Positions 1-33,226 are shown, counted from the first letter of the stretch. The stretch: 33,226 nt of DNA from Verrucomicrobiia bacterium (GCA_035577885.1 DATLUU010000748.1:1-33226); one strand, 5' to 3'. Numbers and translations are program-made. The notes: a model not told the origin generated them from the sequence alone.

Positions 1-1029
1 CTCCCGCCGCGCTGCGATTTCGTCAAGATCCCGACACTGGTGAAGGTCGATTCCGGGGTCTGGCGCTCCGACCGTCTCTCGCTCGGCCATAAGGAGATCC
101 TCTCCGTGCGCACGCGGCTCCTCGAGGGCCTGGTCGACAGCTTCCGGCCCGACCTCGTGCTCGTGGACCACATGCCGCACGGCATCTTCGGCGAGCTCAC
201 GTCGCCGCTCCGCATCCTCCGCCGGAGGCGCCGGCGCGCCCGCATCATGCTCGGGCTGCGCGACATCCTCGGCGCCCCGGCGGACATCTGCCGAAACTGG
301 CGGCTCGAGGGAGCCTACGAGGCCGCCGAGCAGTACTACGACGGGGTCTGCATCTACGGCTGCGCCGACGTATTCGACCTCGTGCGCGAGTACGAGTTCC
401 CCGCCGCGATCGCGGCCCGGGCCAGCTATTGCGGCTACGTGAGCCGCGAGCAGGCGCCGCCACCGCTCGAGGACGCCGACCTCCGGCGCATGTTCCCGCA
501 GCGGCACGACGGGCTCGTGTTCGTCACCGGCGGCGGCGGCGCCGACGCCAGCTTCTTCATGGACAAGTTCATCGACGCCGTGCGGTTGATGTTCCCACGC
601 GTGCCGTTCGATGCCGTGCTCTCGACCGGCCCGTTCATGCACCCCGAGCAGCACCTGTTGCTGCGCCGCAAGGCGAAAGGCCTGCCGATCCACGTCACCC
701 GGCACGGCCTGGACAACATCCGCATGCTGCGCCGCGCCGACCTCGTCATCTCGATGGCCGGCTACAACACGATCTCCGAGATCCTGCGCTACCGGAAGCG
801 CGCGATCGTCGTCCCGCGCACCGGCCCGAGCGCGGAGCAGACCATCCGCACCCGGATCATGGGGGAACGCGGGCTGTTCACGGTGGTGCTGGCGCGCGAG
901 CTCACCGCGGAGGGATTCGCGGCGCTCATCCGGCGAAAACTCGACGAGACCGTACCCGAGCACCCGGCCGGCATCCCGGACATGGACGGGGCCGCGAACG
1001 CCGCCGAGCGGCTGCTCGCGGTGAGCTGA
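1..1029 (+). CDS. Glycosyltransferase, GT-B fold (COG4671 / GT28 C-terminal-domain-like); 5' end cut by window edge
   Basis: The frame of ORF 40..1029 stays open back to nt 1 (LPPRCDFVKIPTL precedes the GTG at 40). The segments 'PDLVLVDHMPHG', 'LGLRDILG', 'VTGGGGADAS' and 'ISMAGYNTISE' resemble MurG-like/COG4671 predicted glycosyltransferases. This is recognition from memory. Confidence 0.7.
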   Translation, partial: LPPRCDFVKIPTLVKVDSGVWRSDRLSLGHKEILSVRTRLLEGLVDSFRPDLVLVDHMPHGIFGELTSPLRILRRRRRRARIMLGLRDILGAPADICRNWRLEGAYEAAEQYYDGVCIYGCADVFDLVREYEFPAAIAARASYCGYVSREQAPPPLEDADLRRMFPQRHDGLVFVTGGGGADASFFMDKFIDAVRLMFPRVPFDAVLSTGPFMHPEQHLLLRRKAKGLPIHVTRHGLDNIRMLRRADLVISMAGYNTISEILRYRKRAIVVPRTGPSAEQTIRTRIMGERGLFTVVLARELTAEGFAALIRRKLDETVPEHPAGIPDMDGAANAAERLLAVS

Positions 1030-1036
1030 GGCGCCC

Positions 1037-2329
1037 ATGAACCGGACCGCGCGCCCCGAGCCGGGCAGCCGCCGCATCGGCGTGGTGTTGAAGGGCTACC
1101 CGCGGCTCTCCGAGAGCTTCATCCTGCGGGAGATCCTCATGCTCGAAGCGCTCGGGCTCGACCTGCACATCTTCGCCCTGCGCGATCCGCGGGAGTCCAC
1201 CGTGCACGAGAGGGTGGCGCAGGTTCGAGCCCGAGTCACCTACCTGCCCGACCGTCTGCTCGGCGCCCTCGGCGCCGTGGCGGGCGCGAATGCGGCGCGG
1301 CTCGCGAGAGCGCCCCACCGCTACCTGACGGGGCTCGCCGAGGCGCTCGCGCGCAGCGCGCGCGAACGCGATGCTGCGCCGCTCAAACGTTTCCTCCAGG
1401 CCGCCGTGCTCGTGGAGCGCGGACTGCCCGGCACGGGGGTGACCCACCTCTACGCGCACTTCTGCAACGACCCCACGACCGTGGCGTACTTCGCGAGCCG
1501 GCTCTCCGGGATCCCGTTCAGCTTCAGTGCGCACGCGAAGGACATCTACACCCAGCACCCGGCCCAGCTCGCGAGCAAGGTCGCGCGCGCGAGCTTCGTC
1601 ACCACCTGCACCGCCGCGAACGCCGCGCACCTGAGGCAGCACGCGCGCGGCTCGACGCCGGTGCTGTGCTGCCTGCACGGCGTCGAGACCGACCGCTATC
1701 ACCCGGCGGGCGCTGCGCGCTCCGGCGTGCCGCACGTGCTCTCCGTGGGCCGGCTGGTGCCGAAGAAGGGTTTCCCCGTGCTGCTCGACGCGCTGGCGAC
1801 GCTGCGCGATCGCGGCGCCGGGTTCCGGTGCACGATCGTCGGCGTCGGGCCGCTCGAGAGCAGCCTGCGCGCGCAGGTCCACCGCCTCCGGCTCGACGAC
1901 CGGGTCGAGCTCAAGGGAGCGATCGCGGAGGACGCGCTCGCGGCGCTCTATCGCGAGGTGGACCTGTTCGCGCTCGCCTGCGAGGTGGAGGCGGACGGCG
2001 ACCGCGACGGCATCCCGAACGTCGTCGTGGAGGCGATGGCGAGCGGCCTGCCGGTGGTGTCGACGACCGTCTCCGGGTTGCCCGAGTGCGTGGACCACGG
2101 CGTCACCGGCCTGCTCGTTCCCGAGCGCCAGCCGCGCGCGCTCGCGGACGCGATCGGGTTGTTGCTCTCGCGTCCCGAGATGGCGCGCGCGCTTGGGCGC
2201 GCGGGCCGTGCCAAAGTCGAGCGCGAGTTCGCCGCGCACCGGAACGTGCTCCCGATCGCGGCCGCGCTCCACGAGGCCCTGGCGTTGCCGTTCACCGCCG
2301 CGGAGGTGTCGCATGCCGTGGGTGGATGA
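1037..2329 (+). CDS. Glycosyltransferase family 4 (WcaL-like GT-B)
   Basis: 430-aa ORF with an SD-like GAGG 5 nt upstream of the ATG. It has a C-terminal GT4 signature 'DGIPNVVVEAMASGLPVVSTTVSGLPECV' (E-x7-E type) and an N-terminal 'GVVLKGYPRLSESFILREI' typical of WcaL-like enzymes. Confidence 0.85.
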   Translation: MNRTARPEPGSRRIGVVLKGYPRLSESFILREILMLEALGLDLHIFALRDPRESTVHERVAQVRARVTYLPDRLLGALGAVAGANAARLARAPHRYLTGLAEALARSARERDAAPLKRFLQAAVLVERGLPGTGVTHLYAHFCNDPTTVAYFASRLSGIPFSFSAHAKDIYTQHPAQLASKVARASFVTTCTAANAAHLRQHARGSTPVLCCLHGVETDRYHPAGAARSGVPHVLSVGRLVPKKGFPVLLDALATLRDRGAGFRCTIVGVGPLESSLRAQVHRLRLDDRVELKGAIAEDALAALYREVDLFALACEVEADGDRDGIPNVVVEAMASGLPVVSTTVSGLPECVDHGVTGLLVPERQPRALADAIGLLLSRPEMARALGRAGRAKVEREFAAHRNVLPIAAALHEALALPFTAAEVSHAVGG

Positions 2330-3350
2330 GGGGCGCTACCCGGGCGAGGTCGACCGGCTCACCACGCTGCCGCTGGCGCTCGATCCCGCGCACATGGTGC
2401 CGGTGCTCGCCGAGCGTGCGGCGCCCGCGGGCTTCCACATCACGGAGCTCGAGGTCGGCATCTACCGGCGCCACGGGAACCGCTGCGTGATCCGCTATCG
2501 CGCCCGCGGCACCTCGCCGCGGGAAGGCGACGGCGAACGGCGCTGGATCGGGAAGGTGCTGCCGCCGGGCGCGGGCGCGACCCTGGACGCCAACCTGCGC
2601 GCGCTGTGGACGCACGGCTTCCACCGCGCTGCCGCCGACGGCATCGCGGTTCCCGAGCCGATCGCCTACCTACCCGAGCTGTCGATGCACCTGCAGGAGG
2701 ACGTGGGAGGTGTCTCCATCCGCAACCTGGTGAAGCGCGTCCCCGAGGCCGCGGATTTCCGCGTCGCGGCGCGGGTGCTGGCCAAGCTCCACGGCTGCGG
2801 GCTGCCACCGGGTGGCGCGCGGGGCGTGGACACGCTCATGCTCCGCTGCCATCCCCGCCATCCGTTCCTCGGGCTCGCGTTCCCCGACCTCGCCGCGACC
2901 GTGGACGACATCGTCGAGCGCGCGCGCGCGCTCGAGCGCCGCAGCCCCGTGCCCGTGACCCCGGTGCACGGCGACTTCCATCTCGGGCAGGTGCACGTGA
3001 GCGGGGAGCGCGCCTGGCTCGTGGACCTGGACGCGCTGGGCTTCGCCGACCCCGCCTCGGACCTCGGCAACGTGCTCGTGTTCCTCGAGGACAAGATGCG
3101 CCGCGAGCCCGCGCTGGCGTCGATGGTGAAGGCGTTCCGCGACGAGTACGCGGCCCGCTCGCTGCTCGACCCGTGGGCGCGCGTGCCGATGTACGAGGCG
3201 CTCACGCACCTGCGCCGCGCCTGCAAGCAGCTCCGGCTGCAGCCCGAGGGCTGGCGCGACAAGGTGCGCGCCATGGTCGAGCGCAGCCTGCGGAAGATCG
3301 CCGAGGCCGAAGCCCTGGCGGCGACGCCGGCGAACGGAGGTGGCGCGTGA
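2313..3350 (+). CDS. APH/maltokinase-fold phosphotransferase, paralog K1 (canonical HxD)
   Basis: Internal ATG at 2313 with GGAGG 6 nt upstream, overlapping the upstream stop by 17 nt. Motifs present are a beta3-Lys 'WIGKV', a hinge 'VPEPIAYLPELSMHLQEDVGG', a catalytic loop 'VHGDFHLGQV' (His codon 2967-2969, Asp 2973-2975) and a Mg-binding 'LVDLDAL'. Confidence 0.8.
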   Translation: MPWVDEGRYPGEVDRLTTLPLALDPAHMVPVLAERAAPAGFHITELEVGIYRRHGNRCVIRYRARGTSPREGDGERRWIGKVLPPGAGATLDANLRALWTHGFHRAAADGIAVPEPIAYLPELSMHLQEDVGGVSIRNLVKRVPEAADFRVAARVLAKLHGCGLPPGGARGVDTLMLRCHPRHPFLGLAFPDLAATVDDIVERARALERRSPVPVTPVHGDFHLGQVHVSGERAWLVDLDALGFADPASDLGNVLVFLEDKMRREPALASMVKAFRDEYAARSLLDPWARVPMYEALTHLRRACKQLRLQPEGWRDKVRAMVERSLRKIAEAEALAATPANGGGA

Positions 3351-3823
3351 GCGCGGCCGCGTTCGAGCTCCCGCCCGGAGGCCGCGTGCGCGCGGTCGGC
3401 ACCGTGGGCCCGGAAGGGCTGCTGGTCGCGGTCGGCATCGAGCCGCAGCCCTGGCGCCCGCGTGCGGTGGTCGAGGCCACCATCGAACGGATCGGGCACC
3501 GAGGCGCCGTGCACGTGCTCGGCGGCGCCGTGCGGGTGCGGCCGAACGTCAGGGTCACGGGTCCCGAGGGCGAGCCGCTGGCGCAGGACGCCATCGGCGC
3601 CGGCGCGCGCGTGTGGCTGGGCGGGCGCTGGTCCGAGACCTCGGGGTTCGTCGCGGACGTGATCCGTCTCCGGCCGCCGCGCGAGTTCGAGATCGTCAAG
3701 GTCGCGGGTCCGGCGCGGGGCTACGACGCCGCGCGCGGACGCGTCGAGATCGCCGGGTTCACCGTGGTGATGAACGGCCGCACCATGCTGGGAACGGGCG
3801 AGGATACGGAGGACGACGAATGA
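3347..3823 (+). CDS. Small beta-rich hypothetical protein (DUF5666-like pattern) with acidic C-terminal tail
   Basis: GTG at 3347 overlaps the K1 stop (GTGA), and its stop overlaps the K2 start (ATGA). The product is 158 aa with no signal peptide. It has repeated 'G.V.V.G..V.V' beta-strand patterns (AVHVLGGAVRVRPNVRVTG; RVEIAGFTVVMNGRT) and a terminal 'GTGEDTEDDE'. Tight coupling on both sides supports it being real. Confidence 0.55.
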   Translation: MSAAAFELPPGGRVRAVGTVGPEGLLVAVGIEPQPWRPRAVVEATIERIGHRGAVHVLGGAVRVRPNVRVTGPEGEPLAQDAIGAGARVWLGGRWSETSGFVADVIRLRPPREFEIVKVAGPARGYDAARGRVEIAGFTVVMNGRTMLGTGEDTEDDE

Positions 3824-4809
3824 TCGATTCCAAGCTCGTGACGCTGGGCCTGGTGGTCGATGACGACGCGATGCGCGAGCGCTTCGCGGCCACGCTCAAC
3901 TCCGGCCGGCCCCCGGCCGCGGGCGTGCGCCATGCCGTGCTCAAGCACACGCCGGGCAAGCGCTGCGTCATCGAGTACTGGATCGACCTGCCGGGCGCCG
4001 ACGAGGAGCGGATCATCGGCAAGGTCTATCGCGGCCAGCGCGGCGCGCGCGTGTACCAGTCGCTCCGCAGCCTGCACGCCGCGGCCACCGAGGGTGCGCG
4101 CAACGGAACGCGATTCCACATGGCGGAGCCGCTCGCCTACTACGACGACCTGGGCATGCTCGTCCAGACCGCGGTGCCGGGCCTGTCCCTGTCGCACCTC
4201 GGATCCGACGGCGACTGGGCGGGCGCCATGCGCGCGGTCGCCGACAACCTCGCCGCGCTGCACGACCTCGCGGTCGACGTCGAGCCCGCGACGGTGGCCG
4301 AGCTCGCGCACAAGCTCTGCCGCCCGCGGCCGGACGAGCTGGTGGCGCTGCGTCCGGAGCTTGCCGCCGAGGTGGAGAATATCGTCCAGGCGCTGGCGCT
4401 CGTGGACGCGGCCGGGCCCGGCAACTGCGTCGTCCATGCCGACCTGGGGCTGGGCCAGATCCTGTTCGACGGCGAGCGCGCGTCGTTCGTCGACCTGGAC
4501 GGCCTGCGTCGCTCGTACGCGGCGCTCGACGTCGCGAACTTCCTCGTCTCGCTGCGGCTCCGGCTCGGGCCGATGAGCCCCGAGCCCGAGCGCGTGTTCA
4601 CCGAGCGCTACATCGAGCGCCGGCCGGGAGAGCCGCTCGCCTGGCTCGACGCGTTCGAAGCGCTCGCCTACCTGCGCCGCGCCGCCGCCGCGTTCCGCAA
4701 GTCGTCGGATGCCGACGGCTTCGAGCGCGCGAAGCGCCTGCTCGCGATCGGGAACTGGATCGCGCGCACCGCGATGGAAGCCGACCCGCGCCGGGAGGTC
4801 GGCCCATGA
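3820..4809 (+). CDS. APH/maltokinase-fold phosphotransferase, paralog K2 (canonical HxD)
   Basis: ATG at 3820 within the long ORF 3340..4809. Motifs are 'RIIGKVYRG', a hinge 'MAEPLAYYDDLGMLVQTAVPG', 'VVHADLGLGQIL' (His 4435-4437, Asp 4441-4443) and 'FVDLDGL'. Confidence 0.8.
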   Translation: MIDSKLVTLGLVVDDDAMRERFAATLNSGRPPAAGVRHAVLKHTPGKRCVIEYWIDLPGADEERIIGKVYRGQRGARVYQSLRSLHAAATEGARNGTRFHMAEPLAYYDDLGMLVQTAVPGLSLSHLGSDGDWAGAMRAVADNLAALHDLAVDVEPATVAELAHKLCRPRPDELVALRPELAAEVENIVQALALVDAAGPGNCVVHADLGLGQILFDGERASFVDLDGLRRSYAALDVANFLVSLRLRLGPMSPEPERVFTERYIERRPGEPLAWLDAFEALAYLRRAAAAFRKSSDADGFERAKRLLAIGNWIARTAMEADPRREVGP

Positions 4810-6776
4810 AGCGGCTGTCGCGCTCGGTGGGCCGGCGGCAGGGGAGCCGCGTCGAGGAGCCGGCGGGGAACTGGAACGCGCGCGCGGTCCTGCGCGTCTA
4901 CCGCGCGTTCGCCCGCCACTACCGCCCCTACCGCGGCCGTCTCGCGGTGGCGATGCTGTGCCTGCTCGGTTCGATCACGTGCTCCGCGCTCGCGCCGTGG
5001 CCGCTCAAGCTGATCCTCGACCGCGTCATCCTCGGCAAGCCGTTCAAGCACGGGTTCGAGTTCTTGAATCCCATGCTCGCGCACGACGCGGGCCTGCTGC
5101 TGGCGCTGCTCGCGGCCTCGGTGGTGGTGCTCGCGGCGCTCGAGGCGATGTTCTCGTACGTGAACAAGTACTGGGCGTCCGGGACCGGCGACCGCATGTC
5201 GGCCGACATCCGCGAGCGCGTGTTCGCCCACCTCCAGCGCCTGTCGCTGTCGCTCGACGAGTCGCTCCAGTCCGGCGAGTTGATCTATCTCGTCACCACC
5301 GACACGCGGGCGATGAAGAACCTGCTCATCGACTTCCCGCAGGACTTCCTGCAGCGGCTGCTCACGATCGCCGTGTACTCGGCGATGATGCTGGCGCTCG
5401 ACTGGCGGCTCGGCCTGCTGGCGCTGTGCACGGCGCCGCTCGTCAGCCTCCTCACCCAGCGCTTCGGCCCCGGCATGCAGCGCGCCACGCGCGCCATGCG
5501 CGAGCAGGAGTCCGAGCTCGCCTCGATCGCGTCCGAGAACGTGTCGTCGATGGCGGTGATCCAGGCCTACGGGCAGGAGGGGAACGAGCGCGCACGCTTC
5601 GACGCCGAGAACCAGGGCAGCCTCGAGTCGCAGATGCAGGCGCTGCGGCTCCACCGGCTCTACGGGCGGCTCGTCGACCTGCTCGTGGCCTCGGCCACGA
5701 CCGCCGTGCTCTATTTCGGCGGCCGCTACGCGCTGCGCGGCGACATCGCGCCGGGCACGTTGGTGGTGTTCGTCGCCTACCTGCGCGAGATCCACGCCGC
5801 ATTCGAGAAATTCAGCCTGCTGTTCATGGGGCTCGCGCGCTCCATGGTGTCCGGGGAGCGCCTCATGGCGCTCGTCGGCCGCGACATCGTGGTGAAGGAC
5901 GAACCCGGGGCGGTGCCCGCCCCGCCCCTCCGCGGCGCCATCGAGTTCCGGAACGTGAGCTTCAGCTACCGCGAGGGCGTGGACGTGCTGCTCGACGTCA
6001 GCTTCACGATCGCGCCCGGGCAGACGGTGGCGCTCGCCGGTCCGAGCGGGGCGGGGAAGTCCACGCTGCTCGGCCTGCTGCTCCGCTTCCACGACCCCGA
6101 GCGGGGCCAGGTGCTGGTGGACGGCGTGGACGTGCGCCGCTACACGCTCGCGAGCCTGCGCGAGCAGGTCACGGTGCTGCTCCAGGACGCGAAGCTGTTC
6201 CGGCAATCGGTGGCCGACAACATCGCGTTCGGGCGGAAGGGCGCCACGTTCGCGGACATCGAGCGCGCGGCGCGCGACGCCGAGGCGCACGACTTCATCC
6301 TCTCGCTGCCGCAGGGCTACGACACGGTCATGGCCGAGCGCGGCGACGACTTCTCGGGCGGCCAGCGCCAGCGCATCAACATCGCGCGGGCGATGATCCG
6401 CAGCACGCCCATCGTCATCCTCGACGAGCCGCTCGCGGGACTCGACGCGCTCGCGGAGCGCCGGCTGCGCTCGGCGCTGCGCCGGCTCGCCGCCGGCCGC
6501 ACCACGTTCATCGTCGCGCACAAGATCTCGTCGCTCGCGAGCGCCGACGTGGTGCTGGTGCTCGAGTCCGGGCGGCTGATCGGGCGCGGCACGCACGCGG
6601 AGCTGCTGGAGAGCTGCGCCACCTACCGCGAGTTCTACGAGCTCCAGCGCATGCCGCCGCGCGCCCGGGTGCCGCTCGTGGCGACCCCCGCAGGGCCCCA
6701 CCGGAACGGCTCCACGAACGGCGCCACGAAAGGCTCCACGAACGGCGCCTCGGGGCACGAGGGAGGCGAGCGGTGA
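4806..6776 (+). CDS. ABC transporter, fused permease/ATPase half-transporter (type I exporter, MsbA-like)
   Basis: 656 aa with six predicted N-terminal TM helices. It has Walker A 'GPSGAGKST', signature 'FSGGQRQRINIARA', Walker B 'IVILDEP' and H-loop 'FIVAHK'. There is no N-terminal C39 peptidase domain. The ATG overlaps the K2 stop (ATGA). Confidence 0.9.
   Translation: MKRLSRSVGRRQGSRVEEPAGNWNARAVLRVYRAFARHYRPYRGRLAVAMLCLLGSITCSALAPWPLKLILDRVILGKPFKHGFEFLNPMLAHDAGLLLALLAASVVVLAALEAMFSYVNKYWASGTGDRMSADIRERVFAHLQRLSLSLDESLQSGELIYLVTTDTRAMKNLLIDFPQDFLQRLLTIAVYSAMMLALDWRLGLLALCTAPLVSLLTQRFGPGMQRATRAMREQESELASIASENVSSMAVIQAYGQEGNERARFDAENQGSLESQMQALRLHRLYGRLVDLLVASATTAVLYFGGRYALRGDIAPGTLVVFVAYLREIHAAFEKFSLLFMGLARSMVSGERLMALVGRDIVVKDEPGAVPAPPLRGAIEFRNVSFSYREGVDVLLDVSFTIAPGQTVALAGPSGAGKSTLLGLLLRFHDPERGQVLVDGVDVRRYTLASLREQVTVLLQDAKLFRQSVADNIAFGRKGATFADIERAARDAEAHDFILSLPQGYDTVMAERGDDFSGGQRQRINIARAMIRSTPIVILDEPLAGLDALAERRLRSALRRLAAGRTTFIVAHKISSLASADVVLVLESGRLIGRGTHAELLESCATYREFYELQRMPPRARVPLVATPAGPHRNGSTNGATKGSTNGASGHEGGER
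6708..6749 (+). repeat. Tandem 24-nt duplication in the C-terminal tail of the first ABC exporter
   Basis: GGCTCCACGAACGGCGCC occurs at 6708-6725 and again at 6732-6749, separated by ACGAAA. This encodes NGSTNGAT/KGSTNGAS. Confidence 0.8.
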
Positions 6777-8614
6777 GCGCGAAGGCGGCGAAGCGTGCGC
6801 CCGAGCGGCTCGACCAGCGGCGCCTGCTCCGGCTCTACCGCGCGTTCGCACCCCTCTACCGGCCGCACACGCGCGCGCTGGCGTGGTCGTTCACCGGGCT
6901 CGGACTGTCCACGATCACCACGCTGCTGCTGCCGTGGCCGCTCAAGATGGTCCTCGACCACGTCGTGCTCCACCGGGCGCTGCCAGCACCGCTGGGCTGG
7001 CTCTCGCGCTGGGCGGACGGCGATCCGCTGACGCTGCTGCTCGTGCTCTCGGCCGGCTACCTCGGCCTGCGCCTGCTCGACAGCCTGTTCACGTACGTCC
7101 ACCGCGTCGGGTTGATGGTCGTGGCGCAGAAGCTGGCCACCGAGATCCGCGAGCGGCTGTTCGCCAAGCTCCAGCGGCTGTCGCTGTCGTTCCACGGCGG
7201 GACGCGGGCCGGCGACCTCGTGCTCCGGCTGCTCTCGGACGTGAGCGACATCAAGATCGTCCTCATCGAGGTGCCGCAGACCGCCGCGCTCCAGGCGGGG
7301 CTGCTCGTCACGCACGCCACGCTCATGTTCCTCCTCGACTGGAGGCTGGCGCTGATCGCCTTCGCCGCGGTCCCGCCCATGGTGCTCTACAACCGCCGCG
7401 TCGGCGGCAACATCCAGGCCGCGGCCAAGGAGCGGCGCAGCAAGGAGGGCGAGGTCGCGTCCCTCGTCTCCGAGAACGTGACCGCGATGGCGCTCGTCCA
7501 GGCGTATGGCCGGGAGGACCTGCTGCACCAGCGCTTCCAGAGCGAGAACCGCGCCAGCCTCGCCTCGGGGCTCAAGGCGATGAAGCTCTCCAAGTCGTTC
7601 AAGCGCGTGAGCGACCTGCTGGTCGCCACCGGCACCGGCGCGGTGCTGTGGCTGGGAGGGCGTCTCGCGCTCCGGCACGAGCTGTCCCCGGGCACGATCG
7701 TGCTGTTCGTCGCCTACCTCCGCAACCTCTACAACCCGATCGACAAGATCTCGCAGACCATCCTCGATGCCGCCGGCGCCACGGCCTCCGGCGAGCGCCT
7801 GCTGGAAGTGCTCGAGTCCGAGATGGTGCTGCCGGAGGGCGAGGGCGCGGTCGAGGCGCCGCCGCTCGAGGGCCGGGTCGAGTTCGACGGCGTGACGTTC
7901 GGCTACCGGAGCGGCGAGCCCGTGCTGCGCGACGTGCGCTTCGCGGTCGAGCCGGGCGAGACCATCGCCGTGATCGGCCACAACGGCGCCGGCAAGTCGA
8001 CGCTCCTGTCGCTGCTGCTGCGCTTCTACGATCCGCAGTCCGGTGACATCCGCATCGACGGCCGCGACCTGCGCGACCTCAAGATCGACTCGATGCGCCG
8101 CCAGATCGCGGTGGTGATGCAGGAGTCGCGGCTGTTCCAGAAGTCCGTGCGCGAGAACATCCGCTTCGGCAAGCTGGGCGCCACCGACGCCGAGGTCGAG
8201 CGTGCGGCGCGGCTCGCGCAGGCGCACGAGTTCATCATCGCCATGCCCCAGGGCTACGACACGCTGATCCGCGAGGGCGGCGAGAGCCTGTCGGGCGGCG
8301 AGCGCCAGCGCATCAACATCGCCCGCGCGATCGTGCGCGAGGCGCGCCTGGTGATCCTCGACGAGCCCTCGACCGCGCTCGACGCGCGCACCGAGGCGGC
8401 GGTGCGGAGCGCCATGCGCGAGCTGACGCGCGGCCGGACCACGTTCCTGGTCGCCCACTCCGCCGCCACCTGGCGCGAGGCCGACCGCATCCTGCTGCTC
8501 GAGCAGGGCCGGGTTGCGGGCTTTGGCACGCACGAAGAGCTGGAGCGGACGTGCGCCGCCTACCGCGAGCTGATCGGTGCGCACGCCGACGACGTGCGCG
8601 AGGTGCGGGCATGA
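6773..8614 (+). CDS. ABC transporter, fused permease/ATPase half-transporter (probable heterodimer partner)
   Basis: GTG at 6773 overlaps the upstream stop (GTGA). It has an N-terminal TM domain, Walker A 'GHNGAGKST', signature 'LSGGERQRINIARA', Walker B 'LVILDEP' and H-loop 'FLVAHS'. Confidence 0.9.
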   Translation: MSAKAAKRAPERLDQRRLLRLYRAFAPLYRPHTRALAWSFTGLGLSTITTLLLPWPLKMVLDHVVLHRALPAPLGWLSRWADGDPLTLLLVLSAGYLGLRLLDSLFTYVHRVGLMVVAQKLATEIRERLFAKLQRLSLSFHGGTRAGDLVLRLLSDVSDIKIVLIEVPQTAALQAGLLVTHATLMFLLDWRLALIAFAAVPPMVLYNRRVGGNIQAAAKERRSKEGEVASLVSENVTAMALVQAYGREDLLHQRFQSENRASLASGLKAMKLSKSFKRVSDLLVATGTGAVLWLGGRLALRHELSPGTIVLFVAYLRNLYNPIDKISQTILDAAGATASGERLLEVLESEMVLPEGEGAVEAPPLEGRVEFDGVTFGYRSGEPVLRDVRFAVEPGETIAVIGHNGAGKSTLLSLLLRFYDPQSGDIRIDGRDLRDLKIDSMRRQIAVVMQESRLFQKSVRENIRFGKLGATDAEVERAARLAQAHEFIIAMPQGYDTLIREGGESLSGGERQRINIARAIVREARLVILDEPSTALDARTEAAVRSAMRELTRGRTTFLVAHSAATWREADRILLLEQGRVAGFGTHEELERTCAAYRELIGAHADDVREVRA

Positions 8615-10008
8615 GCCGCGCGCTCGGTGCATTGCGCGATCGTGCCCCGCGGGCGGTGGGCTCGCTCGACCTGCCGGAGGCCTGTGAGATCCCGCAGCTC
8701 GCGGCGATCGTCGAGCCCGGGCGCCTCACGCGTGCGCTCGGCGACGCGCTGGCGCAGGCGGATCCGGGAGCACCGCCGCTGCTCCGCTGCAGCGTCCTCA
8801 AGGTGCACTACCGTCCCGGCCGGGAGTGCCGGCTGGTGATCTCGGCGCACTTCCGCTCCGGGCGCCGCACGGCGGAGCAGCTCTACTTCGGCAAGCTGCT
8901 GGCGGGCGCTCCCAGCGCGCACGAGAACGGCACCTCCACCCCTTCAGCGCCGCGGGCTGCCGCGCCGAGCTTCGGGCCCGCGAGCCTCCACGTCGCGGAC
9001 TGGGACCTGCGGCTCTGGGCCTATCCCAACGATCCCGAGCTGCCCGGGCTGCCGCTCCTCACCGATCCCGAGCGCGTGCGCGAGCGCTTCGCCTCCGAGC
9101 CGGAGGTGTTCGGCTTCGAGCGCGCGCCGCGCTCGCTGCGTGCGCGCCGCGCCAAGTACGTGCCCGGCAGGCGCTGCGGCTATGCCTACGACGTCAAGGG
9201 CTGGAGCCGGCGTGGGCGCGCGGCCGCGCGCCGCGTCTACGGCAAGTGCTACGCGGGCGCCGCGGCGGCCGTCGCGCACGATGCGGCATGGCGCGTGTGG
9301 CACAGCACGCCCGCGCGCGAGGGGCGCCTGCGGGTGCCGCGGCCGTTCGCCTGTGACGAGGCCGACGGCATCACCTGGCAGGAGGGGCTCGCCGGGCGAC
9401 CCGTCCTCAAGGAGCGCGCGCACGCGACGCACCTGCCCGACATCGCGGGTGAGATCGGCCTTCGGCTCGCCGCGCTCCACGGCGCCGTGCTGCCGCTGCC
9501 CCGGGAGATGGACCATGCCTCGCAGCTCGCGATGCTCCGCGGATCTCTCGCCGGCGCGCGTGCGACCGACGTGCCCGCCGCGCGTGCCGCATGCGAGCTG
9601 GGTGCGCGCCTGCTCGCGCACGGCTCGCGATTCCCGGAGCTGCCCTCGGTGACGCTGCACGGCAGCTTCCGCCTGAGCCACATCCTCGAGACTCCCGAGG
9701 GCATCGCGTTCATCGACCTGGATGGCGCCACCGCGGGCGATCCGGGCGTCGACCTTGGACGGTTCCTCGCCCACCTGCGGCGGCTCGAGGCGCAGGGCTC
9801 GGTCGCCCCCGCGATCGCCGACGCGACCGCGCGCGAGTTCCTCCGCGGCTACGAGGCCGCCGCTCCCGTGCGCGTGAGCGACGAGCGGATCGGCTGGGCG
9901 ACCGCCGTGCACCTGATCTCAGGCGGTCTCGACAAGGCCGTGAAGCGCATGGACGCGCGTTTGCTCGCCGCGCTCACCGGCGCGGCGGCGGAGAGCTACC
10001 CATCATGA
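8611..10008 (+). CDS. APH-fold kinase-like protein, paralog K3 (HGS variant, long N-terminal extension)
   Basis: ATG at 8611 (ATGA overlap). Motifs are 'LYFGKLLAG', 'WAYPNDPELPGL', the catalytic-loop position 'TLHGSFRLSHIL' (His 9658-9660, Ser 9664-9666 in place of Asp) and 'FIDLDGA'. Confidence 0.75.
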   Translation: MSRALGALRDRAPRAVGSLDLPEACEIPQLAAIVEPGRLTRALGDALAQADPGAPPLLRCSVLKVHYRPGRECRLVISAHFRSGRRTAEQLYFGKLLAGAPSAHENGTSTPSAPRAAAPSFGPASLHVADWDLRLWAYPNDPELPGLPLLTDPERVRERFASEPEVFGFERAPRSLRARRAKYVPGRRCGYAYDVKGWSRRGRAAARRVYGKCYAGAAAAVAHDAAWRVWHSTPAREGRLRVPRPFACDEADGITWQEGLAGRPVLKERAHATHLPDIAGEIGLRLAALHGAVLPLPREMDHASQLAMLRGSLAGARATDVPAARAACELGARLLAHGSRFPELPSVTLHGSFRLSHILETPEGIAFIDLDGATAGDPGVDLGRFLAHLRRLEAQGSVAPAIADATAREFLRGYEAAAPVRVSDERIGWATAVHLISGGLDKAVKRMDARLLAALTGAAAESYPS

Positions 10009-11537
10009 GCGTTCACCCGGAATCGAAGCGAGTGCGCCGCGCATCGCCCACGACCACGGCCGGGCCCTTCGGCCTGCTCGTGGACCCGGTGCTGCCGCGA
10101 CTCGCGGCGGCGCTCGACCCCGCCGCGATGGCGCGGCGGTTCGCGAAGGGCCTCGCCGAGAGCGCGCGCGGACCCGCGCCCCGGGTGAGGGCGTGCGAGG
10201 TGGAGGAGGTCTATCACCGCTCGGGGCGTCACTGCGGGATCCTCTACCGGCTGCGGCTCGAGGGCGCCCATGGCGCCGAGCACGACGAGTGGCTCTACGC
10301 GCGCATGCTCCCCGGCGAGCTCGTGCGCGAGCGCTACCCCAAGGCGCTCGACGGCGTCGTCGCCGCCGGAGCCTCGGCGCTGGTGAGCACCGCGCTCGAT
10401 CCGGTGAGCCTGTGGGAAGACCTCGACATGATCGTGTGGGCGTTCCCGAACGATCCCAAGCTGCCGGGGCTGCGGGCCATGGCGGACGCCACCAGGGTGC
10501 GCGCGCAGCTCGAGCGCCAGCGCGGCGGCACCGGGCGCGCGGCGGACGGGAGCGGTGACAGCTCCGGCGACGGCGACGAGTCGCTGGTCATCGAGCGCGT
10601 GAAGTACATGCCGACCAAGCGCTGCGTGCTGCGCTACCGCCTCGCTCCCGAGCCCGGGAGCGAGGGGCCGCGCCCGCCGGCTGTGTTCTACGCCAAGGCC
10701 TATCCGGTGGGCGCGAGCACGGCGCCGTTCGAGCTGCAGCGCGCCGTCCGCGAGCGCCTCTCGGAGTCGCGCGCGGCGGTCGAGATCGCCGAGCCGCTCG
10801 TCCACATTCCCGAGGAGAGCGTGATCTGGTTCGCGGACTGGGGCGGCTTCGGCATCATCGGCGAGGCCGCCGAGCGGGGCTGGGATGCGATGGCCGACCG
10901 TGCCGCGACGGCGCTCGCGGCGTTCCACCGCGTCTCGATGTCCGGGCTCCCGGAGCACCGCCCGCCGGCGGAGGAGTTGGTGGAGGCGCGCGAGGACGCG
11001 GCCAAGTACGCCGCCCGCGTGGGCGAGGCCGCGCGTCCCGTGCTCGACATGCTCACCCGGCTCGAACGCGAGCTGCCGCGGACCGGCGATCGCCCGGCGG
11101 TGCCGCTCCACGGCGCGTTCCGCGCCGAGCACGTGCAGGTCCGTGGCACCGACGCCGCGCTGCTCGACCTGGACGGGATGGCGTCCGGCGATCCGCTCGT
11201 GGACGTGGCGGAGTTCGTGGCCTCGCTCGAGTTCCTGGCGCTCCGCTCCACCGCGGGCCCGATCGACTCCGAGGCGGTCTCGCAGCGTTTCCTCGAGGCC
11301 TACGCCGCGGGCGTGCCGTGGACGATCGACGGCGCGAGCCTCGGCTGGTACGCGCGCACCTCGCTGCTGCGCAAGCTGCACGGCGCGGTGAAGCGGCTGG
11401 CGCTGCCCACGCTCGACCGGCTCGAGGCGCACGGAGCCGATCTCGTCGAGCGCTGGAACGGCATCGCGGCGTGGGCGCCGCGCCAGCGGACGCGGTGGGT
11501 CGGGGCGCGCGCGCGTGCGGTGGGGGCGGGATCGTGA
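10005..11537 (+). CDS. APH-fold kinase-like protein, paralog K4 (HGA variant, long N-terminal extension)
   Basis: ATG at 10005 (ATGA overlap). Motifs are 'VFYAKAYPVG', 'WAFPNDPKLPGL' (shared with K3), 'PLHGAFRAEHVQ' (His 11109-11111, Ala 11115-11117 in place of Asp) and 'LLDLDGM'. It also has a low-complexity insert 'GSGDSSGDGDES'. Confidence 0.75.
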   Translation: MSVHPESKRVRRASPTTTAGPFGLLVDPVLPRLAAALDPAAMARRFAKGLAESARGPAPRVRACEVEEVYHRSGRHCGILYRLRLEGAHGAEHDEWLYARMLPGELVRERYPKALDGVVAAGASALVSTALDPVSLWEDLDMIVWAFPNDPKLPGLRAMADATRVRAQLERQRGGTGRAADGSGDSSGDGDESLVIERVKYMPTKRCVLRYRLAPEPGSEGPRPPAVFYAKAYPVGASTAPFELQRAVRERLSESRAAVEIAEPLVHIPEESVIWFADWGGFGIIGEAAERGWDAMADRAATALAAFHRVSMSGLPEHRPPAEELVEAREDAAKYAARVGEAARPVLDMLTRLERELPRTGDRPAVPLHGAFRAEHVQVRGTDAALLDLDGMASGDPLVDVAEFVASLEFLALRSTAGPIDSEAVSQRFLEAYAAGVPWTIDGASLGWYARTSLLRKLHGAVKRLALPTLDRLEAHGADLVERWNGIAAWAPRQRTRWVGARARAVGAGS

Positions 11538-12865
11538 AGCTCGCCTACGTGTGCGCGGATTTCGGGGTGCCGGTGTTCGGGCACAAGGGCGCGTCGGTGC
11601 ACGTGCGCGAGATGGTGACCGCGTTCACCGAGTGCGGTCACGACGTGCGCGTGTTCGCGCCCACGCTCGACGAGCCCGGGTCGAAGGGCGTCCAGAGTGA
11701 GCGCTTCCGCGCGCGCATCGAGCGCGAACCCGGCAGCATCGAGATCCTCGAGGTCGGGCCCGAGCCCCGGCACGTGCTGTGGCTCGACGAGCTCAAGTCC
11801 GTCGAAGCGTTCCTCGGCCGGCCGACGCGACTGCGGCAGGAACTGCGGAACCTGCTCTACAACCAGCCGCTCCGCGCGCGCCTCGGGCGTGCGCTCCTCG
11901 CCGAGCCGGTGGACTTCGTCTACGAGCGCTACTCGCTCTTCGCCTTCGCCGGCATCGACGCGGCGCGCACCCACCACGTGCCGCACGTGCTCGAGGTGAA
12001 CGCGCCGCTGGCCGACGAGCAGGAGCGCACGCGCGGGCTCGAGCTGCGCGAGCTGGCGCGGGGGAGCGAGCGGCGGATCTGGAACTCCACCGACGCGGTG
12101 ATCGTGGTCTCGCAGCGGCTGGCGGAGACCGTGGCGGCGTCCGGCGTGCCGGGCGAGCGCATCCACGTGCTGCCGAACGCGGTGGACCCGCTCCAGTTCA
12201 CGCCCGGCGCCGCGCCCGACGCGGTCCCCGCGCACGTCCGCGAGCGCGTGCGCGGTCGCTGCGTCATCGGCTTCGTCGGCTCGCTCAAGCCCTGGCACGG
12301 CGTGGAGACGTTGTTCGATGCGTTCGCGCGCCTGCTCGTCCGGCGCTGCGCCGTGCACCTGGTCGTGGTCGGCGACGGCCCCGGGCGCGAATCGCTCGAG
12401 CGGCTCGCCGCCGACCGCGGCATCGCCGAGGAGGTGACGTTCGCCGGCGCCGTCGCCCATGGGGAAGTCCCCGCGTGGCTCTCGATCATGGACATCGCCA
12501 CCGCGCCCTACACGCCGCAGCCGGACTTCTACTTCTCGCCCCTCAAGCTGTTCGAGTACATGGCCGCGGGCGTGCCGGTCGTGGCCGGCCGCATCGGCCA
12601 GCTGGACGAGCTGCTCCGGCACGAGCGCAACGCGCTCCTGCACACGCCCGGCGACGCGCACGCGCTCGCGGTCGAGCTCGAGCGGCTCGTGCGCGACCCC
12701 ATGCTGCGCCGGCGCATCGGCCTCGCGGGTCGCGACGGGATCGGCGAAGGGCACACCTGGCGCGGACACGCGCGGCGGATCGAGGCCCTCGTCCACTCGC
12801 TCGCGGGCAACGATGCGCCGCCGGACGCGGGCCAGGAGCCCGCGGCGGAGGCACCGCACGCATGA
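11534..12865 (+). CDS. Glycosyltransferase family 4
   Basis: GTG at 11534 (GTGA overlap). The N-terminus 'KLAYVCADFGVPVFGHKGASVHVREM' is followed by a C-terminal 'FSPLKLFEYMAAGVPVVAGRIGQLDELL' GT4 E-x7-E region. Confidence 0.85.
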   Translation: MKLAYVCADFGVPVFGHKGASVHVREMVTAFTECGHDVRVFAPTLDEPGSKGVQSERFRARIEREPGSIEILEVGPEPRHVLWLDELKSVEAFLGRPTRLRQELRNLLYNQPLRARLGRALLAEPVDFVYERYSLFAFAGIDAARTHHVPHVLEVNAPLADEQERTRGLELRELARGSERRIWNSTDAVIVVSQRLAETVAASGVPGERIHVLPNAVDPLQFTPGAAPDAVPAHVRERVRGRCVIGFVGSLKPWHGVETLFDAFARLLVRRCAVHLVVVGDGPGRESLERLAADRGIAEEVTFAGAVAHGEVPAWLSIMDIATAPYTPQPDFYFSPLKLFEYMAAGVPVVAGRIGQLDELLRHERNALLHTPGDAHALAVELERLVRDPMLRRRIGLAGRDGIGEGHTWRGHARRIEALVHSLAGNDAPPDAGQEPAAEAPHA

Positions 12866-14016
12866 AGCCGATCGCGCTCGTCACCAGCCAGTACCCGCCG
12901 CAGGTGGGCGGGGTCGGCCACTCCGCGGCCAGGGTGGCGCGGCTGCTCGCGCGCGACGGCCGGGACGTGCACGTGATCGCGTTCCAGAAGCACACGGAGT
13001 CGCTGCCGCTGGACGACGCCATCACCTCCTCCCGTGAGGGCGACGTGCTCGTCCACCGCGTGCTCGTCCACCACCCCACGGGCTGCAGCGAGGCGGAGAC
13101 GCTGACGCGCTCGAACCGCGAGATGTTCCAGGCGCTCGATCGCCTCACCCGCCGCTACGGCTACGGGGTGCTGCACGGCTTCTTCCTCTATCCCGCCGCG
13201 TACATCGCCGGGATCGTCGGCCGCATGCACGGCACCCGGGTCATCGCCTCGATCCGCGGCAACGACGTGGGGAAGTACGCGTTCGACCCGTTGCGACAGG
13301 GTTTCGTGCGCTCGGCGCTCGAGAACGCCGACGCCGTCACCTCGGTGGCGACCTCGCTGCTCGAGCTCGCGGACCGCGCGCTGGTGCCGCTCCACGGCCG
13401 CGGGCGCACCATCTTGAATTCCATCGACCCGCAGCGGCTCGTCGCGCGCGAGCGCCCGGACCTGGCGCTCCACGGCCTGGTCCTCGGCTCGAGCGGCTTG
13501 TTCCGCTACAAGAAGGGCATCGTGCACCTGTTCCGCGCGCTCCAGTCGCTGAACGGCGACGTGGAGTACACGCTGCTCATGGCGGGGGACGGTTTCGGCG
13601 CGGAGGACCGTGAGATGCTCGACCGCGAGATCGAGGCGCACGGGCTCGCGGCGAGGACGCGCCTCACCGGGCGCATCCCGCCCGAGCGCATGGGCGACTA
13701 CCTCCGGCTCTTCGACATCATGGTGTTCCCGTCGCTGTTCTCGGAGGGCTGCCCGATCTCCATGCTGGAGGCGATGGCGCTCGGGCGCGCGATCATCGCC
13801 AGCCGCGTCGCCGCGATCCCGGAGATCCTCCGCGATGGCGAGAACGGCCTGCTCGTCGAGCCGGGCTCGCCGGGCGAGATCGCCAAAGCCATCCGCCGGC
13901 TCGCCGGCGACGCCGGGCTCCGGAAGGCGCTCGGCGAGGGTGCGCGCACGACGGCGCTGGCCATGGACCTCGACCATGAGGCCGGGCAATGGGCTCAGGT
14001 CTACGCCGCGCTATGA
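12862..14016 (+). CDS. Glycosyltransferase family 4
   Basis: ATG at 12862 (ATGA overlap). Motifs are 'MKPIALVTSQYPPQVGGVGHSAARVA' and 'PSLFSEGCPISMLEAMALGRAIIASRVAAIPEIL'. Confidence 0.85.
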   Translation: MKPIALVTSQYPPQVGGVGHSAARVARLLARDGRDVHVIAFQKHTESLPLDDAITSSREGDVLVHRVLVHHPTGCSEAETLTRSNREMFQALDRLTRRYGYGVLHGFFLYPAAYIAGIVGRMHGTRVIASIRGNDVGKYAFDPLRQGFVRSALENADAVTSVATSLLELADRALVPLHGRGRTILNSIDPQRLVARERPDLALHGLVLGSSGLFRYKKGIVHLFRALQSLNGDVEYTLLMAGDGFGAEDREMLDREIEAHGLAARTRLTGRIPPERMGDYLRLFDIMVFPSLFSEGCPISMLEAMALGRAIIASRVAAIPEILRDGENGLLVEPGSPGEIAKAIRRLAGDAGLRKALGEGARTTALAMDLDHEAGQWAQVYAAL

Positions 14017-15101
14017 GCTCGCCCCGCAACCTGGTCGCGCTGCACATGCCGGGACGCGGCGGCGGAATTGGCGCGCCCGACTGGCGCCCCGTGGAGGAGG
14101 CCGACCTGGTGGCGTGGCTCCGCCGCGACGGGGCCCGGCGCGCCGGCGGCGACGCGTCGCAACAGCTCGAACGCGCCTCGATCACCATCGTCCGCCACGC
14201 GGCGGGCAAGCGGCTCACCGCGCGCTGCCGGCTGGTGCTCGTGGCGCCGAACGGAGGTCGCGAGCTCCTCACCGTGTTCGCGAAGCAGTACCGGCGGCGG
14301 GACCTGGCGCGGCGGCTGGCGCGCCAGCTCCGCACGCTGCGCTTCGCGCCGGGCGATCCTCCGGTGCGCTTCCCGAAGCTCCTGGGACTGGATGCGCGGC
14401 GCGGCATCGTGTTCATGGAGGCCCTGCACGGGAGGCCATTCGCGCCCGAGCTCGACGGCGCGCCCGCCCGGTCACTCGAGCCGGCAGGGGCATTGATGGC
14501 GGCGTTCCACCGCGCCTCCGCGACGGTCGAGAAGCGCGTCACCCGTGCCGACGAGCTGGTGCGCACGCGGGAGTGCGCGGACGCGATCGCCCAGGTCTAC
14601 CCGGATCTCGTGCCCGCGCTCGAGCGACTGCAGTCCTCGCTGGCGCACACCGCCTGGGGCCGGAGCGGCCGCCGGGCGCTGCTCCACGGCTCGTTCCGGC
14701 CGAACCACTTGATGGTCCACGGCAGCGAGCTCGCGGTGTTCGACCTCGAGAGCCTCCGTGTCGGCCCGCCCGGCTACGACCTCGCCAACTGCGTCGCGAC
14801 GCTCCACTACCAGCAGGCGCTGGGGCAGCTCTCGGCGCCGGCGCGGCGTCGCGCGGTGCGTGCATTGCTCCGAGGCTACCGCGCGCACGGCGGCGACGAG
14901 TCGTGCGCGCGCGCTCTCTGGCTCACGGCGGCGCTCCTCGTCCAGAAGCAGGCGCTCAAGGTGGCGACGCGATCGCGCGCGCAGGCGTCGTCGCGCGCGC
15001 GCACCCGCGCCCTGGTGGCACGCGCCGAGCAGCTCGCCGCCCGCGCCGCCGCCACGCCCGCAGGTCCGGGAATCGAGCGGCTCGAGCGGGAGCTCGCATG
15101 A
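14013..15101 (+). CDS. APH-fold kinase-like protein, paralog K5 (HGS variant)
   Basis: ATG at 14013 (ATGA overlap). Motifs are 'TVFAKQYRR', a hinge 'GIVFMEALHGRPF', 'LLHGSFRPNHLMV' (His 14685-14687, Ser 14691-14693) and 'VFDLESL'. Confidence 0.7.
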   Translation: MSSPRNLVALHMPGRGGGIGAPDWRPVEEADLVAWLRRDGARRAGGDASQQLERASITIVRHAAGKRLTARCRLVLVAPNGGRELLTVFAKQYRRRDLARRLARQLRTLRFAPGDPPVRFPKLLGLDARRGIVFMEALHGRPFAPELDGAPARSLEPAGALMAAFHRASATVEKRVTRADELVRTRECADAIAQVYPDLVPALERLQSSLAHTAWGRSGRRALLHGSFRPNHLMVHGSELAVFDLESLRVGPPGYDLANCVATLHYQQALGQLSAPARRRAVRALLRGYRAHGGDESCARALWLTAALLVQKQALKVATRSRAQASSRARTRALVARAEQLAARAAATPAGPGIERLERELA

Positions 15102-17329
15102 AGCGCTCCTTCAGCACCGGTACGGCGCGGCGGACGTGGCTCCGCCAGCACCGCCACGAGCTGCAGATGACGGCGCTGCTGCTGGTGATGGTCGTGCTCC
15201 CGAGCGCGGTGCTGGGCACGTTCGCGTGGCGCGCGATCCAGAGCGAGAAGCTGGCGTGGCGCGAGCGCGAGCGCCAGACGTACCAGGAGATCGCGAAGCT
15301 CGCGGCGCACGGGATCGACCAGCAGTTGCGGGACATCGAGCGCGACTGGAGCGCCACGCTCGACAGCCTCACCCAGGCCGCGCGCTCGCGGCGGGGGCTC
15401 GCGGCGCGCGCCGCGGCGTTCACCTCCGGGCACGCGCTCGTGGACGGCGGCTACGTGCTCTCGGTCTCGGGCGGCGTCCTCTATCCGCCGGCGCTCCATG
15501 GCGAGTCGGCGCCGACCTGGGACGCACCCGACGCCGACGAGCGCGAGCAGTTCGACGCGCTCATGAACGACGGCGAGCAGTTCGAGTACGTGTCGCACCG
15601 CTACGACCGCGCCATCGCCGCCTACCGGGAGGCCAGGCGCCACGTGCACAGCGACGAGCTGCGCAGCATGTTCGAGACCGCGATCGGGCGCGCGCAGCTC
15701 AAGGCCGGTGACCGCGAGGGGGCGATCGTCACCTACCGCCAGGTGCTGCAGCGCTACCCCGAGGTGCGCGACCTCGACCGCATGGTGGTGCGCTTCCTCG
15801 CCCAGTACCAGATCGCGGCGGCGCTCGGCGAGCTGGGACGCGACCACGAGGCCATGGACACGCTGCTCGCGCTCCACCGCGACCTGCTCGCGCGCAGCGA
15901 CGACATCACCGCGCTCCAGTACGCCTACTACGCCGACCTGATCCGCGGCCTCTCCGCCCGGCTCCTCAGCACGCCCGGTCTCAAGGGCGGGGCGGCGTAC
16001 GAGGCCGAGTTCCAGCGCCTCGCCGAGCGCACGAGGAGCGGGCTCAGCCGCAAGTACCTCGCCCACGTGCTGATGGGCGAGCTGGAGGAGTCGGTGGTCC
16101 GCCGACGGCACTGGTCCGACCAGCTCCACTACGTCTCGGATCGCAACGGCAGCGACCCGTTCCTGCTCGCCTATCGCGAGCTGCACGACCCGGCGGGCGT
16201 GAGCGTCATCGGCCTCGTCGCGGTGCAGGTCGACCTGGACGCCCTGCGAAAGGAGATCATCCCCTCGCTGCTCGGCCATCTCGACGTCGGCCACGAGGTG
16301 GCGCTGGCGGTGGTCGGGGACGAAGGGGATTACGTGCTCGGGACGGAGTCGCCTGTGCGCGAGACGCTGGCGATGCAGACGCTCGCCGATCCGTTCGACT
16401 TCTGGCGCGTCGCCCTGGGGCCGCGTGATCCCGGGCCCGCGGAGCGTCGCATGGGCTTCCGCACCGGGCTGTGGATGGCGACCATCTGCGTGCTGCTGCT
16501 CATGATCGTCGGCGGCGCCGCGGTGTCGCTGCGGCGGGCCCAGCGCCAGGCCCAGCTCGCCCGCGCGCGCGCCACGTTCGTCTCCAATGTCTCGCACGAG
16601 TTGCGGACCCCCATCGCCTCCATCAAGATGTTCTCGGAGTTGCTCGAACGCGAGCTCCTGGACGAAGACGGACGTCCGGCCGCGAAGCGCTCGGCGTCGC
16701 TGCCCCAGTACCTGGGACTCATCCGGCACGAGTCCGACCGCCTCGCCCGCTTGATCGAGAGCGTGCTCGACTTCTCCCGGCTGGAGCGCGGCGGACGCAC
16801 GTTCCGCTTCGAGCTGTGCGATCCCGCCGAGGTGTTCGAGACCGCCGTGGAGTCGTTCCGGCCACGCGCGGAGGCCGAGGGGTTCCAGCTCCAGGTCGAG
16901 CTGGCGGAGGCCCTGCCTCCGCTCCGGCTCGACACGGACGCGATCTGCCAGGTGGTGCTGAACCTGTTGGGGAACGCCGTCAAGTACAGCGACGCGGTGA
17001 AGGAGATCCAAGTGCGAGCGAGCCGGGAGGGTGCCTGGGTGGTGCTCGACGTCGAGGACCGTGGGATCGGGATCGCGGCGCGCGACCTCGCGCGCGTGTT
17101 CGACCAGTTCTATCGCGTCGACCAGCGGCTCGACAGCGGGCACGGCGGCGGCCTGGGGCTGGGGTTGACGCTCGCCCGCGCCATCGCGCGCGCTCACCAC
17201 GGCGAGATCCTCGTGCACAGCGAGCCCGGGCGCGGCTCGACGTTCCGGGTGCTGCTGCCGATCCCCCATGAGCCGGCCGGGCGTGCGGTTCCGGCGCCGT
17301 CCGGGCGGCCGGCGGAGGCAGGCCGATGA
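15098..17329 (+). CDS. Sensor histidine kinase with large periplasmic (TPR-like) sensor domain
   Basis: ATG at 15098 (ATGA overlap). TM1 is 'TALLLVMVVLPSAVLGTFAW'. A periplasmic region of about 410 aa contains TPR-like helices ('AIAAYREARRH', 'GAIVTYRQVLQRYPE'). TM2 is 'LWMATICVLLLMIVGGAAVSL'. The H-box 'SHELRTPIASI' has its His codon at 16595-16597, followed by an N-box 'LLGNAVKYS' and a G-box 'GGLGLGLTLAR'. Only about 20 aa separate TM2 from the H-box, so no HAMP domain is evident. Confidence 0.9.
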   Translation: MKRSFSTGTARRTWLRQHRHELQMTALLLVMVVLPSAVLGTFAWRAIQSEKLAWRERERQTYQEIAKLAAHGIDQQLRDIERDWSATLDSLTQAARSRRGLAARAAAFTSGHALVDGGYVLSVSGGVLYPPALHGESAPTWDAPDADEREQFDALMNDGEQFEYVSHRYDRAIAAYREARRHVHSDELRSMFETAIGRAQLKAGDREGAIVTYRQVLQRYPEVRDLDRMVVRFLAQYQIAAALGELGRDHEAMDTLLALHRDLLARSDDITALQYAYYADLIRGLSARLLSTPGLKGGAAYEAEFQRLAERTRSGLSRKYLAHVLMGELEESVVRRRHWSDQLHYVSDRNGSDPFLLAYRELHDPAGVSVIGLVAVQVDLDALRKEIIPSLLGHLDVGHEVALAVVGDEGDYVLGTESPVRETLAMQTLADPFDFWRVALGPRDPGPAERRMGFRTGLWMATICVLLLMIVGGAAVSLRRAQRQAQLARARATFVSNVSHELRTPIASIKMFSELLERELLDEDGRPAAKRSASLPQYLGLIRHESDRLARLIESVLDFSRLERGGRTFRFELCDPAEVFETAVESFRPRAEAEGFQLQVELAEALPPLRLDTDAICQVVLNLLGNAVKYSDAVKEIQVRASREGAWVVLDVEDRGIGIAARDLARVFDQFYRVDQRLDSGHGGGLGLGLTLARAIARAHHGEILVHSEPGRGSTFRVLLPIPHEPAGRAVPAPSGRPAEAGR

Positions 17330-18039
17330 AGCGGATCCTGATCGTCGAGGACGACGCCGCCCTCATGCTCGGGCTCACGAGCGTGATCGGTGACGAGGGC
17401 TACGAGCCGCACGCGGCGCGCACGGGCCCCGAAGGCCTGCGCCTGGCCAAGGAGCTCAGGCCCGACCTGATCGTGCTCGACATCATGCTGCCGGGCATGA
17501 GCGGCTTCGAGATCTGCAAGCGCGTCCGCGACGAGCGCATCCCGTCCAAGGTGCTGATGCTCACCGCCAAGGACGAGGAGGACGACAAGATCTTCGGGTT
17601 CGAGCTGGGCGCCGACGACTACCTGACCAAGCCGTTCAGCCTGCGCGAGCTGCTGGCGCGCATCCGCGCCATGCTGCGGCGCGACGACGTCCCCGCGGCC
17701 ACGCCGCCCACCCCCGAGACCGGGGACCGGATCGCGTTCGGGGACGTGGTCGTGGACTTCAAGCGCCGCGAGGTGAAGCGGGGCGGGGAGCTCCAGGAGC
17801 TCACGAACCGGGAGTTCCTGCTGCTCGAGTACCTGATCCGCCATCCCGGCGAGGTGCTCACGCGCGAGCGGCTGCTCGAGGAGAACTGGGGCTACGGCGT
17901 GCATCCCACGACGCGCACCGTGGACAACCACGTGCTGCGGTTGCGCAAGCACATCGAGCCCGATCCCGAGAACCCGATCTACCTGAAGACCGTGCGCGGC
18001 GGCGGCTACCTCTTCGACCTCGACGGCACGCATGGCTAG
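17326..18039 (+). CDS. Response regulator, OmpR/PhoB family (REC + winged-helix)
   Basis: 'MKRILIVEDD' is followed by the phospho-acceptor 'LIVLDIMLPGMSG' (Asp codon 17479-17481), 'LTAKD', 'GADDYLTKPF' and a C-terminal 'LTNREFLLLEYL...VWG-like...TVDNHVLRLRKHI...IYLKTVRGGGY' region. Confidence 0.95.
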   Translation: MKRILIVEDDAALMLGLTSVIGDEGYEPHAARTGPEGLRLAKELRPDLIVLDIMLPGMSGFEICKRVRDERIPSKVLMLTAKDEEDDKIFGFELGADDYLTKPFSLRELLARIRAMLRRDDVPAATPPTPETGDRIAFGDVVVDFKRREVKRGGELQELTNREFLLLEYLIRHPGEVLTRERLLEENWGYGVHPTTRTVDNHVLRLRKHIEPDPENPIYLKTVRGGGYLFDLDGTHG

Positions 18040-19108
18040 CCTCGGCGTCGCTTTGCACGGCGTGCGCCTGAACCTCCATTCCGAGCACGCGCCGCTCGTG
18101 GACTACGTGCGCGAGCACCTGGGCGGTGCGGTCGGGCCGGCCACGACCCCGCTCGCCGACGCGGACCTCGAGGTGCGCTGCCTGTGGACGGAGGGCGAGC
18201 TCGACGACCACGCGAGCCCCGCGGTGCTTCTCTCCGTGTCCCCGCCCGCAGGCCCGCTCGAGCGGATCGGGAAACGCATGCTCGGGAGCGCCGACGAGCT
18301 GCTGTGGCTCGACCCCCAGCGCATGCTCGGCCTGCAGCTGCGCGTGCGGCGTCGCGAGCGCGGCTGGGAGTTCATCGTCGCCTACCGTTATCACCCCGGT
18401 GCGAAACACCAGCACGATGCCCAGGAGTACGAATACAAGAAGTTCTTCAGCCTCATGAGCTACCTGGTCCACTACCCGGTGTTCTGGTACCTCGAGCGCA
18501 CCCGCGGCTTCGCGCTCGTGCACGCTGCGGCGCTGGGGACGGGGATGGGCGCGGTACTGGTCGGCGGGCTCGGGGGCGTGGGGAAGACGACGCTGTCGAT
18601 GGCGCTGTCGCGGCAGCCGGGGTTCACGCTCGGCGCCGAGAACCTGTCGCTCACGGACGGTGCGACCGTGCTCCCCGTCCACGAGCCCATCCGCCTGGAT
18701 CCCCGGAGCCTGGAGCTGCTGGGGGAGATGCCTGGCCTCACGCCCATGCGCTTCCCCTCGGGCCTCAAGGAGAAGCATCTCTTCCACGTCCGGCCTGCGG
18801 ATTCGGACCCGCCGTGGGCGCCGCGGGCGCTCTACCTGCCGCACTTCTCCGAGCGCCGCGTCACCCGGCTCTCGCCGGGTGAGGCCGCCGAACGTTTCAT
18901 GGCGATGAACCGATTGACACTCGAGGTGGACGACTACGTCTGGTTCGCCTCCGCGCTCGACCTCCACTGGCCGAGCCCCGGTCTCACGGCGCGTCGCACG
19001 AGCGTCGTCGAGGCGCTGACGCGCCGCGCCGCCTGCTTCGATCTCGGTGTGGACCCGACGGCCGGTGTCGCCGCCGCAGTAGCGGACGTACTGGGTTCAC
19101 TGGATTGA
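18032..19108 (+). CDS. HprK-related P-loop kinase-like protein
   Basis: ATG at 18032 overlaps the response-regulator stop by 8 nt. The segment 'LVHAAALGTGMGAVLVGGLGGVGKTTLSMALSRQPGFTLGAENLSL' (P-loop nt 18563-18592) resembles the C-terminal catalytic domain of HPr kinase and the HprK-related kinase A/B families. This is from memory and needs HMM confirmation. Confidence 0.6.
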   Translation: MASLGVALHGVRLNLHSEHAPLVDYVREHLGGAVGPATTPLADADLEVRCLWTEGELDDHASPAVLLSVSPPAGPLERIGKRMLGSADELLWLDPQRMLGLQLRVRRRERGWEFIVAYRYHPGAKHQHDAQEYEYKKFFSLMSYLVHYPVFWYLERTRGFALVHAAALGTGMGAVLVGGLGGVGKTTLSMALSRQPGFTLGAENLSLTDGATVLPVHEPIRLDPRSLELLGEMPGLTPMRFPSGLKEKHLFHVRPADSDPPWAPRALYLPHFSERRVTRLSPGEAAERFMAMNRLTLEVDDYVWFASALDLHWPSPGLTARRTSVVEALTRRAACFDLGVDPTAGVAAAVADVLGSLD

Positions 19109-19112
19109 CGCG

Positions 19113-19142
19113 CAGGTCCCGCACGGGCGAGACCTGATTTTT
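19113..19142 (+). terminator. Intrinsic terminator ending the 19-kb operon
   Basis: CAGGTC (19113-19118) pairs with GACCTG (19131-19136). An inner CGC/GCG extension (19120-19122 with 19127-19129) closes an ACGG tetraloop. A, then TTTTT (19138-19142), follows. The hairpin starts 5 nt after the stop at 19108. Confidence 0.65.
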
Positions 19143-19211
19143 ACGCAAGAGATACCCGGTTCAGACACGGCGGCCGCTGCGCTCGTCGCACACTCGTGCA
19201 CAATGAGTGTC

Positions 19212-19231
19212 GGCGATCCGAGGCGATCCGA
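19212..19231 (+). promoter_or_regulatory. Perfect tandem 10-mer (GGCGATCCGA x2), candidate response-regulator site
   Basis: GGCGATCCGA at 19212-19221 is repeated immediately at 19222-19231, 52 nt upstream of the ATG at 19283. It lies in the only sizeable lower-GC intergenic region after the operon. An ACACTC(9 nt)GAGTGT inverted repeat sits just upstream at 19190-19210. Confidence 0.3.
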
Positions 19232-19282
19232 AGGGCGCCGCGGCGAAGTCCCGAACTTCCACACCTCGAACCGGAGACGACC

Positions 19283-19885
19283 ATGAGCTCACGGAGACTT
19301 GTACTTCTGATCGGGTGCGCGGCCGCGCTGTGGGGCGCGGCCACCGCGTGGGCGCAGCAACAGGGCGGACAGACCGGACGCGCCGGCTCGCCGGCGGAGC
19401 TGATGTCGGCGCTCAAGGTGGGGCAGTGGGTGAAGATCGAAGGGCCCGCGGCGAGCGCGCCCATCGTGCAGTGCACCCAGGCCAAGATGCTGACCGGCGA
19501 CTTCCTCGACGGCGACTGGCAGATCTCCGCCGACGTGCGACGGGTGGATCCCGCGAGCCGCACGTTCATGGTCTACACCATGCCCTGCAAGCTCGCCCAG
19601 AACTGCACGTTCAAGAGCAAGACCGACCCCGCGTTCACGAGCCTCGCGCAGCTGAAGCCGGGCATGTACGTGAACGTCGAGGGCACGTTCCTGCGTGACG
19701 GCACGCTGCTCGCGAACAAGGTGAGCGACAAGGCGAGCGAGCTCGACACCAAGCCGGACCACAAGGGGAGCGTGCGGCTGCGCGGGCGGATCGACAAGCT
19801 GAACCCGTCGGCGATGACCGTCACCGTCATGAACATCACGTTCCAGGTCAACAGCCACACGCAGGCGAAATCGGTGATCCGGTGA
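19283..19885 (+). CDS. Secreted DUF5666-like (OB/beta-barrel repeat) protein
   Basis: ATG at 19283 with GGAG 6 nt upstream. It has the signal peptide 'MSSRRLVLLIGCAAALWGAATAWAQQ'. The repeats 'RTFMVYTMPCKLAQNCTFKS...LKPGMYVNVEGTFLRDGTLLANKV' and 'MTVTVMNITFQVNSHTQ' fit the DUF5666 pattern as I recall it. Confidence 0.7.
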   Translation: MSSRRLVLLIGCAAALWGAATAWAQQQGGQTGRAGSPAELMSALKVGQWVKIEGPAASAPIVQCTQAKMLTGDFLDGDWQISADVRRVDPASRTFMVYTMPCKLAQNCTFKSKTDPAFTSLAQLKPGMYVNVEGTFLRDGTLLANKVSDKASELDTKPDHKGSVRLRGRIDKLNPSAMTVTVMNITFQVNSHTQAKSVIR

Positions 19886-19937
19886 TGTCGCGACGCGCCG
19901 CACGCGTTCTCTTCACACCGTACCCCCGGGACCGCGC

Positions 19938-21407
19938 ATGATCAGGCCGCTCGTATTCGCCGCCATCGCCGTGCTCGCTTCGGCGAGCCTCGCTGCCGGC
20001 GCCACCGCGCCCCGCGAGGCAAGCCCCGCGGAGCCGCCGATGGTGTTCACGCGGCCGCTCGGGCTCCCCGAGTGCATCGACTTGGCGCTCCGCAACAACA
20101 TCCCGCTCCGGGTGGCGCGGGCCGACCTCGCCCGGGCCCACGGCGGGTACGTGTCGTCGCTGGCGAAGTTCACGCCCGTCCTGAGCGGCGGCGCGAGCCA
20201 GCAGCACACCACCGACCGGCTGTCGGCGGTCGACAGCTCCGGCCCGCTGCCGGAGGAGCGGACGATCTCCGAGAAGCACGTGATGAGCGGCGGCATCCGC
20301 CAGGAGATCCCCGGCGGATTGAAGCTCGACATCACCCAGGAGCTGGGCCCCGACGACGCCCTGCCGAGCAAGTCGCGGAACCGGCAGTTCCAGGCCACGG
20401 CGACGCAGCCGCTGCTGCGGGGCGCCGGCCTCACCGCCTCGATGGCCGACCTGCGCGGCGCCACCTACGACGAGAAGGCAGCCGAGGCCGACTTCCGGGA
20501 CCTCGAGCGCCAGACGATCCTCGACGTGAAGCTGGCCTACTACGCCGCCATCCGCGACGTGGAGCTGCTGCACGTCGCGCAGTCGACGCTCAATGCCGAC
20601 TCGCTGCTCGTGGAGGCCTCGAATGCCATGGTCGAGGCCAAGGTGGCCTCGCGCCGCGACGTGCTCTCGGCGAAGATCCGGCTCGCCGACGACTTGAGCA
20701 CCGTGGTCGCTGCCGAGCGCGATGAGCTGGGTTCGCTCGATGCGCTCAAGGACGTGATGGGCATCCCGCTCGAGACCACGGTGGCGATCTCCGACACCTC
20801 CCTCGACGCCCACATCGTCACCCTCGACGAGACGAAACTGGTGCAGCGCGTGATCGCGACGCATCCGTCGCTGGAGAGCGCGGCGTTCGCGATCCGTCGC
20901 AGCCGTCTCGATCTCACCGTGGCGCAGAACGCGCGGCTGCCGCAGGTGGATCTCCAGGCCTCCTACTTCCAGGACTTCGGGCAGAAGTTCGACACCGGCG
21001 ACATCGGTCGTGGCAGCGGCTGGGTCGCGTCCGTGAACCTGCTCTATCCGCTGTTCGACCGCTCCGCCGAGGGCGACGCGATTGCGCGCCGTGCCGAGCT
21101 CGCCCAGGCGAAGGACCGGCTGAAGATCCTCGAGCGCCAGCTGACGCTGCGCGTGCGCGAGATCGTGCGCACCGTGCGCAGCAGCGCCGAGGAGATCAAG
21201 GCGATCCAGCAGACGATCGATGCGGCGGACGACAAGCTGCAGTTCGCGACGGCGATGTTCAACCTGGGACGGGCTTCGAACCTGGACATCACGGATGCGC
21301 GCTCGGACCTGGTGAGCGCGCGCACGAAGATGGTGAAGAAACTGGTGGATTACAACGGCCAGCTGGCGCTGCTCGAGAGCCTGACCGGAGAACCGGTCGG
21401 ACGATGA
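19938..21407 (+). CDS. TolC-family outer-membrane efflux protein
   Basis: It has the signal peptide 'MIRPLVFAAIAVLASASLAAGA' and 'LPECIDLALRNNIPLRVARADLARA'. Two coiled repeat halves are present, with 'LDITDARSDLVSARTKMVKKLVDYNGQLALLESLTG' at the C-terminus. Confidence 0.9.
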   Translation: MIRPLVFAAIAVLASASLAAGATAPREASPAEPPMVFTRPLGLPECIDLALRNNIPLRVARADLARAHGGYVSSLAKFTPVLSGGASQQHTTDRLSAVDSSGPLPEERTISEKHVMSGGIRQEIPGGLKLDITQELGPDDALPSKSRNRQFQATATQPLLRGAGLTASMADLRGATYDEKAAEADFRDLERQTILDVKLAYYAAIRDVELLHVAQSTLNADSLLVEASNAMVEAKVASRRDVLSAKIRLADDLSTVVAAERDELGSLDALKDVMGIPLETTVAISDTSLDAHIVTLDETKLVQRVIATHPSLESAAFAIRRSRLDLTVAQNARLPQVDLQASYFQDFGQKFDTGDIGRGSGWVASVNLLYPLFDRSAEGDAIARRAELAQAKDRLKILERQLTLRVREIVRTVRSSAEEIKAIQQTIDAADDKLQFATAMFNLGRASNLDITDARSDLVSARTKMVKKLVDYNGQLALLESLTGEPVGR

Positions 21408-21432
21408 GCCGCCGGCCGCGAAGAGGTGCGGC

Positions 21433-22680
21433 ATGAGCACTCCGATGTGGATCGAACGTGTAGCGGCACCGCCCCGTCGGGGGTGGGAGTTCCTCGTCGC
21501 CCGCTACGGAACGCGCAACGCCTGGGTCGCGGCCGGCACCACGGCCGTGCTGCTGCTGGCGGTGGCGTTCTGGGCGATCGGGAGCACGAGCGCGGGCTCG
21601 CGCGTCCCCACCACGCGCGTCCGGCGCGAACCGGTGACGATCAAGGTCGTCGAGTCGGGGGACCTGCGCGCCAAGGACCAGGTGACGGTGAGCGCCATCA
21701 ACGACAAGCAGATCCTGTGGCTCTGCCCCGAGGGCAAGTACGTGCACGCGGGCGACACGCTCGTCGTGTTCGAGTCCGCGAAGTACGTCATCTCCACGGA
21801 CGAGGCGCATTCGGCCTTCCTCGTGGCCAAGGCGCAGCTGGAGCAGAAGCAGAACGACCTCGAGGCGCAGAAGGCGAAGGAGGAGGCGGCGCGGCAGCGC
21901 TACGAGTCGCTGCCCGAGTTGGCGAAGAAGGGCTTCGTCATGGACAGCGAGGTGCAGCAGGCGAAGCTCGCCTGGCAGGAGCTCCAGTCCACGACGCGGT
22001 CGTCCCAGGCGGAGGTGAAGGCGGCGCAGGCGAACGTGGACCGGGCCCAGAACGCGGCGGACCAGGAGATGCGCAAGCTCAGGGAGGGGGTCATGCTCGC
22101 TCCCCGCGCCGGTCTGGTCGTCTATGCCACGAGCGGAACGCCGGAGGACTCGAAGAAGATCTCCGTCGGCATGGTGCCGTTCCAGGGCCAGGACCTCATG
22201 TACCTGCCCGACGTCTCCAGCATGCTGGTCGACACCGAGGTGGGCGAGATCGACCTGGCGAAGGTGCGCGTCGGCGAGACGGCTGCCGTGATGCTCGACG
22301 CCTACCCCGGCGTGCAGTTCAAGGGCGAGGTGGTCACGGTCGCGAACCTCGCCAAGCGGAAGATCAACCGCACGAGCGGCAAGCAGACCGGCGCCAAGGT
22401 GTTCGACGTCACCGTGCGCGTGGTCGCCAACGACCCTCGCCTCAAGCCGGGGCTGAGCGCGACCGTGGAGATCCTCTGCAGCCAGTATCCGGAGGCGCTC
22501 ACGGTGCCGCTCGAGGCCGTGTTCTACGACGAGAACGAGAAGCCGTTCGTGTACGTGCGCAAGCACGGCAGGGTGGAGGAGAAGCCGGTGAACATCTCCG
22601 ACAGCAACGACCGTGTGGCGGTGGTGAAGAACCTCGCGCTGAACGAAGAGGTCCTGCTCGCGCCTCCGGGCTCGCTCTGA
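21433..22680 (+). CDS. HlyD/MacA-type periplasmic adaptor (membrane fusion protein)
   Basis: AGAGG SD. It has an N-terminal anchor 'WVAAGTTAVLLLAVAFWAIG', a lipoyl-like 'VHAGDTLVVFES', a long coiled-coil (AQLEQKQNDLEAQKAKEEAARQ...) and beta-barrel segments ('VGETAAVMLDAYPGVQFKGEVVTV'). Confidence 0.9.
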   Translation: MSTPMWIERVAAPPRRGWEFLVARYGTRNAWVAAGTTAVLLLAVAFWAIGSTSAGSRVPTTRVRREPVTIKVVESGDLRAKDQVTVSAINDKQILWLCPEGKYVHAGDTLVVFESAKYVISTDEAHSAFLVAKAQLEQKQNDLEAQKAKEEAARQRYESLPELAKKGFVMDSEVQQAKLAWQELQSTTRSSQAEVKAAQANVDRAQNAADQEMRKLREGVMLAPRAGLVVYATSGTPEDSKKISVGMVPFQGQDLMYLPDVSSMLVDTEVGEIDLAKVRVGETAAVMLDAYPGVQFKGEVVTVANLAKRKINRTSGKQTGAKVFDVTVRVVANDPRLKPGLSATVEILCSQYPEALTVPLEAVFYDENEKPFVYVRKHGRVEEKPVNISDSNDRVAVVKNLALNEEVLLAPPGSL

Positions 22681-22693
22681 GCGCGGGGATCCC

Positions 22694-23932
22694 ATGCTCG
22701 CACCCTCGGAAGCCTGGCGGATGGGCCTCGACAACCTCCGCAACCACAAGCTGCGCTCGCTGCTCACCACGCTGGGCGTGATCTTCGGCGTCACCGCGGT
22801 GGTGTCGATGCTCTCGATCGGCGAGGGCGCGAAGCGGGCCGCGGTGGAGCAGATCAAGCTCCTGGGGACGAACAACATCCGCATCCGCCGCCTCGACCTC
22901 ACGCCGCAGCAGGCGGAGGAGGCCGACCGGATGCAGTCGGACGGCCTCACGCACCGCGACGGCGAGATCATCCGCACCAACCTGCCGCACCTGACCGGGG
23001 TGTGTCCGCTCCGCTTCCTCGACGAGGAGGTCGCGCGCGGGGCGCGGCAATCGAGCGGCCGCGTCATCGGCACCGGCGTGGACTACGCCCAGGTCACCAA
23101 CTTCAAGCCTGCCGAGGGCCGCTTCCTCGCCGCGCTCGACGAGCACCTCGCCAAGCGTGTCTGCGTCATCGGCCAGGACGTGGAGAACGAGCTGTTCGGC
23201 CAGGGCAACGCCATCAACCGGCGCATCCGCATCGGCGACGACTGGTTCACGGTCGTGGGCGTGATGGAGCAGAAGAAGGTGCGCAAGGGCGGCACGAACG
23301 TGATCGCCGTTCGCGACATCAACAAGGACATCTACATCCCGATCGCCACCGCGCTCGCGCGCTTCACCGACGCCGACCGGCCGGACATGGTGGACGAGAT
23401 CGCGGTGAGGGTGTCGAGCGAGAACGAGGTGATGCCGATCGCCGACGTGCTCAAGCGGACGCTGTCGCGCACGCACCACAACGCGAAGGACTACGAGATC
23501 GTGATCCCCGCCGAGCTGCTGGCGCAGAGCCAGCGCACGCAGCGGCTGTTCAACATCATCATGGGCTCGATCGCCGCGATCTCGCTGCTCGTGGGCGGCA
23601 TCGGCATCATGAACATCATGCTCGCGAGCGTCACCGAGCGCACCCGGGAGATCGGCATCCGCCGCGCCGTGGGCGCCACCCGCCGCGACGTGCTGAGCCA
23701 GTTCCTCAACGAGACCGTGCTCGTGAGCGTGGCCGGTGGGCTGATGGGCATCGTGCTCGGCGTGATCATGGCGAAGGCGATCAACCTGTTCGCGGGCTGG
23801 GAGACCGTGATCTCGCTGGCGGGTGTGCTGGTGGCGTTCACCATCTCGGCGGCCGTGGGCATCGTGTTCGGCATCTACCCGGCGCGGAAGGCGGCCGAGC
23901 TGGACCCGATCGACGCACTGCGCTACGAGTGA
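22694..23932 (+). CDS. MacB/FtsX-type ABC transporter permease (no fused or adjacent ATPase)
   Basis: 'NLRNHKLRSLLTTLGVIFGVTAVVSMLSIGEG' is followed by a large periplasmic domain, then 'GGIGIMNIMLASVTERTREIGIRRAVGATRRDVLSQFL' and a C-terminal 'YPARKAAELDPIDALRYE'. These are classic MacB-type permease motifs. Confidence 0.9.
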   Translation: MLAPSEAWRMGLDNLRNHKLRSLLTTLGVIFGVTAVVSMLSIGEGAKRAAVEQIKLLGTNNIRIRRLDLTPQQAEEADRMQSDGLTHRDGEIIRTNLPHLTGVCPLRFLDEEVARGARQSSGRVIGTGVDYAQVTNFKPAEGRFLAALDEHLAKRVCVIGQDVENELFGQGNAINRRIRIGDDWFTVVGVMEQKKVRKGGTNVIAVRDINKDIYIPIATALARFTDADRPDMVDEIAVRVSSENEVMPIADVLKRTLSRTHHNAKDYEIVIPAELLAQSQRTQRLFNIIMGSIAAISLLVGGIGIMNIMLASVTERTREIGIRRAVGATRRDVLSQFLNETVLVSVAGGLMGIVLGVIMAKAINLFAGWETVISLAGVLVAFTISAAVGIVFGIYPARKAAELDPIDALRYE

Positions 23933-23941
23933 GCGCGGCGA

Positions 23942-23967
23942 GCCCGCGCGTTTCTCGTACCGCGGGC
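23942..23967 (+). terminator. GC-rich hairpin after the permease gene (weak terminator candidate)
   Basis: GCCCGCG (23942-23948) pairs with CGCGGGC (23961-23967) across a 12-nt loop, 10 nt after the stop at 23932. No T-tract follows. Confidence 0.3.
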
Positions 23968-24053
23968 CAGTTCGCGTGTGTACCATGGGCGTGCGCCGGG
24001 GCAGGGAAACTCGATTCGCAGCTTTCGGCGGAACCCAGTGCTGGAGTCGACGC

Positions 24054-24854
24054 ATGATCCCCCGGACGACCGCCGCCGCGGCGCGCCTCGCGTTTGCCTG
24101 GGCCCTGATCGCGGTCCGGGCCGAGCCCGCAGGCGCCCAGGCCATCGGCTACTCGTTGTCGCCGGGGAGCGAGTTCCGGACCGGCTGCTTCGAGCCGCCG
24201 TGCGCCTGCGGCCCCGTGCAGAACCCGATGACGGGCACGTTCGCGCTCATCCGGCGACCCTCGACACCGCCGTTCGCGAACTATGACGTGGTCGGGGTGC
24301 ATTGGGTGGTGCAGTTCCTGGTGGGTGTCGTGACCATCACCGGTGCGGGCAGCTATCGCGTCGGCGGCTCGGGCGTAGCACAGCAGCAGCTCTCGCTCGA
24401 TCTCGTGGTCGGTGGCGGTCCGGTCCGTCATTTCGACAGCGGCTTGGTCGCCGGTGGTGCCAACTTCCCGCGGATCGAGGCCGACATCTCGCTCTACGGC
24501 GGGATCGCGTGTGCCGACACCACGCTGATCGTGCGCGCGGGCGCGGGCGGCAGCACGCTCGACGCCGGTGCTCCCGGCCTCGCCCTCGCTCCGCTCGCCC
24601 CGAACCCGTTCCGTGGCGCCACGCGCCTCGAGTTCGCGCTGCGCGAGGACGGTCCGGTGCACGTCACCGTCCACGACCCGGCGGGACGCTGCGTGCGCAC
24701 GCTCGCGGACGGCGACTGGCTCGCCGCCGGCGCCCATGCGGTGGAGTGGGATGGAAGGGGGGAGGACGGCCGCACGATCCCGCCGGGCCTCTACTTCGTC
24801 CTCGTCCAGGCGCCGGGCGCGAGCCGGCGCACGAGCGTCATCAAGCTCCGCTGA
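24054..24854 (+). CDS. Secreted protein with FlgD-Ig-like / T9SS-type C-terminal domain
   Basis: ATG at 24054 gives the signal peptide 'MIPRTTAAAARLAFAWALIAVRAEPAGAQA'. The C-terminal ~85 aa, 'NPFRGATRLEFALREDGPVHVTVHDPAGRCVRTLADGDWLAAGAHAVEWDGRGEDGRTIPPGLYFVLVQAPGASRRTSVIKLR', match the FlgD Ig-like / Por-secretion-tail pattern. The N-terminal domain is unrecognised (Cys cluster 'CFEPPCACGP'). Confidence 0.7.
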   Translation: MIPRTTAAAARLAFAWALIAVRAEPAGAQAIGYSLSPGSEFRTGCFEPPCACGPVQNPMTGTFALIRRPSTPPFANYDVVGVHWVVQFLVGVVTITGAGSYRVGGSGVAQQQLSLDLVVGGGPVRHFDSGLVAGGANFPRIEADISLYGGIACADTTLIVRAGAGGSTLDAGAPGLALAPLAPNPFRGATRLEFALREDGPVHVTVHDPAGRCVRTLADGDWLAAGAHAVEWDGRGEDGRTIPPGLYFVLVQAPGASRRTSVIKLR

Positions 24855-25033
24855 AGCGGCGCGCCGCGCCCGTGTAAGGCCGGACACGCCCGGCGTGTAC
24901 GCGGGCCCACGCCCACGCGCCCGGCGCCGCTCCCGGGACCGCCAACCCCAAGCGGCGCAATGGCCCCGCCGCCAAGGACCACGGCACCCGGCTTGCGCAG
25001 GCCCACTCCAGACCCTTCTAAAGGAGTGGACCC

Positions 25034-27052
25034 ATGTCGCCGTCACGAGCCGTCGCCCGATCCCTGCTGCTCGCAGTGCTGTTGCTGACCGCAGTCGCCC
25101 GCGCCGCGGAGTCGCCCGAGCCCGCCGCGGACCGCACGCTCTCCCCCTACTTCTTCGTCGAGGGCGGCGACTCCGGGCTCGACCGCCTGCCGCTCCTGGC
25201 GACGAGCGTCAAGGTCGACATCGCCGGCGTCGTCGCGCACGTGACCGTGAAGCAGAGCTACAAGAACGACGGCACCCGCCCGATCCACGCCCGCTACGTG
25301 TTCCCGGCCTCGACGCGCGCCGCCGTGCACGGGCTCACGATGACGGTGGGCGAGGAGCGCGTGGTGGCGAGGATCCGTGAGCGCCAGAGGGCCCGGATCG
25401 AGTTCGAGACCGCCAAGCACCAGGGCAAGAACGCGGCGCTGCTCGAGCAGCAGCGGCCGAACGTGTTCACGATGGAGGTGGCGAACCTGATGCCGGGGCA
25501 GCGGATCGAGGTCGAGCTGGTGTACTCCGAGCTGCTCGTGCCCACGGCTGGCGTCTACGAGTTCGTGTACCCCACGGTCGTCGGCCCGCGCTACTCCAGC
25601 ATCCCCGCGGCCGGCGCCGCGGAGAGCGACCGCTGGATCGCGTCGCCGTACCAACACCAGGGGCAGGCCCCGGTGCATACGCTCGAGCTCAGCGGCCGGA
25701 TCGCCGCGGGCATGCCCATCTCCGGCTTCGAGAGCCCGTCGCACCCGATCCGCGTGCAGTGGAGCGACCCGGCGACCGCCACGTTCGCGCTCGACCCCGC
25801 CGAGCGCCAGGGCGCCGACCGCGACTTCGTCCTCCGCTACCGGCTGCAGGGAGACCGCGTGCAGGCCGGGCTGATGCTCTATCGGGGGCAGGACGAGAAC
25901 TTCTTCCTGCTCATGCTCCAGCCGCCGAAGCGCGTGCAGCTCGAACGCGTGCCGCCGCGCGAGTACGTGTTCGTGGTCGACGTCTCCGGCTCGATGGACG
26001 GCTACCCGCTCGAGACCGCGAAGGCGCTGCTTCGCGACCTGGTCGGGCACCTGCGGCCCACGGACACGTTCAACGTGCTCACGTTCGCGGGCACCTCGGC
26101 GCTGTGGTCGCCCAGCTCGCAGCCGGCGACCGCTGAGAACGTCGCCGCGGCGAGCGCGTTCCTCGATGCGCTCCATGCCGGCGGCGGCACCGAGCTGCTC
26201 GCCGCGGTGGAGCGCGCGACCGACCTGCCCGTGTCCGAGCCCGGCGGCTCGCGGAGCATCGTGGTCGTGACCGACGGCTATATCGGCGCCGAGAAGGACG
26301 TGTTCGGCTGGATCCGCGGTCACCTCGGGCGCACGAACGTGTTCGCGTTCGGCATCGGCACCTCGGTCAACCGCTACCTGATCGAAGGCATCGCGCGGGC
26401 CGGCATGGGTGAGCCGTTCGTGGTCACCGACGCGCGCGAGGCCGCCGCCACGGCGGAGCGCTTCCGCGCCTACATCCAGTACCCGCTCCTGACCCACGTG
26501 CACCCGACGTTCACCGGGTTCGATGCGTACGACGTCGAGCCCGCCGCGATCCCGGACGTGATGGCCGACCGCCCGATCCTGATCCAGGGCAAGTGGCGTG
26601 GCCCGCTCCGGGGCGAGGTGAAGGTCGCGGGGGAGACCGGCGCCGGTCGCTGGGTGCGTACCGCCGACGTCTCGCGCTGGCAGCCCGATCCCGCGAACCG
26701 CGCGCTCCGCGAGCTGTGGGCGCGCACGCGCGTGGGCGAGCTCTCGGACTGGAGCGGGCAGGGCGAGAGCGACGACGAGAAGCGGCAGATCACGTCGCTG
26801 GGGCTCGCCTATGATCTGCTCACGCGCTACACGTCGTTCGTCGCCGTGCACGAGGCCGTGCGCAACGCGTCGGGCGTCGCCGAGGACGTCACCCACCCGC
26901 AGCCGCTGCCGCGCGGCGTGAGCGACGCGGCGGTGGGCGGCGTCGCCGTGGGCGCGGAGCCCGGGCTCGCGTGGCTGGTGGCGCTGGTGCTGGTCTCGGG
27001 GGCCACCGTGCTCTACGTCCGTCGGCGCGTGCCGGCGCGCGCGGAGGACTGA
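25034..27052 (+). CDS. Secreted VIT + von Willebrand A domain protein with C-terminal exosortase-type sorting signal
   Basis: AAGGAG SD 7 nt upstream. It has the signal peptide 'MSPSRAVARSLLLAVLLLTAVARAAE' and a VIT-like N-terminus ('LPLLATSVKVDIAGVVAHVTVKQSYKN...ARYVFPAS'). The vWA MIDAS 'VVDVSGSMDG' has its D-x-S-x-S at nt 25979-25993. The C-terminus 'GAEPGLAWLVALVLVSGATVLYVRRRVPARAED' lies at nt 26951-27049. Confidence 0.9.
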   Translation: MSPSRAVARSLLLAVLLLTAVARAAESPEPAADRTLSPYFFVEGGDSGLDRLPLLATSVKVDIAGVVAHVTVKQSYKNDGTRPIHARYVFPASTRAAVHGLTMTVGEERVVARIRERQRARIEFETAKHQGKNAALLEQQRPNVFTMEVANLMPGQRIEVELVYSELLVPTAGVYEFVYPTVVGPRYSSIPAAGAAESDRWIASPYQHQGQAPVHTLELSGRIAAGMPISGFESPSHPIRVQWSDPATATFALDPAERQGADRDFVLRYRLQGDRVQAGLMLYRGQDENFFLLMLQPPKRVQLERVPPREYVFVVDVSGSMDGYPLETAKALLRDLVGHLRPTDTFNVLTFAGTSALWSPSSQPATAENVAAASAFLDALHAGGGTELLAAVERATDLPVSEPGGSRSIVVVTDGYIGAEKDVFGWIRGHLGRTNVFAFGIGTSVNRYLIEGIARAGMGEPFVVTDAREAAATAERFRAYIQYPLLTHVHPTFTGFDAYDVEPAAIPDVMADRPILIQGKWRGPLRGEVKVAGETGAGRWVRTADVSRWQPDPANRALRELWARTRVGELSDWSGQGESDDEKRQITSLGLAYDLLTRYTSFVAVHEAVRNASGVAEDVTHPQPLPRGVSDAAVGGVAVGAEPGLAWLVALVLVSGATVLYVRRRVPARAED

Positions 27053-27592
27053 GTGCGCCCCCTTCGCTTCGAGGTGCCGGCCGGCGACGCCGCGGTCGCC
27101 GGCGCGGCGCTCGGCACGGCGTGGGCGCTGAAGGCCTTCTATAGCAAAGCGGGCTTCGATTCGCTCGGCTGGATCCTCGGACCCACGGTGCGGCTCGTGT
27201 CGTGGACCACCGGCGTCGCGTTCGAGCTGGAACCGCACCACGGCTACCTGAGCCGTGACCAGCTGTTTCTCGTCTCGCCCGCGTGCGCGGGTGTCAACTT
27301 CCTGATCGTGGCGTTCGTGAGCCTGTGCCTCGGGTTGGCGCCCGCGTGCGGGCGCGCCGGTGAGCGCGTGGCGCTCGTGCTCGGGAGCGCGGCGGCGGCG
27401 TACCTGGCGACCGTGCTCGCCAACGCCGCGCGCATCGCGGTCGCGATCCGGTTGCACGAGGCCGGGGCCGCACTCGGGCCCCTGACCCCTTCGCGGCTCC
27501 ACTGCGCCGAGGGCGTGACCGTCTACTTCCTGTTCCTGCTCGTGCTGTTCAGCGCCGCCGCGCGGGTCACGGGGGTGCGGCATGCCGTCTAG
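27053..27592 (+). CDS. Minimal exosortase/archaeosortase-family protein (179 aa)
   Basis: The GTG at 27053 immediately follows the VIT-vWA stop (27050-27052). It is a polytopic membrane protein carrying the family's three hallmark positions in order: 'VSPACAGVNF' (Cys78, codon 27284-27286), 'LANAARIAVAI' (Asn124/Arg127) and 'RLHCAEGVTVYF' (His150). Confidence 0.75.
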   Translation: MRPLRFEVPAGDAAVAGAALGTAWALKAFYSKAGFDSLGWILGPTVRLVSWTTGVAFELEPHHGYLSRDQLFLVSPACAGVNFLIVAFVSLCLGLAPACGRAGERVALVLGSAAAAYLATVLANAARIAVAIRLHEAGAALGPLTPSRLHCAEGVTVYFLFLLVLFSAAARVTGVRHAV

Positions 27593-27827
27593 GCCACGTT
27601 CGACCCTCCCGCTCGTGTTCGTGCCGTGGCTCACGTACGTCGCGGTCACCGTCGTGGCGCCGGTGCTGAACGGCGCCGCGGCCGCTGAAGCGTATGCCGA
27701 TCACGCCGTGATCACGCTCGGCGTCTCGGGCGCCATCTTCATGCTGTGGCTCGCGGCAAGCCGGATGCGACCCGGGCACGGACGCCGGCGGCCACCCTCG
27801 GGGTCTCGTGCTCAGTCCGGGAAGTAG
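27582..27827 (+). CDS. Small 2-TM membrane protein, possible exosortase-associated partner
   Basis: The ATG at 27582 overlaps the exosortase 3' end by 11 nt, with a GGGGG-rich SD upstream. There are two hydrophobic spans ('LPLVFVPWLTYVAVTVVAPVL' and 'VITLGVSGAIFMLWLAA') and a basic tail. The 3' end overlaps the convergent hydrolase gene by 16 nt. I recognise no family. Confidence 0.4.
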   Translation: MPSRPRSTLPLVFVPWLTYVAVTVVAPVLNGAAAAEAYADHAVITLGVSGAIFMLWLAASRMRPGHGRRRPPSGSRAQSGK

Positions 27828-28822
27828 ATCGCGTTCTTGGCCTGCGCCGAGGCGTAGATCAGTCGGTGATCGTGACCGACTCCCGGCACCGGCGTGACCG
27901 TGAAGTGGTTGGGCGAGAAGAAGCGGTCCATGAACGCATTGAAGAATTGGGCGCGCTGGTAGCGGGACTGCCCCTGCAGCATCGCTTCCTTCGAGTCATC
28001 GAAGCTCTCGTCCGCCACCACGTCGGCCGTGCCCGCCAGCAGCTCGATCCGCCGCTTGGGCAGGTGGGTGCGGGCCCAGTCGGCGCCGCGCGCCTCGGCG
28101 TAGTCGTCGAGGTCCTCCAGCCCGTACTTGAAGTCGTCGTAGCCCTTGGTCTTCTTTCCGTGCGGGATCACCCAGTCACTCAAGCCATCGTTGTAGCGGT
28201 ATTCGTTCAGGTAGAGATACGACGAAGGATTCGAGGGCACGAACTTGACCAGCGCCGTGTTCGGCTCCGGCAGCTCGTCGATGTCGGTGAACGCCGCGTA
28301 GCGCTGGACGAACTGGCCACCCGCCGAGTGACCGGTGATCACCACCCAGCGGAGGTTCGGAAACGTTCCGCTGCGCAGGCGGGCGACCATCGTGTCCACG
28401 ACCTCGTAGGAGCTGACGCCGCCCGAGGAGCCGCCCGTGACCCAATCGTCCTTCCACCAGGCTTCCGTCTTCCTGTTCAAGGCGTCGCCCTTCTCCTGGA
28501 AGTACGGCGCCACGACGATCGTCTTCCCCCGCCAGTCGCGACCGGGGCTGGAGGGGATGTTGTCCACGATCGAACTGAAATAGTCCTCCACCTTGCGGCC
28601 ACTCCCGTGGATGACGATGACGGCGCGGCTGATGGCGGTGTTTCGCGCCGACAGCGGGCAATTGGAGTAGTAGGGCACCTGCTTGCCGTTGATCAGCATC
28701 GTCTGCCGAACCGCCGCTTCCGCCGAGGCGCCGGCCATGAAGACCAGCGCGAGTGCGGCGCCCAGGGTGCCCGAGAGCACGGGCCGGATCGGCCTCTGTT
28801 CAGCTCGAATGTCTCTCTTCAT
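27812..28822 (-). CDS. Secreted alpha/beta-hydrolase-fold serine hydrolase, paralog P1
   Basis: Only the last 336 aa of the 1001-aa minus-strand ORF look real, with the ATG complementary to 28820-28822. It has the signal peptide 'RPVLSGTLGAALALVFMAGASAEA' and 'VIVIHGSGR'. The nucleophile elbow is 'GHSAGGQF', with candidate acid 'AGTADVV' and His 'GVGHDH'. It ends in 'IYFPD'. Confidence 0.85.
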   Translation of the reverse strand: MKRDIRAEQRPIRPVLSGTLGAALALVFMAGASAEAAVRQTMLINGKQVPYYSNCPLSARNTAISRAVIVIHGSGRKVEDYFSSIVDNIPSSPGRDWRGKTIVVAPYFQEKGDALNRKTEAWWKDDWVTGGSSGGVSSYEVVDTMVARLRSGTFPNLRWVVITGHSAGGQFVQRYAAFTDIDELPEPNTALVKFVPSNPSSYLYLNEYRYNDGLSDWVIPHGKKTKGYDDFKYGLEDLDDYAEARGADWARTHLPKRRIELLAGTADVVADESFDDSKEAMLQGQSRYQRAQFFNAFMDRFFSPNHFTVTPVPGVGHDHRLIYASAQAKNAIYFPD

Positions 28823-29006
28823 GGTTCTGCTGTCCCTTCTCCAGCGCCAGCCATGCCGACGCGCCGATCGCCGATGATGAGGGCGTGGGGAGTGACACTG
28901 CGACAGCGTAGACGCTCCGCGCGCGGCGCTGTATCGGGCAAGCACCCTAAGCGCGAGCGCGTAGGTACCTGACCAGTCTTGCGGTGACACCGCGCGGCGA
29001 TCTGTC

Positions 29007-29037
29007 GGAGCCAACACAGGTGTTGGGAGCCAACACA
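29007..29037. promoter_or_regulatory. Operator-like palindrome embedded in a direct repeat, in the divergent P1 / P-loop promoter region
   Basis: CCAACAC-AG-GTGTTGG is a perfect 7-bp-arm palindrome at 29011-29026. GGAGCCAACACA is repeated at 29007-29018 and 29026-29037. The site lies in the 354-nt lower-GC gap between the divergently transcribed genes. Confidence 0.35.
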
Positions 29038-29176
29038 CATGTCGGAAGTCGACTGTGAATTGCCGACGTTCGTGAACAGAAACGTTGCGCGTGCCGGACA
29101 TCGTCGTAGCATGGGTTGGAGCGTGAGGCCGCCGACGACCGCAACACGACCCATCACCAGCATCCTCGGGGGCCCC

Positions 29177-30226
29177 ATGGAGTTCTTCGAAAAGACGCGC
29201 GTGAAGTGGCCTTACGTCACCCACCTCGTGGACCGGCGCTGCGTGCAGCGGATCCTGCCCATCGAGGACGGCCGGGATGCCGGAGCGCTGGTGCTCGCGC
29301 GCGTGACCCGGATGGGCCGGCCGGGAGAGCTCGAAGCGTCGAGCGGACGGAGGCAGACGCTGTTCGTCGGCGACGTGTTCGTCGGCGTGCTCGGCGACCG
29401 CCATGCCACGCGACAGTACAGCGGCGCCGCGGTGGTCGCGGGCGGTGCCGGCCACCTCGTCGCGGTCGGCGGCGTCGTGGGCCAGGTCGCGAGCGCGAGC
29501 GAGAGTCTCACGCCCACCGCGATCGAGTTCCTGGGCCGACTGGGGGACGACGAGGGCCGGCCGCTGCACATGAGGCGATTCCAGGCGCTGCCGGTGGAGG
29601 TGTTCGAGAGCCGCGGGGCGACGACGCTGCTGGCGCTCGGTGCCGGCCCCGGCAGTGGGAAGTCGACCACGGCGGCGCACATCATCCGCAGCCTCGCGAA
29701 CGCTGGGCACGTGGTCGCGGCGGGCAAGATCACGGGCATGGCGTCCGTCAAGGATGCGAATCTCCTGCGCGACGCCGGGGCCGTGGCCATGTTCGACGTC
29801 ACGCACGCCGGCTGGCCCTCCACCACCAACCTCGCGCTCGCCGAGCTGCTGTCGATCGCGGGCAGGATCCGCGCCGCGCTCGCGGCGCACGAGCCGGACT
29901 TCGTGATCCTGGAGATCGCCGATGGCATCGTGCAGCGTGAGACGGCGATGCTGCTCGCGGATCCGACCTTCCGCGACTCGATCGACGGCGTCCTGTTCTC
30001 CGGGCGCGACGCGCTCTCGTGCGAGGCGGGCGTTCGCCGGCTGACCGGCCTCGGCTACAACGTGCTCGCGACCGCGGGCCACGTCGCCAACAGCCGGCTC
30101 GACGTCGCCGAGGCCGAGGCCTGCTGCAACGTGCCCTGCTTCTCGCTCCAGGACATCCTCGCCGGCAAGATGTCGGCCGTGCTGCGCTCGCTCGCGGAGC
30201 GCCGGCGGTCGATCCCGGCCGCGTGA
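29177..30226 (+). CDS. P-loop NTPase-fold protein (SIMIBI-like), function unknown
   Basis: I chose the ATG at 29177 (G-rich SD; the upstream 46 codons of ORF 29039.. look non-protein-like). It has Walker A 'GAGPGSGKSTTAAHIIRSLANAGHVVAAGKITG' and a Walker-B-like 'DFVILEIADGIVQRE'. There is no signal peptide and the N-terminal ~150 aa are beta-rich. The start is uncertain. Confidence 0.65.
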   Translation: MEFFEKTRVKWPYVTHLVDRRCVQRILPIEDGRDAGALVLARVTRMGRPGELEASSGRRQTLFVGDVFVGVLGDRHATRQYSGAAVVAGGAGHLVAVGGVVGQVASASESLTPTAIEFLGRLGDDEGRPLHMRRFQALPVEVFESRGATTLLALGAGPGSGKSTTAAHIIRSLANAGHVVAAGKITGMASVKDANLLRDAGAVAMFDVTHAGWPSTTNLALAELLSIAGRIRAALAAHEPDFVILEIADGIVQRETAMLLADPTFRDSIDGVLFSGRDALSCEAGVRRLTGLGYNVLATAGHVANSRLDVAEAEACCNVPCFSLQDILAGKMSAVLRSLAERRRSIPAA

Positions 30227-30307
30227 CCCCGTGGGGCCGGTCCGGCGCGAAGCCCGGGGGCGACGCATGCGAGGGCAGCGAGCGCGGATCGGCCCGGTGC
30301 TCGCGCC

Positions 30308-31270
30308 TTGCTTGCCACAGCCTTCCTCGCGACCGCGCCCCGTGACGCCTTGTCCCAAGCGGGCGAGTGTCACTCGCTGCTCATCGGACGCAAGAAGGTG
30401 CCCTACCTGTGCAACCGCGCGCTCACCGTCGCCGATCCGGCGATCACGCGTGCGGTCATCATCATCCATGGCGGCTACCGCGTGCCCGAGGAGTACTACG
30501 CACCGCTCCTCGTCGCGCTGGTGGCGAATCCGGATCTGGAGAGGAACTGGCGGCGGCGGACCATCGTCCTCGCACCCCACTTCCAGGAGCGTGACGATGC
30601 GGCCGGCGACGAGCACTGGTGGAAGGGCAACTGGCGGGAGGGGGGCGAGTCCGATGGGCTCAGCTCCTACGCGGTGGTGGACACGTTGATCGCGCGCCTG
30701 CGCAACGGCACGTTTCCCAACCTCAAATGGGTCGTCATCGCCGGCCACTCCGCGGGCGGGCAGTTCACGCAGCGCTACGCGGCGTTCACGGACGTCGATC
30801 TCAGACCCGGGCCCCACGCGGCGCAGGTGAAGTTCGTCGTCGCCAATCCCTCATCCTATGTCTATCTGAACGAGTACCGGCGCGGCAAGGGCGCGCAGCC
30901 GTGGATCGTGCCCGAGCCGGATTGCCCCGTGGGCGACCGCACCAACGAATGGAAGTACGGCCTCGATGGCCTCCAGGGGTACGTGGCGGCGCGCGGCGCC
31001 GAGTTCGCACGCACACACTTTCCGCGGCGCAACGTCGAGGTGCTGGCGGGCACCGAGGACGAGCTCACGGGCGAGGGGTTCGACAAGGACTGTGCCGGGA
31101 TGTGGCAGGGCGCGACGCGATTCGAGCGCGCGCAGAACTTCAAGGCGTTCATGGATCACTTCTACCCCGCGAACCACGTGAAGCTGACCGTGGTGCAGGG
31201 CGTCGGCCACAGCGGGCCGCTCATGCTCGGCTCGCCGCAGGGCATCCAGGCGATCTTCTTCCCCGACTGA
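30308..31270 (+). CDS. Alpha/beta-hydrolase-fold serine hydrolase, paralog P2 (N-terminus possibly disrupted by a 1-nt indel)
   Basis: By eye it is about half identical to P1 along its whole length ('VIIIHGG', 'GTFPNLKWVVIAGHSAGGQFTQRYAAFTD', 'NPSSYVYLNEYR', 'GVGHSG', ending 'IFFPD'). The first in-frame start is a TTG at 30308, which gives a truncated signal peptide (see findings). Confidence 0.8.
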   Translation: MLATAFLATAPRDALSQAGECHSLLIGRKKVPYLCNRALTVADPAITRAVIIIHGGYRVPEEYYAPLLVALVANPDLERNWRRRTIVLAPHFQERDDAAGDEHWWKGNWREGGESDGLSSYAVVDTLIARLRNGTFPNLKWVVIAGHSAGGQFTQRYAAFTDVDLRPGPHAAQVKFVVANPSSYVYLNEYRRGKGAQPWIVPEPDCPVGDRTNEWKYGLDGLQGYVAARGAEFARTHFPRRNVEVLAGTEDELTGEGFDKDCAGMWQGATRFERAQNFKAFMDHFYPANHVKLTVVQGVGHSGPLMLGSPQGIQAIFFPD

Positions 31271-31283
31271 GGGGGCGGGGCGG

Positions 31284-32447
31284 CTACTTCGTCGACACCG
31301 CCTTCAACTCGTTGGCGACGAAGTCGGCGCGGTGGGAGACGGCATCGCAGAACTTCGTCACCGCATCGTCGAACGCCTGTTCCGCCGCCGCGTCCTGGCC
31401 CACCACCGCGGGCCGGATCGCGGCCGCCAGCTGCCGGGCGCGCGCCTGGATCTTGCCCGGCTCGAACGTCGAGTCGAGCAGTCGCGCGAGCGTCTTGCGG
31501 TAGCGCGCATTGCCTTCCGGCGTCGTCAGCACGGCGTTGGCGACCACGCCCTTGCAGTGGGGAACCGCCGGCCCGTCCGTCCTCCGCAACACCTCTTCGA
31601 TGTTCTTGGGGAAGAACACGAAGCGCCCGCTCTCCGGATCGTGGTAGAGCCGGAACTTCTTGGCGTCGAGCGAGTAGCTGTCGCTCAGCCACCACAACAC
31701 CTCCAGCGCGGTGAACGTGAGGAAGCGGTCCACGTCGAGCTGCTGCTGGAGCTGCTTCCAGCGCTCGCCCGGATCGGTCAGGAGTGCTGCGGCGGCGAGC
31801 GAGTCGACGTCGGTCTGGCTCTTGCGGTCGCTGCCACGCGCCTTCTCCAGACGACCCGTCACGTCCGGCGGATCGCCTTCGTCGTAGAGGTTCCCGTCGT
31901 CGCTGGAGAAGTGCCGCTGGATGAACTCCTTCTCCACGCCTTCGATGAGGACGTAGAGGCCCAGGTCGCGGCCGTTGAAGCGGACCTTCGCGAACCCGCA
32001 CCGGGGTGCGGGGATCCCCGCCTGCGCGAACATCTCGTGGACGATCGGAGCGGCGACGTAGCTGGGATCGTCGCGGCCCGCCTGCAGGACCAGCCGTCGC
32101 TGGCCGCGGAAGCGCTGCTTGTGGACGAACTTGTCGAAGGTCACGATCAGGTCGGGCTTGCCCGTGGCGAGCTCGCTCGCCGGATTGCCCCGGCAATGGA
32201 GGCCGACGTTCGTGAGCGTCTCCCCTCCGGAGCTCACCGTGGCCGGGACGTAGCTGTGCGAATCCGGGTTGTGCCGCAGGGTGTCCAGCTCGGCCGGCGA
32301 GATCGTGATCGCCAGCGTGACGATGTTCGTGCCGAACAGGTCACCGCCCGCGGCTGGCGCGTGGGTGTCACTGGCGGCGGTGGCGCATCCGATCGACAGC
32401 AGCGCGAACGCGCAGGTGTAGAGCGCTCTCGGTCCCGTGCCCATCAT
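31284..32447 (-). CDS. CotH-family atypical kinase-like lipoprotein
   Basis: The lipoprotein-type signal is 'MMGTGPRALYTCAFALLSIGC'. 'GLHCRGNP...FRGQRRLVLQAGRDDPSYVAAPIVHEMFAQAGIPAPRCGFAKVRFNGRDLGLYVLIEGVEKEFIQRHF...GNLYDEG' matches the CotH (PF08757-type) core pattern as I recall it. Confidence 0.75.
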   Translation of the reverse strand: MMGTGPRALYTCAFALLSIGCATAASDTHAPAAGGDLFGTNIVTLAITISPAELDTLRHNPDSHSYVPATVSSGGETLTNVGLHCRGNPASELATGKPDLIVTFDKFVHKQRFRGQRRLVLQAGRDDPSYVAAPIVHEMFAQAGIPAPRCGFAKVRFNGRDLGLYVLIEGVEKEFIQRHFSSDDGNLYDEGDPPDVTGRLEKARGSDRKSQTDVDSLAAAALLTDPGERWKQLQQQLDVDRFLTFTALEVLWWLSDSYSLDAKKFRLYHDPESGRFVFFPKNIEEVLRRTDGPAVPHCKGVVANAVLTTPEGNARYRKTLARLLDSTFEPGKIQARARQLAAAIRPAVVGQDAAAEQAFDDAVTKFCDAVSHRADFVANELKAVSTK

Positions 32448-32503
32448 CTCCTCCGGCTTCGCGTCAGGAAGCCCATGTGCCCAGGGCGTGGCGCGGCGGA
32501 CCC

Positions 32504-33187
32504 TCAGGCCCCGCGACTGCCCCGCAGCTCCTCGAGGGCGACCAGCTCCTGGATCGCCCGCAGCGCGAGCTCCTCACGGCCGAGGGCGCGCAGGCTGGTC
32601 CACTCGTGCCGCAGCTCCCGCGCCAGCGGGTTCTCGAGGGTGCGAAGCCAGCCTTCGATCATCAGGTCGATGAACTCGCGCTTCTCGTCGATGCTCAGCT
32701 CGCGCGTGAGCAGCAGGCGCGATGCGCACTCCGTGTCGACGAGCGTCTGCAGCACGCCCCAGCGCTCGCCGGGGCGCTCCGCGCACACCGGCGCGAAAGC
32801 CGCGTTCCCCGTGTGCCGGAGCAGCTCTCCCTCGCGCGTGGTCAGGCTCTCGTGCTCCTTGGTCTCGTCCCAGCTGTCGGAGTCGTCGGCCAGGTACCTC
32901 AGATAGAGCATGGCGAAGCGACACGTCGGCGCCAGCAGGTCCCGGCGCATGCTCCCGTCCACCCCGAGCGCGGCCGCGGCGCGCATGCACCGGCGGGACA
33001 GCGAGTCGGCGAAGCGCCGGCCGAACACGAGCGCCACCGACTCGCGGACGAAATGCGGCATCTCGGAGGCGATGATCTCCTGGTAGCCGGGTGCGTGTCG
33101 TGCGAGCAGGGTCACGGCGCGCCGGTCGAGGGCGGCGAGATCGCTCGTCACCGCCGGCAGGCCGAGGGTGGTGCAGGCGAGGTTCAT
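32504..33187 (-). CDS. Helical hypothetical protein upstream of the CotH-like gene (may extend past the window edge)
   Basis: 227-aa ORF on the same strand, 56 nt upstream of the CotH-like start. The frame remains open from the ATG at 33187 to nt 33226 (AWPEGVSLPRAIT-M), so the true start may lie outside the window. I recognise no motif. Confidence 0.5.
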   Translation of the reverse strand: MNLACTTLGLPAVTSDLAALDRRAVTLLARHAPGYQEIIASEMPHFVRESVALVFGRRFADSLSRRCMRAAAALGVDGSMRRDLLAPTCRFAMLYLRYLADDSDSWDETKEHESLTTREGELLRHTGNAAFAPVCAERPGERWGVLQTLVDTECASRLLLTRELSIDEKREFIDLMIEGWLRTLENPLARELRHEWTSLRALGREELALRAIQELVALEELRGSRGA

Positions 33188-33226
33188 GGTGATCGCGCGG
33201 GGCAGGGATACGCCCTCCGGCCAGGC

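Follow-up and report, generated by a model that had tools for sequence, protein, structure and literature searches.

We have found that the five kinase-like paralogs (K1 to K5) encoded in a single operon of a Verrucomicrobiia bacterium fall into two classes, one of which has lost the catalytic-loop Asp while keeping the beta3 Lys and the DxD Asp. The H-x-D-x4-N/Q catalytic loop with its Asp is present in K1 and K2, whose loops are of the maltokinase/glucosamine kinase type and which have every catalytic residue (beta3 Lys, HGD Asp, loop Gln, and DxD Asp) in place; it is absent from K3, K4, and K5, which are members of ancient clades with three altered loop positions. Under an operational definition, by which absence of the beta3 Lys, the loop Asp, or the DxD Asp marks a pseudokinase, K3 to K5 qualify, with the loop Asp as the only missing residue. 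Either they bind ATP without being kinases or they are kinases of unusual chemistry; on sequence grounds, we tentatively favor the former and put at roughly 0.45 the probability that K3 to K5 are ATP-binding pseudokinases with an adaptor or regulatory role.

The paralog genes share a single operon, translationally coupled, with those for four glycosyltransferases and for an MsbA-like ABC exporter (Table 1). The window, that is, the whole 33,226-nucleotide stretch analyzed, has a GC content of 72% and abundant spurious ORFs; gene boundaries were taken from GC3 frame analysis and from gene calls on syntenic contigs. There are 4-nt start/stop overlaps at all junctions, GC3 is ~0.9 in the called frames, and independent contigs give identical gene calls. 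A K2 start at the upstream GTG at position 3340 was rejected, the stretch from 3340 to 3819 being noncoding in that frame by GC3. The 158-aa ORF between K1 and K2 encodes a cytoplasmic protein related to the product of the downstream DUF5666 gene (alignment A3); Pfam and NCBIfam scans returned no match for it. The GT28-like and GT4a genes are also found upstream of K1 in loci L001 and L014, and GT4b and GT4c are linked to a K5-type gene in all related loci seen (L001 to L010, L013, L014, and L016). The ABC exporter genes, whose top NCBIfam matches (MsbA_rel, MsbA, HepA, and glucan exporter) were every one below cutoff, stand between the two pairs K1/K2 and K3/K4; L001 lacks them at this position. 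The histidine kinase, response regulator, and ScmC genes form a conserved regulatory tail with strong synteny across phyla. The operon is a glycosyltransferase/ABC exporter cluster for a predicted anionic glycan, and related clusters in other phyla contain sulfotransferase and PAPS synthesis genes.

Table 1. Genes of the operon and active-site motifs of the five paralogs (nucleotide positions in the window)
Feature	Position	Strand	Basis	Motifs
GT28-like glycosyltransferase (operon opening)	truncated by window start, end 1029	+	Pfam	
GT4a glycosyltransferase	1037-2329	+	Pfam	
K1, 345 aa	2313..3350	+	Pfam APH	beta3 Lys in IGKV, 2547-2558; loop HGDFHLGQ, 2967-2990 (VHGDFHLGQ; Asp GAC, 2973-2975); DLD, 3024-3032
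158-aa ORF between K1 and K2	3347..3823	+	GC3 frame switch; 156-aa gene in same place in L001	
K2, 329 aa	3820..4809	+	Pfam APH	beta3 Lys in IGKV, 4015-4026; loop HADLGLGQ, 4435-4458 (VHADLGLGQ; Asp GAC, 4441-4443); DLD, inside 4489-4500
Two MsbA-related half-transporter ABC exporter genes	4806-6776, 6773-8614	+	Pfam ABC_membrane + ABC_tran	
K3, 465 aa	8611..10008	+	Pfam APH	WAYPNDPELPGL, 9016-9051; beta3 Lys K212 in YGKC, 9238-9249; loop HGSFRLSH, 9658-9681 (LHGSFRLSH; Ser AGC, 9664-9666); DLD, inside 9712-9723
K4, 510 aa	10005..11537	+	Pfam APH	WAFPNDPKLPGL, 10437-10472; beta3 Lys in YAKA, 10689-10700; loop HGAFRAEH, 11109-11132 (LHGAFRAEH; Ala GCG, 11115-11117); DLD, inside 11163-11174
GT4b glycosyltransferase	11534-12865	+	Pfam	
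GT4c glycosyltransferase	12862-14016	+	Pfam	
K5, 362 aa from ATG 14013 (370 aa from ATG 13989)	14013..15101	+	Pfam APH	beta3 Lys in FAKQ, 14277-14288; loop HGSFRPNH, 14685-14708 (LHGSFRPNH; Ser TCG, 14691-14693); DLE, 14742-14750
Sensor histidine kinase, two TM segments	15098-17329	+	Pfam, NCBIfam	
OmpR-type response regulator	17326-18039	+	Pfam, NCBIfam	
P-loop HprK-like ("ScmC") protein	18032-19108	+	Pfam, NCBIfam	

All five proteins matched Pfam APH (PF01636; gathering threshold, 23.2 bits), with scores of 49.9 (K1), 41.9 (K2), 54.1 (K3), 42.1 (K4), and 62.8 (K5) bits, and they belong to the maltokinase (Mak)/glucosamine kinase (GlcNK)-like branch of the APH kinase fold; their mutual identity of 23 to 34% is that of old paralogs. 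The loop motifs and codon coordinates given by the first-pass annotation proved exact on translation, as did its assignment of DLD to K1 through K4 and DLE to K5, and the spacing from the loop His to DxD is 19 residues in each paralog. Its claim that all five retain a beta3 Lys also stands, but the residue named in K3 was wrong: FGKL (aa 93 to 96) is an unconserved motif of the additional N-terminal domain, whereas the true Lys, K212 in YGKC, is invariant in 32 homologs. The K3 alignment (A2) shows no variation at K212, H290, H350, D369, and G383. The previously noted resemblance of the K1 motif to that of maltokinase was confirmed when phmmer aligned vhgdfhlgqv of K1 to vhgdlhlgqv of maltokinase 4u94. 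K1 orthologs retain HGDFHL[GA]Q, and the loops of K2 orthologs read HGD[FL]GLGQ, HGDLGVSQ, or HGDVHFAH. Ramlibacter has a canonical relative encoded in a cluster for uronic-acid EPS.

The HG[S/A] segment of K3 to K5 is the catalytic loop, because profile alignments, the 19-residue spacing to DxD, and the AF2 folds all place it there. The alignments set the segment on the HGD loop of the solved maltokinase, glucosamine kinase, and corramycin phosphotransferase, and in the A2 profile of the K3 clade the loop is aligned with the HGD of Mak and GlcNK. The AF2 models cover K3 (pLDDT, 88.4) and K5 (pLDDT, 80.9; APH/ChoK/MTRK fold); both matched APH, choline kinase, MTR kinase, and maltokinase structures with a probability of 1.00, indicating a bilobal protein-kinase-like fold, and the top Foldseek matches of K3 were maltokinase 4u94 and 4o7o, over ~500 columns. 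No other invariant acidic residue that might be a relocated catalytic Asp was found in the 41-sequence K5 clade. The proposed division into HxD (K1 and K2) and HG[S/A]FRxxH (K3 to K5) classes is borne out by this loop assignment.

Mak/Pep2 and GlcNK provided the best structural matches of the full-length K3 model (4u94, 4o7o, 5jy7, and 6hwl) and also the best profile-sequence matches. Further points of likeness are the HGD-x-H-x-G-Q loop of K1, the DxD/DxE motif of all five proteins, and the three-part build of K3 and K4, which consists of an N-terminal cap, an intermediate subdomain, and a helical C-lobe. The N-terminal extensions of K3 (~aa 1 to 170) and K4 are a maltokinase-like cap derived from duplication of the N-lobe sheet; the K4 cap matches the K2 N-lobe (blastp E value, 6e-7). 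The two motifs that had been described as shared by K3 and K4 are present (Table 1), and the tandem duplication suggested for this pair agrees with their being most alike over the full length; however, their identity is 28%, and the duplication is therefore ancient. Unlike Mak and GlcNK, K1, K2, and K5 have no cap. Similarity to the two families at the sequence level is marginal: K1 scored 16.6 bits against TreS_Cterm (TIGR02457; cutoff, 375) and 17.1 bits against GlcN_kinase (NF041273; cutoff, 550), models for which K2 to K5 gave no match. The GlcNK sugar signature Q-x2-RE-x2-YA-x3-LP-x-W is absent from K1 to K5, K3 to K5 lack the Asp and His that contact sugar in GlcNK, and no TreS or GlgE domains were present among the window genes scanned.

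The Asp-less variant is a product of selection and not of decay, as had been proposed, because the motif is kept in K5 orthologs and distant relatives and because the ortholog identity of K3 to K5 (61 to 71%) is near that of K2 (68%). LLHGSFR..H, DLE, and the Lys are all invariant in K5 orthologs (n = 23), K4 orthologs carry HGAFRAEH, with HG[AST]x[RK]xxQ in relatives from other phyla, and HG[STA]x[RK]xxH is found in all of the ~48 best K5-type cluster representatives in which the loop was found, at 23 to 38% identity. Over that same range, R67, T69, K91, H225, G226, R229, H232, and D244 are invariant in the K5 clade (41 sequences), and the Asp-less clades have an invariant beta3 Lys, HG His, P-loop Arg, and DxD Asp. 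Such a pattern is far beyond chance, since the motif is invariant both in orthologs and in these remote relatives. Each paralog is of the same class, with or without Asp, in syntenic clusters from Methylomirabilota, KSB1, Zhuqueibacterota, Eisenbacteria, and Calditrichota. The Asp-less state is derived, because remote cap-containing K3 relatives carry HGD[LF]HxRN.

In the Asp-less loops, a small residue (Ser, Thr, or Ala) replaces the Asp, and Gly is also found at that position; therefore, the Ser hydroxyl is not essential, and the replacing residue is not itself catalytic. The metal-ligand position is occupied by His or, in some K4-type proteins from other phyla, by Gln. The first-pass annotation had regarded this His as new and the nucleotide and metal ligands as retained. 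The His is indeed invariant in the K5 clade, but it stands at the canonical Asn/Gln metal-ligand position, and it is not specific to Asp loss, since it also occurs at D+5 in 29 of 155 Asp-containing loops and gives way to Gln in the K4-type proteins. Of the two canonical metal ligands, only the DxD Asp is kept as such, the loop Asn/Gln being replaced. It is the Arg/Lys at D+2, not the His, that is strictly coupled to loss of the Asp, being present in 107/107 Asp-less loops versus 2/155 Asp loops.

In the favored reading, K1 and K2 would be the working sugar/glycan O-kinases of the pathway. K3 and K4 would probably be paired, because fusions of K3-type and K4-type domains exist, and K3/K4 and K5, judging from their retained residues, would keep ATP-metal binding without phosphorylating hydroxyls. 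In GlcNK, D300 and H302 contact the sugar, and Q305 and D317 are ligands of two Mg ions (PMC6520443); Asp305 is the proposed base of Mak (PMC4306142). The acceptor pocket of K3 to K5, once acidic (Asp, His), would have become basic (Arg/Lys, His), and these proteins most likely bind an anionic glycan intermediate that would be phosphorylated here and sulfated in other phyla; K5 is strongly basic by charge count. The three proteins may then serve the GT4b/GT4c and export steps as nucleotide-dependent subunits with an adaptor or regulatory role, perhaps in the manner of the inactive kinase-fold paralogs that present substrate to partner enzymes in thioamitide and class V lanthipeptide pathways.

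Those paralogs, TvaE, LxmX, and RosX, are APH-fold proteins that bind substrate and partner enzymes. Like K3 to K5, they have a kinase fold without the catalytic Asp and are found beside an active paralogous kinase (TvaC, LxmK, or RosK); TvaE (8jsu) was the second-best structural match of K3 (21 to 22% identity) and the third-best of K5. However, proteins of this type have lost both the catalytic residues and the Mg-chelating motif (PMC12291118), whereas the K3 and K5 clades keep the beta3 Lys and DxD Asp invariant, and in TvaE, LxmX, and RosX the Asp was lost without the gain of Arg/Lys seen in K3 to K5. They act on ribosomal peptides, and precursor peptide, lyase, and LanD genes are absent here; the operon does encode a presumably active paralog, but the neighboring genes are those of glycosyltransferases, ABC exporters, and a two-component system. 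The bacterial spore kinases (CotS/YtaA) are APH/choline kinase-like, have lost the catalytic Asp in several subfamilies, and are in some cases linked to glycosyltransferases (PMC2860764). They belong to spore-forming Firmicutes, and their pseudokinases show varied, extensive motif loss, in contrast to the one conserved constellation described here. That the known APH-fold scaffolds (TvaE/RosX and the spore BSK pseudokinases) lost the Mg-binding motif too counts against an adaptor role for K3 to K5, as do the strictness of an active-site constellation that resembles a working catalytic or ligand site more than a passive scaffold and the two loci, considered below, that carry Asp-less paralogs only. 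The secretory-pathway kinase family of FAM20A/FAM20C and FAM20B includes a glycan (xylose) kinase, and in it an ATP-binding pseudokinase paralog partners an active kinase; the family is eukaryotic and unrelated in sequence, and its likeness to K3 to K5 is one of analogy only.

It is possible, though not what we would expect, that K3 to K5 are active phosphotransferases that work without a base on an already anionic acceptor (a sugar phosphate or a carboxylate, for example) or that they form an ATP-hydrolyzing switch. Phosphotransfer would yield a pyrophosphate, a phosphodiester precursor, or an acyl phosphate; the Arg/Lys at D+2 would neutralize the acceptor and the transferred phosphate, with the metals held by the D+5 His and the DxD Asp. 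Such chemistry would fit the invariance of the whole ATP-metal apparatus among distant relatives, the basic residue gained in every Asp-less loop, and the anionic glycan predicted from the cluster genes. In eukaryotic protein kinases (HRDLK and HRDLR), D+2 is occupied by the Lys/Arg that contacts the gamma-phosphate. The D+5 His is also found in loops that keep the Asp (HKDFHxGH and HGDVHFAH) and is therefore compatible with catalysis. Furthermore, L006 and L016 contain only Asp-less paralogs within 19 to 21 kb, contrary to the idea that the variant always lies beside an HxD paralog; no adjoining canonical kinase is therefore needed, and the Asp-less proteins could be the sole kinases of those clusters. 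On the other hand, no APH-fold kinase acting on phosphate or carboxylate was found in this analysis, the interchange of Ser, Thr, Ala, and Gly leaves the replacing residue noncatalytic, and kinase-fold proteins that have lost the loop Asp but kept the Lys and DFG Asp are mostly inactive nucleotide binders.

We consider it improbable that K3 to K5 are nucleotide-free scaffolds or obligate allosteric partners of K1 and K2, with the Lys and Asp as mere remnants of the fold. Asp-less and canonical paralogs do share one cluster in 7 of 9 informative loci, Aeromicrobium-type proteins are fusions of an Asp-less with an Asp-containing domain, and TvaE/LxmX/RosX and the BSK pseudokinases offer precedents; however, remnants would not remain invariant at 23 to 38% identity amid divergence elsewhere, the Mg motif has been lost from the scaffolds known for this fold, and L006 and L016 have no canonical partner in cis. 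Moreover, other fusions join variant with variant (P0103, a K3-type domain with a K4-type domain, and P0105, whose second domain lies near the K4/K5 clades in an NJ tree) or canonical with canonical (a 701-aa protein of L013).

Finally, the notion that the catalytic loop is something other than the HG[S/A] segment, or that the genes are decaying pseudogenes or misframed high-GC ORFs, could draw on the base composition and spurious ORFs of the window and on the noncoding upstream extension of K2, but it is refuted by the GC3 values, the 4-nt overlaps, the identical gene calls on independent contigs, the alignment of the loop to solved kinases, the conserved DxD spacing, the confident AF2 models, and conservation across phyla.

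The five APH-fold kinase paralogs of the operon, K1 to K5, divide at the catalytic loop: K1 and K2 have the catalytic Asp, and K3, K4, and K5 do not. The window has a G+C content of 72% and contains many spurious ORFs; genes were assigned from third-position GC, and the assignments were cross-checked against the gene calls of syntenic public contigs. Translation reproduced all five loop motifs and codon positions of the first-pass annotation, together with the acidic motif reported for each paralog. The spacing from the loop His to this motif is 19 residues in every case, and each of the five scores above the Pfam APH threshold. A K2 start at 3340 was rejected on the basis of GC3 and synteny: the region from 3340 to 3819 is not the K2 N terminus and is occupied, in another frame, by a 158-amino-acid ORF. 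K5 is strikingly basic (59 Lys plus Arg versus 32 Asp plus Glu), which K1, K2, and K4 are not, and K5-type proteins in other phyla have 450 to 500 amino acids, with an N-terminal extension that is absent from the window lineage.

Features of the window and of related loci (L numbers, public contigs of other genomes)
Feature	Location	Positions	Strand	Catalytic loop (codon at Asp site)	Acidic motif
K1	window	2313-3350		HGDFHLGQ (Asp, 2973-2975)	DLD
K2	window	3820-4809		HADLGLGQ (Asp, 4441-4443)	DLD
K3	window	8611-10008		HGSFRLSH (Ser, 9664-9666)	DLD
K4	window	10005-11537		HGAFRAEH (Ala, 11115-11117)	DLD
K5	window	14013 (or 13989)-15101		HGSFRPNH (Ser, 14691-14693)	DLE
Small ORF	window	3347-3823	+
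Run of 4-nt overlaps	window	3347-17329
HprK-like P-loop protein	window	18032-19108	+
Secreted DUF5666 protein	window	19196-19885
OEP, MFP, and permease trio	window	19938-23932	+
VIT-VWA protein and exosortase K	window	25034-27592	+
CotH-family atypical kinase	window	31284-32447	-
Sulfation genes	L005	3482-6331
Sulfation genes	L006	5844-7010
Sulfation genes	L007	1446-6057
Sulfation genes	L013	3316-7131
Sulfation genes	L014	12759-15412
Six tandem paralogs	L012	3-6173
Uronic-acid exopolysaccharide cluster	L015	4061-21362

The HG[S/A] segment of K3, K4, and K5 is the catalytic loop, as the first-pass annotation had assumed; two profile alignments, the confidence of the AF2 models, and structure matches all identify it as such. 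The profile of K3 homologs (tlHGdFrlshvL...IDlDg) aligned to maltokinase (Mak; vHGDLHLGQVL...IDFEG) and also to glucosamine kinase (GlcNK; vHGDFHVGQIL...VDFDG), and that of K5 orthologs (LLhGsfrpnh...dLe) aligned to HGDLAPSN...DFE of corramycin phosphotransferase. The AF2 models of K3 and K5 (pLDDT, 88.4 and 80.9) match APH, choline kinase, MTR kinase, and maltokinase structures at a probability of 1.00. A phmmer search of PDB sequences with K5 returned nothing meaningful, and solved kinases were reached only via profiles and fold comparison. K1 aligns directly to the maltokinase loop, in agreement with the likeness noted in the first-pass annotation.

In GlcNK, D300 (the loop Asp) and H302, a His two positions further on, contact the sugar, and the two Mg ions are held by Q305 (the loop Gln) and D317 (the Asp of DFD) (PMC6520443); in Mak, the proposed base is Asp305, and Mg is bound by Asp322 (PMC4306142). 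It follows that K3, K4, and K5 have replaced one metal ligand and both of the loop residues that contact the sugar. The earlier view that these proteins retain their metal ligands therefore holds for the DxD Asp but not for the loop.

K3 and K4 have an extra N-terminal stretch of approximately 170 residues, which is a repeat of the first three strands of the kinase N lobe (blastp; hhalign probability, 95.9%; E value, 6e-9); K3 has PGREC...FGKL first and then PGRRC...YGKC. The FGKL Lys, taken in the first-pass annotation for the beta3 Lys of K3, lies in the extra copy and is not conserved, and the true beta3 Lys is K212. The motif that K3 and K4 had been said to share is real: WxxPNDPxLPG lies at the junction, with an Asp (D141) that does not vary among 32 K3 homologs. 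An N-terminal cap subdomain is present in Mak (PMC4306142) and in GlcNK (PMC6520443), and the K3 model matches both kinases over approximately 500 aligned columns.

The variant loop is conserved over large distances. LLHGSFR, the loop His (H240), DLESLR, and the beta3 Lys are invariant in 23 K5 orthologs (51 to 96% identity), and when 1.84 billion cluster representatives were searched exhaustively with a profile, 48 matched at an E value of ≤1e-30; every readable loop among them was HG[STA]x[RK]xxH, and none contained the Asp. In a K5-clade alignment of 41 sequences, mostly 23 to 38% identical to K5 with four nearer orthologs at 51 to 68%, the invariant residues (numbered from the ATG at 14013) are R67 and T69 of the P-loop, beta3 K91, H166, L224-H225-G226, R229, H232, D244, G251, and D256; in K3 homologs (n = 32), K212, H290, H350, D369, and G383 are invariant. 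Remote relatives that share the N-terminal extension of K3 have the loop HGD[LF]HxRN; therefore, the Asp-less state is derived. Identity between the window and contig L001 is 61 to 71% for K3 to K5, 68% for K2, and 79% for K1. These comparisons show an Asp-less class that is derived, conserved, and selected rather than decaying, as first proposed.

Two other candidates for a catalytic residue were rejected. Apart from the DxD Asp, the only invariant acidic residue in the K5 clade is the structural Asp of YDLAN, and in K3-type proteins the possible relocated residues, D249 and D377, are clade specific and absent from K4 and K5, D377 being part of the usual GDP motif of APH proteins. A nucleophilic role of Ser in catalysis is ruled out by Ala, Thr, Gly, and Cys-containing variants in the same clades; as the former Asp site can be filled by Ser, Thr, Ala, or Gly, the hydroxyl is not essential.

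Among 263 catalytic loops gathered from relatives, Arg or Lys was found at D+2 (counted from the catalytic-loop Asp) in 107 of 107 Asp-less loops versus 2 of 155 Asp-containing loops, although the sequences are related, so that the counts are not independent events. At D+5, 86 Asp-less loops have His and 21 have Gln, and His also occupies this position in 29 Asp-containing loops, e.g., HKDFHxGH and the K2-type HGDVHFAH. The "new" His of the first-pass annotation is present in K3 to K5, but it is a substitution at the old metal-ligand site that Asp loops can also carry. The change coupled to Asp loss is the basic residue at D+2, and His at D+5 is not tied to the loss. A Gaiellaceae MAG (L012) has six tandem paralogs of this fold, two of which are Asp-less (HGNFHARQ and HGGFHMSQ) with no Arg or Lys at D+2; these two do not follow the coupling.

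By pattern scanning of GTDB genomes, relatives were identified in MAGs of Methylomirabilota (the nearest, 63%), KSB1, Zhuqueibacterota, Eisenbacteria, Calditrichota, and Gaiellaceae. Except at L012, these MAGs share synteny over the module GT4b-GT4c-K5-histidine kinase-response regulator-HprK-like protein, which is often extended by DUF5666, OEP, MFP, and MacB-type permease genes. Class is constant within each orthogroup across the loci compared, the loops being HGDFHL[GA]Q (K1 type), HGD...Q/H (K2 type), H[GA]S[FL][RK]x[SG]H (K3 type), HG[AST]x[RK]xx[QH] (K4 type), and HG[STA]x[RK]xxH (K5 type). Whether the variant always accompanies an HxD paralog had been asked at the outset: both classes occur together in 7 of 9 informative loci, and L006 and L016 have solely Asp-less paralogs within 19 to 21 kb; therefore, a canonical neighbor is common and not obligatory.

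In fusion proteins, domains of like class are paired: those of approximately 940 amino acids join two Asp-less domains; the fusion protein P0103 consists of K3-type and K4-type domains. In a neighbor-joining tree with deep branches too short to trust, the K3, K4, and K5 clades are near one another, whereas Asp-less first domains from fused proteins fall elsewhere; a second fusion, P0105, combines a K4-like domain with one located close to the K4/K5 clades. A 701-amino-acid protein of L013 is a fusion of two canonical domains, and Aeromicrobium-type fusions contain an Asp-less domain (HG[GSA]FRxGQ) and an HKDFHxGH domain.

The genes are arranged in the order GT28-like, GT4a, K1, small ORF, K2, and two MsbA-related ABC half-transporters (1-6); K3, K4, GT4b, GT4c, and K5 (7-11); membrane sensor kinase, response regulator, and P-loop HprK-like protein (12-14); and DUF5666, OEP, MFP, and MacB-type permease (15-18), GT4a to GT4c being GT4 glycosyltransferases. 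Eleven consecutive junctions, from the small ORF to the response regulator, are 4-nt ATGA/GTGA overlaps, and this set appears to be one translationally coupled operon. Related clusters in other phyla carry sulfotransferase, ATP sulfurylase, and APS kinase genes among the kinase paralogs, which suggests that the same product is sulfated alongside or instead of being phosphorylated. One related cluster has a lipid A-type acyltransferase, and some have an AsnB-like amidotransferase. In Ramlibacter alkalitolerans (L015), a canonical cap-type relative and an adjacent second canonical kinase lie in a cluster that also encodes a GT28, two GT4 proteins, a heparinase II/III-like protein, an ABC exporter, an AlgE-like porin, and UDP-sugar dehydrogenases; one of the two kinases was missed by the precomputed Pfam annotation. 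Because the clusters of relatives hold sulfation, uronic-acid exopolysaccharide, and acyltransferase genes, we infer that what the kinase family decorates is an anionic glycan or glycolipid destined for export. Relatives gave faint TCAD9 and GT4-conflict Pfam matches; PADLOC defense models matched none of ten operon proteins, which leaves a defense-system reading without support.

Kinase-fold paralogs that lack the catalytic Asp and lie beside active kinases are already known. TvaE/RosX and the spore BSK pseudokinases, passive scaffolds of the same fold, have also lost the Mg motif, whereas K3 to K5 retain it. K3 to K5 are set apart by the retained nucleotide-metal site, the coupled gain of Arg or Lys, and the conserved glycan operon in multiple phyla. 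All five paralogs are excluded from maltokinase and GlcN kinase by curated models and by the sugar signature, and only generic database names were found for relatives, mostly "phosphotransferase family protein."

In the Asp-less class, the ATP-metal residues are kept and a basic residue has been gained in the acceptor pocket, as placed by sequence. We propose that K1 and K2 are O-kinases and that K3/K4 and K5 may bind ATP-metal and the anionic glycan without phosphorylating hydroxyls, serving the GT4b/GT4c-export line as adaptor or regulatory subunits that depend on nucleotide. We hold this non-kinase reading tentatively, at a probability of roughly 0.45. The main rival, base-free catalysis by K3 to K5 on an anionic acceptor, is possible but rather less probable; it is favored by the unusually strict active-site constellation, by the compatibility of the D+5 His with Asp-containing loops, and by the two loci with no canonical kinase nearby. 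It is unlikely that K3/K4 and K5 represent a widespread kinase-fold enzyme class that phosphorylates an already anionic glycan group, such as a sugar phosphate, a sulfate-bearing sugar, or a uronate, using an Arg/Lys-His-metal site instead of the Asp and no general base, and thereby introduces pyrophosphate, phosphodiester, or acyl-phosphate linkages into a glycan of the cell envelope in several uncultured phyla.

APH-fold bacterial small-molecule kinases are usually bulk-annotated as "aminoglycoside phosphotransferase family protein"; the coordinated replacement of the catalytic Asp, with the ATP-metal site intact, singles out a conserved multiphylum subgroup. As ATP-binding non-kinases, its members would be rare bacterial pseudokinase paralogs within a glycan assembly line; if active, they would represent a base-free variant of kinase chemistry. 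Under either reading, the sequence rule (a small residue at the Asp site plus Arg or Lys at D+2) provides a testable approach to a large, conserved operon that ranges over Methylomirabilota, KSB1, Zhuqueibacterota, Eisenbacteria, and Calditrichota.

The small ORF, which overlaps K1 and K2 by 4 nt at each side, has a conserved counterpart in L001 and more distant ones in L014 and L016; despite its likeness to the secreted DUF5666 protein, it has no signal peptide. Its acidic C-terminal tail was rejected as a kinase substrate, since the tail is not conserved in L014. The P-loop protein (GGLGGVGKTT) is weakly like HprK-related kinase A (31.5 bits), and its L013 homolog has the precomputed Pfam label PF27840 "ScmC," for which the literature yielded unrelated acronyms only. 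In most related loci, the HprK-like gene comes after the histidine kinase and response regulator genes; RtcB comes next in L004, L005, and L013 and one gene further on in L007. The outer-membrane factor, membrane-fusion protein, and MacB/DevC-type permease are conserved downstream of the operon in several phyla, the permease having neither a fused ATPase domain nor an adjacent ATPase gene. The VIT-VWA protein resembles the "marine proteobacterial sortase target" (418 bits, below its cutoff), and exosortase K (XrtK; 179 amino acids; 95 bits against a cutoff of 55) is encoded directly 3' of it. The CotH-family protein (Pfam E value, 8.5e-32) is a sixth kinase-like gene product, unrelated to K1 to K5.

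Follow-up and report, generated by a model that had tools for sequence, protein, structure and literature searches.

Exosortases are widespread in environmental bacteria. The sole experimentally studied member of their superfamily is archaeal, the ArtA of the ArtA/PGF-CTERM system in Haloferax volcanii. Mutagenesis of ArtA found the homologous conserved Cys and Arg to be essential, and its action removes the C-terminal tripartite signal and leaves the substrate covalently anchored to lipid (PMC9263693). A second relevant system, in marine proteobacteria, pairs a target protein (TIGR03788) with a sortase (TIGR03784), a response regulator (TIGR03787) and a histidine kinase (TIGR03785). The VIT-vWA family to which such cargo proteins belong ends elsewhere in LPXTG, GlyGly-CTERM or PEP-CTERM tails (PMC3237569). 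For exosortase K (XrtK) we found, in the searchable literature, no paper mentioning XrtK, exosortase K or MSEP-CTERM.

The window (the whole stretch of DNA analysed here, 33,226 nucleotides from the Verrucomicrobiia bacterium GCA_035577885.1) contains a three-gene surface-protein sorting module at 25034-27827, the features of which are collected in Table 1. We read this locus, with a probability of roughly 0.8, as a dedicated XrtK sorting system for one VIT-vWA surface protein. The annotation is sound and the system one of a known kind; the enzyme does not found a new family. What is added by the split module, by the variation in the signal and by the link to CreBC, all described below, is modest. 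Every sequence detail given in an earlier note on this DNA (motifs, tail, open reading frames and coordinates) was found in its place. The cargo and enzyme frames have the third-position GC content of real genes (0.96 and 0.93), and the GTG start of the XrtK gene, with GGAGGA as its ribosome-binding site, directly abuts the TGA stop of the cargo gene.

Table 1. Features of the XrtK locus, in nucleotide positions of the window
Feature	Position	Strand	Basis
Cargo gene, 672-aa secreted VIT + vWA protein	25034..27052	+	ORF, GC3 0.96, Pfam, TIGR03788
Probable Sec signal peptide MSPSRAVARSLLLAVLLLTAVARA, likely cut after ARA	25034..25105	+	Hydrophobic aa 4-25; site by eye
VIT domain, aa 56-164	25199..25525	+	Pfam PF08487, E = 2.5e-33
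vWA domain, aa 312-469	25967..26440	+	Pfam VWA, VWA_2, VWA_3
MIDAS DxSxS motif, DVSGS	25979-25993	+	Motif check on sequence
Conserved pre-signal spacer QPLPRGVSDAAVGGVAV	26900..26950	+	Tails of 78 homologues
Tripartite C-terminal sorting signal (predicted)	26951..27049	+	Motif check on sequence
Signal part 1, motif G-A-E-P	26951-26962	+	
Signal part 2, TM helix GLAWLVALVLVSGATVLYV	26963-27019	+	19-aa hydrophobic helix
Signal part 3, basic cluster RRRVPARAED	27020-27049	+	
Cargo stop TGA	27050-27052	+	
Exosortase K catalytic core, 179 aa, start GTG 27053	27053..27592	+	TIGR04287, GC3 0.93
Core Cys78 (in PACAG)	27284-27286	+	Conservation among homologues
Core Arg127 (in NAARI)	27431-27433	+	Conservation among homologues
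Core His150 (in HCAEG)	27500-27502	+	Conservation among homologues
Split-off C-terminal 2-TM module of XrtK, 81 aa, ATG 27582	27582..27827	+	HMM from fused extensions
Module Tyr19	27636-27638	+	Invariant in module family
Module Pro27	27660-27662	+	Invariant in module family
Module His41	27702-27704	+	Invariant in module family

Scored against the exosortase HMM series, a check that the earlier note had proposed, the 179-residue enzyme reaches 95.2 bits with NCBI's curated exosortase K model TIGR04287 (cutoff 55), which spans just the 163-position core; the other Xrt models give 23.5 bits (XrtA, cutoff 208), 13.9 bits (XrtW) and 12.4 bits (XrtD). Two general models fall slightly short of their cutoffs (TIGR04178, 22.5 bits against 23; PF09721, 21.5 bits against 25.7), and the fused relatives P0108, P0107 and P0096 exceed the TIGR04178 cutoff with 24-35 bits. 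Cys78, Arg127 and His150 all lie within residues 73-172, which match positions 2-94 of TIGR04178 at the level of the region. All three are invariant across 20 diverse homologues, and in a larger set of 81 sequences Arg127 is present in every one and His150 in 79, which bears out the proposal of an exosortase-family enzyme with a conserved Cys/Arg/His set. The identical 179-residue sequence is deposited in GenBank as HXJ71039.1, 'exosortase K', a name given to many of its homologues; clustering at 50% identity divides the family into about 1,700 clusters. Among solved structures there is no relative by sequence, and the best match by fold has E = 0.08 with TM < 0.3.

Enzyme and cargo form a regular pair. 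A VIT-vWA homologue lies immediately upstream of XrtK, on the same strand, at all 78 loci with upstream sequence, and these loci span at least eight phylum-level groups (Desulfobacterota, Acidobacteriota, Myxococcota, Binatia, Eisenbacteria and others). This adjacency upholds the dedicated pair that had been put forward, and it is the pattern by which Haft (2023) recognises a dedicated system, namely enzyme and target as regularly consecutive genes. That XrtK has one substrate is suggested by the adjacency and by this single 33-kb contig, which holds exactly one xEP-TM-basic tail.

The surroundings of the pair in the window are less regular. A glycosyltransferase cluster lies about 10 kb upstream, with a two-component system and an efflux operon between it and the module, and among 80 related loci none of the window's glycosyltransferase, kinase and ABC genes recurs near XrtK. 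The suggestion that this glycan-type operon supplies the acceptor is not borne out, the link being kept in 0 of the 80 loci, and we reject the operon as a functional partner. A CreB/CreC-type two-component system does lie directly downstream of XrtK in about 52 of the 80 loci, and the pair at one locus (L032) passes both the CreB and the CreC cutoff. Downstream of the module in the window there is a convergent gene and no CreBC pair. The window's own two-component system, 7-10 kb upstream, scores 175 bits for CreB (cutoff 273) and 113 bits for CreC (cutoff 356); it was rejected as CreBC on these missed cutoffs, and its kinase and regulator were rejected as orthologues of the XrtK-linked pair on identities of 40% and 27%, against 59-92% and 43-90% for true partners.

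In the mechanism that we propose, Sec would export the cargo by means of its N-terminal signal peptide, and the C-terminal helix would keep it for a time in the inner membrane, the Arg cluster lying on the cytoplasmic side. The XrtK core, together with its 2-TM subunit, would recognise [PDAS]-E-P at the outer end of this helix, and Cys78, helped by Arg127 and His150, would cleave there through an acyl-enzyme intermediate. On the model of ArtA, whose substrates become anchored to lipid, transfer to an acceptor in the membrane or envelope would resolve this intermediate, with the result that a metal-dependent (MIDAS) vWA adhesion domain would be displayed on the cell surface. What is known of ArtA, together with genomic logic, suggests that the cargo is cleaved, and likewise where it is cut, that it has an acceptor and where it ends up.

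A rival reading concerns the last of these steps: XrtK could be a simple releasing protease, which clips the anchor and frees the VIT-vWA protein to the periplasm or medium instead of passing it to an acceptor. In the 80 loci no gene for acceptor synthesis is conserved beside XrtK, a thioester intermediate resolves by hydrolysis as a default, and exosortases have not been characterised biochemically (PMC6098224). In ArtA, however, the relative that has been characterised, cleavage is coupled to lipid attachment (PMC9263693); the substrates of exosortases, archaeosortases and rhombosortases are described in reviews as staying anchored at the surface (PMC11980579); and in marine proteobacteria the homologous cargo is handled by a transpeptidase, the sortase (PMC3237569). 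We consider simple release unlikely, and retain transfer to an acceptor as our reading.

The cargo of this proposed sorting system is recorded publicly as HXJ71038.1, 'VIT and VWA domain-containing protein', and scores 115 bits for the Pfam VIT domain and 46-63 bits for VWA_3, VWA_2 and VWA (VWA_3, 63 bits). Besides the MIDAS motif, its vWA domain has a downstream Thr (GGGTEL) and Asp (VTDG), as read from the translation, and a hydrophobic stretch occupies residues 4-25 of the protein. The sortase-target model TIGR03788 gives the cargo 418 bits, short of the equivalog cutoff (551.65); the match covers profile positions 1-597 of 629 and ends ahead of the tail. By this profile match the cargo is homologous along its full length to the sortase target of marine proteobacteria, with what appears to be a swapped C-terminal signal. 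The MSEP-CTERM model TIGR04286 (920 positions) gives no match to the cargo at E <= 1 or to its tail at E <= 10, and in the profile search the cargo matched no 'XrtN system VIT domain protein' model; a model for the XrtN enzyme does exist.

We compared the tails of the cargo family. All 79 tails have the dipeptide E-P, which stands exactly at the outer boundary of the helix across phyla, whereas its flanks vary; the preceding residue is P in 57 tails, D in 14, A in 5 and S in 3, and [EG][LM] comes after the motif. A pre-signal spacer with the consensus QPLPLPxGVSxLAVG is found in the tails of 78 homologues. The window cargo has the whole tripartite architecture of PEP-CTERM-like proteins (motif, 19-residue helix, RRR cluster and a hydrophobic N-terminal stretch), and it alone, among the window's six-frame segments of at least 80 residues, carries an xEP-hydrophobic-basic tail. 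The A-E-P in its tail had been described as non-canonical and as possibly a mark of something new, but it is a minority lineage variant (5 of 79) of [PDAS]-E-P; we reject it as a new signal class, because it is one of four variants before an invariant E-P in a single cargo family. The cognate signal of XrtK is better described as [PDAS]-E-P-[EG]-[LM] than as P-E-P.

These comparisons point to the tail being a sorting signal rather than a plain anchor, because E-P is invariant while its flanks vary, because the same cargo family has other sorting tails elsewhere (PMC3237569), and because the sortase-target model matches all of the cargo except the tail. It is true that the window tail, in which the first Pro of P-E-P is Ala, matches no curated sorting-signal or PEP-CTERM model at E <= 10, and the canonical VPEPE tails of relatives obtain only sub-threshold matches to PEP-CTERM models. 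We nevertheless judge it very improbable that the tail is a mere membrane anchor and XrtK a chaperone, regulator or scaffold that does not cleave the cargo: this would leave an E-P fixed at the helix boundary across phyla, invariant Cys, Arg and His residues in the enzyme, adjacency at 78 of 78 loci, and homologous cargoes that bear other cleavable signals in the same place (PMC3237569).

The third gene proved to belong to the enzyme. The 81-residue reading frame overlaps the XrtK gene by 11 nucleotides and encodes two hydrophobic stretches; its candidate starts are at 27582 and 27615, and PGAP calls the 70-residue version from GTG 27615 (HXJ71040.1, 'hypothetical protein'). An HMM built from the C-terminal extensions of 67 fused XrtK proteins of other phyla matches it with E = 1.2e-14 and, among 374 six-frame segments of the window, matches this one only (next best E, 0.29), which supports the small 2-TM frame as a genuine partner, as had been suspected, and disposes of a spurious open reading frame in high-GC DNA. 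Pairwise BLAST of the small frame against one fused protein gives a weak match (E = 0.005), for which we substitute the profile result. When the synteny of the trio was followed through related loci, as the earlier note had advised, the cargo was upstream in 78 of 78, and the module was fused to XrtK in 68 of 80 and split in 10. At every split locus the module has a separate ATG or GTG that overlaps the stop of XrtK, and two different frame offsets occur among these loci. Fission occurred in at least two independent events, with a coupled start codon each time. A frameshift, whether an assembly error or programmed, is rejected because XrtK forms of about 180 residues make up about 95 protein clusters and the 10 independent split loci have starts of their own. 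On this sequence evidence the 81-residue frame is the C-terminal two-helix module of XrtK itself, which in this clade has a gene to itself, coupled in translation through the overlap of 11 nucleotides.

A Tyr, a Pro and a His are invariant in the two-helix module. The AlphaFold model of one fused XrtK is a confident single domain (pLDDT 91.5, pTM 0.86), with the extra helices at about 90. Helix order places the module's Pro and His on the membrane face of the catalytic residues, so the module is probably an integral part of the XrtK enzyme, not an accessory; the nearness of its His to Cys78 is deduced from that order. The module shows weak, register-consistent similarity to positions ~147-203 of TIGR04286 (MSEP-CTERM), and a database search with the module profile returned 16 proteins, all of them small and stand-alone; no larger carrier, MSEP-CTERM included, was among them.

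The enzyme had been called very small or minimal; it looks so because its C-terminal module is split off as the 81-residue frame, the 179 residues being the core of what is, in full, a protein about 245-285 residues long. The earlier note proposed that the enzyme, with its AEP-type signal, may represent an exosortase subfamily not yet described. The short protein of 179 residues, A-E-P in place of P-E-P and the narrowly missed general exosortase models speak for this proposal, but it is rejected with next to no doubt, since the XrtK cutoff is exceeded by 40 bits and this exact protein is already deposited as exosortase K, fused relatives also score as XrtK (101-125 bits), the next reading frame supplies the missing length, and A-E-P occurs in 5 of 79 tails of a mostly P-E-P family. 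The pair falls within an already named Xrt subfamily, which removes the novelty and keeps the annotation.

A wider reading, which we offer as tentative, takes XrtK as a two-part enzyme, its module essential yet separable and bearing periplasmic Tyr, Pro and His, and takes the VIT-vWA protein as a widely mobile adhesin unit. The module would then be fused in most lineages and a gene of its own in the window and, independently, in some Myxococcota; possibly it also lies within the membrane region at the N-terminus of the MSEP-CTERM partner protein. The cargo cassette, for its part, would have recruited at least three unrelated sorting enzymes (sortase, rhombosortase and exosortase), joined in most lineages by an envelope sensor of the CreBC type. 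If this were true, a naturally split exosortase would make it convenient to reconstitute the chemistry of exosortases and take it apart, which to our knowledge has never been done. One enzyme with one adjacent substrate and a strict E-P is the simplest setting in which to study cleavage site, acceptor and catalytic residues, and the split form separates the core from the two-helix module, which makes the role of the module directly testable. The gains in annotation from the locus are small but real: the cargo (JGI, 'Ca-activated chloride channel family protein') is better labelled an XrtK target, and the 81-residue 'hypothetical protein' an XrtK C-terminal module.

The third critical residue of ArtA is Arg253 (PMC9263693), whereas XrtK has an invariant His150 with a putative catalytic role; ArtA has several substrates and a PGF motif, and no 2-TM module, separate or fused, has been described for it. 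With XrtA/PEP-CTERM (EpsH; TIGR03109, TIGR02595), XrtK shares the enzyme superfamily, a tripartite signal with an E-P core and presumed Cys-based cleavage (PMC1569441, PMC3237569). XrtA, which is linked to EPS loci, acts on many proteins in each genome, whereas XrtK probably has one, adjacent substrate and has no conserved EPS link.

The marine-proteobacterial sortase system has the same logic of one enzyme and one target in adjacent genes (PMC3237569), and its four-gene layout is paralleled in most XrtK loci, where a response regulator and a histidine kinase also come after the enzyme. The enzymes are unrelated, a sortase there and a polytopic exosortase in the window, and the tails differ likewise, LPXTG there and, beside XrtK, an xEP-type tail on the window cargo. 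The two-component system linked to XrtK is of the CreB/CreC type and not of the sortase-system type, for which it scores 141 and 138 bits (cutoffs 336 and 612). With exosortase K (TIGR04287) the window enzyme shares the invariant Cys, Arg and His and the polytopic membrane fold; most XrtK loci (68 of 80) have the 2-TM module fused to the enzyme, whereas the window has it as a separate, coupled gene.

The enzyme encoded directly after the VIT-vWA cargo is exosortase K (XrtK). The NCBIfam model TIGR04287 (exosortase K) scores the 179-aa protein at 95.2 bits against a cutoff of 55, whereas the next exosortase model, XrtA, reaches 23.5 bits, and the general model TIGR04178 (22.5 against 23) and Pfam PF09721 (21.5 against 25.7) are narrowly missed. 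The identical sequence is on public record as 'exosortase K' (HXJ71039.1, by exact-sequence look-up), and many of the 302 homologues found by database search bear that name from JGI or NCBI; the undescribed subfamily proposed in the earlier note is therefore refuted, an outcome that the note itself had foreseen. Cys78, Arg127 and His150 are without variation in a diverse enzyme alignment. Among the genome-locus sequences Arg127 is constant (81/81) and His150 nearly so (79/81); these loci were searched for with the PACAGVNF block, whose invariance among them is by construction. An exhaustive XrtK profile search with an E-value limit of 1e-3 gave 1,726 representative clusters.

All features that the earlier note described (the ORFs, DVSGS, the GAEP tail, the Cys/Arg/His motifs and the 81-aa overlap) were found in place. 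The window has a G+C content of about 72% and spurious ORFs abound; the third-position values (GC3) of the cargo and enzyme frames, 0.96 and 0.93, are those of real genes. The cargo is public as HXJ71038.1, 'VIT and VWA domain-containing protein' (exact-sequence look-up), and the small ORF as a 70-aa version, HXJ71040.1, 'hypothetical protein'. Automated JGI/IMG names mislead: 'Ca-activated chloride channel family protein' is used for cargo homologues and 'membrane associated rhomboid family serine protease' for one small-ORF homologue.

Coordinates of the exosortase K module, its neighbours in the window, and the regulator/kinase pair of one related locus (L032)
Feature	Position	Strand	Remarks
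Large same-strand cluster	40-15098		GT28-C, GT1, GT4 glycosyltransferases; four APH-type phosphotransferase genes; two ABC_membrane+ABC_tran exporters
Two ORFs within this cluster	3340-4806; 9591-11534		no Pfam matches
TPR histidine kinase and OmpR-type regulator	15104-18036		followed in order by unknown gene, DUF5666 gene, TolC, HlyD, MacB permease, FlgD-Ig-tail protein, trio
TolC-like OEP, HlyD-type adaptor, MacB-type permease	19938-23929		in a row; permease MacB_PCD + FtsX
Protein ending in FlgD-Ig-like domain	23823-24851	+	directly 5' of cargo; domain as in T9SS-type C-terminal tails
Cargo ORF, 672 aa	25034-27052	+	Pfam VIT (115 bits) and vWA domains
DVSGS motif of cargo	25979-25993
Cargo C-terminal end	26951-27049		GAEP-GLAWLVALVLVSGATVLYV-RRRVPARAED
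Cargo TGA stop	27050-27052		abutted by GTG 27053
Enzyme ORF, 179 aa	from GTG 27053		Cys78 in PACAG, Arg127 in NAARI, His150 in HCAEG
Small ORF, 81 aa	from ATG 27582 to 27827		11-nt overlap with enzyme gene
Convergent ORF, 352 aa	27815-28870	-	about 16-nt overlap with small-ORF end; no Pfam match
L032 response regulator and histidine kinase	L032:6693-7382; L032:7720-9147		CreB/CreC type

The pairing of cargo and enzyme was evaluated in a scan of species-representative genomes, which yielded 80 XrtK loci: those closest to the window are from Candidatus Methylomirabilota and Eisenbacteria, and the rest from Desulfobacterota, Acidobacteriota, Myxococcota, Binatia, Moduliflexus-like bacteria and Chitinispirillaceae. 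At every locus with any upstream sequence (78/78), a cargo homologue (47-81% identity) lies directly 5' of XrtK on the same strand. This adjacency bears out the proposed dedicated pair and agrees with Haft's stated criterion for one-to-one (dedicated) sorting. In the public record the source bin is assigned to Verrucomicrobiae, whereas the species-representative genomes with the nearest XrtK/cargo relatives go under Candidatus Methylomirabilota (78-81% identity) and Eisenbacteria; one of these taxonomic assignments may be unreliable.

The small size of the enzyme is explained by the ORF that follows it. XrtK homologues of 245-285 aa have a C-terminal extension resembling the 81-aa ORF, and a hidden Markov model (HMM) built from 67 fused extensions, with the window's clade left out, matches the frame of the small ORF with E = 1.2e-14 (0.29 for the next best of 374 six-frame decoys). 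The ORF is thus a genuine partner, as had been proposed, and the 'minimal' enzyme is not a type of its own but the core of a two-piece XrtK. The module is fused at 68 loci, split at 10 (six in the window's clade and four in Myxococcota) and truncated at two. The possibility that the split is an assembly artefact is ruled out, because at every split locus a separate start codon for the module overlaps the stop of XrtK. These overlaps use two frames (one, of 17 or 11 nt, in the window's clade, and another, ATGA, at three Polyangiaceae loci), and fission therefore occurred at least twice. Within the module Tyr19, Pro27 and His41 do not vary, and the residue ahead of the His is mostly acidic. A search for similar solved structures returned none; the AlphaFold model of a fused homologue is confident (pLDDT 91.5, pTM 0.86), and helix order would place the core Cys/Arg/His and the module Pro/His close to one and the same side of the membrane, presumably the periplasmic one. 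A near-identical soil-metagenome contig (L081; 98% identity across 10.7 kb), in which the JGI gene caller missed the small ORF, carries about 2.9 kb extra directly after it (L081:10754-13623, against window ~27803-27812) with a phytase/FlgD-Ig/Por_Secre_tail (T9SS-type) gene, a strain-level indel.

The module could also be present inside another protein family. Nine of 30 module sequences match NCBIfam TIGR04286 (MSEP-CTERM protein), weakly (E 6.6e-4 to 0.03), with those of checked coordinates sharing one register (positions ~147-203 of 920); any other family is matched by at most three of the 30. In Bacteroidota the partner of XrtK would be an MSEP-CTERM protein, and if so that partner may carry the module. 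When the module profile was run in a word-indexed database search, the proteins recovered were all small and stand-alone.

We compared the final 60 residues of 78 cargo homologues and the window cargo. A conserved spacer, QPLPLPxGVSxLAVG, precedes the signal motif, and E-P is constant in all 79 tails, just ahead of the hydrophobic helix and basic end; it is preceded by P (57), D (14), A (5) or S (3), and the next two positions are mostly E/G and L/M. VPEP predominates in Desulfobacterota and Acidobacteriota, and GDEP, ADEP, GAEP, AAEP and GSEP are found in Eisenbacteria, Myxococcota and part of Acidobacteriota. The A-E-P of the window, described in the earlier note as non-canonical, is thus a minority lineage variant and not a new class. 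No cargo tail tested, canonical or not, reached a curated PEP-CTERM-type model, and the XrtK signal is therefore without a dedicated one.

At none of the 80 loci does a glycan or ABC gene of the window turn up near XrtK, so the idea that the glycan-type operon supplies the acceptor is unsupported; its repeated kinase/glycosyltransferase pattern is unusual. The MacB-type permease gene and its neighbours showed no ATPase domain. The FlgD-Ig protein is kept in L081, not in more distant XrtK loci. The convergent ORF has a signal-peptide-like N-terminus and lies in the window's lowest-GC stretch (0.66); its GHSAGG motif suggests a serine hydrolase. At about 52 of the 80 loci the start of a CreB-type response regulator gene lies at the XrtK stop or a few bases away, and a CreC-type histidine kinase gene comes next, which makes cargo-XrtK-CreB-CreC the usual form of the cassette. 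The L032 pair exceeds curated cutoffs (CreB 335 against 273, CreC 561 against 356), and its counterparts elsewhere share 59-92% (regulator) and 43-90% (kinase, full length) identity with it. The pair is absent from the window's clade, Myxococcota and Blastocatellia. The window's own two-component system was rejected as CreB/CreC type on these models and by comparison with XrtK-linked pairs, which leaves the window with the cassette in reduced form.

The comparisons show that the enzyme is an XrtK with invariant residues, that cargo and enzyme are obligatory neighbours, that the E-P core is constant and what the module is; the mechanism is drawn by analogy with ArtA, in which Cys173, Arg214 and Arg253 are essential and cleavage is coupled to lipid attachment (PMC9263693), and from reviews (PMC6098224, PMC11980579). 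The cargo would be exported via Sec, anchored transiently by its C-terminal helix and cut at E-P by Cys-based cleavage; its transfer onto an acceptor would then display the MIDAS-bearing vWA domain. The main rival is that XrtK releases the cargo by simple proteolysis. No exosortase has been characterised biochemically (PMC6098224), and our literature search found no paper mentioning XrtK.

The annotation is right, and the XrtK system is real and widespread; it is also an already named family with an already published design. Our additions are modest: universal VIT-vWA pairing (78/78 informative loci), the [PDAS]-E-P signal, a split module with invariant residues, and CreBC linkage in relatives. 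Interchangeable GlyGly-CTERM, LPXTG or PEP-CTERM tails in this VIT/vWA family had been shown before by Haft and Varghese (PMC3237569). The cargo matches the marine-proteobacterial sortase target model in everything but the tail (418 bits, profile positions 1-597 of 629), although below its equivalog cutoff. That dedicated-sortase system has its own response regulator and histidine kinase models, matched here only at a generic level, in a layout parallel to the XrtK cassette.
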